DNA of 64,000 bases from a virus: positions 1 through 64,000 of IMG/VR virus record IMGVR_UViG_3300035698_022838. One strand, 5' to 3'. Position 1 is the first letter of the stretch; each line of letters begins with the position of its first letter. The translations under genes and the position numbers were made by a program. Shown piece after piece: positions 1 to 64,000 of this stretch. Below the pieces are notes generated by a model that saw only the letters and a program-made list of their open reading frames with translations, did no database searches and was not told the origin of the DNA.

Positions 1-210
1 CTTCAGGGACAAGTGGTTCTAGTGGTTCTTCAGGATCTAGTGGTATTGCAGGTTCTTCAGGTTCTTCAGGAACAAGTGGTTCTAGTGGTTCTTCAGGATC
101 TAGTGGTATTGCTGGTAGTTCAGGGACAAGTGGTATGGATGGAGTAACAGGAGCAACAGGAGCGACAGGAGCAACAGGTCCTACAGGAGCAACTGGAGCA
201 ACTGGACCTG
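1..210 (+). repeat. Coding tandem 9-nt degenerate repeats (Gly-Ser-Ser / Gly-Ala-Thr triplets)
   Basis: ggttcttca/ggttctagt/ggaacaagt units with a 63-nt super-repeat, then ggagcaaca units. Confidence 0.9.
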
Positions 211-512
211 CTATAAGTTTAACTGTTGATGCTCAAGCTTCAACATCATATACTTTTGTGCTTGCTGATGCTGAAAAGTATATAAGATTTAATAATGCTG
301 CTGCGATGGCTGGAACGGTCCCGCCTAATAGTTCAGTAGCATTTACAACAGGTACAGCAATTAGTATAGAACAACAAGGAGCAGGAACAGTTACAATAGC
401 TGAAGGTTCAGGAGTAACGGTAAATGGAGGTTTAGATACTGGTGGGCAATATAAAGTTATCCAAATAATAAAAGTAGCAAGTGATATTTGGACTTGCGTA
501 GGGGGAGTGTAA
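1..512 (+). CDS. Collagen-like (Gly-X-Y) tail fibre/virion protein, 5'-partial
   Basis: Frame open from nt 3 (SGTSGSSGSSGSSGIAGSSG...) straight into the tracked ORF 135..512. GSS/GTS then GAT/GPT triplets, followed by a C-terminal 'SYTFVLAD...VTVPP...GTAISIEQQGAGTVTI' phage fibre domain. Confidence 0.75.
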   Translation, partial: SGTSGSSGSSGSSGIAGSSGSSGTSGSSGSSGSSGIAGSSGTSGMDGVTGATGATGATGPTGATGATGPAISLTVDAQASTSYTFVLADAEKYIRFNNAAAMAGTVPPNSSVAFTTGTAISIEQQGAGTVTIAEGSGVTVNGGLDTGGQYKVIQIIKVASDIWTCVGGV

Positions 513-1282
513 TGAGGAAATTATTAATAGGAATTTTGAATCAATTTAATTATGAAGCAGAATCTATAGCATTATTTGCTAGGATGGCTACGGCAGGAAG
601 TGAACCAGATGATACCCGAAAGCTTATTATTAATAATCTTATAATTAGTTTAAAAGGATATGGCATATGGTCTAAATTAGACTTTCTTTATATGTTAGCT
701 GCTCATAACCAAGCATGTGCTAGACTTAATTGGTTAGCAAATGAATTTAATCTCACAGAAGTTAATAGTCCTACGTTTACAGTAGATGTAGGTTTTGTGG
801 GTAATGGCTCTGATAAGTCATTGAATACAAATTATAGACCAACTGTAGATGGTGTTAATGTATCACAGAATAGTATGAGTATGGGGATATATAGAAATGC
901 TGCTGGTGGAAAGAGCTATGATAGCTTAATAGGGGCTATATCTACATATGACTTATATATGTATGGTAGTGTTACTGCTGCGGGATTAACTTGGAGAATA
1001 AACTGTTCGGGTAACAATAGTACAACATATAATCCAACTACTAAATTATTACACACCAATAGATTAGATAGCACGGATTCGGATTTATTTGTAGACGGGA
1101 CTAAACGACAAGACAATTCAACAGCATCAGCAAGTGAATCTTCTAGTTATATTTATTTATTTAGAAGTTGGCTTAGTCATGGACAAACATCTACGCAGAT
1201 GGCTTTTATGGGAGCAGGATTAACTACTACTGAGGCTAGTAATTTCGCCACAGCGATAAATACTTATATAAACGCATTATAA
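512..1282 (+). CDS. Putative tail/fibre-associated structural protein (LamG/ConA-like beta region)
   Basis: ATG at 512 overlaps upstream TAA (TAATG). 'LKGYGIWSKLD..Y' N-terminus and 'GAGLTTTEASNFATAINTY' C-terminus are typical of phage tail-associated proteins. Confidence 0.5.
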   Translation: MRKLLIGILNQFNYEAESIALFARMATAGSEPDDTRKLIINNLIISLKGYGIWSKLDFLYMLAAHNQACARLNWLANEFNLTEVNSPTFTVDVGFVGNGSDKSLNTNYRPTVDGVNVSQNSMSMGIYRNAAGGKSYDSLIGAISTYDLYMYGSVTAAGLTWRINCSGNNSTTYNPTTKLLHTNRLDSTDSDLFVDGTKRQDNSTASASESSSYIYLFRSWLSHGQTSTQMAFMGAGLTTTEASNFATAINTYINAL

Positions 1283-1566
1283 TGGGAAATAAAAGAGATA
1301 TGATAGAAATAAAACCTTCTGATAAACATTTATTTGAGGGCACTTATAATAATGGAGCGGCAGCTATAGAATTAGTTACTTTCTACAATAATAGATATTA
1401 CCTAGATTTAGATGTAGTTGATGACCCTAATTTTTCTTCTATAGAAAGTGAACTTAAAAAATTAAAGATAAAACAAATAGACCCTGATGATTTGGAAACT
1501 GAGTATATTATAGATATCATTAATAATACAAAAATACCTAATCCAAACTGGCCCACAGAAGATTAA
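1282..1566 (+). CDS. Hypothetical protein
   Basis: TAATG coupling with upstream gene, 94 aa. Confidence 0.6.
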   Translation: MGNKRDMIEIKPSDKHLFEGTYNNGAAAIELVTFYNNRYYLDLDVVDDPNFSSIESELKKLKIKQIDPDDLETEYIIDIINNTKIPNPNWPTED

Positions 1567-1680
1567 TTTATGAGTATATTATCTTTCTCCTTTAGGGATT
1601 GATGACATCCTAAGTTCATTAGAAAGTCTATTAGCATTAACCAAATAGTTTAAATATTGAAATTTAATATATAAAATGAA

Positions 1681-2310
1681 ATGGGCACAAGATTATACAA
1701 TTATTCACAATTAAGAGGAGCAAGCATTAAAATACCATGTTTAGTAACTACTACTGAAGATATAGCATTAGCAGGAATACAAACTATTGATGGGATTAGC
1801 GGTGCAACAGGTAATAGGATACTGGTTAAAGAGCAAATAACAGCTTCAGAAAATGGGATTTATGATGTTGGTGCTACTGGATGGAATAGATCAATAGATC
1901 TTTCAACAAACGATGATGTTTTTAATGGTATTATTGTATTAGTTACTTCAGGTACATCAAATGCAGGTAAATTATTTAATTTATCGACTGCAAATCCAAT
2001 TATATTGGATACTACTAATTTAACTTTCGAGGAAATTACAGGAATCAGAGAGATCATTGAAATCTCTGCAGCATATACAGTTACTGAAAATGATTTTACC
2101 ATTGATTGCATAGAAAACACATTTGCTGTAACTTTACGTAGTGCAGTAGGGATTAAGGGTAAAATATTCGTTATAAAAAATTCAGGACCTGGAATTATAA
2201 CAGTAGATACCACAGGAACTGAAACCATAGATTTTGAATTAACTCAAACTCTTAAATCTCCTAATGCTATGACAGTTCAATCAACTGGAAGTAGATATAT
2301 AATAATATAA
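1681..2310 (+). CDS. Phage fibre/decoration-type structural protein
   Basis: 'C.V.TT.DI.LAGIQTIDG....GNRILVKEQ.TASENGIY' module common in phage fibre proteins, plus C-terminal 'AYTVT...DC...F.VTL.SA.G..GK.F.IKN' module; AATATATA box at 1666-1673. Confidence 0.65.
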   Translation: MGTRLYNYSQLRGASIKIPCLVTTTEDIALAGIQTIDGISGATGNRILVKEQITASENGIYDVGATGWNRSIDLSTNDDVFNGIIVLVTSGTSNAGKLFNLSTANPIILDTTNLTFEEITGIREIIEISAAYTVTENDFTIDCIENTFAVTLRSAVGIKGKIFVIKNSGPGIITVDTTGTETIDFELTQTLKSPNAMTVQSTGSRYIII

Positions 2311-2323
2311 GATATATAATAAC

Positions 2324-2503
2324 ATGACATATCTAAAATCAATACAGGTAGAAAATGAAGTTGGTGACATAATAAGTCCTAATACAGAACAATCAACTGA
2401 AATGTTATTAGAAGGAATATTAAAAGAATTGAGAAGATTAAATCTTCAAATGTCTATATTAACCGATACAATTTTAGGTGACGAAGACATTATAGATAAT
2501 TAA
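2324..2503 (+). CDS. Small hypothetical protein (59 aa, not in ORF track)
   Basis: MTYLKSIQVENEVGDIISPNTEQSTEMLLEGILKELRRLNLQMSILTDTILGDEDIIDN*; GATATATA at 2311; fills the gap between genes. Confidence 0.7.
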   Translation: MTYLKSIQVENEVGDIISPNTEQSTEMLLEGILKELRRLNLQMSILTDTILGDEDIIDN

Positions 2504-2512
2504 AAGATAAAT

Positions 2513-3103
2513 ATGACACAAATAAGAGACGGAAAGGGAAGAGGGTTTTCTGCTGGAGTAAATAATGATAATCAATTAATGACAAGAGCCACTTCACTTG
2601 AGCAGAGATTAGAATCATCGATTGATGGACATTATTATGAAGCGACAACTGAAGAAATTACTTTAACAGATGCTGTTGAAACCCCAATGATTTGGATTAA
2701 AAATGATGATACGGATACAAATAATAGAATCGTTATTGATAGGGTATTCTTTGATGTATGGGAAAGTACTGGCGGTACTGGAGGCGGAACATTAGAATAT
2801 TATAAAAACTCAACAATTACAGGTGGAACAGATATTGTTCCAGTAAATAGTAATTTCGGAAATGGAGATACTATGGTTGGAACTTTTAAGAAAAGTATGA
2901 CAACACAAGTTGATGGTGGGGGAACCCATTGGTGGTGGGCTTATGTTACACCAGGAACAAGCAATACTATAGAAGAAGGGAGAATTGTAATACCACCAGG
3001 GTATTCTTTTGGTATAAATTATACAGCACCTTCAGGAAATACTAGTCAAAAGATTTCAATTAATGTTGCTATGTTCGACTTTGACATTACAAAAATAATA
3101 TAA
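2513..3103 (+). CDS. Putative structural protein (paralog 1)
   Basis: N-terminal 'QIRDGKGRGFSAGVNNDNQL' shared with the next gene; Thr/Gly-rich beta-type composition. Confidence 0.55.
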   Translation: MTQIRDGKGRGFSAGVNNDNQLMTRATSLEQRLESSIDGHYYEATTEEITLTDAVETPMIWIKNDDTDTNNRIVIDRVFFDVWESTGGTGGGTLEYYKNSTITGGTDIVPVNSNFGNGDTMVGTFKKSMTTQVDGGGTHWWWAYVTPGTSNTIEEGRIVIPPGYSFGINYTAPSGNTSQKISINVAMFDFDITKII

Positions 3104-3106
3104 AAT

Positions 3107-3685
3107 ATGGGAATACAAATAGAAGACGGTAAAGGTAGTGGAAAAATAGCAGCAGTCAATTCTGAAAATAGATTAACGGTAGTTTCTGAAACCCATTCTT
3201 TACAATATCATATATCAAGAACCTATGGTCATGCTTACCAGGTTCAAAGTATTGATACAGGGATAACTGCAAAGACACAAACAATATTACATTTAAAAAA
3301 TATATCAAATACACAAGACCTAATTATAACTTATATTAGAATGCAACCTGTAGTAACTGGAACAGTGCCAGTAATAGGTACTTACTTCGAAATTGGAGTA
3401 GGTGCAACTTTAACAAGTGGTGGATCAACGGTAACCCCAATTAATATGAACCAGAGTTCAGGAAATGTAGCACCTGTGATAGCAACAGGGGTAGACCCAA
3501 CAATGGGTGGTACTTTTACAGTTATAGATAAACAATATATTGAAAGTAACGGTAAAGAAATTGTTTATAATAAAGAGGGTTCATTTATATTAGGATCAAA
3601 TGATACAATGGGTATTAGATTCACAACAGGAGGAACAGGCGAGACGAAAGCGAGAGTATCATTTTTAATGGTAGATAGAACTTAA
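3107..3685 (+). CDS. Putative structural protein (paralog 2)
   Basis: 'QIEDGKGSGKIAAVNSENRL', internal 'TPINMN.SSGN' similar to 'VPVNSNFGN' of the previous gene. Confidence 0.55.
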   Translation: MGIQIEDGKGSGKIAAVNSENRLTVVSETHSLQYHISRTYGHAYQVQSIDTGITAKTQTILHLKNISNTQDLIITYIRMQPVVTGTVPVIGTYFEIGVGATLTSGGSTVTPINMNQSSGNVAPVIATGVDPTMGGTFTVIDKQYIESNGKEIVYNKEGSFILGSNDTMGIRFTTGGTGETKARVSFLMVDRT

Positions 3686-3691
3686 TTAATA

Positions 3692-4795
3692 ATGCCAATA
3701 AAATCACATATAACAGACCCAGCAACTGGACTAAAAGCTCAAGTTGTTACTACTGATAACATAAAAACTAATGCTTTAGTTGTAACTACAGTACCTTATC
3801 GGGAGTTTGAGAATGAATTATTATTCTTTTCAAATGATACCGAAGGTATTGATATGAATGTTAATGCTGCATTTGGTGGAACCGCTGCAAGTATTTATAA
3901 TGCAGATGATATATTATGGACTGCTTCGGATATTGTAGGTGGTGTTAAAACAACTTTTATAAGTAGCGACCAAAACCATACTCTTGCCGGAGCAAATAGT
4001 TTAAAAGTTGATAATGCACCAATAGATGATGTTTATCAATTATTAAGTTCTGTCCCAATTAATATGACTGGATATGTTGCTTTAACAATATGGGTTTATG
4101 TCGATAAAGATTGGAAGGCTGGTGATAGCATAATTCTTTATGGTTGGGACACAAATACAAATCTACAAGTTGGAACATCAGTCGATCTATCTAATTATTT
4201 TTCTTATAATATTTATGATGTTTGGCATAATATAGTTATTCCTTTAACAGACATGGGTGACTTATCTGCTTCAACAACACTTGATGCTTTAAGAGTAATA
4301 CAAGGAATATCAGTGGGTAAAGCTCCTAAATATTATCTTGATGATATTCAATTTAAACAAACAGGAACCCCACTTAGATATTCAATAAAACCAGAAAAAG
4401 GTACTTGGTTACTTGTTGATGAATTTAAAATAAGTATGGTAGATGCTATGGCCGGAACACTTGCAGATGCAACAATGCCTTACTTGCCTTATGATCAATT
4501 CTTAGGGGTTACATTAATATCTGGATTAGGTTACAAAAGAGAGATTAACGGTGAAATATTATTTTCAACTACCATTTTGAATATGATGGAAATGATACAA
4601 ATAGCAGGTACAGAAATTTCAGCAAGTGGCAGTGATGGAACGAATACATGGGTTACTATTAGAGCAACACATAATGAACCTTTATTATTAAAACCTGAGA
4701 GTGGAGATGAATTAAGCTTTACAGTAAGTGATAATCTAAGCGGGCTATTACATTTTAGAATATCTGCTGGATGTAGGAAAGAAATAAGACCTTAA
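3692..4795 (+). CDS. Putative structural protein with a carbohydrate-binding-like beta domain
   Basis: 367 aa, same operon; 'WHNIVIPLTD...YYLDDIQF' resembles CBM-like jelly-roll segments. Confidence 0.45.
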   Translation: MPIKSHITDPATGLKAQVVTTDNIKTNALVVTTVPYREFENELLFFSNDTEGIDMNVNAAFGGTAASIYNADDILWTASDIVGGVKTTFISSDQNHTLAGANSLKVDNAPIDDVYQLLSSVPINMTGYVALTIWVYVDKDWKAGDSIILYGWDTNTNLQVGTSVDLSNYFSYNIYDVWHNIVIPLTDMGDLSASTTLDALRVIQGISVGKAPKYYLDDIQFKQTGTPLRYSIKPEKGTWLLVDEFKISMVDAMAGTLADATMPYLPYDQFLGVTLISGLGYKREINGEILFSTTILNMMEMIQIAGTEISASGSDGTNTWVTIRATHNEPLLLKPESGDELSFTVSDNLSGLLHFRISAGCRKEIRP

Positions 4796-5361
4796 TTTAC
4801 CATATCCACATAGTAACGTATAACATCATCATGATTGAATGCAAACTCATAATCTTCAACCTCATCTAAAGTTATCCACGCATATCCATCTACCTCATTC
4901 GGTTCTGAATTTTCCCAGGTTAATGGATTTTTTTTAATGAAATCCTCTATTGATTCAACCCTTATATGTACACCATGTCTAAGTCCAACATTTTCATTAT
5001 TTTCTGATGGATCAGTATTAACATAAAAAGGCTGGTCCATATGATTACTTAATACATATTCAGTCTCTATAAGTTCCTTAAGATCTAAACCAGTTTCCTC
5101 CCAGACTTCTCTATAACAGCCATTTGTGGCATTTTCATGCCAATCAAGATATCCACACACCAGATTCCATTTTCCTATATGGTCAGGTGAACCTTTACCC
5201 CTACGTGAAATTAATATATAATCAATAGAATGACCAGGAACCGGGCATTCTCTTACTATAATAGCACATATTACAGAAGGTGAACGTCCGAACCATATTT
5301 TTTTACCATCTATGATTCTAGATGGATTTGGCTTATTGTTAAATACTAATTTCTTTTTCAT
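4792..5361 (-). CDS. Nudix hydrolase
   Basis: Canonical Nudix box GYLDWHENATNGCYREVWEETGL (GX5EX7REUXEEXGU); ATG at 5361 preferred. Confidence 0.92.
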   Translation of the reverse strand: MKKKLVFNNKPNPSRIIDGKKIWFGRSPSVICAIIVRECPVPGHSIDYILISRRGKGSPDHIGKWNLVCGYLDWHENATNGCYREVWEETGLDLKELIETEYVLSNHMDQPFYVNTDPSENNENVGLRHGVHIRVESIEDFIKKNPLTWENSEPNEVDGYAWITLDEVEDYEFAFNHDDVIRYYVDMVN

Positions 5362-5368
5362 AATAAAA

Positions 5369-5833
5369 TTATTTTGTAACGCTTTCAATAATAGCCTTGA
5401 TTTTACTAGGATCAAATTGCCCGGTATATTCTTTGTTGAACATACCCATTGTTTTACCTATAATTGCTTGTGTAGGTAAAGCCTTAGTTTGTGGAATTGA
5501 GCATAGCTCTTTTATGAACTTTCTAGCTATTAACTCAGTTTCAAAAATAGTTAGCTTACTTGGTAAATATTTTTCCATCTCAACCATTTCAGCATATTCA
5601 ACAAGAGCTAATTCCTGACGTCCAGCTTCTTGATATGCATCATAAGACTGTTTACGTTGTTTTATCGCAGAAGCTATAACCTTTAAAACCTCTGATTCCT
5701 CCAAGGAATCCATCTTTTCTTTCTCAGCGTCAAGAATTTTTGCTTTAAGACTAATTAATGCAGCCTTAGGTGTTTGGTTTTTTTCTTTCATCGCTATGAT
5801 GAAATCTTTTTGTATTTTTTCTTTCAATTCCAT
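5369..5833 (-). CDS. GatB/YqeY domain protein
   Basis: 'MELKEKIQKDFIIAMKEK...IKQRKQSYDAYQEAGRQELA..E..E...MEKYLP..L'; ATG at 5833. Confidence 0.88.
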   Translation of the reverse strand: MELKEKIQKDFIIAMKEKNQTPKAALISLKAKILDAEKEKMDSLEESEVLKVIASAIKQRKQSYDAYQEAGRQELALVEYAEMVEMEKYLPSKLTIFETELIARKFIKELCSIPQTKALPTQAIIGKTMGMFNKEYTGQFDPSKIKAIIESVTK

Positions 5834-5837
5834 TTTC

Positions 5838-6203
5838 TTATTCTTTAAATATTTCATCAAAATCAAGCTCCTCATATGTGTGAAACTCACACTCCCTAGG
5901 CATTGGTTTATTCGAGACTGGATCTGTTTCGTACCAATTCTTCTTATGTTCTACCTTTGGTGGATATAAAAAGGAATTAACTTTTTGACAAAATAATATT
6001 TCTACCTCATAATCATATGCTCCAGCATAACTATCACTATGGAGTGTTGTTTTTTTCATTTTCAGATTATCACAACCAAAGCAAGGCCTTCTATTGTCTG
6101 GATTCTTGGTACATGACTTCTCATGCTTTTCTGCATAATGCTTTATCTGGTATATCTTGCTACAATGATCGCATCTATAAATAGTTATAGTTTCGGTTTT
6201 CAT
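5838..6203 (-). CDS. Cys-rich (zinc-finger) hypothetical protein
   Basis: YRCDHC..H..C..NP.N...C..C motif. Confidence 0.6.
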   Translation of the reverse strand: MKTETITIYRCDHCSKIYQIKHYAEKHEKSCTKNPDNRRPCFGCDNLKMKKTTLHSDSYAGAYDYEVEILFCQKVNSFLYPPKVEHKKNWYETDPVSNKPMPRECEFHTYEELDFDEIFKE

Positions 6204-6214
6204 AATAATTAATA

Positions 6215-6433
6215 TTATTTACTAAACCAAACAACATGTGTTGCATCATCTGGAACTGATGAAAAATACTCTTCGTCTCTACACATCTTATTATCTTTAA
6301 CATAATAAGCACTACCATTATCATTTATGAAAAGGCCTTTTTTTACACATTTATCAAATACCTTTATTGTAAATATTTCACATCCATATTCTGGAATAGT
6401 TTGTCCATAAATTCTTTTTTCTATAGTTCCCAT
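6215..6433 (-). CDS. Hypothetical protein
   Basis: 72-aa ORF in tightly packed operon, ends 'ATHVVWFSK'. Confidence 0.6.
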   Translation of the reverse strand: MGTIEKRIYGQTIPEYGCEIFTIKVFDKCVKKGLFINDNGSAYYVKDNKMCRDEEYFSSVPDDATHVVWFSK

Positions 6434-6434
6434 T

Positions 6435-6920
6435 TTAATATCTTAGTGATCCAACTCTATGAAGACAGCATTTTTTATATTTTATACCTGATCCGCATCG
6501 ACAAATGTCGTTTCGCTTAAGCCCTTTATATTTTAATACTTCTTCTTTATTTTCTACTCTTATTCTTTCCGCATTCATGCGTTTATCAGAATCAATCTTA
6601 TCTTGCCCAGCATCATGTTCAATAATTTCAACAGGAACATCTTCTCTAAATAAATCCAGAAACTGACTCGTCTGATTATAAGGCCTCATGTACGTATTCA
6701 TGGTTTTCCGAAACCTTTGACCTCTATACTCAGCATATCTCTTTCTCTGCTCAAGGATTTTCTCGTCAGGAACATCACCAAACTTTAGTCCGTCTGGTGC
6801 TGGATTCCCACACACCTCACAAGCTCTTTCTTTCTTTTCCTTGTCCAATAAGGGTGCACTAAATAGTTCCCATTCTTGACAAGTAACACACCAATATCGA
6901 TATTTATAGATTGTAGGCAT
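6435..6920 (-). CDS. SEC-C motif (zinc-binding) protein
   Basis: C-terminal 'RNDICRCGSGIKYKKCC'; N-terminal CxxC...CxxC. Confidence 0.85.
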   Translation of the reverse strand: MPTIYKYRYWCVTCQEWELFSAPLLDKEKKERACEVCGNPAPDGLKFGDVPDEKILEQRKRYAEYRGQRFRKTMNTYMRPYNQTSQFLDLFREDVPVEIIEHDAGQDKIDSDKRMNAERIRVENKEEVLKYKGLKRNDICRCGSGIKYKKCCLHRVGSLRY

Positions 6921-7117
6921 TAGCTTTTAATTTTCATTATTGCAAATTCACTATATCCTCCATTTCCTGGACTAGTCACAAATTGATGAAATTTATAACT
7001 AGGATTTTCATTTTCTAATATCTTAATTACTAACGGGACATTTGCTGGATTCCACCATGCAACATAATTTCCATCCTTATCATGACATGGTATATCACAA
7101 CATACATATTCGTTCAT
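6920..7117 (-). CDS. Small hypothetical protein
   Basis: 65 aa, translationally coupled. Confidence 0.55.
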   Translation of the reverse strand: MNEYVCCDIPCHDKDGNYVAWWNPANVPLVIKILENENPSYKFHQFVTSPGNGGYSEFAIMKIKS

Positions 7118-7128
7118 AATATTAAGTT

Positions 7129-7497
7129 TTAATAATATTCAGTTCCGCTATCATATGTCTCAGTTTCAGACTCTTGATATTCAGTTCCGTTACTTTCATT
7201 ATACTTTTTGAAATTATATTCATCCTTATTCAATGCAAGATCATTATAGACATTTACATTTACAGTTCTGCCATCCTCCAATTCCAGGGTACTATTAAGT
7301 ATTGAATAATCAATAATTATTAACGTATCCTTACTTAAAACAATTTTCTCACCAACCAACTCCTTATAAGCTTCATTGTTGGATCTAAGATCTTTAATTT
7401 CATCAGCTGCAAATTTCTTTGCTATATAATAAACAATTACTATAGCAATAGCTACTTTAACAAACCACCATACTATTCCACTTATTGATACCCTCAT
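7129..7497 (-). CDS. Membrane-anchored hypothetical protein
   Basis: N-terminal hydrophobic helix (GIVWWFVKVAIAIVIVYYIA). Confidence 0.65.
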   Translation of the reverse strand: MRVSISGIVWWFVKVAIAIVIVYYIAKKFAADEIKDLRSNNEAYKELVGEKIVLSKDTLIIIDYSILNSTLELEDGRTVNVNVYNDLALNKDEYNFKKYNESNGTEYQESETETYDSGTEYY

Positions 7498-8264
7498 TAT
7501 TCCTTATTTTCAATTAAAAATTTATTACTAATTGCTTTGAATGATATTACTGAATCAACACTTCTAACGACAACACCTTCTCTTTCTATTTGGGTATTTA
7601 TTCTGGATTTGCTTTCAGCATATGCTAATATACCTTCTATGGTCTTAGGAAGAGTAAAGTATTCATCAATTACAGGAACCATTATTAAATCCATAGAATT
7701 AGTAATACCTATAAGTTCATCAAGATTTCCATATTCATAGGTAACAATGTTGAAGTAACTAAAAACCCTTAATGTTTGTCCTTTAATTTTATATTTATTA
7801 CTTTGAATTCCTTCACCTATAATTTCTCCCTGTACCATAAAATTTCCGCCGATTGCACGCATTTTAGCTTCGATATCTAATTCCCTTGCAACTTTCCAAT
7901 ATGTGTTTTCTTGTACCAGTCTTTCAATACCATCATCACATATTATAGTAGCACCTTTTTCAATTGGAGTAGGTCTTTGCATATCCCAATTTCTAGAACA
8001 TACACCAAACTCCCCATCATATAGGTAATAAGTTGCGGAGGTACCATCGAGTTTTTCAGTGGCATAGAAAAGAATCCCATATTCAACCCATTTCATATAA
8101 TCTTTTACAAGATTCTGAACGCGTTCTTCATCGGTCTTCCTAATGAACGAAGGAAAGTTACCCTTTACTTTACCACCCAATTGTGCTGGAATAGGTGGTT
8201 CGTATTTCTGAATTCCTAAAAGTTCAGTAACATCAGTTCCTTCATTTAATATAATTTCTTTCAT
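7497..8264 (-). CDS. RNA ligase (DRB0094/Rnl2-like family), C-terminal nucleotidyltransferase half
   Basis: 'FPSFIRKTDEERVQNL', motif I 'TEKLDGTS', 'CSRN', 'QGEIIGEGIQ', 'REGVV', 'FKAISNKFL'. Confidence 0.92.
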   Translation of the reverse strand: MKEIILNEGTDVTELLGIQKYEPPIPAQLGGKVKGNFPSFIRKTDEERVQNLVKDYMKWVEYGILFYATEKLDGTSATYYLYDGEFGVCSRNWDMQRPTPIEKGATIICDDGIERLVQENTYWKVARELDIEAKMRAIGGNFMVQGEIIGEGIQSNKYKIKGQTLRVFSYFNIVTYEYGNLDELIGITNSMDLIMVPVIDEYFTLPKTIEGILAYAESKSRINTQIEREGVVVRSVDSVISFKAISNKFLIENKE

Positions 8265-9169
8265 GTTTTTAATATATTAGCAATTAAAGTTTTAAATTCC
8301 AATTTTCGTTTTTCAATCTGAAGGTTTTTAATACCAAAAGACCTGATAACTTTTCTAATTCTCGATTCAGAAATATTTATCTTTTTAGAAATCTCTTTGA
8401 GTGTATGTAAATCTAATAATAATTCAAAAATAGATCTGATTTCGATATCAGTTAGATCTGGCTTTGAATTTGGATTTTGTTTACCCTTCCATAATTCAGA
8501 TTTTTTAGCCTTTAATTCATCTGATTTTTCTTTACCATATATTTCATCATACCCCTTTCCTTTACGAACATTAGACATTTTTTTCCGACTTTCCTCGGTG
8601 TGGGTTTTACCTAACATCGGATGATTTCCCCTTTCCCAGTGGTTTATTGGGGGTTTTATTCCAAGTGCTTTTATCGAATTACTGATTTTACTTTTAGCAT
8701 TTTGAGCTTTTTCCTTTCCCCATCGTTCTTCTAATGATTTCCCTTTACAATAAATAGATAATGATTTTGAAACTTTCTTATATGCTTCATTCTTTATTCT
8801 TTGTGCTTCTTCCTCTCCTTTATTTTCTTTAATCCATTCATATGGAGATTTACTATAATATTTTCCAGTATTTCCCCCGTCTCCGCCTATAGTCATATTA
8901 TATCCATTCTCACTAAATGAATTATATGCCTTTATATAATGAATTTCCAATACATCACCTTTCTCATTCGAGCATACTTCCAATTCGGTGACAATAAAAA
9001 AATCATACCCGTACTTATTCATTGCATCATATAATTTTCTATTAATCTTATTTCTAGCATTTCTTATATGCACTTGAAAGCGAGTTTTTATTGAATTTGA
9101 GGTTTTACCTATGTAACATTTACCATTTATAGTATTTGTTATTTTATATATGGTTATATCTGGCTTCAT
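8261..9169 (-). mobile_element. Free-standing GIY-YIG homing endonuclease with NUMOD3 repeats
   Basis: 'TIYKITNTINGKCYIGKT...RF..H', 'E..YI...NS...GYN...GG', NUMOD3 'HPMLGKTHTEESRKKMS', C-terminal HTH. Confidence 0.9.
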
Positions 9170-9187
9170 AAATATATAGTTTTTATT

Positions 9188-9559
9188 CTATATATCATTT
9201 TCAATAACTAGTTTCGTTGCATCTCCATCTTTAACGATTTTTCCTTTTGTAATTACAGCTAAAGTATCTAAATTTAATATTAAACCTTGACTAATAGTAT
9301 TACGTAATTTAATTGTGCGTATTCTAAATCCTTCTTTGTCACCCATTTTTTTAAATGAGCTTTTTCTTAAGAATTCAAATTCTGGTTCAACAGGTAGAAA
9401 AGAATCAACTTCACAATAAACAACCAAATCACCAATTTCATGACCAACATCCTTTCCGATTACTACTTTCCAACCATCTATGGTTGCGACCTCAATCATA
9501 TCAGCACCTTCGATAGGTTGGATATCTGAGATTTTTCTAATTGTTGCTAATTTTCTCAT
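9188..9559 (-). CDS. RNA ligase (DRB0094 family), N-terminal domain half
   Basis: 'MRKLATIRKISDIQPIEGADMIEVATIDGWKVV...GDLVVYCEVDSFLP..PEFEFLR...RIRTIKLR..ISQGLIL'; ATG at 9559 overlaps upstream TGA. Confidence 0.92.
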   Translation of the reverse strand: MRKLATIRKISDIQPIEGADMIEVATIDGWKVVIGKDVGHEIGDLVVYCEVDSFLPVEPEFEFLRKSSFKKMGDKEGFRIRTIKLRNTISQGLILNLDTLAVITKGKIVKDGDATKLVIENDI

Positions 9560-10050
9560 GCTATTATTTTTTCTAATTCTACCCAAGCAATAGATATTTC
9601 TCTTTTCTTGTGTTCTGGATTTGTAATCTCCTTACGAAAAGTAGCATATTCCTTAGTGTACATTTTAAATTTATCTTTGTTATAAGATTTTGAATGTGTC
9701 ATATTACCAATTCTATCACAAATCTTTACAACAACTGCTTTCCAGTTATTTCTTATTTTTGGTAAGGTTTTTCCCTTTCTTTCTTTTCTGTTTCTTCCAA
9801 GTTCGTCGGTAACCGCATATACAATTTCAGCAATTTCTTCATTGAAAGCTTTTTTGATATCATTATAAGTAATGTCAGTATCCTCTATGGTATCATGAAG
9901 AATACAAGCAATAATAATGATTTCATCAAAACCAAGGGATTCAGCAATACCAGCAACCATTCTGATATGAAACATATACGTATAAATGTCATAAGACTGG
10001 TTTCTGTGTGCCTTTTCGGCGATCATGTATGCTCTTTCTATATTTGTCAT
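9556..10050 (-). CDS. HD-domain (p)ppGpp hydrolase-like protein (SpoT/MESH1-type small alarmone hydrolase)
   Basis: 'A..AH..Q.Y...Y..H...VA', 'ILHDTIEDT', 'VTDE', 'VKICDRIGN'. Confidence 0.85.
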   Translation of the reverse strand: MTNIERAYMIAEKAHRNQSYDIYTYMFHIRMVAGIAESLGFDEIIIIACILHDTIEDTDITYNDIKKAFNEEIAEIVYAVTDELGRNRKERKGKTLPKIRNNWKAVVVKICDRIGNMTHSKSYNKDKFKMYTKEYATFRKEITNPEHKKREISIAWVELEKIIA

Positions 10051-10086
10051 ATCGCAAAGTAGATATTTTTTACGTAATAAAAAAAT

Positions 10087-10944
10087 TTATAATTCACTAA
10101 GTAAAATCATTTCTTCATCCCAAGCACCTAATATTTGCCAATAGAATCCAAATGGACTTTGTACAAGTAAAATAGGATCTCTTTTCTCATCAGCTTTCTT
10201 GAACTCTTCCTTTTCTGCAATAACATAAAAAACTGGCTTTTTATCACATACCTTTTTCATTACTCTTGTGTAATCCTTCATTATCTTAATAGCTTCATCA
10301 GGGAATTCAGGAACAAAAAGATCAGATATTTCCATTGTTAAATTTTCATACTTATCGATCAAAACTTTGATTTTCTCATCAGTAGTATTTTGAAATCCAT
10401 GGAAGAATTTATTATGTTCAGCATATTTTTTCCTGTTTTCAAGTCTTTCTATGAGTGCTACAACCTCGCGTCTAGAGTATTTTTGTACAATTAATTCCTT
10501 TTTCTGTCTTAATATCGCAATTTTATCATCAAGATTAATTAGATTCCATGGGGTTGGGATAGTTTCCAATTCATGTAAAACATCCTTTGGTTTAACAGAA
10601 ATCTTAACTGGAACCTCTGTTACCTCACCAATACCTTCAACTACAGAATTACCATTCTCATCAGTTATAGGCGATACATTTCTTATAATATTACCATCAG
10701 CACCAACAAAGGATGGACTTATAAAAGTTCTGCCATTGGTTCTAGAATAACCTGAGCCATAATTCTTAAAGTCAAAAAGGAAATTATCATTTAAACCATC
10801 TTCCTCATCTAATGCTTCTGTAGCATATTCATTATATTTGGAAGCTTCTTTTAATATACTTAGATCTTCAATTTTAAATCCAGTAAGCGAAGAAAAGAAT
10901 TTTCTCTTAAGTTTGGTGATCGCACTAATTTTTTTCTCTTTCAT
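10087..10944 (-). CDS. Hypothetical protein
   Basis: 285 aa, C-terminal 'DPILLVQSPFGFYWQILGAWD'. Confidence 0.7.
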   Translation of the reverse strand: MKEKKISAITKLKRKFFSSLTGFKIEDLSILKEASKYNEYATEALDEEDGLNDNFLFDFKNYGSGYSRTNGRTFISPSFVGADGNIIRNVSPITDENGNSVVEGIGEVTEVPVKISVKPKDVLHELETIPTPWNLINLDDKIAILRQKKELIVQKYSRREVVALIERLENRKKYAEHNKFFHGFQNTTDEKIKVLIDKYENLTMEISDLFVPEFPDEAIKIMKDYTRVMKKVCDKKPVFYVIAEKEEFKKADEKRDPILLVQSPFGFYWQILGAWDEEMILLSEL

Positions 10945-10957
10945 ATTTTATAATCTT

Positions 10958-11341
10958 CTAAATGCATAACAACTGTTTTGGCCCTTCGGGCTCATCTTTA
11001 AAGATCCTTAATATCGTTCCCTGTCCATTAACCCAATTAAAGATATGGTTTCTGTATGTTACCGAACCAGTCCCAAATTTGACATCAAATTCATCCAATG
11101 CATCAGTATAAGGTTCACCATAATGATCGGCAACATCAAATAGTAATGATGCAGGTAATGGTGATTTATCACTAAGTTTATTGATATGTAAATCGAATTC
11201 CTCGTTACTTAGTTTTTCAATTTTTTCATGTTCAGATTTAGCCTTTTCGATTTTTCGATCCAAGCCTTTACTCATTTCCATTAAAAATTCTTTACCTCTC
11301 TCCGATTCAGCCCAAGCTGAAAAATCTCCCGTAATCCCCAT
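10958..11341 (-). CDS. Hypothetical protein
   Basis: 127-aa ORF in operon. Confidence 0.6.
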   Translation of the reverse strand: MGITGDFSAWAESERGKEFLMEMSKGLDRKIEKAKSEHEKIEKLSNEEFDLHINKLSDKSPLPASLLFDVADHYGEPYTDALDEFDVKFGTGSVTYRNHIFNWVNGQGTILRIFKDEPEGPKQLLCI

Positions 11342-11369
11342 AACTTAAAGATTTAATGGTGTTAATATA

Positions 11370-11747
11370 CTATTTACTTTCGAATCTTGAATTGTTCTGT
11401 GTCTCATATGATTTTTTCCTTTTTTTGTTAATTCGATATTCGGAATACACAGTTCTATCTGAAGTATATGACCAGATAATACAACTTTCAATCTCGCTTA
11501 ATATACACCAAAATTCTCCATTTGGTAATACAATAATGACGGGTTTAATTTGATTGTATAAAGTATCTTCTGTCCATACTTTAACTATACCAGGAGTGGC
11601 ATAATTTGACATATCCAAATATAATGTGTCCTTTTGGATTGTATGAAAAGCAAATTCTGAGGTTTGCTTATATACGTTATTTTCTTGTGCTAAAGCTAAT
11701 ATTGGTATAAATAATAGCAAGGTAAAAAACAGCTTTTTCATATTCAT
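11370..11747 (-). CDS. Secreted/periplasmic hypothetical protein
   Basis: Sec signal 'MKKLFFTLLLFIPILALA-Q'; Gln at +1 is common in Bacteroidota signal peptides; directly downstream of an early-type promoter. Confidence 0.65.
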   Translation of the reverse strand: MNMKKLFFTLLLFIPILALAQENNVYKQTSEFAFHTIQKDTLYLDMSNYATPGIVKVWTEDTLYNQIKPVIIVLPNGEFWCILSEIESCIIWSYTSDRTVYSEYRINKKRKKSYETQNNSRFESK

Positions 11748-11762
11748 TTTTGTTTAATTTCA

Positions 11763-11794
11763 CAAATATAATCATTCCTTTCGTAATAAAAAAA
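11763..11794 (-). promoter_or_regulatory. Early-type promoter: TTTTTTATTACG-N11-TAnnTTTG (Bacteroidota primary-sigma -7 box); representative copy
   Basis: Other copies at 10054-10085, 12880-12912, 15713-15744 and 27832-27862 (variant), all intergenic and upstream of minus-strand starts. Confidence 0.75.
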
Positions 11795-12295
11795 TTAAGC
11801 CATTCTAAATTGGCTTAAAAATTTTCTTATCTCAACAATACGATCTGCTTCATCCTCGTCATCAGAGAATTTCATTTTCCATTCATAAAATTGAGATCCG
11901 TAATGAGTATCATAATGCTCGTCATATTTAAAATTTGGATATTCACCTTTGTGATCCCAAACTCTTTCATCAACCAAAAACGTAATTGCAGTTAATTGGT
12001 CACCAAGATCTGGTTCATAAAAATGTGAATGTTTAACCTCCATATCATCCAATGTAATACTATGTTGGTTTAGAGTACCGAATGGAATTCCCTCCTCAGT
12101 AATTCTCATATTCGTGGTTCCACCATTGAGAGCCATAACGGTCATATCTTTAGTTGCCCATTGTTTATAATCTTCATCCTCACCAAACTCGATTTGATAT
12201 GCATTGTGTATACCATGACCAAATTGGATCATTTTTTGCTCACCTGAAAGACTATATGGTACTAGCCCATACATTCTATAAACTCTTTTTTTCAT
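11795..12295 (-). CDS. Peptidyl-tRNA hydrolase II (Pth2)-like protein
   Basis: 'RMYGLV...LS..QK.IQFGH', 'Y.QWA....T...LNGG', 'F.EPDLGDQLTAI' resemble the PTH2-like phage family. Confidence 0.65.
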   Translation of the reverse strand: MKKRVYRMYGLVPYSLSGEQKMIQFGHGIHNAYQIEFGEDEDYKQWATKDMTVMALNGGTTNMRITEEGIPFGTLNQHSITLDDMEVKHSHFYEPDLGDQLTAITFLVDERVWDHKGEYPNFKYDEHYDTHYGSQFYEWKMKFSDDEDEADRIVEIRKFLSQFRMA

Positions 12296-12528
12296 ATAAT
12301 AATTTTTATTAATTCAACAAATCCCCAAATTATCAAACCACCAAGCCATCCAGTTCCGATCATAACTATCGCATAATAAAATACTCCATGTTCATCACCA
12401 GTACCACAATTTGGACAAATTGGTTCACCCTCTTCATTATGATTATAGAAATGATGGATATAATTATCAGCATTACTGGCTTCACCAATAACTCTATGAC
12501 AATTTGGACATTCTAAATTTAGTGACAT
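12292..12528 (-). CDS. Zinc-ribbon membrane protein
   Basis: CPNC...CPNC plus C-terminal TM helix; ATG at 12528. Confidence 0.6.
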   Translation of the reverse strand: MSLNLECPNCHRVIGEASNADNYIHHFYNHNEEGEPICPNCGTGDEHGVFYYAIVMIGTGWLGGLIIWGFVELIKIII

Positions 12529-12529
12529 A

Positions 12530-12856
12530 TTATTCTTTATAGTTTTTACATTTTGGGTGTATGCATTCTCCTTTTCTATTCGCACTACTTCCACAAATTT
12601 TACACCAACGGGTCATTCCTTCATGTGTCCAAACATCGTGGGGGAATTCAGGTTCGTTGATTTCTGGTTCTATAACATCTTCTTGGATTCCTAATTCTTT
12701 TTTAAGTCTGCTTTTATGACTCTCAAAGACTTCCTTATCCGAGGTAGTACAAAAAGCAGGTCTATCGCTCTGTAAATGTTCTTCATTCTCATAAATATAG
12801 AACGTTGTCTGAGCAATGAATATTTTATCCCCTATTTGTTCTCTGCTATCAATCAT
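12530..12856 (-). CDS. Hypothetical protein with C-terminal Cys cluster
   Basis: 108 aa; CKIC...C....C. Confidence 0.6.
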   Translation of the reverse strand: MIDSREQIGDKIFIAQTTFYIYENEEHLQSDRPAFCTTSDKEVFESHKSRLKKELGIQEDVIEPEINEPEFPHDVWTHEGMTRWCKICGSSANRKGECIHPKCKNYKE

Positions 12857-12912
12857 TTCATTAGAAAATTTATTTTAAACAAAAGTATGAATAATACTCG
12901 TAATAAAAAAAA

Positions 12913-13320
12913 TTATAGTATTACTTCAAAACGCTCACGCATTTTATCGATAGTTTCTTCTGGTACAGCATGTTCATTTTCCCCACCATGACGGTTTTCA
13001 ACGACTAATGAATATACTCTATAACCATACTTCTCAGCTAATTCAAGGTATGGTTTGATTTCCCACTCCTGTGTAGATGTATTAGATACAGCTATTCTTT
13101 CGAACATAGGATTATCTTTTGATCCAATCATACTAGCTTCAACACTTTCTTTACACCACGCGTGTGATTTCTTTATATTTTCAGCCTTCCAGTTATAAAC
13201 TCCATTCGCATCTACGTGATACATGTCTGCCTCAAAATGCAAAGCGTTTAATGACTTGGCAACTGTACTTTTTCCAGACCCAGGAAGGCCACGTAAAATC
13301 CACAATTCTTTTTTATTCAT
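12913..13320 (-). CDS. P-loop kinase (AAA_33, polynucleotide kinase-like)
   Basis: 'ILRGLPGSGKST.A', 'FEAD.Y', 'AVSNT', 'NEHAVPEETIDKMRERFE'. Confidence 0.85.
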   Translation of the reverse strand: MNKKELWILRGLPGSGKSTVAKSLNALHFEADMYHVDANGVYNWKAENIKKSHAWCKESVEASMIGSKDNPMFERIAVSNTSTQEWEIKPYLELAEKYGYRVYSLVVENRHGGENEHAVPEETIDKMRERFEVIL

Positions 13321-13331
13321 AATTAATATTT

Positions 13332-14228
13332 TTAAAATCCATTACTTTTATACTTATTATTATACTTTATTTCGCATATTTTTGTAAATTTTATCTTATC
13401 TGTATTAAAAAGCTCTGCTATCTCTTGATCTGTTAAGATTCTACAACTAGTTATTTTGTATATCAACCCAGTATTTTTACAAAAACTAATAGCTGCATTC
13501 TTTTTTAATATATTAATTTCAGTATTCCGTAATGCAACTGGTTTTATTTCTAGCATATATTTACTGTTTATGATAAAATCAGCTCTATATGTTCTATCAA
13601 AATTATTGATTTTATAAGGAACTTTATATTTGGCTATTTCTGCATTCTCCCATTTAAGCTTGAATCGTTCAATTATATTAATCATATAGGAAAGTTCTAA
13701 TATACTTCTAAAGAACCAACCATTATACCAACCAGACCATCCATTACCAGAACCTTTTGGAGATGTTTTACCAAACATAGGATTATTATTACCCTTAGAT
13801 AATTTTGATTGTTTTTCTTTAAATCCTATTAATTTTAAATTAGCTATATCTTCTCCATATTTTTCAACCCAGCATTCATGCATGCTACGATTATACATTG
13901 GATTATTTTTACCTATGGTTACATTACTTATCTTCTTTCTGAATTCATCGGTTTTAGTATATGATCGATCTACATTCTTAAAAATATCTATTGTTTCAGC
14001 AGAGTGTTTTTTACCATAGAACGGGTTTTCTTCCCCTGTTTTTCCATGCATAGGATTGTTTTTACCACTAAACCTCTCTTTCTTTTTTATTCTTTCTTCT
14101 TCAGTAATTCCAGATTTAACTGCACAACTTTTACAAAAACTATTTTTTTCTTCTGCATTTTTAAGATTGTATTTATTTGCATATATAATTTCTTTATTAC
14201 ATTTAGGACAATTTCTTTTGTATATCAT
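13332..14228 (-). mobile_element. Free-standing homing endonuclease: Zn ribbon, NUMOD3 repeats, C-terminal PD-(D/E)xK (TnsA-like) nuclease
   Basis: CPKC..CKSC; repeated 'GKNNPM.GK', 'FYGKKHS.ET'; 'FRS.LE', 'RTYRADFII...LEIKP'. Confidence 0.8.
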
Positions 14229-14297
14229 AGCATAAAATATTTTATTTATATATCCACACTATCTGACAATTCCCTTAGTAAATAGAATTTAACCACC

Positions 14298-14324
14298 AAA
14301 AATTCCCGAAATTATTCGGGAATT
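14298..14324 (-). terminator. Intrinsic terminator
   Basis: AATTCCCGAA-atta-TTCGGGAATT with U-tract on the minus strand. Confidence 0.75.
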
Positions 14325-14327
14325 AAA

Positions 14328-14513
14328 TTATAATTGTTTTGGTCTTTTAAAGACTAATTTACAATAGAGCTCTTTGGTATATTTGGGCTCTGTGGGTTCA
14401 AACATCTTAACTAATTCCCAACCATTTTCATACATCTGTTCCAGTTTGATTTGTAATTCTGGTACATCATTAAGTTTGGAATCGAATTTGCAGGAGGTTA
14501 CCTTAAACTCCAT
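14328..14513 (-). CDS. DUF4177-like small protein
   Basis: 'EFKV...L...L......GWELV........LVFKRPK'. Confidence 0.7.
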   Translation of the reverse strand: MEFKVTSCKFDSKLNDVPELQIKLEQMYENGWELVKMFEPTEPKYTKELYCKLVFKRPKQL

Positions 14514-14993
14514 TTACCCCATAGATGCTTCTATATCCCATTGAATTCTATCCAATGGACTTTCGTCACCACCATCATTATTAATTTTCTTCTTAACAAA
14601 ATCAACTAAACCAGGTTCATGCATTGCATTTTGAGCCATTTCATAACCATAATCAGATTCAACTTCACCTTCAGACCATGCCATGCTATCAATCCACTCT
14701 TGATATGATTCATCAGTCCACTGGGGAGAATTGCTAACACTAGTAGTACTAGTTGTTTTTTCATCAGGAACAAATAAATCTGGCCCATCATAATCAATGC
14801 TCTCACGATATTTCCTTAACATATGATCAACATCACTTTTTCCCCAAGATGCTTTTTGGCTAAGTTCTTTTCTTATCTTATCAACTTCTTCTTCAGTTTG
14901 TGCAAGATGCAGTTTCCTGATCAATTGAGCTCCTGGTGTACTTGGATCGTTGAATTCATTTATGAACTCTTCATATAATCTTAAATTTTCCAT
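14514..14993 (-). CDS. Putative internal head protein (CTS-like N-terminus)
   Basis: Starts MENLRLYEEFINE; GATATATA box at 15015-15022. Confidence 0.55.
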   Translation of the reverse strand: MENLRLYEEFINEFNDPSTPGAQLIRKLHLAQTEEEVDKIRKELSQKASWGKSDVDHMLRKYRESIDYDGPDLFVPDEKTTSTTSVSNSPQWTDESYQEWIDSMAWSEGEVESDYGYEMAQNAMHEPGLVDFVKKKINNDGGDESPLDRIQWDIEASMG

Positions 14994-15023
14994 TCTTTGA
15001 TATATTGTTTTTTGTATATATCA

Positions 15024-15707
15024 CTAAAGATTAGCAAGATTCGCCTCATGGTGATCTAAACCTAAACGAATACCTACCCTAGGTCTACCTCTCATATGAC
15101 TTATGATTTCTCTTAGTCTATAAGGATCCAGATTGTTACCATCTAGACCTGCATCCATAGCTTTTCCTGGATGGAACTTACTATGTTCATTCGAATGTAA
15201 ATGACCATGTAAATGGATTACATAATCACCAATACCTGACCAGCTAGCAATAGGACAATGGAATAAAACAAATCTAGTTTTAATATGCTTATCATTTCTT
15301 TTTTCCCCAGGCTTAACTGTGGTCAGAGGTAAGTAATATTGAACTGATGAGAATAGATCCTGCACTCCACCTTTATTTCTAGCAATATGGTGATCATGAT
15401 TTCCTAAAATTAGATGAATATTTTTACAAACAATTCTATCTCTAAATTCTCCTATTGAATCAAATCCACCAAAACTCCAATCACCTAAGTGAAATAGAAT
15501 ATCATCTTGGCCCACCATATTATTAATATTATTAACAATTGTGTTGTTCATATGTTCGACTGAAGAGAAATCCCTTCTTGTACCACCCTCAGTCCACTTG
15601 GTAGTACCACTACATATATTCGGGTGATTATAGTGTGTATCTGATGTAAAGAATACATTTTGCTCGTTATTTAATAATAACTTCATTTCAGGGTTTATCA
15701 TGTTCAT
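15024..15707 (-). CDS. Calcineurin-like metallophosphoesterase
   Basis: 'FTSDTHYNH', 'HLGDW', 'LGNHD', 'HLHGHLH'. Confidence 0.9.
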   Translation of the reverse strand: MNMINPEMKLLLNNEQNVFFTSDTHYNHPNICSGTTKWTEGGTRRDFSSVEHMNNTIVNNINNMVGQDDILFHLGDWSFGGFDSIGEFRDRIVCKNIHLILGNHDHHIARNKGGVQDLFSSVQYYLPLTTVKPGEKRNDKHIKTRFVLFHCPIASWSGIGDYVIHLHGHLHSNEHSKFHPGKAMDAGLDGNNLDPYRLREIISHMRGRPRVGIRLGLDHHEANLANL

Positions 15708-15744
15708 AGTTGCAAATATAGATAATATTTACGTAATAAAAAAA

Positions 15745-16410
15745 TTATTTTTTCTTTGTTATAACCTCATCGATTATACCATATGCTTTTGCTGCTTCAG
15801 CATTTAACCAAAAATCTCTAGTTGCATCTTCTTTTACTTGTTTTGCATCTTTACCACAATATCCACCAAGTAATTCAAAAAGTAATTCGTTATACTTTTC
15901 GAGCTCATCAATATTAACCTTAGCATCTTGTATATTTCCACTAAACCCACCAGAAGCCTGATGTAACATAACACGAGAGAATCTTAATGAATATCTTTTA
16001 CCTTTGGTTCCTGCACCAAGTAATACAGATCCCATAGAAGCTGCCATTCCTGTATTAACTGTAATAATATCAGATTTAATGTAATCCATTACATCAACCA
16101 TTGATAGACCACATTTGATGTATCCACCAGGACTATCAATGTGCATAGTAATATCTTTTTCATCTACTGAATCCAAGAACATCAACTGTGCTTGTACTAT
16201 TGTTGACATCATATCATCAACTGGACCAGATATCCATAAAAGTCTATCCATCATCAACCTTGAGAATATATCCATTTGAGTAACTCTCATTTCCCTTTCT
16301 TCCAAGATATATGGAGTCATTGAATCTTCAATATGTTGGTTGTAGCGATGCATTGATAGTGAACTTATATTATGTTCACTTTTTGCGTATTTGTTAAATT
16401 CATTTATCAT
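15745..16410 (-). CDS. clpP: ATP-dependent Clp protease proteolytic subunit
   Basis: 'MDIFSRLMMDR', 'IDSPGG', 'GMAASMGS', 'VMLHQ', 'RDFWL.AE.A..YG.IDEV'; N-terminal 'TPYILEERE' as in Bacteroidota ClpP. Confidence 0.96.
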   Translation of the reverse strand: MINEFNKYAKSEHNISSLSMHRYNQHIEDSMTPYILEEREMRVTQMDIFSRLMMDRLLWISGPVDDMMSTIVQAQLMFLDSVDEKDITMHIDSPGGYIKCGLSMVDVMDYIKSDIITVNTGMAASMGSVLLGAGTKGKRYSLRFSRVMLHQASGGFSGNIQDAKVNIDELEKYNELLFELLGGYCGKDAKQVKEDATRDFWLNAEAAKAYGIIDEVITKKK

Positions 16411-16468
16411 ATTTATTATATGGTATTTTTTATTTTTGATTCGTATTTTTTGGTAAAATTCTCCATTA

Positions 16469-16597
16469 ATTGCCTGACGTTGCCACCTAATACAAACCAG
16501 ATATTATTAAGTATCTGGTTTTAATATGTTTATAGATTAGTAGAGTGACTTAGAATTGCCACCTATTGCCTGAGATTGCCCGATTATATAATTTGCC
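16469..16597. repeat. TTGCC direct repeats in 10-bp phase flanking a hairpin
   Basis: TTGCC at 16470, 16480, 16556, 16566, 16576 (and 16593). Confidence 0.8.
16494..16521. terminator. Hairpin / probable terminator
   Basis: AAACCAGATA-ttattaag-TATCTGGTTT. Confidence 0.55.
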
Positions 16598-16784
16598 AAG
16601 AGATACTTTTCTCTCCCGACATAGCTTTATATTCAGAATACATTCGATGTCTTGCCTTGTCACAATTCTTACATGGTTGTATATAGTGATCTTTTTTGTC
16701 CCACCTATGTCCAACAATCTTACATGGGATACGTTTCATTTTTGTTCCAAATGTAACTGGAAGACCAAATTCATTAAATTTCAT
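16584..16784 (-). CDS. Small Cys/His hypothetical protein
   Basis: 'CKIVGHRW......CKNC' motif. Confidence 0.6.
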   Translation of the reverse strand: MKFNEFGLPVTFGTKMKRIPCKIVGHRWDKKDHYIQPCKNCDKARHRMYSEYKAMSGEKSISWQII

Positions 16785-16788
16785 AAGC

Positions 16789-17115
16789 TTAAATTAAAGA
16801 TCTATTAACTCCTCTATTTGCAACCCCAGAAACTCCAGGGATGCTAGAAAAAACAGTATAAACACTCTTTATAGTGCTATCCCATGGATATGCACTATTC
16901 TCATTAAATCTTTTCATAGGTTTAGCAGAGACTAAACTAACATCACCAAGTCTATTAGCTAACTTGCATCTTATTCTTGCGTTACCGTACTCAGGATGTT
17001 GAAACTCAACATACATAACACCATTTCCATTAGGATTCCATTTAGGTTCGGAAAACTGTGGATTTTCTTCATGTTCGCTAAATAATTCAGTCAAAGTCTC
17101 TATTAAATTTTCCAT
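16789..17115 (-). CDS. Hypothetical protein
   Basis: Coupled to trx stop. Confidence 0.6.
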   Translation of the reverse strand: MENLIETLTELFSEHEENPQFSEPKWNPNGNGVMYVEFQHPEYGNARIRCKLANRLGDVSLVSAKPMKRFNENSAYPWDSTIKSVYTVFSSIPGVSGVANRGVNRSLI

Positions 17116-17417
17116 TATTCTTTTCTATTCTTTTCTATGATTTTAAGCAACTGAGGTTCTGGTATTACACCAGAGATTCGATCAATCTCTTTTTCGTCCT
17201 TCATAAATATCATTGTTGGTATACTACGGATTCCAAATTGCGCTGCTAATTCCTTTGATTCATCAACGTTAACCTTCAAAATTTTCAATTCAGTATCTTT
17301 TTCGTTAATACTATCTAATATTGGTGATAGTGTTTTACATGGGCCACACCAAGGTGCCCAAAAATCAACTATTGTTAAATCTTTATCTATTATTTTTACA
17401 AATTCTAATGCGTCCAT
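17115..17417 (-). CDS. trxA: Thioredoxin
   Basis: 'VDFWAPWCGPCK', 'FGIRSIPT'. Confidence 0.96.
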   Translation of the reverse strand: MDALEFVKIIDKDLTIVDFWAPWCGPCKTLSPILDSINEKDTELKILKVNVDESKELAAQFGIRSIPTMIFMKDEKEIDRISGVIPEPQLLKIIEKNRKE

Positions 17418-17465
17418 AATTTATTATTTTAAATAGTTATAGTATTGATTTACGGATTAATTTCA

Positions 17466-17786
17466 CTATCCAACGATAGTTTGTACCATATCTGGATTTT
17501 TTCTATAAATCAAATGAGGATCTGGTGTCATAACAACTGATATTCCATCAGATAGTGTATGTAAACTAGTAATATATTCTTCAACAGCATCTTTTAAACT
17601 TGTTGATATAGAAAGTTTTGACATAATATCATCAGCTATCTGCCCTATTGACTCTTCAAACTTAGCAGAATCATGAAAATTAAAATATTTTTCATATTTC
17701 TTTACAAAAGCCCTTATCATCGATTGCTGTTCTTCTGATAAAGAAGCTTCGTCTATAAAATCATCAAACTCCAAAAGTATTCTCAT
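17466..17786 (-). CDS. Putative internal head protein (CTS-like N-terminus)
   Basis: Starts MRILLEFDDFIDE; GATATATA at 17791-17798. Confidence 0.55.
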   Translation of the reverse strand: MRILLEFDDFIDEASLSEEQQSMIRAFVKKYEKYFNFHDSAKFEESIGQIADDIMSKLSISTSLKDAVEEYITSLHTLSDGISVVMTPDPHLIYRKNPDMVQTIVG

Positions 17787-17862
17787 ATACTATATATCCG
17801 GAACATTTTAAAAGAAGACAATATAATATTGATATATAGATTTATAAATTTAATATAAAATA

Positions 17863-18252
17863 ATGACAGAAAAACTTAACGAAGAAACATTAGATAATCA
17901 GGTTGAAGATGACTTAGATTACACACCGCAAGAAACTGGAATAGAAGAGGCTACACCAACAGTAGATAACTTTGGAGATCATAACAGTGAAGTCGTGGAA
18001 AGCCCCGAAACAACAGCAACTGATACAACTGCAGAAGTTTCTACTGAAGAAACACCTGCTGAAGCTACAATACCTGCTGAAATAGTATCTGATGAACCAG
18101 AAGGTGTAGAACCCGAAGGTGCATATAGTGATGATGACGAGGATGAAACCCATGTTGCAGATGACGATCATGTTGAGGATACCCATCCACAAGAAGAAAC
18201 CCCATCATCATTTAGAGTAATGGGGTATGAAGATTTTATAAAAAATAGTTAA
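17863..18252 (+). CDS. Highly acidic, probably disordered protein
   Basis: Very E/D/T-rich; GATATATA at 17831; ends 'RVMGYEDFIKNS'. Confidence 0.7.
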   Translation: MTEKLNEETLDNQVEDDLDYTPQETGIEEATPTVDNFGDHNSEVVESPETTATDTTAEVSTEETPAEATIPAEIVSDEPEGVEPEGAYSDDDEDETHVADDDHVEDTHPQEETPSSFRVMGYEDFIKNS

Positions 18253-18261
18253 TTAACTATT

Positions 18262-18444
18262 CTATTTTTTAACACCAGAAGCTCTTCCAAGGTCCTTACG
18301 TATTAATTCACCAACATAATGTGATATAGATACTGGAGGCTCACCTTTGGTAAGAGCTTTTTTTGATATCTTTTTACTTAATTCTCCCAATTCTTCTGTC
18401 GAGAGTAATACCTGAATTTTTTCAGTTTTTCCTTCTTTTCCCAT
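18262..18444 (-). CDS. Ribbon-helix-helix (CopG-like) DNA-binding protein
   Basis: 'KIQVLLS.EE...L......S.SHYV.ELIR..L'. Confidence 0.55.
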   Translation of the reverse strand: MGKEGKTEKIQVLLSTEELGELSKKISKKALTKGEPPVSISHYVGELIRKDLGRASGVKK

Positions 18445-18455
18445 TTTATTATAAT

Positions 18456-19898
18456 TTATTTATTTTTCATCATGAATTCAACACCAGAACGTGGATTGCC
18501 TTTAGATTTTTTAGGATCATAATCTGGATCAAAACATTTAGTTACCATAAAAATTTCATTTGAATTGATCATTAATTTCAAATGTTTTATTAGTTTTCTA
18601 TTAAATAAGAATGGTGCAGATTTTTTCCCTCTATCAACAACAGAAACATCAATTGGTAATTTTGTACCATTGAAATCAACATTTAATTTAATAATAGGTC
18701 TTTTTTCGGTTATTCTACTATTATTTGCTCCTGGATAAACAACGACCTCTCTTACTAGCTTATTCTTAAATTTCTTATTGCCAATTTTCCAGTATACATA
18801 TCCATTTTTAACTTTAATCTCATCACAGTGTATAGAAGACGTAAGTCCACCATTTCCGCTGTCTAAAAGACCAACAACTTTACCAATACCTTCAATATCA
18901 ATAACTTCTAGGTATCCAGCTTCGGTTAGTGTATATTTCCAATTTTCCTTGTCAATAAGGAAACCTATAATCTTATTAACAATAGGAGAACCTAAAACTT
19001 TAGATATTCCCTCAACACCTGGTGAAGAGTTTACTTCTAAGAGATAAGGTTTTTTGGTTTTTTTATCTATCATTATATCAACACCACACCAAATACATCC
19101 GACTACGCTTGCAGCTTTTATTGCAATATCTTCAATTTCTTTAGAAATCTTGATTTTTGAAACACTTCCACCTAAAGAATAATTCGTTCTAAAATCATCA
19201 CTTCCTGTAGTTCTTTGCATTAAACCGATTATCTTTCCATTTAAAACATGAATTCGTATATCTGAATCAGAATCTATCATTTCCTGAATAATAACCTCAT
19301 TATCAGGATCTAGTTTTTTAAGTGTTTGGTATACTGATTTGAATGAATTTTGTGACTCGACTATAGAAACCCCGATCCCTCTAGATCCATTTAGAAGTTT
19401 CATTATTATTGGAAACTTACCACCTATTTTTTTAACTATTATATCGAGATCAATATCCTCGTTTGATAATAAAACTGTTCTAGGAACTGGAAGTCCTGCC
19501 CTTTCTAGGTATTCTCCACTAATGTATTTATTAGTACAGATTTGCATCGATTTTAAACTATTAACAATAAAATAACCAGAAGCAGTAAGCTCTTCTACTA
19601 TAGCTTCACTATGTACGCTCTTTATCATTCCTGCTCTGAGTAAAATAGCTGATGTTTCTGGATCTATCTTAACTTTCCCATCAGGAGTTATTATGGTATG
19701 TCCGAGGTCACTTTTCTCCATTTCGGATTCAGTAGTATTAACAAAATGGAATCCAATTTTTCTTTTTTTACATTCTTTTGCTAGCGGTTCACTTATACTA
19801 CCCTTAAATTCACCACCACTAAGCATAATTATTTTTACCTTAGGCTGGTTTTCGGATTCATATAAAAACCCCTTGAAATTTAATACTCGATCGGTCAT
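18456..19898 (-). CDS. RimK-family ATP-grasp ligase fused to a retropepsin-like (RimB/'ATP-dependent Zn') protease
   Basis: 'NK......L...GLP.P.T', 'FPII.K...GS.G.GV', 'QE.I', 'DFRTN...GG', 'GVDI', 'LEVNSSPG.EG'; C-terminal 'LDSGN', 'E.RP.I...V', 'DR......L..R'. Confidence 0.88.
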   Translation of the reverse strand: MTDRVLNFKGFLYESENQPKVKIIMLSGGEFKGSISEPLAKECKKRKIGFHFVNTTESEMEKSDLGHTIITPDGKVKIDPETSAILLRAGMIKSVHSEAIVEELTASGYFIVNSLKSMQICTNKYISGEYLERAGLPVPRTVLLSNEDIDLDIIVKKIGGKFPIIMKLLNGSRGIGVSIVESQNSFKSVYQTLKKLDPDNEVIIQEMIDSDSDIRIHVLNGKIIGLMQRTTGSDDFRTNYSLGGSVSKIKISKEIEDIAIKAASVVGCIWCGVDIMIDKKTKKPYLLEVNSSPGVEGISKVLGSPIVNKIIGFLIDKENWKYTLTEAGYLEVIDIEGIGKVVGLLDSGNGGLTSSIHCDEIKVKNGYVYWKIGNKKFKNKLVREVVVYPGANNSRITEKRPIIKLNVDFNGTKLPIDVSVVDRGKKSAPFLFNRKLIKHLKLMINSNEIFMVTKCFDPDYDPKKSKGNPRSGVEFMMKNK

Positions 19899-19930
19899 AT
19901 CGTGTTACGTGAATTATTTTATCTATATAT

Positions 19931-20200
19931 TCACTTACGTTCAGGCATTCCGTATTTTTCGCCCATTTGTGTACAAACCCCCCCAATTTTACGCAACATA
20001 TTCATAGTACCCTCATAATTGTTCTCTGGACTTTCTGTATACCATATATTACCAGCGACTCCTAGCATCACATTTAAAGCTTGCATTGCTGTTCCCATAT
20101 TAAATTCTTCGATCATATCTGGGCGATTTGGGTTCGAGGTTTCTTTTTCCTGATACTCTCTTTCAGTATCAAATGCTTTATAAACTTCTTTTCTTTCCAT
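19931..20200 (-). CDS. Hypothetical protein (possibly all-alpha NTP-PPase-like)
   Basis: 'VY.A.D.ER.YQ...LRKI..V......E.YG.P.R'. Confidence 0.5.
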   Translation of the reverse strand: MERKEVYKAFDTEREYQEKETSNPNRPDMIEEFNMGTAMQALNVMLGVAGNIWYTESPENNYEGTMNMLRKIGGVCTQMGEKYGMPERK

Positions 20201-20208
20201 AATTATTT

Positions 20209-20254
20209 AGTTAATGTATATATCTGTTTTATTCTTTACAAAAAAGGCAATCTA
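20209..20254. repeat. 46-bp exact dispersed repeat, copy 1 (copy 2 at 41345-41390)
   Basis: AGTTAATGTATATATCTGTTTTATTCTTTACAAAAAAGGCAATCTA at both sites. Confidence 0.9.
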
Positions 20255-20784
20255 TTTCTGTTTTCATACTTGATTTCAGCATCGGTTGGTTTTCCAAATC
20301 CCCAGTCGAATATCGATGTAAAGAATATGCTGACCTTTCCCCAAAGAAAAGCCCAAATATCTCTAAATAAATCAGAGAATATCCAATATACTAAAGAAAT
20401 AGGCCAGATAAACCACCAGCGGAATACATTACCTTTAAGATCTTCTATAGCTCTTTCTCGCTTATATTTATATGATGTATGTTCATCAGTCAATGACTTG
20501 GCTCGTTGCTTCTTTGCATATACGTACGTCTTAAACAAAGCATAAACTAATCCAATACCAAAATAAGCTCCAATATTAGCCCATGAAAAATAAGCTAAAA
20601 CATTAAAGTCACCCCAATAATAGTTTACAATACTAAATATTAAGAATCCAAAGAATGCAATAAATCCATTTTCTTTACTCTCTGCTATGAACAGAAACAT
20701 AAAGAAGATAACTACTGACGTGATAAACCACCAGATACTACCCAATAGGATAAATTGTGGTAATAGGTTTAATAAGTTTTCCAT
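20236..20784 (-). CDS. Multi-pass membrane protein
   Basis: 3-4 hydrophobic helices, 'WFIWPISL'. Confidence 0.75.
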   Translation of the reverse strand: MENLLNLLPQFILLGSIWWFITSVVIFFMFLFIAESKENGFIAFFGFLIFSIVNYYWGDFNVLAYFSWANIGAYFGIGLVYALFKTYVYAKKQRAKSLTDEHTSYKYKRERAIEDLKGNVFRWWFIWPISLVYWIFSDLFRDIWAFLWGKVSIFFTSIFDWGFGKPTDAEIKYENRNRLPFL

Positions 20785-20786
20785 AT

Positions 20787-21008
20787 TTATTTTTTTATAA
20801 TATTTTTATGTAATGATTCTATTCTTCTTTTAACTAAATTACTGTTTATAGTTTCGCCACTTTTAAACTTAATTATTAATTCATCAATCCCAATAGATTT
20901 ATCTAGCATAAAACTTTGATAATTATGAGTATTATGCATCATTAAGTATATTAATTCATCACGTTTAATTATCTCTGATTCAAGAAGTTTAATATATTTA
21001 TTATTCAT
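20787..21008 (-). CDS. Hypothetical protein
   Basis: 73-aa ORF. Confidence 0.5.
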   Translation of the reverse strand: MNNKYIKLLESEIIKRDELIYLMMHNTHNYQSFMLDKSIGIDELIIKFKSGETINSNLVKRRIESLHKNIIKK

Positions 21009-21282
21009 TTATTGATACCCTTTCGTGTGTAGTGTGTGTATCTCCACATTTTGTACATCCGCATTTATTCAGATCCATATATTTTTCCTTATCATACATA
21101 TTCTCTATATACGCAACAAGAGTAGTTGTATGTCCAGTTGAACCGCATTTAGGACATGCTTTATGTTCTTTATCATACCAGTCCATAAATTCTTTGTATT
21201 CCTTAGATGGTCCATCTGTACTTTCTACCATTATATACGGAGCATAAATAATACCTTGTTCGTTATTTTTTAATTTGTCCAT
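21001..21282 (-). CDS. Zinc-ribbon hypothetical protein
   Basis: CPKCG...C.KCG; ATG at 21282 (MDKLKNNEQ). Confidence 0.6.
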   Translation of the reverse strand: MDKLKNNEQGIIYAPYIMVESTDGPSKEYKEFMDWYDKEHKACPKCGSTGHTTTLVAYIENMYDKEKYMDLNKCGCTKCGDTHTTHERVSINE

Positions 21283-21283
21283 T

Positions 21284-21448
21284 TTATTTAGTATTTTGTG
21301 GTAGACTTGAAAATACTGATGCAGCAAATGTTGATATAATTAAAATATCGTACCACGCAGTATTTGGATCAATTCCCATTATTTCAATTAGTATTAAAGC
21401 AATTATCATTTTATATAATGATTTGCTTGCCCATATTACAGTATCCAT
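21284..21448 (-). CDS. Small membrane protein (54 aa, not in ORF track)
   Basis: MDTVIWASKSLYKMIIALILIEIMGIDPNTAWYDILIISTFAASVFSSLPQNTK*; ATG overlaps upstream TAA. Confidence 0.6.
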   Translation of the reverse strand: MDTVIWASKSLYKMIIALILIEIMGIDPNTAWYDILIISTFAASVFSSLPQNTK

Positions 21449-21711
21449 TATTTTAATAGGTTTTGTATTTCTATAGCTTCTCTAATCTTTCTTAGTTCTT
21501 TGCACTTCTCATATTCTTCTTCCAATACAAAGAAATCAATAAGTTCCTGTATTCGTTCAAACTTAAAAGCATGACTAAAATACGGATCTACCATAAAACT
21601 TCTTTTTTCTTTAAGAATCATATTATAGGTTTCAGTTAGAAGTTTTTTATAATCCTCATAATCCTCACCATAAATGTCTTCGTACTCGTATTGTTGTTTA
21701 GTGTTTTCCAT
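21448..21711 (-). CDS. Small protein with UVR (UvrB/C)-like coiled-coil motif
   Basis: 'LIDFFVLEEEYEKCKELRKI'. Confidence 0.55.
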   Translation of the reverse strand: MENTKQQYEYEDIYGEDYEDYKKLLTETYNMILKEKRSFMVDPYFSHAFKFERIQELIDFFVLEEEYEKCKELRKIREAIEIQNLLK

Positions 21712-21877
21712 TTATTTTCTTATGTAAATCTTCTAAATATTGCATTGAAATATCTGATCCTATAAGAGCATCGGGCTTATATAAATAAACCCGAAGAAAT
21801 TCCTTATCGTCATTGTATGATTCTCTTATTAATTTTAGTTTTTCAAGTTCAGGAATATATTTCTTATTAAAGCTCAT
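21698..21877 (-). CDS. Small hypothetical protein (59 aa, not in ORF track)
   Basis: MSFNKKYIPELEKLKLIRESYNDDKEFLRVYLYKPDALIGSDISMQYLEDLHKKINGKH*; ATG overlaps the PolB-C stop. Confidence 0.6.
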   Translation of the reverse strand: MSFNKKYIPELEKLKLIRESYNDDKEFLRVYLYKPDALIGSDISMQYLEDLHKKINGKH

Positions 21878-23019
21878 TAAAATAATATGTTTAACATAAA
21901 TAGGTTTGGACTAATTGGATTATGACCCATTACGACGATAAAGCGATTTATAGGATCCAATATGGTCTTAGTAAATTGCATATCAAAGTCAATTGGTGGA
22001 GCAAATTCATAAGGGAATTTACCTTGTGGATATGCAAAAACATTATTATCTTTGATGCTTTTTGTTTTAACAAAATAATATCTAACTTTGTTTCCACTAC
22101 CTATAAGTGGATATTTATCTTTATATTGTGAACCATTCAATAAAAAATTATGATATCCAGCAGCTCGTACATGTATAGGACAACCTTTACCAACTTCCAA
22201 TGCTGTAGTGTCGTTAACAATACCTTTCTCATAATTATTAAGACCTATTGCTGCAGCTATATTTTCAGGTTCTTGTGCTTTGAAATCGCGTTTGATGATC
22301 TTTAACTCCTGTACAAATTCACGAAGCTGAAATCCTCTACCCTTTTCGAAAATAAATTTAGTAAGATATAATAATTTTTCTCTTACGAAAGATGGTGTTC
22401 CACCTTTGATCATCTCAACCCCAGTGGTCTTAATTGCTGTTAATGGATCACTATGTACACCATCAGAATAAACTATGTTGGTTACATATTTCTTTTTACC
22501 TAAAAAGATTCCATTTATAGAAAGTGTTTCTAGTTCAAAATCTTGATAATTATCGGTTCCCCATTTTTCAGCATAAATATCAAAACATTTCTTTAGATAT
22601 CCAACTAATCTATGTTCATTTATCTGTAGAATTAATTCCTTAGGATCTCCTTCCCAATCACACGAAGCGACAACATCTTGAAAAGTAATATAATTAGAAT
22701 CAGTATCACCGTAAACAACCATTGGTTTATGGATTATACCAACTTTAGTTAACCCAAGTATATCATGTAATTCTTTATCTTTATGCCAGAATTCATGGAA
22801 GTATTTATGTAAAAGCTTCTCTGAATGCTTTATTAAATCCTGACCTTGTAGAGTAACCGCTTCAGCAACTGCAGGATTGAAACAAACAAACCAATTATTC
22901 CCTACCGCTCCATAGATAGAATTCATGGTTAGTTTAATTGCTTGCTCCTCATTCTTTAGTTCATTCTTTATAGCAGTTAAATCTTCTATTTTCTTTTTTA
23001 GTTCTTCCTTTTCTGTCAT
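21877..23019 (-). CDS. Family B DNA polymerase, C-terminal subunit (fingers helix P, palm, thumb; gp43B-like)
   Basis: Motif B 'EQAIKLTMNSIYGA', motif C 'YGDTDS', 'KKKY', 'GVE', 'PIHVRAA..HN'; hydrophobic clamp-binding-type tail 'LNILF'. Confidence 0.95.
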   Translation of the reverse strand: MTEKEELKKKIEDLTAIKNELKNEEQAIKLTMNSIYGAVGNNWFVCFNPAVAEAVTLQGQDLIKHSEKLLHKYFHEFWHKDKELHDILGLTKVGIIHKPMVVYGDTDSNYITFQDVVASCDWEGDPKELILQINEHRLVGYLKKCFDIYAEKWGTDNYQDFELETLSINGIFLGKKKYVTNIVYSDGVHSDPLTAIKTTGVEMIKGGTPSFVREKLLYLTKFIFEKGRGFQLREFVQELKIIKRDFKAQEPENIAAAIGLNNYEKGIVNDTTALEVGKGCPIHVRAAGYHNFLLNGSQYKDKYPLIGSGNKVRYYFVKTKSIKDNNVFAYPQGKFPYEFAPPIDFDMQFTKTILDPINRFIVVMGHNPISPNLFMLNILF

Positions 23020-23020
23020 G

Positions 23021-23782
23021 TTATTCCTCTATTACTCCAACTGCGGTAGAAGTCTCACTTTGTTCAGAGAAGAATATAATCCTATTCTCGTGGATATAAC
23101 AATCACTAGATTCGCTATCTACATAATTAAGATGTGATTTATAAATGGATACATCCATATCTGAGCTTGTAGTTATTTCATTACTATTTATATTCAGTTT
23201 ATAATCAAAAGAATCCCCAGTTATTCTTACATCTTTTGAATTTATTCTACAAACCAATAGTTCTTCCGAGTTGGTTTCAAGCCCACATAGCGACACCACT
23301 GCAGCAAAGTCTGAATTGTAAATCTTGAATTTACCCATTGGTGCTTCTTTTGAATGCACTATTTTAAGAACCTCATCATCAACATATGACAACAACGAAA
23401 GGTCTGCACAACGAATTCGAATTTTTAGTGAATTTGAAATCACCTTTAATTCAGAAGTAATAGTTCCATCCTCGCCCTCATATAATTTAAGATCTAAGAA
23501 AATCTCTTCTTCTGTTCTAAAATGTTTAAAACAATCAATAAATTTACCTATGTCCATTAGACCTATCTTGATTCTATCCCCGTGGATATCATCTATTCCT
23601 TTTATTTCATCGAATATTTCCGAAATATTTATTGAAGCATACTTCATAACGGATTTATCTGGCGTATGAACCTTTGAAAAAAGTTTATTTTTAGTAAGTT
23701 CTAATAATACGCTTCGATCAACAACTTTTAGCTTTTTTAAAAAAGCAATCAGATTTGTGGTGCTTGTTACTCTAATTTTCAT
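23021..23782 (-). CDS. Putative sliding clamp (gp45-like)
   Basis: 253 aa, two-domain alpha/beta pattern, directly upstream of the polymerase subunit; no diagnostic catalytic motif. Confidence 0.6.
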   Translation of the reverse strand: MKIRVTSTTNLIAFLKKLKVVDRSVLLELTKNKLFSKVHTPDKSVMKYASINISEIFDEIKGIDDIHGDRIKIGLMDIGKFIDCFKHFRTEEEIFLDLKLYEGEDGTITSELKVISNSLKIRIRCADLSLLSYVDDEVLKIVHSKEAPMGKFKIYNSDFAAVVSLCGLETNSEELLVCRINSKDVRITGDSFDYKLNINSNEITTSSDMDVSIYKSHLNYVDSESSDCYIHENRIIFFSEQSETSTAVGVIEE

Positions 23783-23855
23783 TTATTCTATTTTTCTGTC
23801 TTTATTCTTCTATTGTAAAACACTAAATTGTTTTCGGTTAAGTTGAATAAATAAT

Positions 23856-25250
23856 TTATATTTCGTCTTCTATTAATTCGTTATCCTCGTCCTCGTCCTC
23901 TACCTCAAATATCTCAACCTCAGAATCTATGATTATCGGTCTCTCTGATATGGATCTAGGTATAAGAGAGGCTGCTTTGTTTTTCTTTAGAGCAGTAGTA
24001 ACTTTCTTAACTACTTTTTCCTGCTTAGTGATCAATTTTTTGTTTTTGATCATCTCAAGTTTTACTGTCTTTATCTCAGCTTGAGTTTCTTTTATGTATT
24101 CAGGAGATAGTTTTACTATCTCAATCTTAGAAAGTTTCTGCCCGATCCATTTTTTAAACCCACTAATGAAGCTAATGATCTCTGCATTCTTTCTCTTTTT
24201 CTCCCTCATGAAAATAAGAAACTTTAATTTTGCTTCTAAAAATTCAAGGTCCAATGAAAGATTTGATGCATCCTTCATAAGTCTCCTAAGTTTAACATTT
24301 TCTAAATGCACTTTAAATGAATCAAGATACTCCTTAACAGAATCGAACTGAGCTACTATTCCATCCTTTATAAAAACTACATCCTCTTTTACTGCAATTT
24401 GTGTTTGTTTTTTTATCAATGCAACAGCATCTTTAAAATCTTTATCACTAAGTTTTCTTAGCGATACTGTTATATCACATTTACTTTGTGAGCTATCTGT
24501 CAAATGTGCATTATAATCATTAATTTCAAGCTTAATTAAAAGCTTTTTCATGAATGATTCATATTTCATAACTGGAGGAAGATCAAAGATTCTTATAGTT
24601 TTCTTTTTAGCATCAACAGTAAATCCACTTTCAAAAAGCCAAACATTATCAGACTGATCAAATTTATAGATTTTACCATCGAAATCCCTAAAGTATGGTT
24701 TTAATAGTTTATTCTTACCATCTAAATATTCAATGATATCCTCAAACTTTCTAGGTAAGATATTAGTCCTGTAACCAACTGCAATACCAATTATATGGGT
24801 TAACAAGCCAATTGGGAGCTCAAGGTGTAACCAATCATGACCTCCTTCCTCATTCTTCTCATTTAGATCTGCATGTTTCTGGACTATATTTCTAACTGTT
24901 GAATTTATACGAACTGATGTGTATCTCGGAGCTGATGGGTTTGGATTTACTGGTGACCCAAAGAATCCATCACCATCTAATATATGCGCAGAACAACCAA
25001 ATGGCCTAGCTAGTTTGGATATTGCTCCAGCTAATGATGAATCACCATGATGATAAAGACCTGTCCTTATTACTTCACCAACAATACCTACAGTTTTCTG
25101 ATATGAATTTGGTGCATTCTCGAGAATTATCCTTTGTACTGGGGTAAGGGAATCATAGAAATTTGGAATCCCCCTGGACTGTAACACATACAGAGCATAG
25201 TCTCTGTATTTATTATTTATCTGATTTGTTATACTTAAAACTTTTTCCAC
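23856..25250 (-). CDS. Type IIA topoisomerase, DNA breakage/reunion subunit (gp52/GyrA-like)
   Basis: 'R.IP...D.LTPVQR', 'YHHGDSSL', 'G.FGS', catalytic 'APRYT', 'GIAVGY.T.I.P'. Confidence 0.95.
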   Translation of the reverse strand: MEKVLSITNQINNKYRDYALYVLQSRGIPNFYDSLTPVQRIILENAPNSYQKTVGIVGEVIRTGLYHHGDSSLAGAISKLARPFGCSAHILDGDGFFGSPVNPNPSAPRYTSVRINSTVRNIVQKHADLNEKNEEGGHDWLHLELPIGLLTHIIGIAVGYRTNILPRKFEDIIEYLDGKNKLLKPYFRDFDGKIYKFDQSDNVWLFESGFTVDAKKKTIRIFDLPPVMKYESFMKKLLIKLEINDYNAHLTDSSQSKCDITVSLRKLSDKDFKDAVALIKKQTQIAVKEDVVFIKDGIVAQFDSVKEYLDSFKVHLENVKLRRLMKDASNLSLDLEFLEAKLKFLIFMREKKRKNAEIISFISGFKKWIGQKLSKIEIVKLSPEYIKETQAEIKTVKLEMIKNKKLITKQEKVVKKVTTALKKNKAASLIPRSISERPIIIDSEVEIFEVEDEDEDNELIEDEI

Positions 25251-25306
25251 ATAATTATTTTTGTCTATAAATTCTATAGCATTATGTGATAAAAGGTTTC
25301 TATAAT

Positions 25307-26404
25307 TTAATCATTTTCAAGCTCTGATATATCTGAAACATTGATTAAAGCTAGTTTAATATCTTGTTGTCCTGCGCGTTTTAATTTTGTTAATACTTCT
25401 TCGAGTCCACTAGCACGACTAAATACTAAACAGCCACCAGAGAAAGAATTAACTAGATCTGTTTTCCCGTATTTTTTAGCTCTGTGAATATTAATTCCAT
25501 AATCACCTACTCCTCCATTACCTGGTGAAAATGTATCGAAATTACAATCTTTTGGATCTGCTACTGGTTGGTATCTATCAACTTTAACTGGACCAGCTTC
25601 AACTATAGCAGTATATTTCTTATGCTGCCCTATTTTATAATCATAAACACCAGGCTGTAAAATAGCTAATCCATTTTTATTTATATTTCTAGCTGCTCCA
25701 CTTGCAATATACCAATTTCTAAATGCTATAGGTAAATATATTAAACCAGGAACAGTAGTTCCTTTATATTTATAAACTTTTTTATTCTTTTTTGGTGACA
25801 TTAAAACGAATAAATCTATGAAATGGTTTGGTGATTTTCTCTTGTTTTCTAACGTATTCCTAATTGCAATAAAGTTATATTTACTCCAATCCATTTTCTG
25901 TGCATAATTAAGATTTTCTAAAGCTTTATATAAAACTTTCCATGTTATTTCATCGGTTTTCTGGAACTTAAAAGGTGAACTATTTGGCAACATTCTCCAA
26001 TCTGGTTTGATTGCTGCTTTTGTTGAACCACTACTAAATCTATTGAATAATGCTAGGTTAGATTTTAGTTTATCTTCGCCTCCACTAGTACTCTTAATAC
26101 CAGATTCTATCTCTTCAACACTATCTGGAGAATCAGTAAACATTATTCCTCCTGCTACTAAGCCAGCTATTAAAGTCGGATCTTTCAACAAAGTTTCTTT
26201 TAAGCCTTTTCCTGCCTCAGTAGCAAGAAAAAGATCCAAACCAGTGATCCCATCTATGCCATTACTTTTATCTTTTTTTTCTAGTTCATCATTTATTACT
26301 TTAGAATTCGCAAGAGCTTTTGCAACTACATCAGGTACAACCTTTGCTGCTTGTTCTTCATTTAGTACATTTTCTCTGAAGTTATTAAAATTTAGAATAT
26401 CCAT
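25307..26404 (-). CDS. Putative peptidoglycan-acting protein (YkuD/L,D-peptidase-like His-Cys motif), CTS-like N-terminus
   Basis: 'T.PG', 'G.A.LQPG.Y...IG.HK.Y.A', 'GINIHRA.......VNSFSGGCLVF'; starts MDILNFNNFRENVLNE. Confidence 0.55.
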   Translation of the reverse strand: MDILNFNNFRENVLNEEQAAKVVPDVVAKALANSKVINDELEKKDKSNGIDGITGLDLFLATEAGKGLKETLLKDPTLIAGLVAGGIMFTDSPDSVEEIESGIKSTSGGEDKLKSNLALFNRFSSGSTKAAIKPDWRMLPNSSPFKFQKTDEITWKVLYKALENLNYAQKMDWSKYNFIAIRNTLENKRKSPNHFIDLFVLMSPKKNKKVYKYKGTTVPGLIYLPIAFRNWYIASGAARNINKNGLAILQPGVYDYKIGQHKKYTAIVEAGPVKVDRYQPVADPKDCNFDTFSPGNGGVGDYGINIHRAKKYGKTDLVNSFSGGCLVFSRASGLEEVLTKLKRAGQQDIKLALINVSDISELEND

Positions 26405-26451
26405 TTAATCAATTATTTTACCCTATATTTATCTAACTTTAATAATGCTTT

Positions 26452-26787
26452 TTAATCCTTACGACTAAAGTATATTAATAGTGAATTTATAATAACAGAA
26501 ACTCCGCTATTTAATGTGCCATAAAAGAAAAGGACAAGTATATCGATAAAAAATGAATTACCAATCTTCATATTAAAAAGCTCACAAATTGGGTTTATAG
26601 TGATATTGAATACCGACAATAGCCCTAATAAAACCCCAACCCAAAAACCACTACATTGCATACACGTCATTAAATTCGATAATTTGGGTAATTTAACGAT
26701 TGTATAGTTTCTTAATGAATTAAATATGATGCCATTAACTAAGATTGATGTAATTGACCATCCAATTAGAAGAAAAATAATTATCAT
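26452..26787 (-). CDS. Membrane protein (DUF1360-like)
   Basis: 'IFN.LR......L..L..C..C.GFWVG' with TM helices. Confidence 0.65.
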   Translation of the reverse strand: MIIIFLLIGWSITSILVNGIIFNSLRNYTIVKLPKLSNLMTCMQCSGFWVGVLLGLLSVFNITINPICELFNMKIGNSFFIDILVLFFYGTLNSGVSVIINSLLIYFSRKD

Positions 26788-27809
26788 TGAAATAGTTTAT
26801 TGTATTTTTTCAAGAATTCTAATTGTTCATTATTAAGTTCCTTTGGTGTTTTGATCTTAACCCGAACTAGAATATCACCATAAAACGAGGTACCAAATTC
26901 AGCCATACCCTTTCCGCTAAGTCTAAATATTTTACCTGCATCAGTTCCAGGAGGAATGCTTATTTTATATTCACCACCTGATGTTAAATTTGGTATATTA
27001 ATTGTTGTGCCTAAACAAGCATCACCAAAACTTATCTCTGCTTCACATATTAGATTTATTCCATCTCTTATGAAAAAATCATGCTTTTTATCAAAAATAC
27101 CAACGATTAAATCACCAAGATCTGATGGAGCTTTTGCCATATCTCCCTTATTAGGTACACTAAATCTTATACCAGTAACAGAACCTCTTGGTATATTTAT
27201 TTCTAATGTATCTATTTCTCTTACCGTACCATTACCATGACACACCATACAATTAGATTCTGGTATATTACCTGTACCTTGACAATCTATACAATGTTCC
27301 TCCATTACCATTTGCCCAAGTCCAGTGTTTATAGCAGATCTTTTAACTCCTAGGCCTCCACAAGATACACATTGCTTAATCTTTGCTTCGTACGCTCCAG
27401 TACCCTCACAAGAAGAACATTGCATTCTGCGGTATACATTAATTTTTTTCGTAACCCCATTTATAGCATCTTCCAATGATATTTCTATTTTAGCATTGAT
27501 ATTTTTACCTTTTTGGACAACATTCCTCTCACGGTATACTCTGCTACCAAATCCACTATTAGCGAATGGATCGAATCCTCCGCCAAAACCACCGCCAAAA
27601 GGATGGGGGTTATCGTATTTTTGACGACTTTCAGGAGTTCCTATTGATTCATATGCCTTAGCAATATCTTTGAATCTTTCCTCTGCCTTTTTATCATCTG
27701 GATTTTTATCAGGATGATGTTTTATAGCTAGTTTTCTGTATGCTTTTTTTATATCTTCCTGTGTAGCATCTCGTTTAACACCAAGTAGCACATAAGCATC
27801 TTGTTCCAT
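26784..27809 (-). CDS. dnaJ: Molecular chaperone DnaJ
   Basis: J-domain with HPD, G/F linker, four CxxCxGxG repeats, C-terminal domain. Confidence 0.96.
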   Translation of the reverse strand: MEQDAYVLLGVKRDATQEDIKKAYRKLAIKHHPDKNPDDKKAEERFKDIAKAYESIGTPESRQKYDNPHPFGGGFGGGFDPFANSGFGSRVYRERNVVQKGKNINAKIEISLEDAINGVTKKINVYRRMQCSSCEGTGAYEAKIKQCVSCGGLGVKRSAINTGLGQMVMEEHCIDCQGTGNIPESNCMVCHGNGTVREIDTLEINIPRGSVTGIRFSVPNKGDMAKAPSDLGDLIVGIFDKKHDFFIRDGINLICEAEISFGDACLGTTINIPNLTSGGEYKISIPPGTDAGKIFRLSGKGMAEFGTSFYGDILVRVKIKTPKELNNEQLEFLKKYNKLFQ

Positions 27810-27869
27810 AAATATTTATTTAATTATGCAGCTAATATAAGATTATTTTCGTAGTAAAAAAATATATTC

Positions 27870-28205
27870 TTAAAATGATGATTTAAGCCATTCTCTTAAT
27901 AAAGTTCCATCTACTGGCTTTTTTTCTATTGTTGCTAGTTTATTTATTAATGATTCTTTAAGTATAACTATTTCAGCACACTTTTCATAAACCTCTTCTG
28001 TAACCCAATATTCAGTCATTCGATCACAAAAAACATTTATTTTTTCCTCGTTATTAAAAATATAGATAAACGTTTCATTTTGTGATCTTAATGCTTTTAA
28101 AAACAAATCCTGTATAGAACGCTCTACATGTTTCTTTAAAATATCTGCTTGTGGATGTTCAGTATATTCAGTTCTCCAATCACCAAAGTAATTATTATTT
28201 TGCAT
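27870..28205 (-). CDS. Hypothetical protein with UVR-like motif
   Basis: 'YWVTEEVYEKCAEI'. Confidence 0.55.
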   Translation of the reverse strand: MQNNNYFGDWRTEYTEHPQADILKKHVERSIQDLFLKALRSQNETFIYIFNNEEKINVFCDRMTEYWVTEEVYEKCAEIVILKESLINKLATIEKKPVDGTLLREWLKSSF

Positions 28206-28453
28206 TATATTCTATTTAAAAATTCATAGATGGCATTGTAATTCTCGTCCTTACCTAGGTCATCTATACTATAGCCAAATTTATCCATCGTAAACTCAAA
28301 ATGTTCCTTACCAAATAATGAAGTTAATGCATCATTTCTAACTATTGCATTAATCTCGTCATCAGCTTTGTATTTTACACCATCCTCTTGGTTTAAAAGG
28401 CTATTCTCAAAGTTTTTGAATTCTTTGTAGTCTTCTTCGTTCAATGTCTTCAT
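28205..28453 (-). CDS. Hypothetical protein
   Basis: 82-aa ORF. Confidence 0.55.
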   Translation of the reverse strand: MKTLNEEDYKEFKNFENSLLNQEDGVKYKADDEINAIVRNDALTSLFGKEHFEFTMDKFGYSIDDLGKDENYNAIYEFLNRI

Positions 28454-28844
28454 ATTTTTCTTTATTTTTCTTTAGCTCTTGTATGTATTCATATCCAGCT
28501 GGATCACCAAATACTGCAGCATTCAAAGCAATTTTAAACTCACCAACTAATGCATTGATAACTTCTTCTTTAAGACTATCATGCTCTATACCAATGGAAC
28601 TAAGATCATCTATTGATTCCAGCCATTGGGTGTTCACAAATTCATACACATAATGGCATCTGGCTGGCATTTGCCAATCCACACTAACTCTTTTAATATT
28701 ATGCGTTAATTTTATTTTTTCTTCCATTACCTTGTATTTTAATACACACTCTAAAGCAGTATCTCGTAGATTTTGAGTGTATTCATCACTATCTAATATT
28801 GCATTTGCAACTAAATACCTACCTTTATCGTGATGTATTTCCAT
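28407..28844 (-). CDS. Hypothetical protein
   Basis: 145-aa ORF, coupled to the upstream gene. Confidence 0.55.
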   Translation of the reverse strand: MEIHHDKGRYLVANAILDSDEYTQNLRDTALECVLKYKVMEEKIKLTHNIKRVSVDWQMPARCHYVYEFVNTQWLESIDDLSSIGIEHDSLKEEVINALVGEFKIALNAAVFGDPAGYEYIQELKKNKEKYEDIERRRLQRIQKL

Positions 28845-29596
28845 TATCTTTTGATCAGCTTATTGTTATCTTCATCCCAAATATAACCACAACCATCACT
28901 ATAATATCTCTTTTGATATTCGATTTTATCCTTTATGTGTGCTGGTCCTGTTACTATGGCATCATTATTCCATGTGTAATGTAACGGATTTGCTATTGAC
29001 TTTGGAATTTCACCAGTCTCAACCCAGCGATATTCAATATTCTTATCTCCCTTTTCTTTATCTGGATTATTATTACCAATAAAGCTCCAATGTGCATCAA
29101 AATAATAATGGCTTATTCCACCATTTCGTTTAATCCATCCGGCAGAAAACCTTAACCAATCATCGTAAACACCCTCACTGATAACACCTTTAAGATATGT
29201 TGAATAACAATCCCATTTTCGATTGTCCATTATCCACCCAAGATATCCTTCAGCTTGGTGCCCATAGAACTCATCAGCATCAACTTGTACCATTAAATCT
29301 ATATCATTCTCAATCATCCAAGGGATACATTTATCTCTCGTTGAATGATCAGCTAATAGATCATCAGGTTCAGGTTGGAAAAGATAATCAATTTGCTTAT
29401 CGTCCAATAGTTTTTTTAATAATTCAATAGTTGGGCCATTCAAATTCTCATAGCCCATTTCATTATAAAGTTTGAATTGTCCGCTTCCGACCCAAATTTT
29501 AAGGTCATACTTTTCCTTAAGCTTTACCCAAGGGGTAATCAACTCAATAAAAGTATCTGCACAATTATAAGCTAATACCTGTAATCCTATCTTCAT
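28844..29596 (-). CDS. Glycosyltransferase (GT-A fold)
   Basis: 'AYNC...I' N-terminal nucleotide-sugar strand; DxD 'VDADEFY'. Confidence 0.7.
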   Translation of the reverse strand: MKIGLQVLAYNCADTFIELITPWVKLKEKYDLKIWVGSGQFKLYNEMGYENLNGPTIELLKKLLDDKQIDYLFQPEPDDLLADHSTRDKCIPWMIENDIDLMVQVDADEFYGHQAEGYLGWIMDNRKWDCYSTYLKGVISEGVYDDWLRFSAGWIKRNGGISHYYFDAHWSFIGNNNPDKEKGDKNIEYRWVETGEIPKSIANPLHYTWNNDAIVTGPAHIKDKIEYQKRYYSDGCGYIWDEDNNKLIKR

Positions 29597-29691
29597 ATTT
29601 TTGTTATTTCATTATCTCCTTTGATTGCAATTAAATGTCTATCCCGGTCTCTGTGTACTTTCTTTATATGTTAATTAACTAGGATGTTTCG

Positions 29692-31473
29692 CTAGACATT
29701 AAAGCTAGATAACCATACTTTTCTTGCATCTGCAGATTTACCAAATGCCATCTCAAGCATAGCTGCTGATTTGCGATCCCTTACAATATTGATCATTCTT
29801 TTGTTTTTCATAACAAAATCCCAGTCATCCAATGATAGTGAACCAAGACCTTTTAGATATCTGATCTTACCAAATCTTTTACCTACACTCTCTTTCTTAA
29901 ATTCATCCATTGAATAGAAATAAGTCTTACTTCGTTCACCAACAGAAACTAATGGGGTTTCAAGGAAATAAAGCATTTTACTATTTACAATCCAAGGAAA
30001 CCATTTGAAGAATAGGTTTATTAACAAAGATGTTATATGTGCACCATCCGGATCCTGGTCTGTAGCAATTACTACGTTTTCATATGGGCATTTTAGATCT
30101 GGTCTTTCAATATCAAGATTTAGAATCTGCATAAGTTCTAATATCTCTTTGTTATCTGCAAGACTAGATAAACTACGTGCATTTTTGATCTTACCTTTTA
30201 AAGCATATACACCATCATTAGCAGGATTTCTCTTCTGTAATATTGAACCCATCGCACTTAATCCTTCTACTATGAATAAATTTTTTGCTACTCTTGATGT
30301 TGGTGGAAAATATTTCCTAGAAAATTTAATATTAACTTTCTTCTTATCTTTTCTAATTTGTTTTAAACTCTCTTCGTCTTTCCTTTCTTCAACTTTGGTC
30401 CTGATTTTCTTAAATAACTTTGTAGTATAGAATTTCTTTAGCGAGGATTTGAATGTTGTAACTATTATATTTTCAATCTCTTCCCTCTTTGTTACAAATC
30501 TTGTTTTATTTTGGTCTCTAAATATTACCTTTTTAGGAGGAAGGTTTAGAATCAAACAGAAATCATAAAAGTGATGACCCAAACTATCTTCTAATATACC
30601 ATTGATTTGATCTATTATTATTTTTTGGTGTATTCCTGTACAGTATGCGGAATTTACAAATGATATAGATCCAGAATCCCCGGTCTTTTCCCAAATTAAC
30701 AATTCGCCAATTTTGGTTTTATATGATAACTGTTTAAGTACACTAGTATCAATTGGGATTTCATTACCGTCCCATATGAATTTTACTTTAAGATCCTTTG
30801 TGTTTAACTCAGATTCAAGAACACGTTTCTTTAATATTAATAAAGAGGTGAGTATTCCCTTATCCCATTTACAATTATCAAAAATCTTAGGTAACGGAGA
30901 AAATGTAATGACCGTACCCATTTTATTTCTACCTCTTTTGAGAACCTTTGGCTTAGTTGGTTTGAAATTGTTCCATTCTTGAGAATAATATTCTGTTGGG
31001 TTTGTTGTAGTAACTGAAAAATAGCTGGATAGTGCGTTTACTAAGCTAACACCCATTCCATTGGTACCAATAAGAGTTTCTGATATCTCTTCGTTTTTAA
31101 AATTTGAACCTGCCCTCAATAGTGATAATGCACTAGCAACATTTGTTAATCCACTTTTTTTATTAATTTTAGCTGGATTTACAAAACCTTCCCCTGTATC
31201 ACTTATCTTTATTCTATTTGTCTTAGAATCAACTTCAACTGTTATTGAAGACATTTTCTTCTTCATCCTCTTTGCTTCATCAACAGAATTGGAAAAAACC
31301 TCATCAATAAGTTTATACATGCCAACAGATATTTTATTATCTATTAATGATATTTTATCCTCACTGATAATAGGTGAATGTTCTTCGGTAAGTGTAACTG
31401 AGCCAACATAAATAGTTGGTCTTTGTAGAATGTGTTCAAAGTCACTTAAAACTTCAATATCTTTATTTGTCAT
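29692..31473 (-). CDS. Type IIA topoisomerase, ATPase/TOPRIM subunit (gp39+60/GyrB-like, uninterrupted)
   Basis: 'EHILQRP.IYVGS', 'DEVFSNSVDE', 'DTGEG', 'GTNGMGVSLVNALS', 'VEGLSA', 'ALKGK', 'TDQDPDGAHI', 'YLKGLGS'. Confidence 0.96.
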   Translation of the reverse strand: MTNKDIEVLSDFEHILQRPTIYVGSVTLTEEHSPIISEDKISLIDNKISVGMYKLIDEVFSNSVDEAKRMKKKMSSITVEVDSKTNRIKISDTGEGFVNPAKINKKSGLTNVASALSLLRAGSNFKNEEISETLIGTNGMGVSLVNALSSYFSVTTTNPTEYYSQEWNNFKPTKPKVLKRGRNKMGTVITFSPLPKIFDNCKWDKGILTSLLILKKRVLESELNTKDLKVKFIWDGNEIPIDTSVLKQLSYKTKIGELLIWEKTGDSGSISFVNSAYCTGIHQKIIIDQINGILEDSLGHHFYDFCLILNLPPKKVIFRDQNKTRFVTKREEIENIIVTTFKSSLKKFYTTKLFKKIRTKVEERKDEESLKQIRKDKKKVNIKFSRKYFPPTSRVAKNLFIVEGLSAMGSILQKRNPANDGVYALKGKIKNARSLSSLADNKEILELMQILNLDIERPDLKCPYENVVIATDQDPDGAHITSLLINLFFKWFPWIVNSKMLYFLETPLVSVGERSKTYFYSMDEFKKESVGKRFGKIRYLKGLGSLSLDDWDFVMKNKRMINIVRDRKSAAMLEMAFGKSADARKVWLSSFNV

Positions 31474-31520
31474 TTATAATTTATTTAGCATTATACTATG
31501 ATGTCGATATTTAATTTCAC

Positions 31521-31547
31521 AAAAAAAGTGGGTATTTATCCCACTTT
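31521..31547 (-). terminator. Intrinsic terminator
   Basis: A-tract+GTGGG...CCCACTTT. Confidence 0.75.
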
Positions 31548-31576
31548 GCTGTATTATTTCGTTTATAATCAATTAT

Positions 31577-32098
31577 TTACTTATTCGTATAATAGATTTC
31601 TTCGATTTGTTCTGGTTTAATCTTTGCCTTATATTCATCACCCTTTCCTTTAAGAGAATGTGGAATCCCTATAATTAATCCATCTTCAACACCAACTATT
31701 TCAAATTCTGAATCGAAAAAGAGGTTTCGTTTTTCACCAAATCTATTTATGTCAAAGTTAAAATCTCCATCATCTGTGTCCATTTCACTATCTTTTCCAA
31801 TCTTAGCTTTATGTATACTGGCTAATCTTTCTCTTTCCTTTGATATAACCTCTTTTATATAATCAGGAGCACCCTTTCCTTGTGTTGGTATATCAGCAAC
31901 TACTGTTATTTTTGTAATTATACCAGCTTTTTTATCTGCTAATAACTCTGTTATTTTAGCAGCTACTTTAGAATATGGTAATTCAACATCAGATGTAGCC
32001 TTTATATTTTTCTGGGATTCAACCTCATTATAAACAGGAACCTTAGATGATTCATTTATATAGTTAGAAAAATCCTCGAATTCTTTTAAATTATCCAT
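31577..32098 (-). CDS. Putative internal head protein (CTS-like N-terminus)
   Basis: Starts MDNLKEFEDFSNYINE; GATATATA at 32117-32124. Confidence 0.55.
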   Translation of the reverse strand: MDNLKEFEDFSNYINESSKVPVYNEVESQKNIKATSDVELPYSKVAAKITELLADKKAGIITKITVVADIPTQGKGAPDYIKEVISKERERLASIHKAKIGKDSEMDTDDGDFNFDINRFGEKRNLFFDSEFEIVGVEDGLIIGIPHSLKGKGDEYKAKIKPEQIEEIYYTNK

Positions 32099-32142
32099 AT
32101 TGTAATTTATTTTATCTATATATCATAAACAACATTTAGCTT

Positions 32143-33420
32143 TTACCTCTTTTTCGTTAGTTTACTAGCGGCCTTCTGTTGTTTGATTGCTTCTGCTTTT
32201 TTTGCTGCAGCTTGTTTATAATGAGTATAGTTTTTTGAAAGTCTTTCCCTTTCTCCCTCTTGTATATATTGGAAAAAATCAGCTTTTATAACATCTTGCA
32301 TTTTTTCAGCACCAATTTCAGGATTACCAGTTTTAAATGCAGCAATAGAATATTCATCAAGTAATCTCCATTGCCATATTTCAGGTTCAACAAAAAGGAT
32401 ATCAGATGTTCCTGGATTTTTAATCGCCATACTAGCATAGGTAAAAGCTAAAACGAATCTATCTTGTTCTCTTAATTTTCTAACTACATGGAAAGCTGCT
32501 TCGAGTCTTTCTGGTCTATATTCCCATGCTTTTGAATATGCCATTACAACCTCATCAGGATGTCTTCCCAATTGTTCTTTTAGTCTCCCTATCATATAAA
32601 GTGAATAGTAAACCTCTTCTGCCCATCCACCAGCATCAACTCTTCTCTGGTAGTTTTCTATGGACTTTAACTTTTGATTAGAATCTCTGTAACTTTGAGC
32701 CAAATAAAACATATATCTACTATTTGTTGGCTCTTTCTCTAATGCATCTTCTAATGTCTTAGCATCATTAGCATATTTTTCCTCAAGACTATTAGCTCTT
32801 TTTAGTGGACTGATATTAGCATTAACTAAACAAATATCACCTGGTAGTTGATATTGCTGTATATTAGGCTTACCTGGTAAATCAAGATATTCATGCAAAA
32901 CTCCGCAATAAACCCAATCTTGATCAGATCTAATTATCTGTGCTCTGTGATACTGAAGGCTATTTAATCTGTATAATATTTGCAAACAATCTGCATGCTC
33001 TGGTACATAATGAAATGGATTTACGTTTGGATCTTGTACTTCAAAAGTATCATCAGCATCAATAATCCATCGATAATCGCATTTTCCTTTAGATAGTTCT
33101 AAGCTTTCCGTTCTATTTGTCCCAAAATCAACCCAAGGTCTTTCGTGAATTTCACCCTTTAGACCAAGTTCTTCAGTAACTGCCTTTAATTCGTCGAGTG
33201 TATTATCAGTTGACCCGGTGTCAACTATTACATATTCTGAAATATATGGTGCAACTTTAGTTATACATTTTCTGATTGTATCTTCTTCATCCTTGATAAT
33301 CATAACCAAACAAAGACTTATAGCTTGTTTAGTTTTATCGATTTTTGGGGTGTTTGTCGGTCTAGTTTGTTTTTGGAAACTAGTATTTTTCTTTTTCTTA
33401 TTGCTTTTCTTAGAGCCCAT
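32143..33420 (-). CDS. GT2 glycosyltransferase with TPR repeats
   Basis: 'LCLVMIIKDE...I..C', 'VDTGSTD.T', 'WVDFG.NR', 'IDAD', 'GVLHE', 'PTNSRYMFYLAQSY.D', TPR helices. Confidence 0.9.
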   Translation of the reverse strand: MGSKKSNKKKKNTSFQKQTRPTNTPKIDKTKQAISLCLVMIIKDEEDTIRKCITKVAPYISEYVIVDTGSTDNTLDELKAVTEELGLKGEIHERPWVDFGTNRTESLELSKGKCDYRWIIDADDTFEVQDPNVNPFHYVPEHADCLQILYRLNSLQYHRAQIIRSDQDWVYCGVLHEYLDLPGKPNIQQYQLPGDICLVNANISPLKRANSLEEKYANDAKTLEDALEKEPTNSRYMFYLAQSYRDSNQKLKSIENYQRRVDAGGWAEEVYYSLYMIGRLKEQLGRHPDEVVMAYSKAWEYRPERLEAAFHVVRKLREQDRFVLAFTYASMAIKNPGTSDILFVEPEIWQWRLLDEYSIAAFKTGNPEIGAEKMQDVIKADFFQYIQEGERERLSKNYTHYKQAAAKKAEAIKQQKAASKLTKKR

Positions 33421-33480
33421 TACTAATATTGATTAATAAATATTTATACTTATAGAGAAATGATCCGAAAAGATTTCATA

Positions 33481-34164
33481 TTACATTGGGTTAACAGATA
33501 TTATACGTTCAAGTATAATATCACTATTATAAGCGATTGAAAACTCCCCGATAATTTTGATATTTTTACGTTTTAAGGTAGAATATAGCTCGATATTCAG
33601 AAGACCTGATTCGTTACTTAAATATGTTTCATCTATAACTTCATCAGTTTTAGTAACAAACTTAGATCTACTCATATTTTTACCGTTCCAATAAACAAGT
33701 GTTAAACCATCAAGATTTCCATCTAATATTTTAATTACGTGATTATCCCTTAAACATTCTATTTTCATAGTACATTTCCCATCTATATCACTTGTAAATG
33801 ATAACATAGAATAACCTCTACCTTCTAGTAAACCTGAGATTGTATTATTTTGGATTGAAAAAATTGATAGTGAACCAATAAACCTATGCTTTTTGAATTT
33901 AACGTTAAGATCATTAAGTATTTTTTCAGCTATAGTAATTAATATATCTATATTATATTTTTTATTAAAGTAAAAATGTAGGAATGCTTGTGGCTTTTTG
34001 ATAAATTTACACATAGGAGTTTCTAACTTCTCCTCTACTATTCTATCACTTAACAATGAGCTTATTGTGAAAATTTGATTTACTTCAGATTCATTAACCT
34101 TTTCTCTATCTGCAAGCTCAGTTTCAAAATTTAAGATGAAATCATCTAATAAATTCTCTTTCAT
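33481..34164 (-). CDS. Hypothetical protein
   Basis: 227-aa ORF. Confidence 0.6.
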   Translation of the reverse strand: MKENLLDDFILNFETELADREKVNESEVNQIFTISSLLSDRIVEEKLETPMCKFIKKPQAFLHFYFNKKYNIDILITIAEKILNDLNVKFKKHRFIGSLSIFSIQNNTISGLLEGRGYSMLSFTSDIDGKCTMKIECLRDNHVIKILDGNLDGLTLVYWNGKNMSRSKFVTKTDEVIDETYLSNESGLLNIELYSTLKRKNIKIIGEFSIAYNSDIILERIISVNPM

Positions 34165-34186
34165 TTTCAGTATACGTTAATTAAAA

Positions 34187-34822
34187 TTAGGCTTTCTTAC
34201 TTGATTTTGATACACCAAGTATTTTAGTAGCTTCTTTATATACATCTCTTATTTTTTGGGATGCATCTAATTTTATTAAGCGTCTACTTTTTTTGTATTT
34301 TTCTATGATTGGTACAGTTTTTTCACGATATTCTTTAAATCTTCTTTCTATAGTTTCTTCGTTCTTATCATCTTCTCTTCCTTCTCTTTCTGCTCGTCCC
34401 ATTATTCTTTTTTTAGCAGTTTCTTCCCCAACCTCTAAATAGATACAATGGTTTAAAGAAACCCCTAACTTACCAAAGATAGAGTCAAGGAGTTTAGTTT
34501 GTTTTACTGTTCTTGGAAATCCATCTATAATTATATTTTTAGAAAAATCTATTTTTCTGAGTCTTTTTCTTAGTAATCTACCTATTGCACGATCAGAAAC
34601 TAATCCTCCACTAGAACTAGTTTTTTTTAATTCTTTATCTTCTGATGATCTTATTAGATCACCTGTAGAAATATGCACAAAACCATTGTTATCTGCAAGC
34701 TTCTCTGAAATAGTACCTTTACCAGAACCCGGAGGTCCTAACATAATTATAATTTTGCCCTGTTTATCCGGAATCTGCATTTCATTAAGAAATGTTGAAA
34801 AATCCACTGCTTTATCTACCAT
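34187..34822 (-). CDS. adk: Adenylate kinase (short, LID-less type) with CTS-like N-terminal extension
   Basis: 'MLGPPGSGKGT', 'HISTGDLIR', 'IDGFPRT..Q', 'R.DD..ETI..RF..Y...T.P'; leader MVDKAVDFSTFLNE. Confidence 0.92.
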   Translation of the reverse strand: MVDKAVDFSTFLNEMQIPDKQGKIIIMLGPPGSGKGTISEKLADNNGFVHISTGDLIRSSEDKELKKTSSSGGLVSDRAIGRLLRKRLRKIDFSKNIIIDGFPRTVKQTKLLDSIFGKLGVSLNHCIYLEVGEETAKKRIMGRAEREGREDDKNEETIERRFKEYREKTVPIIEKYKKSRRLIKLDASQKIRDVYKEATKILGVSKSSKKA

Positions 34823-34908
34823 CTATGTTTTAATAATTTTAAGCTTTAAAACTCTTTCGATGGCTTATATATCCTTGGTAATAGTAAAAATTAATAATTA
34901 TGTCCGTA

Positions 34909-35268
34909 TTACATCAGGGGTATAAATTGACCACAAGCTACATCCTTTTCAAGCCGTAATATTGGATCGGGGTTATACATACATTTGCCATTTTGATTTT
35001 CTTTGATAACATCACCAGGTCTATGATATCCTCGTTGCCAATAGTCACAATTAGCACAAATTCTTTCAAGTGGTTTAGTGTTACAGTTCTTCGGCCAATG
35101 TAGTTCATCTTTCAACTTATTACCCATATCAGCAGCTTGCTTTGCATGAAACTTACTTTTACCATGTGTAGCAACATGTTGTTTTCCATCATCATCAATA
35201 CCCAATATTACTAAGTGGGTAAAATCAAACTGTTCTCTAATTTCCTTTACATCATTAATTTTTATCAT
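34909..35268 (-). CDS. Cys-rich hypothetical protein
   Basis: C.NC.YW...C...CG.F. Confidence 0.6.
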   Translation of the reverse strand: MIKINDVKEIREQFDFTHLVILGIDDDGKQHVATHGKSKFHAKQAADMGNKLKDELHWPKNCNTKPLERICANCDYWQRGYHRPGDVIKENQNGKCMYNPDPILRLEKDVACGQFIPLM

Positions 35269-35293
35269 TTTAATATTTTTAGAAAATTTGAAA

Positions 35294-35797
35294 TTAATAA
35301 TTACCTCTTACCTGACGCTCGCGATTTTCTTTGTTTTTAGCCGCGTACATATTGGTTATTAATTCTGGGGTTAAACCAATAGCAATAGCTTCATTGAACA
35401 TAAAGTGCATCTTATCAATCCACTCATACTGTAATTCAATAACTTCTTCCTTAGTAAGATCCGAAAAAGATCTATTCATCGCCTCATCATGTTTTGCTTT
35501 CCAGGGTTTCCAGCATCTTGGGTAACTATGAATACCTGTTATAGCATCTTGCAATTCTCTATCCTCATCTCTGATTGCCTCTTCGTTCCAGTCAACAAAA
35601 GCTTTTAATGATCTAATTGATGATCTGATTACATCAAAATCGTACCCATAAATTTGTTCTTGTATACCTTTTTGCATATTGAATAAAAATGCTAAAGCAT
35701 CTTTACCGTTACTTTTTAATTCTAAGTATTCATCATCTACTTTAAGATGCGCACATTGTGTTATTCCACTCATTCCTGTTATATTTTCTTTTTCCAT
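35294..35797 (-). CDS. Dimeric all-alpha dUTPase/dCTPase (T4 gp56-like)
   Basis: 'E.RE', 'WKPWK', 'EWID..HF', 'Y..KN.EN..RQ..GY'. Confidence 0.85.
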   Translation of the reverse strand: MEKENITGMSGITQCAHLKVDDEYLELKSNGKDALAFLFNMQKGIQEQIYGYDFDVIRSSIRSLKAFVDWNEEAIRDEDRELQDAITGIHSYPRCWKPWKAKHDEAMNRSFSDLTKEEVIELQYEWIDKMHFMFNEAIAIGLTPELITNMYAAKNKENRERQVRGNY

Positions 35798-35802
35798 TTT
35801 AT

Positions 35803-37203
35803 TTACATTTTTTCATATTCTCTTTCCATTAGATCTATATCGATTTGCATTTTAAGCATTCGTTTTTTTGTAGCTTTTCTTTGTGCATATAAATCTTTAA
35901 CTATAATCTTTAGGATTGGTTTTTCATTGTCACCGCCAAATACTGCACCAGAACAAGTTTTAATCCAGCCATCCTTAATACTTTCAAAGTTTTTCCCTTT
36001 ATATACTTCTGGTGATATTCCCCATTGAACAATTACATTTGGGTATAGCGAAGCAAAATCATAACAAGCAACCCACTCATGCAGACCTCTTATCGGTTCT
36101 TTAACATATCCACCAGTAAATTTCACATGTGTTTCATCCTTCCGTTCGTTTACAAAAACCTGTTTACGTTCTAAGAATTTTTTAAGCATCATTACTTCTG
36201 TAGACCAAACAGGTGAAAGAGCTCTACTAATTTCCACTGTATTTAGGTTTGCTATTTTGAAGTAAGTTAGCATTGTTTTTAGCTTAACATCTATATAATG
36301 CACCAATGCACAGTCAATAACATTATAAAGAATAAACTTAGGAAAATCTGACTGATAAAGATCTCTTAATGAACCATCATATGATATTTTCTTTAACCCC
36401 GTAGCTTTTTCAGCAACATAATCTAATCTATTACTTTCCTTAATCTTAATTACTCTGTCCCATTTTTTATAAATCTCCAGATAATCGACCATTGTTAAGT
36501 GCATAGGTAAACTATTTTTACCAATTAGATATTTACCAGGGGATACTATTTTAGGATCTATACCTAATTTTCTAGCTCTATTGATAAGATATGGCCAGTC
36601 ATATCCAAACCAATTCCAGCCTGTAATCAAAGCCATTTTAGGAGCAAAATCTTTGAAAAATGTATATAGCATATCATATTCACTTTCAAATTGCTTATAT
36701 TTAAACGTCCACTCATCACCCATAGGTTCCAAGTATTTATTTATTCTCTTGTAGATATCACCTTGTTCTTCTGCTGTTAACGGATCTAGCCCAAACACTA
36801 TAGATTTACATTTATCAGTTGCTACTGCTATCGAGAGTACCTTATTCGGGGTATTTACAGTATCTAATGCATCCTTCATCTCATTGGTCATCTCAACCTC
36901 AATATCAATAAAGTATTTTTTAGGTGTTTGGTATTCCCATAATGGTTTAGTTAGTTCAGGATCTGCCTCGTTTAACATCTGGACCATTCGATATTTATCA
37001 TATCTTTGAGTTGGGACTTTACGAATCGGAAAACCATTCCAAGTTTTCCATTCTGGATCCCTTCTTCGGTCTGATTGTGAACATACTTCCCATATAAATC
37101 TTTCTTCTTCCGGTATTGGGATCTGTATGAATATACGATCTCCTTCTTCAGAAAATGAAGAAACTCTTAAATAAGTTCCTTTGTTTTCAATGTCTGTTAT
37201 CAT
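35803..37203 (-). CDS. Family B DNA polymerase, N-terminal subunit (3'-5' exonuclease plus palm motif A; gp43A-like)
   Basis: ExoI 'IDIEV', ExoII 'TGWN..GYD.PY', 'LDYVAE', ExoIII 'YN..D', 'GGYVKEP', motif A 'YDFASLYPN'; ends in fingers helix O 'LYAQRK..KK.ML'. Confidence 0.95.
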   Translation of the reverse strand: MITDIENKGTYLRVSSFSEEGDRIFIQIPIPEEERFIWEVCSQSDRRRDPEWKTWNGFPIRKVPTQRYDKYRMVQMLNEADPELTKPLWEYQTPKKYFIDIEVEMTNEMKDALDTVNTPNKVLSIAVATDKCKSIVFGLDPLTAEEQGDIYKRINKYLEPMGDEWTFKYKQFESEYDMLYTFFKDFAPKMALITGWNWFGYDWPYLINRARKLGIDPKIVSPGKYLIGKNSLPMHLTMVDYLEIYKKWDRVIKIKESNRLDYVAEKATGLKKISYDGSLRDLYQSDFPKFILYNVIDCALVHYIDVKLKTMLTYFKIANLNTVEISRALSPVWSTEVMMLKKFLERKQVFVNERKDETHVKFTGGYVKEPIRGLHEWVACYDFASLYPNVIVQWGISPEVYKGKNFESIKDGWIKTCSGAVFGGDNEKPILKIIVKDLYAQRKATKKRMLKMQIDIDLMEREYEKM

Positions 37204-37258
37204 CTATTATTTTTTAATTGAATCCGATTCTGGGTTATTCGGATTGATATATAAGTAT

Positions 37259-37582
37259 ATGAATGAAAAGATCAAAAGTTTCGAGAATTTTCTCCTTGAG
37301 TTCTACACATCAGATGCTCCGGGGAGTGTAGTAGTACCAGGAAATTGGTATAAAGATACCGTTAACTCACGTAATTATAAGCCTGCACATAGTCAAACAC
37401 CACAGGTAGTAGATGCAATGTATCAAACAACAGATTTATATAATTATCTTGATACTTTAGAAGAAGAAGAAGAATTTAATAATATATTAAAAGACGGAAA
37501 AAAAGGACCGAAGGAATTAATCAAATATTTAAAGCAAAGAATACACGACGAACTTTCTCCAACAGCAAAGACATCAAAATAA
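37259..37582 (+). CDS. Putative internal head protein (CTS-like N-terminus)
   Basis: ATG at 37259 gives MNEKIKSFENFLLE; GATATATA at 37246-37253. Confidence 0.55.
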   Translation: MNEKIKSFENFLLEFYTSDAPGSVVVPGNWYKDTVNSRNYKPAHSQTPQVVDAMYQTTDLYNYLDTLEEEEEFNNILKDGKKGPKELIKYLKQRIHDELSPTAKTSK

Positions 37583-37594
37583 AGACAATTTACA

Positions 37595-38425
37595 TTGAAA
37601 ATCAACAAAGTCCCTTTAATAAAGGAATCTTACTACGCGGAAGCGCACCCAAAAGATTCCATATTCTTACACCATACCCAAGGCCATAATAGACCCGATT
37701 GGGTAATAAAATCATGGGGAAGAGAAAGAGCAACATCAACAAACAAGATAAGATCCGGAGTTTCCTATGTAATAGGGGGCACTGATATTCTTACGTTAGA
37801 TGAAAACTATGATGGAATAATAGCAGAAGCATTTAAGCCCAATTTCTGGTCACACCACCTTTACATTAAAGCAAAAAGTAATACATTCTTAAACCAAAAA
37901 AGTATTGGTATTGAGATTTGTAATTATGGAGATCTGATTAATACGTTAGATGGTGAATTTTACACATCAACAAATATACCAATCGATCCAAAATATGTGA
38001 TAGAATTAAATGAACCATTTAGAGGTTCTAAATATTTCCACTCATATACAGAAAGTCAAATAGAATCATTAAGGTTACTATTATTGAAATTAGCTAAAGA
38101 GTTTGAGATAGATTTAGCTAAAGGATTAAAAAGGGAATTGAATAAAACGATTAAAGAAATGCCTAAATTCCATACTGTATTCGAAGGTAAAAAATGGTTA
38201 AACCATAACGGATTTACTGATAACAGAGGTAAAAGACTACATGAGAACAACAGGGAGGATTCTAATTATACACAGGCAGCAGCATCTGTTGGTAAAAGTG
38301 CATTCGATTTAGCACCAAATGCATTAAAAGGCTACCCAGGCCTCTGGTCACATACTAATGTAAGAATAGATAAAAAAGGTATTTATCCACACCCATTAAT
38401 TATAGAACTTATTAACTCTTTTTAA
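37595..38425 (+). CDS. N-acetylmuramoyl-L-alanine amidase (Amidase_2), probable endolysin
   Basis: 'IFLHHT', 'W..H', 'N..SIGIEICNYG', 'YT..QI.SL..L', 'SH.NVR.DK'. Confidence 0.85.
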   Translation: MKINKVPLIKESYYAEAHPKDSIFLHHTQGHNRPDWVIKSWGRERATSTNKIRSGVSYVIGGTDILTLDENYDGIIAEAFKPNFWSHHLYIKAKSNTFLNQKSIGIEICNYGDLINTLDGEFYTSTNIPIDPKYVIELNEPFRGSKYFHSYTESQIESLRLLLLKLAKEFEIDLAKGLKRELNKTIKEMPKFHTVFEGKKWLNHNGFTDNRGKRLHENNREDSNYTQAAASVGKSAFDLAPNALKGYPGLWSHTNVRIDKKGIYPHPLIIELINSF

Positions 38426-38634
38426 TCTGAGTTAAACCTATTCTTATATTTTTTTACTGTTTTATCAAACAATTCAGAGGTTTTTGTTCGATCTTTATCT
38501 AAGATAATAGATAATTTTCGTATACATTCTTCCTTTTTTAGAACTCCTCTATATTCAGGATCTTTAGATCTCATATCCAATTCAGATGCAAATTCTTTTG
38601 CGACCCTATGTAGCATTTCTTCGTTTCTATCCAT
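38422..38634 (-). CDS. Hypothetical protein
   Basis: 70-aa ORF. Confidence 0.5.
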   Translation of the reverse strand: MDRNEEMLHRVAKEFASELDMRSKDPEYRGVLKKEECIRKLSIILDKDRTKTSELFDKTVKKYKNRFNSD

Positions 38635-38669
38635 AAAAAAGCTCGATTTAATTATTTAAGTCGAGCTTC
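38635..38669 (-). terminator. Intrinsic terminator after hsp20
   Basis: AAAAAAGCTCGAT...GTCGAGCTT. Confidence 0.65.
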
Positions 38670-38699
38670 TTAGTGTAATGAGGTTATATTATTTCACCA

Positions 38700-39050
38700 T
38701 TACTTGATCTTTATTTTCTTAGATTGTGATTCCGGTCTTCGTTCGAATGTTACCTTAAGAATACCATTCTCAATTGTTGCATCAACCTTACTAGGATCTA
38801 ATGAATTTGGCATTCTAAACTTCTTAGTGAAATCTTCAGTCCATCTTGAGTCTTCATTCGCACCATCAATGATTAGAACTCCATCTATAGTCTCGATTGT
38901 TATGTCCTCTTTGGTAAATCCAGGAACTGGCATTTCCAATGTTGTTTTGTCGTCTAACTCCTCAACATGATAATCTTTATTATAGATTACTGAAAGATTG
39001 TTTTCGAGTATGCGATCTAGCATAGTTAATGTATTGTTAATTCTATTCAT
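38700..39050 (-). CDS. Small heat shock protein (Hsp20/alpha-crystallin)
   Basis: 'VPGFTKEDI.I', 'F.K.F..P', 'A..ENGIL.V','KKIKI'. Confidence 0.92.
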   Translation of the reverse strand: MNRINNTLTMLDRILENNLSVIYNKDYHVEELDDKTTLEMPVPGFTKEDITIETIDGVLIIDGANEDSRWTEDFTKKFRMPNSLDPSKVDATIENGILKVTFERRPESQSKKIKIK

Positions 39051-39162
39051 AATATAAATTTATTTATAATTTATATTAATAATTGCAATAAATGTTCCAT
39101 AAATAAAAATGCCAATATGTAAGACATATTGGCATTAATTATATATTTATATGACAAAATGT

Positions 39163-39645
39163 CTACTTTCCTTGTAAATTCTTCATAGCAGATAAGAAAT
39201 CTAAGTAGGTTTTAACTTTTCTTACTTTTTTCTTTTTCTTACCTTTCTTTTTAGCTGCTGGGGTTCCAGCAGTTAATGATGGAAACTTATCACCAGATCC
39301 GGTTTTACTTGAATTATGGAAATCTGTATTGGTTCCATTTCCGGTTGGTGTTGATACTGGACCCATTCCTGGTGTAGTACTTAAAGATGCATGCGCACCG
39401 CCTCCATCCATTCCTCCATCCATTTCCATTAAATAATAATCTTCGTGCCCGCATTCGTACATAGCTTCATCCATTTGCCATTGCTCCACACAATAATCAT
39501 TCTTATCTAACCATTCCTTAAGAGATCTTTCAATCTCATTAGGTGTTTCTATTGATTCTAATACTGGTTTATCATTTTCACAACAAAGACAAACTACTGT
39601 TCTTCCTTTTGTTGTTTCTCCGGTTGGGTAATATAAATTTTCCAT
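39163..39645 (-). CDS. Hypothetical protein, Gly-rich, C-terminal CTS-like peptide
   Basis: 'A.L.TTPGMG.V..P....GSGD.F'; ends 'KVKTYLDFL'. Confidence 0.6.
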   Translation of the reverse strand: MENLYYPTGETTKGRTVVCLCCENDKPVLESIETPNEIERSLKEWLDKNDYCVEQWQMDEAMYECGHEDYYLMEMDGGMDGGGAHASLSTTPGMGPVSTPTGNGTNTDFHNSSKTGSGDKFPSLTAGTPAAKKKGKKKKKVRKVKTYLDFLSAMKNLQGK

Positions 39646-39646
39646 T

Positions 39647-39871
39647 TTAATCTAATACTTTTATTACGTTTTTAGCAAATATTCTAACAACTTTTCCATC
39701 TCGATCTTTTGCTATATATCCTATAATATCTTTATATACATCATATATAGGTGCATTTATCAAAAGTATATTATTATTTATATCTAAAACGTTCTTTCCT
39801 GCTAATTTATCAGGCTCTTTTTTATGATCTATTTTGGGTCTATTTGGACCCTTACTGCAGCCACACCCCAT
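39647..39871 (-). CDS. Small protein with N-terminal MGCGC motif
   Basis: MGCGCSK. Confidence 0.6.
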   Translation of the reverse strand: MGCGCSKGPNRPKIDHKKEPDKLAGKNVLDINNNILLINAPIYDVYKDIIGYIAKDRDGKVVRIFAKNVIKVLD

Positions 39872-39873
39872 AA

Positions 39874-40284
39874 TTATCTATAATCCTCTCTTTTTTCTTT
39901 TCTTACAAGATATTCATATAGATATTTTAAACCTTTAATATATGCTTTGGATGTTCTAAAATGTCCTTTAAAGCTTTTTATAGCATTACCTTGTCCCTCT
40001 GACATCTCAGTATCTTTTTTGGGATTATACCTTTTAACAACTCCTGTTGGGTGTATAGTATAGAAAACGTTACCATATCCCCTTTCTTCTGGTTGCTTCT
40101 TTCTTTCGAATTTTATAGTATTGTTACCTGCTTGTTGATCTGACGTAATATCTTTAAATCCAAGGCCTAAAATATTCTCGTATTCCTGACTTTTCTTAAT
40201 TTTTGCTAAATCAAGATCTCTCCTAGAATCCTCTTTGTATTCTTCCTTAGGATCATATTTATCATATTCTAAAAGGTTATTCAT
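39874..40284 (-). CDS. Hypothetical protein
   Basis: Starts MNNLLEYDKY (weakly CTS-like). Confidence 0.6.
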   Translation of the reverse strand: MNNLLEYDKYDPKEEYKEDSRRDLDLAKIKKSQEYENILGLGFKDITSDQQAGNNTIKFERKKQPEERGYGNVFYTIHPTGVVKRYNPKKDTEMSEGQGNAIKSFKGHFRTSKAYIKGLKYLYEYLVRKEKREDYR

Positions 40285-40850
40285 TATTTCTTATTACCTT
40301 TTATCCAGTCGCGATAGTCTTTTAGATTCTCCAAATTCTTTTTCCCTTTCTTTTTCTTCTTTGAATCTGGATCTAATTGAGGAATAATAGTTGGTATTTT
40401 ACCTTCACTAACGTCTTCCTTCTTTTCTTTTTTACCCTTTATTGGAAGTCCATCCAATTTAGTCTTAGCAAAATCTTTAAGTTCCTTATTTGCCATCTTA
40501 CTAAAAGCAATTTTCTTAACTGATCTACGATACTTAGGACTGATATCATCAAGTTCAATTTGTCCTGTTCTTAAGGCCCAAGCTTGTCCCATTAATGCTT
40601 GTTGTGCTTTTGAAACCGATTTCTCATTTATGTCCATATTAAATTCTATATTTTCTTTTATTGCCTCCGTATACTTTCCGGGTTTACCAAGCATACCTGC
40701 TGTAAGATCATCATCACTCATATCACTATTAGCAACCTCTTTAACTACTTCTCTAAATATTTCTCCGACGCTTGATATCTCAAGAGTTCCTCCTCTAACA
40801 CCTAACGCAAATCCCGCAATCATTTGGGGCATTCTATTCATTGATGGCAT
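40284..40850 (-). CDS. Protein with internal DUF3008-like domain
   Basis: 'INE-KSVSKAQQALMG.A.A.R.G......M..KELKDFAKTK..GLP'; ends 'NLKDYRDWI'. Confidence 0.65.
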   Translation of the reverse strand: MPSMNRMPQMIAGFALGVRGGTLEISSVGEIFREVVKEVANSDMSDDDLTAGMLGKPGKYTEAIKENIEFNMDINEKSVSKAQQALMGQAWALRTGQIELDDISPKYRRSVKKIAFSKMANKELKDFAKTKLDGLPIKGKKEKKEDVSEGKIPTIIPQLDPDSKKKKKGKKNLENLKDYRDWIKGNKK

Positions 40851-40855
40851 AATAC

Positions 40856-41122
40856 TTAATTATCTTCATTAAAAAATTCATCCCATTCTTTCAAATGTAA
40901 CGTTTTCATCTTTTTCTTTATCTCTTTAGGAGACATAGGTTTAGCATTCAATCCCCAATTGGTCTTAGGATCAATTATGGTTTTCTTTTTCTTTTTCTTC
41001 TTCCATTTGGAAAAATCCCACATCCATCGGTTGTATGCTTTACCAACGGTTTCGAATCCTTTATCACCTGGTTGTATTGCAATCGGTGATTGTGGTGGTA
41101 TGTAACTACCTGTTTCTGCCAT
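40856..41122 (-). CDS. Basic hypothetical protein
   Basis: Poly-Lys tract; ends 'HLKEWDEFFNE'. Confidence 0.6.
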   Translation of the reverse strand: MAETGSYIPPQSPIAIQPGDKGFETVGKAYNRWMWDFSKWKKKKKKKTIIDPKTNWGLNAKPMSPKEIKKKMKTLHLKEWDEFFNEDN

Positions 41123-41123
41123 A

Positions 41124-41330
41124 TTATTCTAACACTGCTTCTATTTTAGATTTTGAAACCCGAACAACTTCATAGTGACCAGTGCTTCCCTCCATGTGTT
41201 CTGCAACTTTAACTTCTACGTCTGTTACTGATTCTGCCGGAACTAAGAATTCTGATTTAATAATTACAGGATCTCCGTTTCTTTTCTGTTCTACTGATTC
41301 ATAATCTACTTTTGCTACCCAATAAGCCAT
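41124..41330 (-). CDS. DUF4494-like protein
   Basis: 'W.AKV.YE........K.EFLV.A.SVT..E..V.E.M......V..V.KS.I..V'. Confidence 0.7.
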   Translation of the reverse strand: MAYWVAKVDYESVEQKRNGDPVIIKSEFLVPAESVTDVEVKVAEHMEGSTGHYEVVRVSKSKIEAVLE

Positions 41331-41375
41331 ATTTAAAAATTTAAAGTTAATGTATATATCTGTTTTATTCTTTAC

Positions 41376-41404
41376 AAAAAAGGCAATCTAATGATTGCCT
41401 TTTT
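41376..41404. terminator. Bidirectional intrinsic terminator after the Hc1-like gene
   Basis: AAAAAGGCAATC-taat-GATTGCCTTTTT. Confidence 0.8.
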
Positions 41405-41425
41405 ATATTTTCTCTTTCTTTTATC

Positions 41426-41599
41426 CTAAGCGTTTTTTGCTTCTTGGATTTCTATTCTAACTTCTTGTGCAAGTCTTTTTAATTGCTGCATTGCTTGTCT
41501 TACTCTTGTACCTGCTGCGTTATTGCCTTTATCAGCAAATTTTTCAACGTCGTCTTCAGTATTTAAAATAAGATCTTTAATTTCTTCGAATGATTCCAT
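41426..41599 (-). CDS. Histone H1-like (Hc1-family) nucleoid protein, 57 aa (not in ORF track)
   Basis: MESFEEIKDLILNTEDDVEKFADKGNNAAGTRVRQAMQQLKRLAQEVRIEIQEAKNA*; 'KF..KGN.AAGTRVR' signature; own promoter and terminator. Confidence 0.88.
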   Translation of the reverse strand: MESFEEIKDLILNTEDDVEKFADKGNNAAGTRVRQAMQQLKRLAQEVRIEIQEAKNA

Positions 41600-41622
41600 A
41601 ATTTTGTTTTAATATTTATTAA

Positions 41623-41650
41623 ATTATATGAATATGTATCGTTTTGTTTC
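41623..41650 (-). promoter_or_regulatory. Middle-type promoter: GAAAY-N17/18-TATAAT; representative copy
   Basis: Other copies at 16415-16442 (GAATC variant), 17436-17464, 25273-25300, 29663-29690, 31490-31518, 33449-33477 and 50371-50397 (N16-GATAAT). Confidence 0.65.
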
Positions 41651-41652
41651 GT

Positions 41653-42177
41653 TTATCTGCTTATAATGTATGTTTTCTCTTCTGAACCTTCTTGCATTGA
41701 CCATTCATTACCTAACTCGGCGACAATCACAGATTTAACCTTTTCCATGTAATTCTCTGCTTTACAATTTAAGTTCATTTCGTCAAATATTCTAACCACA
41801 CTTGGATTCTTTTCAAGATAACTCATTAAAGCTTTTGAAGCCTGATTGAATAATCTAACTAAATCATTACCTTCTATATTGAATGTTATATCATTTAACT
41901 CTGGTAGTTCGTTATTATTAACTGCTATATCCTGTATCTCTTCAGGTGCTATTTCATTCAAATTTAAAACTGCATAAGAATTCTTAGGCCCTTCAGTTGT
42001 TTCGTATTGTGAATATTTACCTATTATAAAAGAAAATCCTTTTGTTTCTCCACTTTCAAGCCCAAGGTTAAACATATAATAACAAAGGTCTCCGTCTTTC
42101 CTAAATAGAAAAGGCATGCTACCAAAGCCATCTGCTTCATTTATAAATTCTATAAAATTTCTAATCTTTCTTTCCAC
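41653..42177 (-). CDS. Putative internal head protein (CTS-like N-terminus)
   Basis: GTG start, MERKIRNFIEFINE. Confidence 0.55.
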   Translation of the reverse strand: MERKIRNFIEFINEADGFGSMPFLFRKDGDLCYYMFNLGLESGETKGFSFIIGKYSQYETTEGPKNSYAVLNLNEIAPEEIQDIAVNNNELPELNDITFNIEGNDLVRLFNQASKALMSYLEKNPSVVRIFDEMNLNCKAENYMEKVKSVIVAELGNEWSMQEGSEEKTYIISR

Positions 42178-42192
42178 TATATTAATTTATTT

Positions 42193-44127
42193 TTATACCT
42201 CTGTTACGAGACTATTAAATAGATTACTAACCTCTTTAGGTACTAATTTTTTGAACGTCGAAAAATCTTCGTCCTTTAGTGCTGCTCTAACTCTAGTTGC
42301 TGATGTCAATCTTGGGGTTTTTTCTAGTGAAAAGGACTTATGTAAATTATCCTTCAAATCGGATACCTTAATGTAGTCCATCTGCTTCTTATAATCGTCG
42401 CTACGGTCATCCCCAGTACCAACTAAGCGCGGATCGTAACCATCTTTAACTAACTTATTTATTGCAGAACCCAATAGTCCTCTAGATACTATAAAATATC
42501 CTTCTATCTCATTATTATTCGATACGACAGCATCCATATAATGTTTGATTGTATTCTCATTAAATGGTGATTTACCGGATTTATTATGACCTGGATAAAC
42601 TACGATTACGAATGTTGGTAGATCATTCTTTTTCTTCATTACTCTTGCCATCTTCAAATGTCCATTATGAAATGGTTGAAATCTACCAATTATTACATTA
42701 ACTTTGACTCTTTTTTGCGTAGTCTCATTCTCAGTTAATAATATAGCTTCTTGTTGTGGTTGCGATTCAGGTTGGGTTTCCTCATTTGAGCTTTCCTCTA
42801 TGGTTTCGAGTTTACTTCTAAAATTATCATAAGATTGTAATGGATTTTCTAGGTCTTCTTCCTCACTTTCAGTTTGTATATAATCAACACTTGGTACAAA
42901 ATCCTTTTTAAAATCAGCAAATGAAATAAACGTTGATTCACTTATTACTTCTTTGGGTTTTTTAATGTACTTTTTAATGTGGTTGATTAACCCATTTAAT
43001 TGTTTTAGCATACCATCGGTAACAATTCCACTAGTTCTAGATTTGATTTTTCTAAATGAGTTTAGAATTAGCTTAAAAAGAGATTCGTATGCATCATCTT
43101 TCTTAAGATATTTTAAAACTTTTCTATCATTTATTATTTCCTTATTTAATCTAAATTCATCTCTTTTAAGATATTCGGGTTCTTCGAAATCAGTACCTTT
43201 ATATTTATCAGCATATTCATCTAAAAATTTCACAAACACGCTTGATATAAAGGAAATATACCTTTCATCGTCTGTTGATCCTTCAATTTCGAATTTATCT
43301 AAACCTCTTTCAAGTATGAAGTTCATTACATCTAATAAAGTTATACCTAAAAAATCACTAGGCTTTTTAGACTCTTTCTTAGCAGATTTATGTTTAGCTA
43401 TTTCAGTAAATATTGGATCAACCATTTTTGCTAATACTGTTTCGTCCTTATCTTGACCACCAAACTTGAATACAACACCCTCGACATCCTTATCAAGATC
43501 GTCATTTAATGCGGTTTTAGATAACTTAGGATTAAGTGTTTTAATTATAAATCTAACAAAACTTGAGGTCTTAAACTTCTCGATTAGCTCTTTATTTGGG
43601 GTATTTAAAAAATCCATCAATTCAGATTTCTGATCCTCATCCAATTTACCTTGGAAAATTATAGGAGGTCTTTCAACATCCAGTAAATCAGCCCAATCAT
43701 TTAACTCATTTTTATCATGTATTATTTTAGTGATCTTCTTAGAATTATCTAAGCGGTGTATAAATGAAAGGATAAGATTATTTTTAGGTAATCTGTCGTA
43801 TGTTATCTCAACTGGTTTAGTTGAGGCAAAATATTCAAAACCAAACCTAACCCCTCTTGGGATTTGCTCTATTATATTCGGTTGTAAAGATTCTATATAC
43901 TGTATTGGTTTCTCATAATATTTCATGAGTGTTCTATCAACCAATGTAATTGGATGTCTTTGATCTCTTCGGTAAAACTCAAATTTACCGGTGCTTCTAT
44001 TCCTTTCGAACGAAAACGCTGAACCATCCATTTTTTCATTAATAGTCACAAACTTATTGAAAAGTTGTTCTATAAAATCTGATCCCTTCTTATTATAAAT
44101 ATCATATAAATGATTTATTCCTGCCAT
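42193..44127 (-). CDS. Fusion: RNA/DNA-ligase-fold nucleotidyltransferase plus HIGH-family (NMNAT/cytidylyltransferase-like) domain
   Basis: N-terminal motif I 'INEKMDGS', 'FGFEY', 'PIIFQG', 'EGVVF', 'LAKMVD'; C-terminal 'IIGRFQPFHNGH', 'G.DR..DY', 'SATRVR.AL'. Confidence 0.8.
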   Translation of the reverse strand: MAGINHLYDIYNKKGSDFIEQLFNKFVTINEKMDGSAFSFERNRSTGKFEFYRRDQRHPITLVDRTLMKYYEKPIQYIESLQPNIIEQIPRGVRFGFEYFASTKPVEITYDRLPKNNLILSFIHRLDNSKKITKIIHDKNELNDWADLLDVERPPIIFQGKLDEDQKSELMDFLNTPNKELIEKFKTSSFVRFIIKTLNPKLSKTALNDDLDKDVEGVVFKFGGQDKDETVLAKMVDPIFTEIAKHKSAKKESKKPSDFLGITLLDVMNFILERGLDKFEIEGSTDDERYISFISSVFVKFLDEYADKYKGTDFEEPEYLKRDEFRLNKEIINDRKVLKYLKKDDAYESLFKLILNSFRKIKSRTSGIVTDGMLKQLNGLINHIKKYIKKPKEVISESTFISFADFKKDFVPSVDYIQTESEEEDLENPLQSYDNFRSKLETIEESSNEETQPESQPQQEAILLTENETTQKRVKVNVIIGRFQPFHNGHLKMARVMKKKNDLPTFVIVVYPGHNKSGKSPFNENTIKHYMDAVVSNNNEIEGYFIVSRGLLGSAINKLVKDGYDPRLVGTGDDRSDDYKKQMDYIKVSDLKDNLHKSFSLEKTPRLTSATRVRAALKDEDFSTFKKLVPKEVSNLFNSLVTEV

Positions 44128-44131
44128 CTTC

Positions 44132-44539
44132 TTAGTTAAGTAAAAATTTATTCTGCAAACTAGCCATTAATAACGGATTACTATCTACTACTATATGTGC
44201 TATACCTTCTAGTATATTTTTTAAAAGAATTTTCGATTTATCATGCAAATCTTCTTCGCCTAATTCAATAACTCTTTCTACTAATTCCTCCATATTTGGT
44301 GCATCGTTCTCTTGTGTAATTAACTCGAATACTGAATTTTCGATAGTATAGACTATTGACCTTTCTACTATTATATCCCAATTACCATCAGAATTCTCTA
44401 TAATGTCACCATGAAACCCTAATACTGTAACAAAATGTATATTTTTTTCCGCTCTTCTAACAATACTTGGAGAATCATTCTCTAAGAATATCTCTAAAGC
44501 TCCATATATTAGGTCGTTATGTTTTTGTGTAAATGCCAT
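44132..44539 (-). CDS. Hypothetical protein
   Basis: 135 aa, between the two NTase genes. Confidence 0.6.
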   Translation of the reverse strand: MAFTQKHNDLIYGALEIFLENDSPSIVRRAEKNIHFVTVLGFHGDIIENSDGNWDIIVERSIVYTIENSVFELITQENDAPNMEELVERVIELGEEDLHDKSKILLKNILEGIAHIVVDSNPLLMASLQNKFLLN

Positions 44540-44540
44540 A

Positions 44541-45452
44541 TTATTTTATTTCATTAGGAATTTCATAATCCCCATTTGTTAAATATCTAATTAAATCTTT
44601 TTTTATTTCTTCAATTTTGTCTTTGTGTTTAAAATCATCTTTAATAACTAATTTCCATGCGCTTTCGAACGTTTTAACATCCTCTGGCTTAACCCCATTA
44701 CCGAATAATAAATTTACAAGATCTCTTGGATCATTTGTTATAAGTGTTCCCTTCTTAGAAATTATCTTTGGTTTAGCTAATCTTTTTTTAATCCCCTTGT
44801 ATGTTTTCTTATTTCTATATACTCCATCACTTAATCTTAATACATAAGCATTATAATCTTCAATTTCACCATTTTCATCTTTTGATATTATAGCTTTCAT
44901 AGATGATAATATTGCTTGAAATAACCAATTTCTATGTGCGGATTTATACTTACTTTCACTAATTTTATAATCTGGTGAATAAAATATAAATTTTGCCCAG
45001 TCCATATCACTAATCGGAATCAAATCTAATTGAACCAGCCCATTCTTCTCTTCGCCTTCTATTGGCCAACCTACCGACAATACATTAATACCCTTCATTA
45101 ATCGTATCTCTGTATCAAATCCTAATTTCTTTGGCAATTCGTTGGTTAATATTTTTTCCAGAAAATCTAATACCTCGCTCTTTTTAATCTTGAATTTATT
45201 TGCAATAAATGCTTTATTTATACCAAGATCTATATCGCCAGACGTTTCGTTTGGATCTTTTTTCTTACCAACACTTCCTATAATAATGTATGCACTATCT
45301 AACTTACCATTCCCAATAATTGGAAATAATGTATCCTCTATTGACTTTATAGTTTGCGGAACCTCACCTTCCTTTATTCTTCTGGATTTAGTAATTGCAT
45401 TACCACCCTCAAACAAAGATGTAAACTGATTATATTTAAGCAAATTACTCAC
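44541..45452 (-). CDS. DNA polymerase beta-superfamily nucleotidyltransferase, CTS-like N-terminus
   Basis: 'IIGSVGKK.....SGDIDL' (GS...DxD), third Asp in 'VQLDL'; leader MSNLLKYNQFTSLFE-GGNA. Confidence 0.75.
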   Translation of the reverse strand: MSNLLKYNQFTSLFEGGNAITKSRRIKEGEVPQTIKSIEDTLFPIIGNGKLDSAYIIIGSVGKKKDPNETSGDIDLGINKAFIANKFKIKKSEVLDFLEKILTNELPKKLGFDTEIRLMKGINVLSVGWPIEGEEKNGLVQLDLIPISDMDWAKFIFYSPDYKISESKYKSAHRNWLFQAILSSMKAIISKDENGEIEDYNAYVLRLSDGVYRNKKTYKGIKKRLAKPKIISKKGTLITNDPRDLVNLLFGNGVKPEDVKTFESAWKLVIKDDFKHKDKIEEIKKDLIRYLTNGDYEIPNEIK

Positions 45453-45940
45453 TATTTAAAATTGAAATATTTTGAAGCATTATTAACATATTCAGCATAA
45501 ATACTTTGTTCTTTACCTTCAGGATTCTCAGGATCAAACTTACCACCGAAAGATTTTCTACCTTTTAATATTGCATCTCTATAAAACTTCTCATAATCAG
45601 CTTCTTTGTTATTACCCTTTCTTCTTATATCATCACCCCATTTAGAAAGTATCTCATCTTGACTCCCACGTAGAGCATCTGCTGACATGCTTGATGTTCT
45701 CCCATTATTAAATAAATCACTTATCCCGCTTGTGAGTCCTGCTAAACTATTAATAGCACCCTTAAGTAATCTCTTTAATGCACCAGCTTCATCATATGTC
45801 GTTTGATATATCTTTTCTTGTGGGGTTTCTGCAGAAATCCTACTTCTAATCTCCTTAATCTTTCTTTCGGCATCACTATAATTAGTATAATAGCGCTTTG
45901 ATTCATTTAAGAAATCATCAAAAGTTTTTAAATTGTCCAT
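45452..45940 (-). CDS. Putative internal head protein (CTS-like N-terminus)
   Basis: Starts MDNLKTFDDFLNE; GATATATA at 45961-45968. Confidence 0.6.
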   Translation of the reverse strand: MDNLKTFDDFLNESKRYYTNYSDAERKIKEIRSRISAETPQEKIYQTTYDEAGALKRLLKGAINSLAGLTSGISDLFNNGRTSSMSADALRGSQDEILSKWGDDIRRKGNNKEADYEKFYRDAILKGRKSFGGKFDPENPEGKEQSIYAEYVNNASKYFNFK

Positions 45941-45960
45941 AGCATGGGTTTTATTTATGC

Positions 45961-45968
45961 TATATATC
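45961..45968 (-). promoter_or_regulatory. Late-type promoter box GATATATA; representative copy
   Basis: + strand 2311, 17831, 37246; - strand 9189, 14247, 15015, 17791, 20217, 32117, 34866, 39713, 41353, 50408, 51111, 51438; AATATATA variants 1666, 19924, 54583, 58834. Confidence 0.75.
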
Positions 45969-45975
45969 TCGTAAA

Positions 45976-47514
45976 TTAAAGTTTTACTTTATAAATCTTG
46001 TAGATAAACTTCTCATTCTCGTATATTTGAATACGTGCGCTACTATGCTTCATAAGATAATTTACATATTTTGAAGTACTGAAATCATCTACGAAGTCAA
46101 TGACTATTACTTTATCCTTTCCTTCCATTAACCTCATACCTCTACCTAAACTCTGTTTTATTAAAACTTCGCTTTTATAGGATTCTACTAGAAAAATGTT
46201 ATGTAGATTATCTATAGAAATTCCAGTTGAGAATGTACCGTATGTAGCGATCAACACCTTATTCTCACCTACCGCCATTCTTGACTTATACTCTTCTCTC
46301 CTATTTTCATCAATATCGCCATCTACATAGAAAACCTCTTTTTCACCGTTTATTTCACGAAGTTCATTCCAAATTTTCTTACCATATTCATCCTTTACTG
46401 ATTGGAAAAGAACTAACGAATTCTTGGTTGTTCTATTTATAAAGTCAACTATATAATCAAACCTTTTTTTACTTTCGATAACAAGTCTTCTCTCTATATT
46501 ATAGATTTCAGTACTATCGGTTTTCTCTTTATCTTTTTTATTCCTGTTTTTTAGCTCAGCTAACTTCAGTTTTAATTCTTCATCTAACCAATCTAATACA
46601 ACTACTTTAATCTCAACAGGTGTTGCATATTTGTTTTGAAATAAAAATTCGGGTGGGATTTCAACTAATAATGGACCTAGGTACTGCTGAATAGTTAAAT
46701 GATCTGCTGAATCCCTCTTTGTTAGTGTTCCAGACATACCAAATCTCCATTTACTGTTCGTGCACTTAGATAAGATCTTCTTGATTGACATCGTGTCAGT
46801 ATGGTGTGCCTCATCAACGAAAACAGCATCTACATCATCGAAAAATTCTTCGTCTCTTTTCACTAAGGATTGAAATGTACCAATAATAACATTACATCCT
46901 TCTCTTAATTTACTTCCGCCGCCAATTTGCTGAACCTTACAATCCTCAAGTCTACCAATTCCATATTCTATAAAATCATCATTACCTTGAAATACTAGGT
47001 TTGTCTTTGGTGCTACCATTAGGAATTTTCTAATGTAGCCTTGGCTTTTAAGGAACGCAAGTATCATAAAAGCTATGAGCGTTTTACCAGAAGATGTAGC
47101 TATTTCTGAAATTGAATATCTAAATTTTATAATTCTCCATGCTGCTTCTATCTGATAATCTCTTGGTTTCTTCTCGTTATTCTTAAAAAATTCATTAGCC
47201 CATCCAGTAAATGCTACTAACGTTAGGTCAGTTAAAAATATTTCAGTAAGACCATTTACTTCAATCTGTATATCATATTTTTTACCAACATTCATAACCT
47301 CATTCCATAGTCCTATTGGAACTTTCCAGAATGAACTTTTCTTTTCTATAAAGCAAATGTTACCATCCCAGAGCTTTTTCTTAACTAATGGATGGAAAAA
47401 CCACTTATCTATTTTTTTGGTCAGAGATATTTCAAGTTGTCTCTTCTCGATCTCATCATTGGCTTCGATCAAGATCAACCACTTTTTATCTTCTGAAACA
47501 TTAAACTTTAACAT
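45976..47514 (-). CDS. uvsW: UvsW-like SF2 DNA helicase
   Basis: 'WDG.I.F', 'PRDYQ', 'ATSSGKTL', 'VDEAH', 'GMSGT', 'TYGTFSTGI.I.NLHNI', 'QSLGRG.R'. Confidence 0.93.
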   Translation of the reverse strand: MLKFNVSEDKKWLILIEANDEIEKRQLEISLTKKIDKWFFHPLVKKKLWDGNICFIEKKSSFWKVPIGLWNEVMNVGKKYDIQIEVNGLTEIFLTDLTLVAFTGWANEFFKNNEKKPRDYQIEAAWRIIKFRYSISEIATSSGKTLIAFMILAFLKSQGYIRKFLMVAPKTNLVFQGNDDFIEYGIGRLEDCKVQQIGGGSKLREGCNVIIGTFQSLVKRDEEFFDDVDAVFVDEAHHTDTMSIKKILSKCTNSKWRFGMSGTLTKRDSADHLTIQQYLGPLLVEIPPEFLFQNKYATPVEIKVVVLDWLDEELKLKLAELKNRNKKDKEKTDSTEIYNIERRLVIESKKRFDYIVDFINRTTKNSLVLFQSVKDEYGKKIWNELREINGEKEVFYVDGDIDENRREEYKSRMAVGENKVLIATYGTFSTGISIDNLHNIFLVESYKSEVLIKQSLGRGMRLMEGKDKVIVIDFVDDFSTSKYVNYLMKHSSARIQIYENEKFIYKIYKVKL

Positions 47515-47523
47515 TGTATATCT

Positions 47524-47973
47524 TTATTTTATGGTACTACCTCTCAAATACTCCTCAAGTGCAATTCTTTGTTTTATTCCATATAACATATGATCAACGG
47601 TCTGTACTGTTTGATCCACATATTTACGGTGACCCTCGACTAGTTCCATTTTTTCAGTTATCTCTGATAGATCTGATTCAATTAGAGTTTTCATTTCGGT
47701 TGAGTTATATCGAACATCGCGTTTCTCTGTATATTCTTTTAACTTAACTGCTCTTTTCTGACGTTCTTTTGTAGAAAGTTTAGATATTATTTGAGCAAGC
47801 TTAAATCCATATTCTATTAATACCTGTCTAGTTGAAAATAATTCAACCTGTGCAGGTGCTACTGTTCTAATGTCTTTAAGTTTTAGAGCTATAGCCTGAA
47901 TTTTTTCTCTCCATTCAGTTCGTTCATTCTCGAAAACTTTAGCATAGTCTATTTTCTTTTTTTCTTCTGACAT
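47524..47973 (-). CDS. UvsY-like recombination mediator
   Basis: Helical 149 aa next to uvsW; 'IESD.S......L........Q....D...Y.IK..I.L'. Confidence 0.65.
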   Translation of the reverse strand: MSEEKKKIDYAKVFENERTEWREKIQAIALKLKDIRTVAPAQVELFSTRQVLIEYGFKLAQIISKLSTKERQKRAVKLKEYTEKRDVRYNSTEMKTLIESDLSEITEKMELVEGHRKYVDQTVQTVDHMLYGIKQRIALEEYLRGSTIK

Positions 47974-47974
47974 A

Positions 47975-48193
47975 TTAAAATAGTTTAGTACCCTTTACCT
48001 TTGGTTGTTTCTTATTAATATCAACTTCAGTAAACTTCGTTTCTTTCAATCTTGGTTCCTCTAATTCAAAATCCTCTTTAATCTCTCCTAAAGCCACTAA
48101 GTCCTCTGTGATAAACAAAGTAACTGGAAATTTAATTCTTCCACCCTTATCTTTCTTTTTTGGGTGTTCTCCCCACATCATTTGCTCAGCCAT
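47975..48193 (-). CDS. Hypothetical protein
   Basis: 72 aa, overlapping primase stop. Confidence 0.55.
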   Translation of the reverse strand: MAEQMMWGEHPKKKDKGGRIKFPVTLFITEDLVALGEIKEDFELEEPRLKETKFTEVDINKKQPKVKGTKLF

Positions 48194-49247
48194 CTATAAA
48201 ATCTAATAAATCAAGTACTTCTTCTGTGAAATAACCATCAAACCTTTGTATCTTTATTCTTTTAGCTCTTAGATAATTGACAAGATCGTTTAAATCCCAC
48301 TTCCTATTTATCGGTAAGTCATGATCAACCAAAAACTTCTTCCAATTAAACACAGTTGCCCCTTGAGTTAATAGTTCAGAATTCTTCTCCCTACCTGCAT
48401 TGTCCCAGTCATACCAATATTGAATATTTTCAATCTCGAATGGGAATTTGTTCTCAATAGAACAAAGTGCTACTGAGTTTGGCCAGAACCAAGAATCCAT
48501 TGGACCTTCAAATATAGTTATTTGTCGATCAAATGCTACTGTACCGATATTAAAAACGTGTGAAACTGGGTCTATTTTTCGTGCCTCTGTTAGGAAAGCT
48601 TCATCTGTTATTTTATAAAGTTTTTCCCAAATCCCACTAAGCTTATATGTATAATACTTAGAACCAAATTTACTGTTCATATTTCTGAACTGTAAACCTA
48701 TAATCTCATTATTTCTAGTTAGATTAAAAAGATATAATTTTCCATTTTTCTTATCCCATGCAAACCTATTATCTAACGGTTGATTTCTTCTTATTAAATA
48801 TGTTTCTATACTTGAACCCTTTACATTTTCTAAACCAAACCTTTCAACAAAGGAGTTTCTAGGGATAACAACTTTTGAAAAATCAGTATTGAATAACATA
48901 GAAATATCAACGTCACCGTATATAGTTCTCCGTTTTTCTTTACCTTCTTTTATTATTGTAAACACTTCAGATTTTTCCTCTGAAGTTAATTTATTGGTTA
49001 GACCATAGTCATCTAACATTGAATAAATATCCTTAAATATCCCACAACCCCCATTATAACACTTATATGCTAATGTAGTGAAGTAGAAATTTCCTCTCTT
49101 CTTTCTTGGATTTTTACTATCACCACAATATGGGCAAGAAAAATTTAACCTACTATCTGCTGGGTAAATTTCTTGTTTAGCGAAATCTCCTGGGAATTCC
49201 TTTTTGAGAATATCTTTTAGAAGTCCTTCTATTTTTACTAGATCCAT
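48186..49247 (-). CDS. DNA primase (T4 gp61-like)
   Basis: 'NFSCPYCGDS....K.RG......YKCYN.GC', 'YL..R', TOPRIM 'FEGP.DS', 'D.D.AG', 'DLND'. Confidence 0.92.
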   Translation of the reverse strand: MDLVKIEGLLKDILKKEFPGDFAKQEIYPADSRLNFSCPYCGDSKNPRKKRGNFYFTTLAYKCYNGGCGIFKDIYSMLDDYGLTNKLTSEEKSEVFTIIKEGKEKRRTIYGDVDISMLFNTDFSKVVIPRNSFVERFGLENVKGSSIETYLIRRNQPLDNRFAWDKKNGKLYLFNLTRNNEIIGLQFRNMNSKFGSKYYTYKLSGIWEKLYKITDEAFLTEARKIDPVSHVFNIGTVAFDRQITIFEGPMDSWFWPNSVALCSIENKFPFEIENIQYWYDWDNAGREKNSELLTQGATVFNWKKFLVDHDLPINRKWDLNDLVNYLRAKRIKIQRFDGYFTEEVLDLLDFIDG

Positions 49248-49262
49248 ATACTTGGTTTTAAT

Positions 49263-49297
49263 AAAAAGGGATAGAATATAATAATCCTATCCCTTTT
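49263..49297 (-). terminator. Intrinsic terminator after gp32
   Basis: AAAAGGGATAG-N12-CTATCCCTTTT. Confidence 0.8.
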
Positions 49298-49312
49298 AGT
49301 ATTTAATGGATT

Positions 49313-50338
49313 TTAAAGGTCTTTGTATAGATCATCTAATGATGATGCTGCGTTTCCAGTTGTTACCAGAGGTGCAACTGGAGGTGCAACTGGAGGCGTA
49401 GTATTTTCGCCGATCTTAGTTGCATTAACTTCTTCGTGAATTTTACCTATATCATTTCCAGCTGGTGGAACATGTGCAGGTATTTCTACTGGTGGTGTTT
49501 CCACTGGTGGTATTGATGCAGCTGTTGGCGTTGATGTAGCTGCTATATTTACACTACCAATTACTTCATTAACCATTCTACCATCAGGCACAGTAGCTTG
49601 GATGATACCCAAGACTCTTTCAGTTAATGCGCTATCCCAATCCTTATATTCGAAACTAGTCAAGTTATCAGGTCCAGTTTTTAGGAATTCCATAATAGTA
49701 TCCATATCTGTCTGATTTTTTGCCATTGATTTTCCTTCTACTGCAATCGCACAAGGATCACCTACGAACGAACACATATCATAATTATTCCATTCGCCAA
49801 CTTTCCTAGTGTGTATATTGAAAAGTTTACCTTCGAAAAGATCGAATGGATTACATGACTTAGAATAAGATGAGGTAGGCTTAATTTGTGCTTCTAGCAT
49901 CTCGTTGACTTTCTTTCCGTATTTGAAAATCATGATTTTGCCTTCGAATTCTGCATTGTTTTTATCTTCTACAATTTGTACTAGAGAATAATAATCCTCT
50001 TTCCTACCAAAATTCTTAGCTAAATCTTGGTCTGCTGCAGAATGCGAATTCTTAAGCTTCCAAAACATATCCTTTAATATAGATTTCTTACCAACTGTTG
50101 ACGGGCAATCCACTGGGAAGCTGTCTCCTGTAGCAGGGTCATCTAAATAAACGTAATACTTTTGGATTTTGGATTTGGAAACATCTGCGTGGTTTGGTAA
50201 AAACCTGATGATTGATTCGTAGATACCGTCTTTTCCGTTTTCTGGGTATGGCTTATAAAAGCCTGAATCCGTTCCTTCTCCTTTTGGTTTGTTTACAAAA
50301 TCTTGGGTGTCCAAGTTAAAAATGTCTAAATTACTCAT
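49313..50338 (-). CDS. Single-stranded DNA-binding protein (T4 gp32-like)
   Basis: 'IIRFLP', 'CPST.G', 'EGKI.IFKYGKK', 'NPFDLFEG..F', 'NNYD...F', acidic tail 'LDDLYKDL'. Confidence 0.92.
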   Translation of the reverse strand: MSNLDIFNLDTQDFVNKPKGEGTDSGFYKPYPENGKDGIYESIIRFLPNHADVSKSKIQKYYVYLDDPATGDSFPVDCPSTVGKKSILKDMFWKLKNSHSAADQDLAKNFGRKEDYYSLVQIVEDKNNAEFEGKIMIFKYGKKVNEMLEAQIKPTSSYSKSCNPFDLFEGKLFNIHTRKVGEWNNYDMCSFVGDPCAIAVEGKSMAKNQTDMDTIMEFLKTGPDNLTSFEYKDWDSALTERVLGIIQATVPDGRMVNEVIGSVNIAATSTPTAASIPPVETPPVEIPAHVPPAGNDIGKIHEEVNATKIGENTTPPVAPPVAPLVTTGNAASSLDDLYKDL

Positions 50339-50406
50339 ATTCCTTAAATTATTTTTGAATGTTTCTTAATATTATCTCTAAATTCCTTAAAAGTTTCCCT
50401 TAAAGT

Positions 50407-51084
50407 CTATATATCTTTTTTTTCTTCTGAAAAGTGTGATTTTAGGAATAAAGTTACCCAAAATGCGTCAATTAAATCATCTATAGGCTTATTGATAGCC
50501 AATGACTTAGTGATCCACTCTTCCTTATTATCAGCAAGTATAGTAGTGAAGATTTCCAAATTAGTTTCATCCTCTTTATGATTAATTATTACATCATATA
50601 ACTCATGCTTTTTAGCATTACCCTTAAATGCAAACTTCTTTACTGTAGTAGGAGAGAATACGTAAAAGTTTTCGCTACCTACCATTTCTATTATCTCTTT
50701 TCTCAATAAAGCAGTGGCCATTGATATGTCAATTAAAGCATTACCAGCGGAAGCAAAACTTAGTCCCTCTATAGCTACTACGAACTCATCATCACCTACA
50801 AGCTCTAAAATTCTAGACCAAAATTTATCAACTAATTCTATGAAATAATCAATCTTAATTCTTTCTCGCTCGACGTAATCCTTTGGTATAACTTTCTTAT
50901 CCATGAAGATAAGGTCCACCATATCAACATCATCTAAGATTGCAAAAGGCTTTACCTTAGTTTTTTTGAGTGACTCTGGTGTACGTTCGCTTCTAGTTAA
51001 AGAGCCAAAGTGAAATTGATTATCTTTTAATATGCAAAATGCAGGGGAATTTAACGAGAAGTCAATACCAACTAGTGTTTTCAA
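50407..51084 (-). CDS. RuvC-like (RNase H fold) nuclease / Holliday junction resolvase
   Basis: 'GIDFSLNSP', 'IEG.SF', 'P.TVKKFA..GNA.K', 'DD..DA'. Confidence 0.8.
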   Translation of the reverse strand: MKTLVGIDFSLNSPAFCILKDNQFHFGSLTRSERTPESLKKTKVKPFAILDDVDMVDLIFMDKKVIPKDYVERERIKIDYFIELVDKFWSRILELVGDDEFVVAIEGLSFASAGNALIDISMATALLRKEIIEMVGSENFYVFSPTTVKKFAFKGNAKKHELYDVIINHKEDETNLEIFTTILADNKEEWITKSLAINKPIDDLIDAFWVTLFLKSHFSEEKKDI

Positions 51085-51123
51085 TGTATTAGTTTTAAAT
51101 GGTTATGGTGTATATATCACCAC

Positions 51124-51148
51124 AAAAAAAGAGGGAAATAATCCCTCT
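51124..51148 (-). terminator. Intrinsic terminator
   Basis: A-tract+GAGGGA-aataa-TCCCTCT. Confidence 0.7.
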
Positions 51149-51170
51149 CAAATAAATTATGTGGTTAATC

Positions 51171-51416
51171 TTAGATAGCAGGTTTTACCGCTTCTCCTTT
51201 TTTACCAGTGTAGTTGTATTCATTTGTTAGTTTATCATAACATTTTTTCATAGATTCTTCCGTTAAACAATCGACAATGTCATTTAAAACTCTTTGGTCG
51301 TTACCTGAAGCAGCAACTAAAAGATCTTTCATGTGTTGTTTTAGATCTGCTTTACCTGCCATAGGTTGGCCATATTTCATTTCGTTAATCTTTTCTAGGT
51401 CTGAATATGTTTTCAT
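51171..51416 (-). CDS. Putative internal head protein (CTS-like N-terminus)
   Basis: Starts MKTYSDLEKINE; GATATATA at 51438-51445. Confidence 0.55.
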   Translation of the reverse strand: MKTYSDLEKINEMKYGQPMAGKADLKQHMKDLLVAASGNDQRVLNDIVDCLTEESMKKCYDKLTNEYNYTGKKGEAVKPAI

Positions 51417-51445
51417 AATATTATATTTTTTCTATCTTATATATC

Positions 51446-52006
51446 TTACTCGTCTTTACCAATTTCGAGATCCACGTCCATATAGTTACATTTAAACATA
51501 ACATTGAATGTATGTACTGCTGGAGCATTCTGTGTATAGCTCAATTCTAGGTTAGACATTCCAGTAACTGTAACTTCTTTAAACATCAAAGTAGTTACGA
51601 TTACTCCATCATTATTAAGTATTCTAACTGGTAAATTTTGTATGAAAAGTTCCTTATTTTTGAAATTTAACTTATCTAGAATTGTTTCTAGCATTATAAA
51701 GTAATTTATAAAACCTGACGAAATTCTAAAAGAAACTTCGAAATCTCTACTAAATAAATCCTGTACCGGTGTAGCACTTTGATAATTAACTATTTTACCA
51801 AGGTTCCTAACTTGCTGAACAAGATCTATATTAATTGATGGAATAGCAACACTTTGTATAGTACTGTTCATATATGACGTTAATGTATCATAAGGATTCG
51901 GTGTTTTCTTTAGGTAGTCTATATATTTTTTATGCACCCTGTCAGGAAAAAATCCTTTTGGGAATACAAAATAAAAACTATTACCTCTTGCGTTTAATAT
52001 AGCCAT
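51446..52006 (-). CDS. Tail tube-fold protein (gp19/gp3/gp54-like)
   Basis: 'IQSV.IP......', 'F.V.FR', 'F..V...G.S.LELSY......TF.V.F..N'. Confidence 0.6.
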   Translation of the reverse strand: MAILNARGNSFYFVFPKGFFPDRVHKKYIDYLKKTPNPYDTLTSYMNSTIQSVAIPSINIDLVQQVRNLGKIVNYQSATPVQDLFSRDFEVSFRISSGFINYFIMLETILDKLNFKNKELFIQNLPVRILNNDGVIVTTLMFKEVTVTGMSNLELSYTQNAPAVHTFNVMFKCNYMDVDLEIGKDE

Positions 52007-52015
52007 AATTTTCTA

Positions 52016-54577
52016 TTATACTTGATGTGGGAATCTCGGGTTTCCGCCAGGACGTCCTGAACCTCCGCTATCACTTCCGCTTTGATTTGATGAAGATCCT
52101 CCTTGTGAAGCAGAACCACCATTACTCTGTCCTCCTTCAGTATTCCCGTAATTATCTAAAAGAATCATATCTCTAGCACTAAATATACCAGAAACAGCTA
52201 CTTTAAATATTGCTTTATCTATACCTTCATATAATTTAAAACCAGGAGACGATGGATCTAAGAAATATTTTATAATTTCATTAGTTGTCCAACCTAACGC
52301 GATTTTTCCTTGTACATCAGATGCTATAGATGAAACTAGTTCTTTCATAGCAAGTTTAGCTGGTATCGGACTTGGTTTAACTGGATCTGCTGTTCCTGAA
52401 GTTCCTGATTTTTTACCACCTTTACTTCCACTTACTTGCCAAGAACTCTTACCAACGCCCTTTTTACTAGCTACTTCTGTAGTAGTTTTACTATCTAATA
52501 TTACTTTAGTTTCATCTAATATTGAGGTAACACTTGGTTCATCTTTACCTTCTCCTTCTTTAAGCCATTTACCCCAATAAATAGTAGATGTTGACTTAGA
52601 AGTTATTCTAGCACTATTTCTTGATATCTTCTTGGATGTACCAAAAACCGAACTCTCTTTAGCTGCCATAGTAATATCCTTGATTGAATCATCTAATGCA
52701 ACTGACTTTTTAGCAAGTCTCTCTTTAACTGAACTAACCTTAGATATGCCAAGAGGTGATTCAGGTAAAGTACTATCAGAAGGTCTATTACTGATATAGA
52801 AATTTCTGTTTGTAAATTGGAGTACCTGCGTGGAAAGAGATTCATCAACTTTAAAAGCAAGTTCTCCTTTACCTGGATTTGCTAGATTTTTATCAGTTAT
52901 ACTTGGTGCAGATACTTTGTTAGTTTTATTATCAATAAATACCATTGTATAATTTCCAGATGCTGATAGATCTAATTCTTTAGTACTCCCATCTCCACTT
53001 TTTTGGTATAATGTAAATTTATAATAGTTATCAAATGGGGATATTGTTATATGTGCTTTACCCATACCATATGAAATTGGTAATCTTCTTAAATTACCAT
53101 CATCTGAATTAGTGCTTATTCTTCTAGTTGGATCAGTATTTATTTCACTTAAACTGGTACCAATTTCTCTAGTATTAGCTCTTTCTGAACGAATACCGAT
53201 TTCCTTAATATCAGTTCCACCAATATTAAGATTTGATACTGTAGTATTAACAGAAACTTTATCTATAAACACATTAGAATATTTAACTATTTGCTCCACT
53301 AGTGGCACTTCCTCGGGTATTGATATATCTACTCGGTTTGCTACTTTATTATAAATCTTTTGTTGTTGGGGTAATATAGATAACGTCAATGGAGTTATAG
53401 TTAAACCATAGCTACTAGGATCACTAGATGTATATGTTGCTATTCTAATTAATCTGGATTGATCTTTTGAATTAATTAAAGTCATTGTATATCTTAATGT
53501 AAAACTTGTCGCAACTGATGCATATTGTACGATTGGTCTAAATAATAGAGGTACATCATAAGCACTTGTTTGTATACTCGTAAAGTTAGACGTTTCAATT
53601 AATGCTGCACCTATTTGCTCTAATACCTCTATTGCATGTTGAATATAATAGCTATTTCCTATAGAATTTTGAAATAAAATAAAATCTTCAGGAAATCCAC
53701 CATTATCAGTTGCAAAATACTCAAAGAAATCTCCAGTGTCAGCAGGACCTATATGTGCACCAAGATCGCTATATGGATCAGTAGTTTCTAATGATAGTAA
53801 TGCTGATAGTTGTGTACCATAAGTATCATAACCACTAGTCGGTGTTGTATTTAATATCTCATAAGCTTTTATTCTTATTGGTGGTCCCATGAGATAACCA
53901 TTTCCACTTTTACTTGTAAGAGCACTTAATGTTTTTGGTTTATTTGAAGCTGAAGCTGCCTGATATTTATTATTCATATCAGCTAAACTAGGTATTTTAA
54001 CTTCAAAATATTTATCATATATATTAGCTCCAATCGTTAATGGACTTGGATTTAATGTATATTCTTGAACAGAACCCTTAGAGATTTTAATCTGTGAAAC
54101 AGTAACGTATGATCCATCAGTATCTGGATATTGTATAGTTACAATTAAGCCATCTATATTATCCAGATTATAACCAGCTAAAATGTGATACCTAACGCTA
54201 TCGTAAATCACGCTAATATTACTTGGAAATGTGATTTCTAAATTTGCAGTAGATGTTAAACCACTATTAAAATCGTTATATGGTATAATTAAATTTGGAT
54301 TTAATGTTATGAACGAACTATCAGTTACCTTAACTACACTATTGAGACGTGTATTCTGAGTAATTGATGAATCCTCATCTAAGTTGAAAATTTGGGCATC
54401 ATTTGTAACTTCACCATTAGTATCGGTTAAAACGCCATTAATGAGTTTATTATACCCAACTGTTGTCACTCCAGTATTAACTGGATACGTCTCAGGATTT
54501 GGTTGATCTGCATACAAGTATTCCATTACCAGGTAAGGAGCTAATTGTACATATTTTGATGTGGTTGTGAAACTCAT
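52016..54577 (-). CDS. Large putative virion structural protein
   Basis: 853 aa, S/T/N-rich, in structural block, AATATATA upstream. Confidence 0.55.
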   Translation of the reverse strand: MSFTTTSKYVQLAPYLVMEYLYADQPNPETYPVNTGVTTVGYNKLINGVLTDTNGEVTNDAQIFNLDEDSSITQNTRLNSVVKVTDSSFITLNPNLIIPYNDFNSGLTSTANLEITFPSNISVIYDSVRYHILAGYNLDNIDGLIVTIQYPDTDGSYVTVSQIKISKGSVQEYTLNPSPLTIGANIYDKYFEVKIPSLADMNNKYQAASASNKPKTLSALTSKSGNGYLMGPPIRIKAYEILNTTPTSGYDTYGTQLSALLSLETTDPYSDLGAHIGPADTGDFFEYFATDNGGFPEDFILFQNSIGNSYYIQHAIEVLEQIGAALIETSNFTSIQTSAYDVPLLFRPIVQYASVATSFTLRYTMTLINSKDQSRLIRIATYTSSDPSSYGLTITPLTLSILPQQQKIYNKVANRVDISIPEEVPLVEQIVKYSNVFIDKVSVNTTVSNLNIGGTDIKEIGIRSERANTREIGTSLSEINTDPTRRISTNSDDGNLRRLPISYGMGKAHITISPFDNYYKFTLYQKSGDGSTKELDLSASGNYTMVFIDNKTNKVSAPSITDKNLANPGKGELAFKVDESLSTQVLQFTNRNFYISNRPSDSTLPESPLGISKVSSVKERLAKKSVALDDSIKDITMAAKESSVFGTSKKISRNSARITSKSTSTIYWGKWLKEGEGKDEPSVTSILDETKVILDSKTTTEVASKKGVGKSSWQVSGSKGGKKSGTSGTADPVKPSPIPAKLAMKELVSSIASDVQGKIALGWTTNEIIKYFLDPSSPGFKLYEGIDKAIFKVAVSGIFSARDMILLDNYGNTEGGQSNGGSASQGGSSSNQSGSDSGGSGRPGGNPRFPHQV

Positions 54578-54590
54578 TTAACTATATATT

Positions 54591-55409
54591 TTATTTTCCA
54601 AATTGAAGCCATTTAGGTGAATAATAAATACCTACACCTATCATAGGTCCACTTGAATATCCATTCTCACTGAAAAGAAGTCCATATCCAGCATTGAAAC
54701 CAATACCAAATGATTTTCTTTCATCTCTAAGTGCTTTTCTTGTTTCAGTATCTACTATATCCAATGCTTTTATATCATTAAATGTGATATTTGGATATTT
54801 GGTTGATATTCTAACATAAAGCATACCATCTTTAGGGTTTCTATATAAACCAGTAGTTAAACTAACTTTTTGCGATATATTCAACTGCGCTTTATCAGCA
54901 AACAACAGTGGTTTGAAATTAAACTTATTGGTTGATTCATCTAAAGTACTATCCAATTCTAAGGTGTATGGAATTTTCACGTCTATTTTTAGATCATTAT
55001 CACCAGGAAGATCTGGGTTATGTACGAACGAAAGACTAGTATCTGGGTTCATAAAGACAGGGATTTCCACTATACTATCAATATAGACATATTTATATTC
55101 AATTACTGTTTTTGGCTTCTTACCTTTTACTAATTCAAGTTCAGCAATTATTTTCTTCTGTTCCTTGGATAGTTCTTTATATTTTAACTCGAGTGCAGCT
55201 TTTTCAGAAATTGTACTTCCCATCTCAGATTTTATAGATTTTATGGAATCATTCTGAGCTATATAATTTCTATAATTTCTATCTGCTTCATCTTTAGCTT
55301 CAGCTGATACGTCACATTGTCTGAACAATAAGAATATAAGTCCTGCAATCACTATAAATAATGTTAATTTAGAACTTAAGATTTCTAATATTTTACTTAT
55401 TTTTATCAT
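54591..55409 (-). CDS. Membrane-anchored coiled-coil protein (possible spanin-like lysis protein)
   Basis: N-terminal TM then 'RQC', coiled coil, C-terminal amphipathic beta hairpin 'FGIGFNAGYG...GVGIYYS'. Confidence 0.45.
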   Translation of the reverse strand: MIKISKILEILSSKLTLFIVIAGLIFLLFRQCDVSAEAKDEADRNYRNYIAQNDSIKSIKSEMGSTISEKAALELKYKELSKEQKKIIAELELVKGKKPKTVIEYKYVYIDSIVEIPVFMNPDTSLSFVHNPDLPGDNDLKIDVKIPYTLELDSTLDESTNKFNFKPLLFADKAQLNISQKVSLTTGLYRNPKDGMLYVRISTKYPNITFNDIKALDIVDTETRKALRDERKSFGIGFNAGYGLLFSENGYSSGPMIGVGIYYSPKWLQFGK

Positions 55410-55641
55410 CTATTTTATATGTTAATTGGATAGGATCTAATACACCCTGACCGTATTTCTTACTTAACTTCTCTACAAAAGTTCTCTCTTCATTTCTTAT
55501 TTTTTCTAAATTATCCAATAATTCATTAATACGAATTGATAATCCTTCCATTTCATTCTGGGTAATTTGGATTTCTGATCTATTTGATCTGAAATCGTCC
55601 TTTATTCTATTTGCTTTCTCTATTTCTTTTTTTGTTAGCAT
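55393..55641 (-). CDS. Small coiled-coil protein (possible fibre chaperone)
   Basis: 'L..KYG.G.LDP' C-terminus; follows fibre genes. Confidence 0.5.
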   Translation of the reverse strand: MLTKKEIEKANRIKDDFRSNRSEIQITQNEMEGLSIRINELLDNLEKIRNEERTFVEKLSKKYGQGVLDPIQLTYKIDDKNK

Positions 55642-55655
55642 ATTTATTTAATTAA

Positions 55656-57275
55656 TTAGCTTTTAGGTCCTATTGGGTCTGGATCAAATGGATCACTACT
55701 AGTTGACCCGCCAATTGGATCAATTGATCCGGGTATTACATAAACATAAGAAATCCAACCACATTTAAAATTACTATCTGGTCCGGTACCTCCGCCAGCA
55801 AATGTCCTATAGAAAGCTTCTGTTTTACCACTAAAAAATGTTAATTCGATATGTCTACATCCACCAGTAGCTCCAGTACCACCATCAGGAATACCAACAG
55901 TAATATCACTCCATGGGGGATATTGTTTCATTCTTATCCCACCAAAAGAATATTTATCACTATCCAAAAAGAAATTAAATGTTCTTTTCTTTGAACTTGA
56001 TACATCAACCCAAGAAAAATCATTACCTAGAGATAAATAAAATCTATCTGCATTACCATCAGATAAAGGAATTTTAGTATTTCCAATCTTTAAAGGGGTT
56101 ATTGTAACCTCATCACTAGATGGGACAGCTTCGACATAATTATTATTATAAGAACCTTTAGTAAATCTAGGTCCAATTACATAATCAACTAATTGTAAAT
56201 CTTTAACTATTAAACCGTTATCTGTGTCGCCAGTATTTCCAACAATAATTGGCCCATCATTTCTTACTTTAAAAATTGAATCCCCGCTAGCACCAATAGT
56301 ATTTAATAAAAATTTAGAACTATTTATATTATTAGTTTCTACAGATACACCATTACCCTTTGCTATTGTAAGTGTAATGATATTATCCCCTGTTGCAGAA
56401 GCAGTACAACCATCAGATACATTAACATCGAAGGAATTTGTACTTACATTAATATTATTTGATATTAGATTTAATTGTGAATTACTAACAAAACTCGCTG
56501 TTCCACCTTGCATAACAACATAAGTGCCAGTTTGGACATTCATATTACCATTTGAAATAAGAGAAGCAGTCCCACCCGTTGCTGATAATGTAATTTGATC
56601 CCCAGCAGATATAGTAAACTTATCACTACTAGTATATTTGATTGAATAATCGTTCGTCGAAGGAGAAGCCCAATATAAACCAGGTAAATTTGATTGTTGT
56701 TGAAAGGTCTTACCAAAAGCAATAAGAGGATTTTCTGAATCACTATTTGTCTCTATTAATAGCTTGGATAAATTTCGGTTTACATCTTCTATTCCAGCAC
56801 TTCTACTTAACAAAGCAAGACTATAATCTTGTGGTGTTCCTGGACTTCCTTTTATATGAATTGCATTATCTTCTGTTAATCCAGCAGGACCAGAGATTTC
56901 TTCTAGTATATCAAATATTGGAGTACTTAAAAGGCTATCAACTTCTTCCCATTCAAGTACACCATTATCCCATTCATATCTAAAAACTTTTTGATATCCA
57001 GTTGGTCCTAGATTAACCCATATATCGCCCTCATTAGAATCGGATGGTAATGGCTCAGTATAACTAAAATACCAATTAGAAGCTCTATCACCAGTAATCC
57101 CAAGGTTTCCGTCCCTACCAACCTGTCCCTTAATACCGGTTAAACCGGGTTCTCCAATCTCACCAGGTTTACCTATACCATTAAACAGTATTTGATCAAA
57201 GTTATAATTCGTTTTAAGAATTATTGCATCCTTGTTATCACCAGGTAACATATATTTTGTGTTAAAATTACTCAT
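55656..57275 (-). CDS. Tail fibre-like protein with short collagen segment (paralog B)
   Basis: ATG at 57275 (MSNFNTKYMLPGDN...NYNFDQI), GKPGEIGEPGLTGIKGQVG, then beta-helix-like S/T/N repeats. Confidence 0.7.
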   Translation of the reverse strand: MSNFNTKYMLPGDNKDAIILKTNYNFDQILFNGIGKPGEIGEPGLTGIKGQVGRDGNLGITGDRASNWYFSYTEPLPSDSNEGDIWVNLGPTGYQKVFRYEWDNGVLEWEEVDSLLSTPIFDILEEISGPAGLTEDNAIHIKGSPGTPQDYSLALLSRSAGIEDVNRNLSKLLIETNSDSENPLIAFGKTFQQQSNLPGLYWASPSTNDYSIKYTSSDKFTISAGDQITLSATGGTASLISNGNMNVQTGTYVVMQGGTASFVSNSQLNLISNNINVSTNSFDVNVSDGCTASATGDNIITLTIAKGNGVSVETNNINSSKFLLNTIGASGDSIFKVRNDGPIIVGNTGDTDNGLIVKDLQLVDYVIGPRFTKGSYNNNYVEAVPSSDEVTITPLKIGNTKIPLSDGNADRFYLSLGNDFSWVDVSSSKKRTFNFFLDSDKYSFGGIRMKQYPPWSDITVGIPDGGTGATGGCRHIELTFFSGKTEAFYRTFAGGGTGPDSNFKCGWISYVYVIPGSIDPIGGSTSSDPFDPDPIGPKS

Positions 57276-57288
57276 ATAATTATTTGAT

Positions 57289-58815
57289 TTATGGTATGTA
57301 TAAATACCCAGAATCCCCATTACATGAATGGTAAAATACCTTGGATCTATCGGCTGCAACCCCGGCCACAAGTTTTATTATAGTAACATCTACAAACTTA
57401 ACTGGTTCTATAAAATGCACATAAGTGGTTGTTGAGCTCACTGGTAGTGGTGGACTTCCACTCGTATTAACACCCAGATCAGTAATTTTCTTAGTATCAG
57501 GAGCAAAAATTCTTATATTTAAAGATTGACCAACATCTAAATAATCGTCCCAAGTCCCTGCTACCGTAGATAACGGTATGCTAATTCCTCTTCTACCTGA
57601 TGCTGCGAAATCTGCGTATACTGTATTACCACTTCTCATTGCATTAGCACCAGTTACCCCAAATATCCACCAGTCTACATCTAGATCCGTTTCGCTATAT
57701 TTATTATATCCAGTATAGCTAGAATCCTTTATGCCATCAAGATCACTAAATGAATTAATCGTTCTAGCAATATTAATCCTTCCATCGTTTCTAATACCAA
57801 ATTTACTTGTACTACGTGATACAAAATTACCTAAATAATAAGAAGAACTGCTATTACTTGATACTACACGTAAGCCACCGCCATCCCCTGTATTAGTTAC
57901 AGTTAAACCAGGTAGAGATGTGCTTGCAACTATATTAATTGGCATGGATAAGGAAAATAGACTATTATTTACTTGGAATTTCTCTGAAATAAACGTCATA
58001 GTATTTGCACCGGAACTAAATGTCATACTACTGCCAGATGTAATTGACATATTACCATCACTCTGTGCTATAAACTTAGTGCTTGTATTAATATTTATTG
58101 CTCCACCTGTACTATTTAAAGTAAAATCGCCTCCAGTATTTATCGAAAAAGCATCTTGTGGTATGTTTAATAATAAACCATAGTTAGATGTACCGGTACC
58201 CATCCACTTAAAATGTGGATGTCTACCATAATCTTGAATTGTACCAATTCCTAATGCACTATCAGTTTTAGCAAATTCCAATAATGGATAATCGTTTGTC
58301 CCATTAGTAGATATTAATAATTTAGCATAAGTGGGATTAGCATTAGTTAATAATGGGGAATCACTTAAAACTAAAGTGTTTAAGGCTGGAAATGAGCTAT
58401 TGAAAACAATAGCATTTCTATTACTACTTGGACCCCATATATTATAAATGGTTTTAAATACCTCGGTAGCTTTCATATCGTGACCAGTTGATACCCAACC
58501 ACTAGCAGTATATTGAAAAATAGTATTATCACCAGCAACTGTTTGTACCCAATAATCACCATAATATATAGGATCACTACTACCACCAACAGGTTCATTA
58601 GGACTAACAAACCATCTAGTTCCACGTCTTCCTTGCTGTCCTTGATCACCTTTATCTCCCCCGCCACCAATAATCCCTCTTTTTCCTCTTAGCCCCTTTC
58701 TTCCTCTTGGTCCTCCTCCACTATATACTAATGAATCAAAGTTTTGATTCATTTTACTAGCGAGATTTTCCTGTGTATCTCCGGGATTTAATTTTATTAT
58801 ATTTAATTCAGACAT
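57289..58815 (-). CDS. Tail fibre-like protein with short collagen segment (paralog A)
   Basis: 'LNPGDTQENLASKMNQNFD', GPRGRKGLRGKRG..GDKGDQGQQG, 'RG.RWF....P...GD.WV'. Confidence 0.7.
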   Translation of the reverse strand: MSELNIIKLNPGDTQENLASKMNQNFDSLVYSGGGPRGRKGLRGKRGIIGGGGDKGDQGQQGRRGTRWFVSPNEPVGGSSDPIYYGDYWVQTVAGDNTIFQYTASGWVSTGHDMKATEVFKTIYNIWGPSSNRNAIVFNSSFPALNTLVLSDSPLLTNANPTYAKLLISTNGTNDYPLLEFAKTDSALGIGTIQDYGRHPHFKWMGTGTSNYGLLLNIPQDAFSINTGGDFTLNSTGGAININTSTKFIAQSDGNMSITSGSSMTFSSGANTMTFISEKFQVNNSLFSLSMPINIVASTSLPGLTVTNTGDGGGLRVVSSNSSSSYYLGNFVSRSTSKFGIRNDGRINIARTINSFSDLDGIKDSSYTGYNKYSETDLDVDWWIFGVTGANAMRSGNTVYADFAASGRRGISIPLSTVAGTWDDYLDVGQSLNIRIFAPDTKKITDLGVNTSGSPPLPVSSTTTYVHFIEPVKFVDVTIIKLVAGVAADRSKVFYHSCNGDSGYLYIP

Positions 58816-58856
58816 TGGTTTAATTTCTTTCTTTATATATTCTTATTTTATTCACC

Positions 58857-61805
58857 TTAGATTTTTTCAATTTTAAAAGTAAATGTTGTGGAATAATTTT
58901 GTCCCTCCTCTAATTTAACCTCAAAATTATACATTAAAGAATTAATTCTTATCAATTTATAATTTGGCTCTAGATAATAAGAATATCTTATTCTGTCTGG
59001 GTTAATTAAATCTCCTCTCAATAATATTTGGGTAGAAGTTAATGGTTCACCTGATTTTTTCACATAGAGATCAAAATCAATACCTTGGTATATAGGTGAA
59101 ATATTTCTATCTATGTATGATTTAATATCATCATTTATATCATTAGGATTATCAACACCATATTCACTAATTATATTGTCAATAAATACTTTACTTACAC
59201 CATTATTTAATAGATATCTTCTTAAAATACGATCAAGTCTTATAGATCCATATAACATATTAGTTCTATCATCCTTTTGCCAAAATACTTCTACGTCAGG
59301 GTATACATCTTGATCAAAAACAGGTAAATCTACAGTACTGTAAACGGTACCAAGTTGGCCTATTCCAGTATTTGAAGTTGATGGTTTAATTTTCTGTACT
59401 ATAGGGATTGCAGATGTAGCTAAACTATTTATATTATTAATTGCAGTTGAGCCTTTCGTTCTGGAAATTTCTAATGTTGTAAACGTATAAGCTGTTATAG
59501 AATACGGGGTTTGCATAATTTTAGATCCTAAAAATGACTTATTTTCCTTCATACTTCTTGTACCAGCAACAGGAGTTCCTATAATCGCAGAAGTATACAT
59601 ATTATAATAGCCAGGATCCCATGATGAATAAAATACAGAAAAATCCTTATTTGCTATTGGAGTTTCGCCTATTAAAGGATATACTGGACCACTAGGGATA
59701 TTTTCAGATGCTTTAAGAATATCATTACCCAATGAAACTTTAGTATAACCGATATTTTTTATAAGACCGAACATTTCTCTTTCAGGAGCAAATGTACAAT
59801 TTCTATATTTAAGATCCGCTGTATTATAGCCTAAAATAGTATCAATTTTATCATTTTTAAATTTAAGTACTTTTCTAAATAGAGGTTCATATCCTCCTGG
59901 ATATCTTAAAATATCAGCTGCAAAGATAGTACCACCGCTTACAATATCATATCCAGTTGGTTGATTTTGACCAAGTGTTTGTGGACCAGAATAATCTGCT
60001 AATGGTCTTAATCCACTGCTTCTACGCATTGCAGTTGGTTGTACCATACTAATTTGAAATCTATCAGTTTCAGAAATTGTAGATGCTGTTGTTTCATCCC
60101 ATGAATATGTGGTGTAACTAATATATGGACTTTCCGTATTAACTCTATTAGAAATATCAGCAACAGAGATTCTTCTCATTATAAAGTCCATATAATTTTT
60201 ACCACCATTTATTTGGAATACTGGATTATTTCTATATATACTACTAGAACCTAATGGTACATTAGTCACAACTGCCGTACCAAATGTAAAAGAAAATGGG
60301 ATAGTAAAGTCATAATTAGAAACATCAAGCGGACCAAACAAAACAAGATTTTCAGATCTTCCAATAGGCCAAGGATACTGTGAATCTATGGCTGGAACAG
60401 AAAAACTACCAGGACCAGTTAGGCCAAGTGTTGAACTACCATCGACAGGATATAATAAATTTATTTCATCTCTTAAATCTGTATCATAATCGGGATTTGT
60501 TTCGATATAAACAAATCCTGGATTTGTTGTTGCTGTTACTGAACTATTAGAAGCAACAGATAAATTTAAAGCTGCACTTAATTTTATATCATCAATCTCG
60601 TATAATACAGATCCGGTTGGGCCAGATGCACCAGTTAAACCTATTAATGAATCTTTTTTCTTATCACTAAGAGAATATAGTAATGTATAATCTAGATATG
60701 GTGTTCCTCCCGTTCCGCCAGTATAGCCTAAAGGTAAAGCTCTATAATCCTTTATTACTACTTTACAAACAAAAAGTATGCATTTTTGTTCTATATTTTC
60801 AATAAATTCATATGTAACTGGTGCTTGGATTATACTATTATCTTCTGGTAAAACTCTTAATATTGCTGCAAATTTATAATCATCAAACCCCCTGTAGTTT
60901 GGTATGTATTTATCAGTACCATTATTTGTATTTTCAACAGTACTCTTTCTTTTTAGTGTAAGTTTAATCCCTCTAAAAACAGTATCATAAAACCCAGTTG
61001 ATTTATTATAAACCAAAGGTGTAAATAACTCCTTTGTTAAATTAGTAGAAATATTATATGGTGCATCATAATCCAATGGATCAACAGTAAAAAACGAGGA
61101 GAAATATAAAGAATCCCCGGAAGCACCACTAACAATTTTAGAAAGATCTATTTCACCAGGTAGATATCCTTTTTGTTCATCAATACTATTTATTGGATAT
61201 TCTCTAGGAATTCCCTCTAATAACATCCATTCATGTGTTAAATACTGGGGATCTGGCGTTTCTCTTTGAAAACTTGGTGAAAAGTTAGTTGGACTAAAAG
61301 CAGGGGATACATTAAGCCTATATGGGTTTCCTCTAGCATCCGTCCCATTAAAAAATCCCCATTTATTGATATACGGTACTATTCTGGATCTATTAGCTCT
61401 TTCAGAAGTGTAATTTTCTTCTAGATATAAATACTCATTATCCAATTTACCATATTCAAATAATAGTTCCTTATTATCTGATGGTAATATACTATTCTCA
61501 TTAATTGATTGTATACCATAAAAACCAGAGAACCCATCTAAATTCTCTTCTGCTAATTTTACGTGTTCATATTCAGTTGCTTCATCAACCCAGCCAAGTC
61601 GCATGAATATTGCAGGTACAACAATTACATTAACCCCAGTCGACACTAATCCAGCATCAGAAAAATAACTAACATTAGTTCCTATGAAAACTTTACCTGC
61701 AGAAAGAATACGCTCGCTACCAAGTCCTATATCGACTCTAGCTAATCCATCCTTTATTAGATATTTTACATTTTCTACTATTTGTCCTGGTTGATCTGGA
61801 ATCAA
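58857..61805 (-). CDS. C-terminal part of a giant structural (baseplate-like) protein; probably continuous with the upstream ORF across a frameshift
   Basis: TTG 'start' lies inside a frame that is open upstream (..SSVYGITPTPETHRYFELIPDQ..). Confidence 0.6.
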   Translation of the reverse strand: MIPDQPGQIVENVKYLIKDGLARVDIGLGSERILSAGKVFIGTNVSYFSDAGLVSTGVNVIVVPAIFMRLGWVDEATEYEHVKLAEENLDGFSGFYGIQSINENSILPSDNKELLFEYGKLDNEYLYLEENYTSERANRSRIVPYINKWGFFNGTDARGNPYRLNVSPAFSPTNFSPSFQRETPDPQYLTHEWMLLEGIPREYPINSIDEQKGYLPGEIDLSKIVSGASGDSLYFSSFFTVDPLDYDAPYNISTNLTKELFTPLVYNKSTGFYDTVFRGIKLTLKRKSTVENTNNGTDKYIPNYRGFDDYKFAAILRVLPEDNSIIQAPVTYEFIENIEQKCILFVCKVVIKDYRALPLGYTGGTGGTPYLDYTLLYSLSDKKKDSLIGLTGASGPTGSVLYEIDDIKLSAALNLSVASNSSVTATTNPGFVYIETNPDYDTDLRDEINLLYPVDGSSTLGLTGPGSFSVPAIDSQYPWPIGRSENLVLFGPLDVSNYDFTIPFSFTFGTAVVTNVPLGSSSIYRNNPVFQINGGKNYMDFIMRRISVADISNRVNTESPYISYTTYSWDETTASTISETDRFQISMVQPTAMRRSSGLRPLADYSGPQTLGQNQPTGYDIVSGGTIFAADILRYPGGYEPLFRKVLKFKNDKIDTILGYNTADLKYRNCTFAPEREMFGLIKNIGYTKVSLGNDILKASENIPSGPVYPLIGETPIANKDFSVFYSSWDPGYYNMYTSAIIGTPVAGTRSMKENKSFLGSKIMQTPYSITAYTFTTLEISRTKGSTAINNINSLATSAIPIVQKIKPSTSNTGIGQLGTVYSTVDLPVFDQDVYPDVEVFWQKDDRTNMLYGSIRLDRILRRYLLNNGVSKVFIDNIISEYGVDNPNDINDDIKSYIDRNISPIYQGIDFDLYVKKSGEPLTSTQILLRGDLINPDRIRYSYYLEPNYKLIRINSLMYNFEVKLEEGQNYSTTFTFKIEKI

Positions 61806-64000
61806 TTCAAAATATCTATGTGTTTCTGGGGTTGGTGTAATACCATATACAGAAGATAAAAATCAAAATCAAAATCTTTAATATCAAAAAATGAGAAAAC
61901 CCCACTATATAATGTGGCCATTTCAAATACATTGAATTTAGAATCACTACCAAGATCTATAATTGCTTTCTGGTCTACTAAATTAGCAACTAAAAGTTCA
62001 TCATATCCAGTAAAAGATGTTACTTCTCCTGTCTTATTATTTATATTATTATCATAGACTGGAGAATCAACATATCTAGTTATTGATCCTATCATAGCCA
62101 TACCTCCAGTTACTCCTCTTCCGCTTTCAACTTCTATCCAATCACCAGCAGTTATCTTATCAATCTCAGATATGTTAAATGCAACTCTACATAAACCATA
62201 GTCAGTTCCACCAGTAAAATTAACAGGTTGACTAACCAAAGATGCATCAATACCTCCGATTTCTAATATACCTGATGTTGAAAATGGAATATATATAGAC
62301 CAATAAGCTGGTTCTTCTGTAGGGATTTGACCCATGCTACTTCTTGCAATACATGTATAATAAGCACTATTATAATAAACTATATTATTAGTTTCATAAG
62401 TACTTTCCGTTATCCACTGACCAGCATAATTTGGACCAAAAGTATCATAATCGTCAAATACACCAATACTAAATGAATTATTTGGTTTATATCCACTTAA
62501 TTTGGATCTTATGATCGAGGTGTCATTATTAGGAACTGAATCCCAAACAACAGTACTTATATCTGATATACATTCACTGAATGAATTTGCAACATCACTA
62601 GTTTCACCTTGTATACTATTAAAATAGTGTTCATTATCTATGTTATATGAACTACCTGCTCGCCAACCAACTAATGTTCCACCAAATTCCCCGCTTTTAA
62701 CAAGGTCATATCTACCAGTAGAACTATTTATTGTGCCGTTTGGCCAAAATATCTTAAGTACTATTTTATTTGCATAATTAGTAGTATTAAGAAATTTAAT
62801 CCCTATATTTGCATATCCGTTTGTTTTCGGTAATAAACCTTTATATGAACCTATAATATCTCCATGTCCTGTAAAACTTAATAAATCTACAGATTTATTT
62901 GGAATTACTAAATCACCGGTATCTAATGCTATATTACCAGTTATACCAAATCCAGTACTAGCATATGGGCCATATGTACTATGTGATGGTGTCCAGGTAT
63001 CCCATGATTCAGTTTCAGATAAATAATTCTCTGTTCTCTTTAATGAATAAAAATTATCATTTTTATCAGTTATATAATATAATTTCTGTGCATCATTTAC
63101 ATTAACATCATAAGAACCTGGAATCCAACCAGAAGCACCTTCATAAAATAATCTTACCCCTCCAGTGCTACTTTGATATGACGAAACATTATTATTATAA
63201 TAACCAATATTGTTTCTAGTTGGTTTAGGTTCATTTAGATTGCCTTCCTTATTTTTAAATTCATGGAAATAATTACCATTTAATTTAAACTCTCCAAGAT
63301 CATTTCTAGATACATAACATCCATAATATCTATTGATTGTATATAAATCAGAATCCTTATCATCAAAAAGAAACTCAAGATTAAGTAAATTTGGACAAAT
63401 TATACCATTGCGTTCAAATCCTTCAGTTATTTTTTCTTCAAAATCTGATTGTATAGATGCATTTTCGCTAACAAGATATTCAGATAGAAGTTCACCCTTT
63501 TTAGTAAAAACCCCATCTTTTACACTTATACCATTATAATACGTATATGTATTTTGTTGAAATGAGAAATCGAGTGGGGTTTTAGAATAACCTTCTGCAT
63601 TTATAACAGATCTAATATATTTACCTATTGTCGTTTCAGATCTTAGATCAAAGGTCGATATAACCATCGAATTAGGTAATATTTTACCATTGAAAAGATC
63701 AGGTACATTATCAACATTAGACTTATACTTTAATTCATTCATTTCAACAACTTTACCAGTACCGGAAACTATTGTATATGTTGAATATAACGAATTACCT
63801 TCAAATATTGCATCATTAGTATATTGTATATTTTCACCAAGCTCATTTTTACTATAAAGAATAATAAAATCTTCTATAGAATCTGGATCTTCTATAACCT
63901 TATATTCAACATCACCAGTAATAATTGTCTGGTTTGTTATGTATGGGTAGCTCAACGGACCCGGAACCTTAAATATAACAAAGAATTCTGGAAGTTCATC
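61802..64000 (-). CDS. N-terminal part (5'-partial) of a giant structural protein
   Basis: Frame open to window end (DELPEFFVIFKVPGPLSYPY...); includes a 'GQW.....Y..N.IV.YN..YY.C' chitin-binding-like repeat. Confidence 0.65.
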   Translation of the reverse strand, partial: DELPEFFVIFKVPGPLSYPYITNQTIITGDVEYKVIEDPDSIEDFIILYSKNELGENIQYTNDAIFEGNSLYSTYTIVSGTGKVVEMNELKYKSNVDNVPDLFNGKILPNSMVISTFDLRSETTIGKYIRSVINAEGYSKTPLDFSFQQNTYTYYNGISVKDGVFTKKGELLSEYLVSENASIQSDFEEKITEGFERNGIICPNLLNLEFLFDDKDSDLYTINRYYGCYVSRNDLGEFKLNGNYFHEFKNKEGNLNEPKPTRNNIGYYNNNVSSYQSSTGGVRLFYEGASGWIPGSYDVNVNDAQKLYYITDKNDNFYSLKRTENYLSETESWDTWTPSHSTYGPYASTGFGITGNIALDTGDLVIPNKSVDLLSFTGHGDIIGSYKGLLPKTNGYANIGIKFLNTTNYANKIVLKIFWPNGTINSSTGRYDLVKSGEFGGTLVGWRAGSSYNIDNEHYFNSIQGETSDVANSFSECISDISTVVWDSVPNNDTSIIRSKLSGYKPNNSFSIGVFDDYDTFGPNYAGQWITESTYETNNIVYYNSAYYTCIARSSMGQIPTEEPAYWSIYIPFSTSGILEIGGIDASLVSQPVNFTGGTDYGLCRVAFNISEIDKITAGDWIEVESGRGVTGGMAMIGSITRYVDSPVYDNNINNKTGEVTSFTGYDELLVANLVDQKAIIDLGSDSKFNVFEMATLYSGVFSFFDIKDFDFDFYLLYMVLHQPQKHIDILN

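Follow-up and report, generated by a model that had tools for sequence, protein, structure and literature searches.

The N-terminal peptide shared by otherwise unrelated proteins of an uncultured, T4-like giant phage probably represents a family of T4-style capsid-targeting propeptides, placed on a payload of roughly 15-20 proteins. Because this predicted clip-off peptide is built like the capsid-targeting sequence of T4, loading into the phage head is most likely for the proteins that carry it. The DNA under study, hereafter the window, is a stretch of 64,000 nucleotides (positions 1 to 64,000 of IMG/VR record IMGVR_UViG_3300035698_022838) from a phage genome that is 59% complete and has a G+C content of 32%. 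The phage is known from metagenomes only and belongs to a large, uncultured clade of aquatic giant phages that are kin of the Lak megaphages. A megablast search of the phage collection with 21 kb returned no match, and the capsid protein was less than 60% identical to that of every database phage, the nearest (47%) being that of an uncultured huge phage.

In T4, the internal proteins IPII and IPIII (and IPI) carry a capsid targeting sequence that is removed by gp21 (Mullaney and Black 1996; reviewed in PMC9026906, PMC3012670, PMC5694885). As read from the T4 genome, IPII and IPIII start with M-K-T followed by YQEFIAE. An initial annotation had listed 11 peptides of this kind in the window, and all 11 were present at the gene starts given below. 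Each tag has two parts, a hydrophobic/aromatic core (aliphatic-x-x-[FY]-x-x-[FY]) and, 0-10 residues past it, an [ILVM]-x-E site, mostly L/I-N-E. The leaders are 12-22 residues long and lie at the extreme N-terminus, and all 16 tags of the genome end with [ILVM]-x-E or with an aromatic residue in that place. To measure enrichment, the strict pattern [FYW]xxF[IL]xE was set a priori from T4 IPII and IPIII and searched in the first 11 positions, with the expectation taken from internal positions of the same proteome. This search yielded 6 N-terminal matches versus 0.21 expected (P 1e-7). A position matrix trained on three related genomes only, in which F at positions 0 and +3 scored 3.9 and 4.2 bits, was then applied to the phage genome and gave 11 N-terminal matches versus 0.16 expected; decoy matrices trained identically on internal windows found 0-2 sites. 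Moreover, 21 N-terminal tag matches versus 0.48 expected were recovered in 80 related capsid-gene loci. The enrichment that the initial annotation had anticipated was thus borne out.

Eleven tagged genes were found in the window, on the minus strand unless stated otherwise. A 159-aa gene without Pfam or PHROG match (14514..14993; tag codons 14955-14993) has a late box at 15014-15022, and a 106-aa gene whose core is kept in orthologues (17466..17786; tag codons 17748-17786) has one at 17790-17798. Next in order are a RimK-like ATP-grasp protein (480 aa; 18456..19898; tag codons 19857-19898; box 19923-19931), a 365-aa protein of phrog_3000 (25307..26404; tag codons 26357-26404), in which a 3-residue spacer separates tag core and cut site, a 173-aa protein (31577..32098; tag codons 32051-32098; box 32116-32124), and an adenylate kinase, Adk (211 aa; 34187..34822; tag codons 34781-34822; box 34865-34873). 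On the plus strand, a 107-aa gene (37259..37582; tag codons 37259-37300; box 37246-37254) starts at an internal ATG of the mechanically called ORF 37181-37582, with the box GATATATA 5 nt upstream. Three tagged genes belong to an operon that runs from 45940 to 41653 and is headed by a box at 45960-45968: a 162-aa gene (45452..45940; tag codons 45902-45940), a Pol-beta/family-X-like nucleotidyltransferase (303 aa, GTG start; 44541..45452; tag codons 45408-45452), and, in last place, a 174-aa gene with a GTG start (41653..42177; tag codons 42136-42177). The highly conserved 81-aa gene at 51171..51416 (tag codons 51381-51416; box 51437-51445) is a probable member and the weakest of those listed, since its second aromatic is replaced by Leu, here and in all orthologues; its leader ends with I-N-E. 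A 136-aa gene (39874..40284, minus strand) has a conserved aromatic core with no [IL]xE site after it, and was therefore regarded as a possible member and not counted as tagged. Beyond the window, five more tagged genes adjoin the head genes (genome positions 103635, 109110, 109998, 111929, and 120422).

The initial annotation had also connected the peptide with an upstream sequence box, and this association held. The box [AG]ATATATA was present within 60 nt upstream of 12 of the 16 tagged genes versus 28 of 171 other genes (Fisher P 2e-6). In the window it lies directly upstream of 8 of the 11 tagged genes, 2 more are covered by the operon box, and the gene starting at 26404 has only a variant. 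The same box, which we read as a late, structural-gene promoter box, precedes the protease/capsid operon, a gene predicted to encode the portal, and large ORFs in what is presumed to be the tail region. In line with what had been proposed for replication genes, the tag profile did not flag gp32, the UvsW-like helicase, or DNA polymerase B, nor did it flag the ClpP and GT2 genes. Topoisomerase-subunit-like ORFs, judged by eye, were likewise without a tag flag.

Adenylate kinase is among the predicted cargo. It matched PF00406 at E 5e-36 (124.5 bits; cut-off 26.8) over residues 27-179 and profile positions 1-149 of 151, and its P-loop reads G-P-P-G-S-G-K. The kinase domain begins near residue 25, and the mature part has a pI of 9.9. 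A related-locus scan of viral contigs with the Adk protein as query found no relatives; orthologues were obtained via the records behind related capsid loci, and 12 of 12 were tagged. Other Adk homologues in the phage database aligned only from residue 19-25 on. On Adk, as on the RimK-like protein, the tag is an added extension, as the initial annotation had supposed. The RimK-like protein matched PF08443 (E 2e-38; 132 bits, over the cut-off). It had been described as a fusion of RimK with a protease; the RimK half stood, but the C-terminal match to Zn_protease (PF05618) was weak and fell below the Pfam cut-off (23.2 bits versus 27). RimK-like orthologues are tagged in two related genomes (G005 and G011), and the homologue in Pelagibacter phage Mosig has the same tag skeleton. 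A RimK-like homologue is also listed as particle-associated in the virion proteome of YerA41 (63 proteins), an entry that is a hint only because the list also holds many replication enzymes.

The 303-aa protein has 456 homologues, none of them with a name; nearly all (about 115) of the 120 listed were tagged, and the few exceptions start later. Residues G59, S60, D73, and D75 are invariant and form a GS...DxD signature. A Pfam search of this protein gave no match, and its best Foldseek matches were all DNA polymerase beta/lambda, at E 1e-4 with a TM-score of only 0.35-0.40. In its structural model (pLDDT 89 overall), residues 1-20 score near 50, so that the tag appears as a low-confidence appendage. 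For two other tagged proteins the structural atlas offered weak leads, namely peptidoglycan-binding-like viral clusters for the 365-aa protein (TM about 0.5) and lysozyme-like/SLT folds for a 622-aa protein whose gene follows that of the capsid protein; neither lead was confirmed when the sequences were searched against solved structures. The 622-aa protein was also considered as a capsid paralogue, and no such relationship was detectable. A 644-aa RNA-ligase/cytidylyltransferase-like (ligase/NMNAT) fusion at 42193-44127 looked tagged but was rejected as cargo identified by its tag, because its I-N-E runs straight into the ligase K-x-D-G and the Pfam ligase match begins at residue 27. The tagged cell-wall enzyme named in the initial annotation was not upheld: the Amidase_2 gene (37595-38425) has no tag and merely lies downstream of the tagged ORF at 37259. 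No evidence was found for a fusion of the two, as a TAA and 12 nt lie between them, though they share a frame.

Orthologues in dozens of related uncultured phages retain the tags, with the pattern maintained while the sequence drifts. For three head-adjacent proteins, tagged orthologues were found in about 50 related phages, and the spacer between aromatic core and cut site varied among them by up to 10 residues. In orthologue alignments, sequence conservation begins right past the tag Glu, as it does in the 174-aa protein. Orthologues of the 81-aa protein are 62-78% identical, and every leader ends with [ILV]-N-E. Past the tag, the mature parts were mutually unrelated by BLAST except for one pair; the tags are add-ons to unrelated folds. 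A pI of at least 9 was calculated for the mature part of 8 of the 16 cargo proteins versus 18% of the proteome (P 0.004). The internal proteins of T4 are likewise described as basic proteins of the head.

The phage also encodes the head machinery that a T4-type tag would call for. Its capsid protein belongs to the Gp23 family (PF07068, 133 bits, over the cut-off), and an S77/S80 prohead protease is encoded (phrog_207, E 5e-37; PF20034 over the cut-off). This protease matched T4 gp21 in BLASTP at E 7e-8, with the His and Ser motifs GEL-x-HP and SSR aligned. A search of Maribacter phage Molly detected no homologue of the prohead protease. The 677-aa protease protein is encoded at genome positions 115614-117647, and residues 1-230 make up its protease domain. 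Its C-terminal half is a scaffold with 13-14 tandem 14-residue repeats, each of which has a Y-x-x-Y-[LIV]-A-E skeleton in all four genomes compared; its structural model (mean pLDDT 48) offers nothing usable beyond a 'long helix'. Like the tags, the capsid-protein propeptide ends with [IL]-N-E, invariably so in the four genomes, and this ending recurs in the scaffold tail. It counts against capsid targeting that the aromatic pair is missing from the cut site predicted in the capsid protein, and that the head modules of LR756500, Lak-A2, and PTm1, more distant relatives with the same capsid family, contained no comparable tag.

The comparison with T4 agrees with the earlier suggestion that the peptide is a capsid-targeting-like sequence. 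In both systems the leader, of 10-20 residues, sits at the extreme N-terminus of unrelated proteins and has two aromatics three apart followed by aliphatic-x-Glu; both have a gp23-type capsid protein and a gp21-type protease, with late-expressed cargo genes that are scattered over the genome. Residues 4 and 7 of the T4 tag are needed for targeting, and residues 8 and 10 for processing (PMC9026906); the four conserved positions of the present tags are exactly these four. On the other hand, the lineage is distant from T4, and the payload is larger (about 16 proteins in 59% of a genome versus a handful). The tag is variable in sequence, while that of T4 is near-identical, and the spacer ahead of its cut site has no fixed length; position P2 favours Asn, housekeeping-type enzymes are among the cargo, and the system is known from sequence.

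We infer that the tagged proteins would be packaged, cleaved, and injected. Late in infection, they would be made along with the head proteins, and the tag core would keep the cargo at the scaffold/protease core while the prohead assembles. Cleavage past the tag Glu by the gp21-type protease would then set the mature protein free inside the head, where it would stay with the DNA and probably exit with it at the next infection. About 16 proteins may make up this payload, including adenylate kinase, the RimK-like ATP-grasp ligase, and two Pol-beta-superfamily nucleotidyltransferases. The idea in the initial annotation that the cargo acts before any phage transcription is speculation. A more far-reaching version, which we consider possible but tentative, is that each tag is a free-standing copy of a scaffold repeat. 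On this view the scaffold would form one long helix built from 13-14 two-heptad units, with an aromatic pair and a cut site in each, and the leaders would slot into the bundle as extra units. Self-assembly of the scaffold, loading of cargo, and clearance by the protease would then follow a single rule, and some 15-20 proteins, adenylate kinase and a ribosome-modifying RimK-type ligase among them, would be injected to reset the energy charge and translation of the host before any phage gene is read. A profile built from the scaffold repeats alone enriched N-termini weakly (4 versus 0.8 at the loosest cut-off), and the likeness of tag and scaffold is therefore limited to the four-position skeleton.

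That skeleton also lends itself to another account, in which the peptide is only an extended motif by which the prohead protease recognises its substrates. It would then be a propeptide clipped without any role in targeting, the proteins entering the head, if at all, by other means. The T4 gp23 maturation site fits the seven-residue tag regex, as do the scaffold repeats, and the skeleton could therefore just be what the protease cleft binds. However, the T4 protease acts inside the prohead, so that a substrate must reach the prohead first. The aromatic core and the cut site are also separable, lying up to 10 residues apart in orthologues, and in T4 targeting and processing have been separated by mutation (PMC9026906). 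We consider this account improbable.

Less probable still is that the tag sorts proteins to some other place or partner, such as the tail, a compartment for replication or assembly, or a hub that binds short hydrophobic motifs in the manner of a sliding clamp. Short aromatic motifs do act as docking peptides in other systems, and many tagged genes sit among the replication genes, away from the structural module. But the ip genes of T4 are scattered too, by their genome coordinates, five tagged genes flank head genes, and none of the large ORFs in the presumed tail/baseplate region was flagged by the tag profile. Moreover, the sites of the capsid propeptide and the scaffold correspond to the L/I-N-E ending of the tags with its invariant Glu. 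Readings of the tag as a sliding-clamp-binding motif or a membrane helix were set aside because neither explains the invariant Glu or the match to the capsid and scaffold sites.

The window also encodes a ClpP homologue (15745-16410; PF00574, E 3e-56), and N-terminal degrons exist; a tag that marks proteins at the N-terminus for degradation or regulation, with the phage ClpP as one candidate protease, could time their removal. To our knowledge, however, an acidic aromatic motif is unlike the known N-terminal signals of ClpX or ClpA, and a degron leaves unexplained the skeleton shared by T4 tag and scaffold repeat, the linkage to the late box, and the basic mature proteins, making this explanation very unlikely. 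Finally, an effect of AT-rich translation starts at the level of nucleotides or composition, which a genome of this base composition and tag residues (F, N, I, K, E, D, Y, and L) that all have AT-rich codons might bring to mind, is scarcely credible, given that the enrichment is confined to N-termini (internal positions of the proteome are 30-70 times poorer), that Phe, Leu, Ile, and Glu are written with both or several synonymous codons across the tags, that the distance from Met varies, and that the amino-acid pattern is kept in relatives with 36-40% G+C.

Capsid targeting of the tagged proteins, the reading that we favour, has parallels beyond the internal proteins. T4 Alt is an ADP-ribosyltransferase that the head packages and gp21 processes (PMC5694885, PMC9026906). 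Like the predicted cargo, it is an enzyme and not just a small basic protein, that enters the head via a clipped propeptide and reaches the next host with the particle; the enzyme classes differ, being adenylate kinase, RimK-like ATP-grasp, and Pol-beta-like nucleotidyltransferases in the present phage. In phiKZ, 201phi2-1, and SPN3US, inner-body or ejection proteins are cut after x-x-E by gp175/gp245-type proteases (PMC5694885, PMC7411985). These phages, too, have many head-internal proteins, a gp21-related protease that cuts after Glu, and propeptides thought to target the prohead; most of those propeptides exceed 100 residues, and they have no short common tag, whereas the leader described here is short and T4-like. 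Encapsulin cargo-loading peptides are short peptides on unrelated enzymes that direct them into an HK97-fold shell. They are usually C-terminal, bind the shell protein, and stay uncleaved, with neither a protease nor DNA involved; the present tags share the short format on unrelated enzymes but are N-terminal, with predicted cleavage. ORF-300 of Tenacibaculum phage PTm1 ('prohead core scaffolding protein and protease') occupies the same position upstream of the capsid gene and has its domains in the same order, with the protease N-terminal and a long repetitive tail behind it, but its repeat sequence is another one and the head module of PTm1 has no F-x-x-F tags.

In T4, one enzyme and a handful of small proteins are known to carry the capsid-targeting sequence. 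Capsid targeting has been suggested as a possibly general loading route of T4-like phages (PMC9026906), and our analysis would extend this mechanism to a new lineage and to new cargo: the four-residue logic of T4 is now found in a giant-phage clade, on what appears to be a much larger and more enzymatic payload. The conserved rule lets cargo be predicted from sequence alone, and the link between cargo tags and scaffold repeats is one that can be tested. If the prediction is true, the injected proteins of phages that cannot be grown could be listed, and the engineering of T4-like capsids would gain a second, natural set of loading tags. If, in addition, the tags are copies of the scaffold repeat, the head of these phages would be an evolvable delivery vehicle.

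The eleven N-terminal peptides reported in the initial annotation were all found at their places in the window (11 of 11). In nearly all of these leaders, an aromatic pair (the core) is followed by an aliphatic-x-Glu site; T4 IPII and IPIII, as read from the T4 record, begin with M-K-T and then YQEFIAE. When the pattern [FYW]xxF[IL]xE, derived from T4 and not from the phage genome studied, was sought in the first 11 residues, 6 matches were observed, compared with 0.21 expected from internal positions of the same proteins. A position matrix trained on three related genomes only yielded 11 N-terminal sites in this genome (0.16 expected), and 17 sites in 16 proteins of a 99%-complete relative (1.2 expected); matrices trained likewise on internal, decoy windows yielded 0-2 sites. 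The N-terminal motif thus stands far above internal-position expectation, in keeping with the shared peptide that had been proposed. Five more tagged genes, flanking the head genes, lie outside the window. In the T4 record (NC_000866), the N-termini of gene 61.1 (18966-19130) and uvsW.1 (about 114209) also match the strict capsid-targeting pattern; to our knowledge, neither product is known as a head protein. Moreover, a 136-aa family (39874-40284, minus strand) keeps the N-terminal aromatic pair in four genomes with no aliphatic-x-Glu site after it, and may be targeted without cleavage.

Directly upstream of the capsid gene lies the gene for a 677-residue protein (whole-record positions 115614-117647, minus strand). 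Its residues 1-230 form an S77/S80-type prohead protease, which aligns to T4 gp21 through motifs around the His and Ser that we take to be catalytic. In its C-terminal half, a 14-residue unit (42 nt, 71% nucleotide matches) is repeated in tandem 13-14 times, every copy containing Y-x-x-Y-[LIV]-A-E, and the protein's tail, which carries several conserved L/I-N-E sites, is predicted with low confidence as one long helix. This protease-scaffold alone accounted for 13-14 of the 20-38 loosened-pattern matches in each of four genomes; a profile built from its repeats alone picked N-termini only weakly. The leaders may bind this repeat region, the protease cleft or the two together. Four genomes keep the repeats; in the 462-kb phage LR756500 they are degenerate. 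PTm1 has a protease-scaffold fusion of like layout but with different repeats. In the N-terminal extension of the capsid protein, S-L-N-E with S after it is invariant (4 of 4 genomes compared). As the T4 capsid maturation site also matches the pattern, the skeleton aromatic-x-x-aromatic-aliphatic-x-Glu is common to tags, scaffold repeats and that site, and so would mark head-core substrates in both phages. In the IPIII leader, residues 4 and 7 are the main determinants of targeting, and residues 8 and 10 are needed for processing, Asp at 10 stopping processing but not targeting (review of Black's work, PMC9026906). These four functional positions are the four conserved positions of the tags described here. 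The only serious rival to the favoured reading of the tag as a T4-type capsid-targeting propeptide is a pure protease-substrate motif without targeting, and it differs from the propeptide reading only in which core component holds the leader; the variable spacing between core and site in orthologues appears to fit two functions. A sorting signal for another site was also considered, as was a degron for the phage ClpP (15745-16410).

Among the eleven tagged proteins in the window, three could be assigned functions and eight could not. The three are an adenylate kinase (Adk; 34187-34822), a RimK-like ATP-grasp protein (18456-19898) whose end gave a sub-threshold Zn_protease-like match, and a 303-residue nucleotidyltransferase with a Pol-beta/family-X-like fold (44541-45452). 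Outside the window, a second tagged nucleotidyltransferase-like protein, with relatives in Lak phages, cyanophages and Maribacter phages, is encoded between head genes; for a tagged 622-residue protein, atlas leads point to lysozyme-like/SLT enzymes; and two further head-adjacent tagged proteins are of unassigned function. Half of the mature tagged proteins have a pI of at least 9, compared with 18% of the proteome. In the T4-like Pelagibacter phage Mosig, the RimK-like homologue (Mosig_00005) begins with the same skeleton (aromatic-x-x-aromatic-L-x-E), so this enzyme's tag is not restricted to a single clade. In the unrelated Yersinia phage YerA41, the RimK-like homologue (gene 066) carries a structural-protein annotation based on mass spectrometry of particles; the particle proteome lists it, but lists many replication enzymes too. 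That the putatively packaged proteins would act 'before any transcription', as had been proposed, is a guess.

Comparison of orthologues shows that selection acts on the tag at the peptide level. Every Adk orthologue found in related records (12 of 12) was tagged, with differing free positions. The Glu was followed by Arg in 11 of these and by Lys in the other; therefore, the Met following the Adk tag in this genome was ruled out as a hidden true start. A leader that ends in E, just ahead of an invariant G-G, is present in nearly all (about 115) of the 120 homologues listed for the 303-residue protein; the remaining few have later starts. For three head-adjacent proteins, the aromatic pair and [ILV]-x-E site, 0 to about 10 residues apart, are kept in orthologues from about 50 phages. 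A compositional artefact was also considered for the likeness; Phe, Leu, Ile and Glu codons vary synonymously between tags, and the pattern is kept in relatives with 36-40% G+C. In each tagged family, conservation begins one residue past the Glu. The tag is an add-on to mature proteins. The extension claimed for Adk was borne out, since the Pfam adenylate-kinase match starts at residue 27 and, for other homologues from the phage collection, the alignment begins only at residue 19-25. In the RimK-like protein, the first strand lies a few residues past the tag, and in a confident model (pLDDT 89) of the 303-residue protein, residues 1-20 form a short helix of low confidence that lies apart from the fold. 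By BLAST, the mature parts are mutually unrelated, except for one pair outside the window.

The box [AG]ATATATA showed a strong strand bias (53 on the strand that encodes most genes versus 17 on the opposite one) and was located mostly 14-28 nt before start codons. It lies upstream of the protease-capsid operon, a predicted portal gene and large ORFs in what is presumed to be the tail region. Its claimed co-occurrence with the tag was confirmed, as it precedes 12 of 16 tagged genes and 28 of 171 others (P 2e-6). Of the tagged genes that lack it (four), two lie downstream in the operon whose head carries the box at 45960-45968, and at least one other is a downstream gene. We infer that the box would be a late promoter, by likeness to T4's TATAAATA.

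The tagged set had also been said to include a cell-wall enzyme; the amidase gene, however, lacks the tag. A tagged 107-aa ORF and this Amidase_2 gene, called from TTG, share one frame (37259-38425, plus strand) split only by TAA and 12 nt. A 644-aa fusion of RNA-ligase-like and cytidylyltransferase-like (HIGH-motif) domains (42193-44127, minus strand), inside an operon of tagged genes, was rejected as tagged cargo because its I-N-E belongs to the ligase active-site region. ClpP (PF00574, E 3e-56) is encoded on the minus strand among tagged genes. A 466-aa ORF (35803-37203, minus strand) corresponds to a family B DNA polymerase over the exonuclease domain and just the beginning of the polymerase domain, which suggests a split polymerase gene. 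A 125-aa ORF (135-512, plus strand), starting with a collagen-like Gly-X-Y run, adjoins fibre-like genes (1681-4795).

The window spans the first 64 kb of a 162,880-bp record (32% G+C, estimated 59% complete). This record encodes a major capsid protein of the Gp23 family (whole-record positions 113891-115594). Its closest match is from an uncultured 462-kb phage (47%), followed by Lak megaphages of Prevotella (39%) and then Flavobacterium and Tenacibaculum phages; a host from the Bacteroidota is therefore probable. The viral collection includes at least 250 related contigs, some longer than 400 kb. The cultured flavobacterial phage Maribacter phage Molly_1 (NC_062751) has, at 4631-23344, at least six small ORFs with another common leader, K-[STA]-L-[VI]-E-[ST], one of which is homologous to this genome's tagged nucleotidyltransferase-like protein; a homologue of the prohead protease was looked for in Molly and not found. 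The class of mechanism is known from the T4 capsid-targeting sequence (PMC9026906), T4 Alt (PMC5694885, PMC9026906) and the propeptides of phiKZ-like ejection proteins (PMC5694885, PMC7411985), and our literature search found no description of such tags outside T4 and its close relatives. New here is the lineage that carries the tags, together with, as predicted from sequence, a large and enzymatic payload, an explicit two-part leader grammar with N at P2, and a skeleton common to tags and scaffold repeats.
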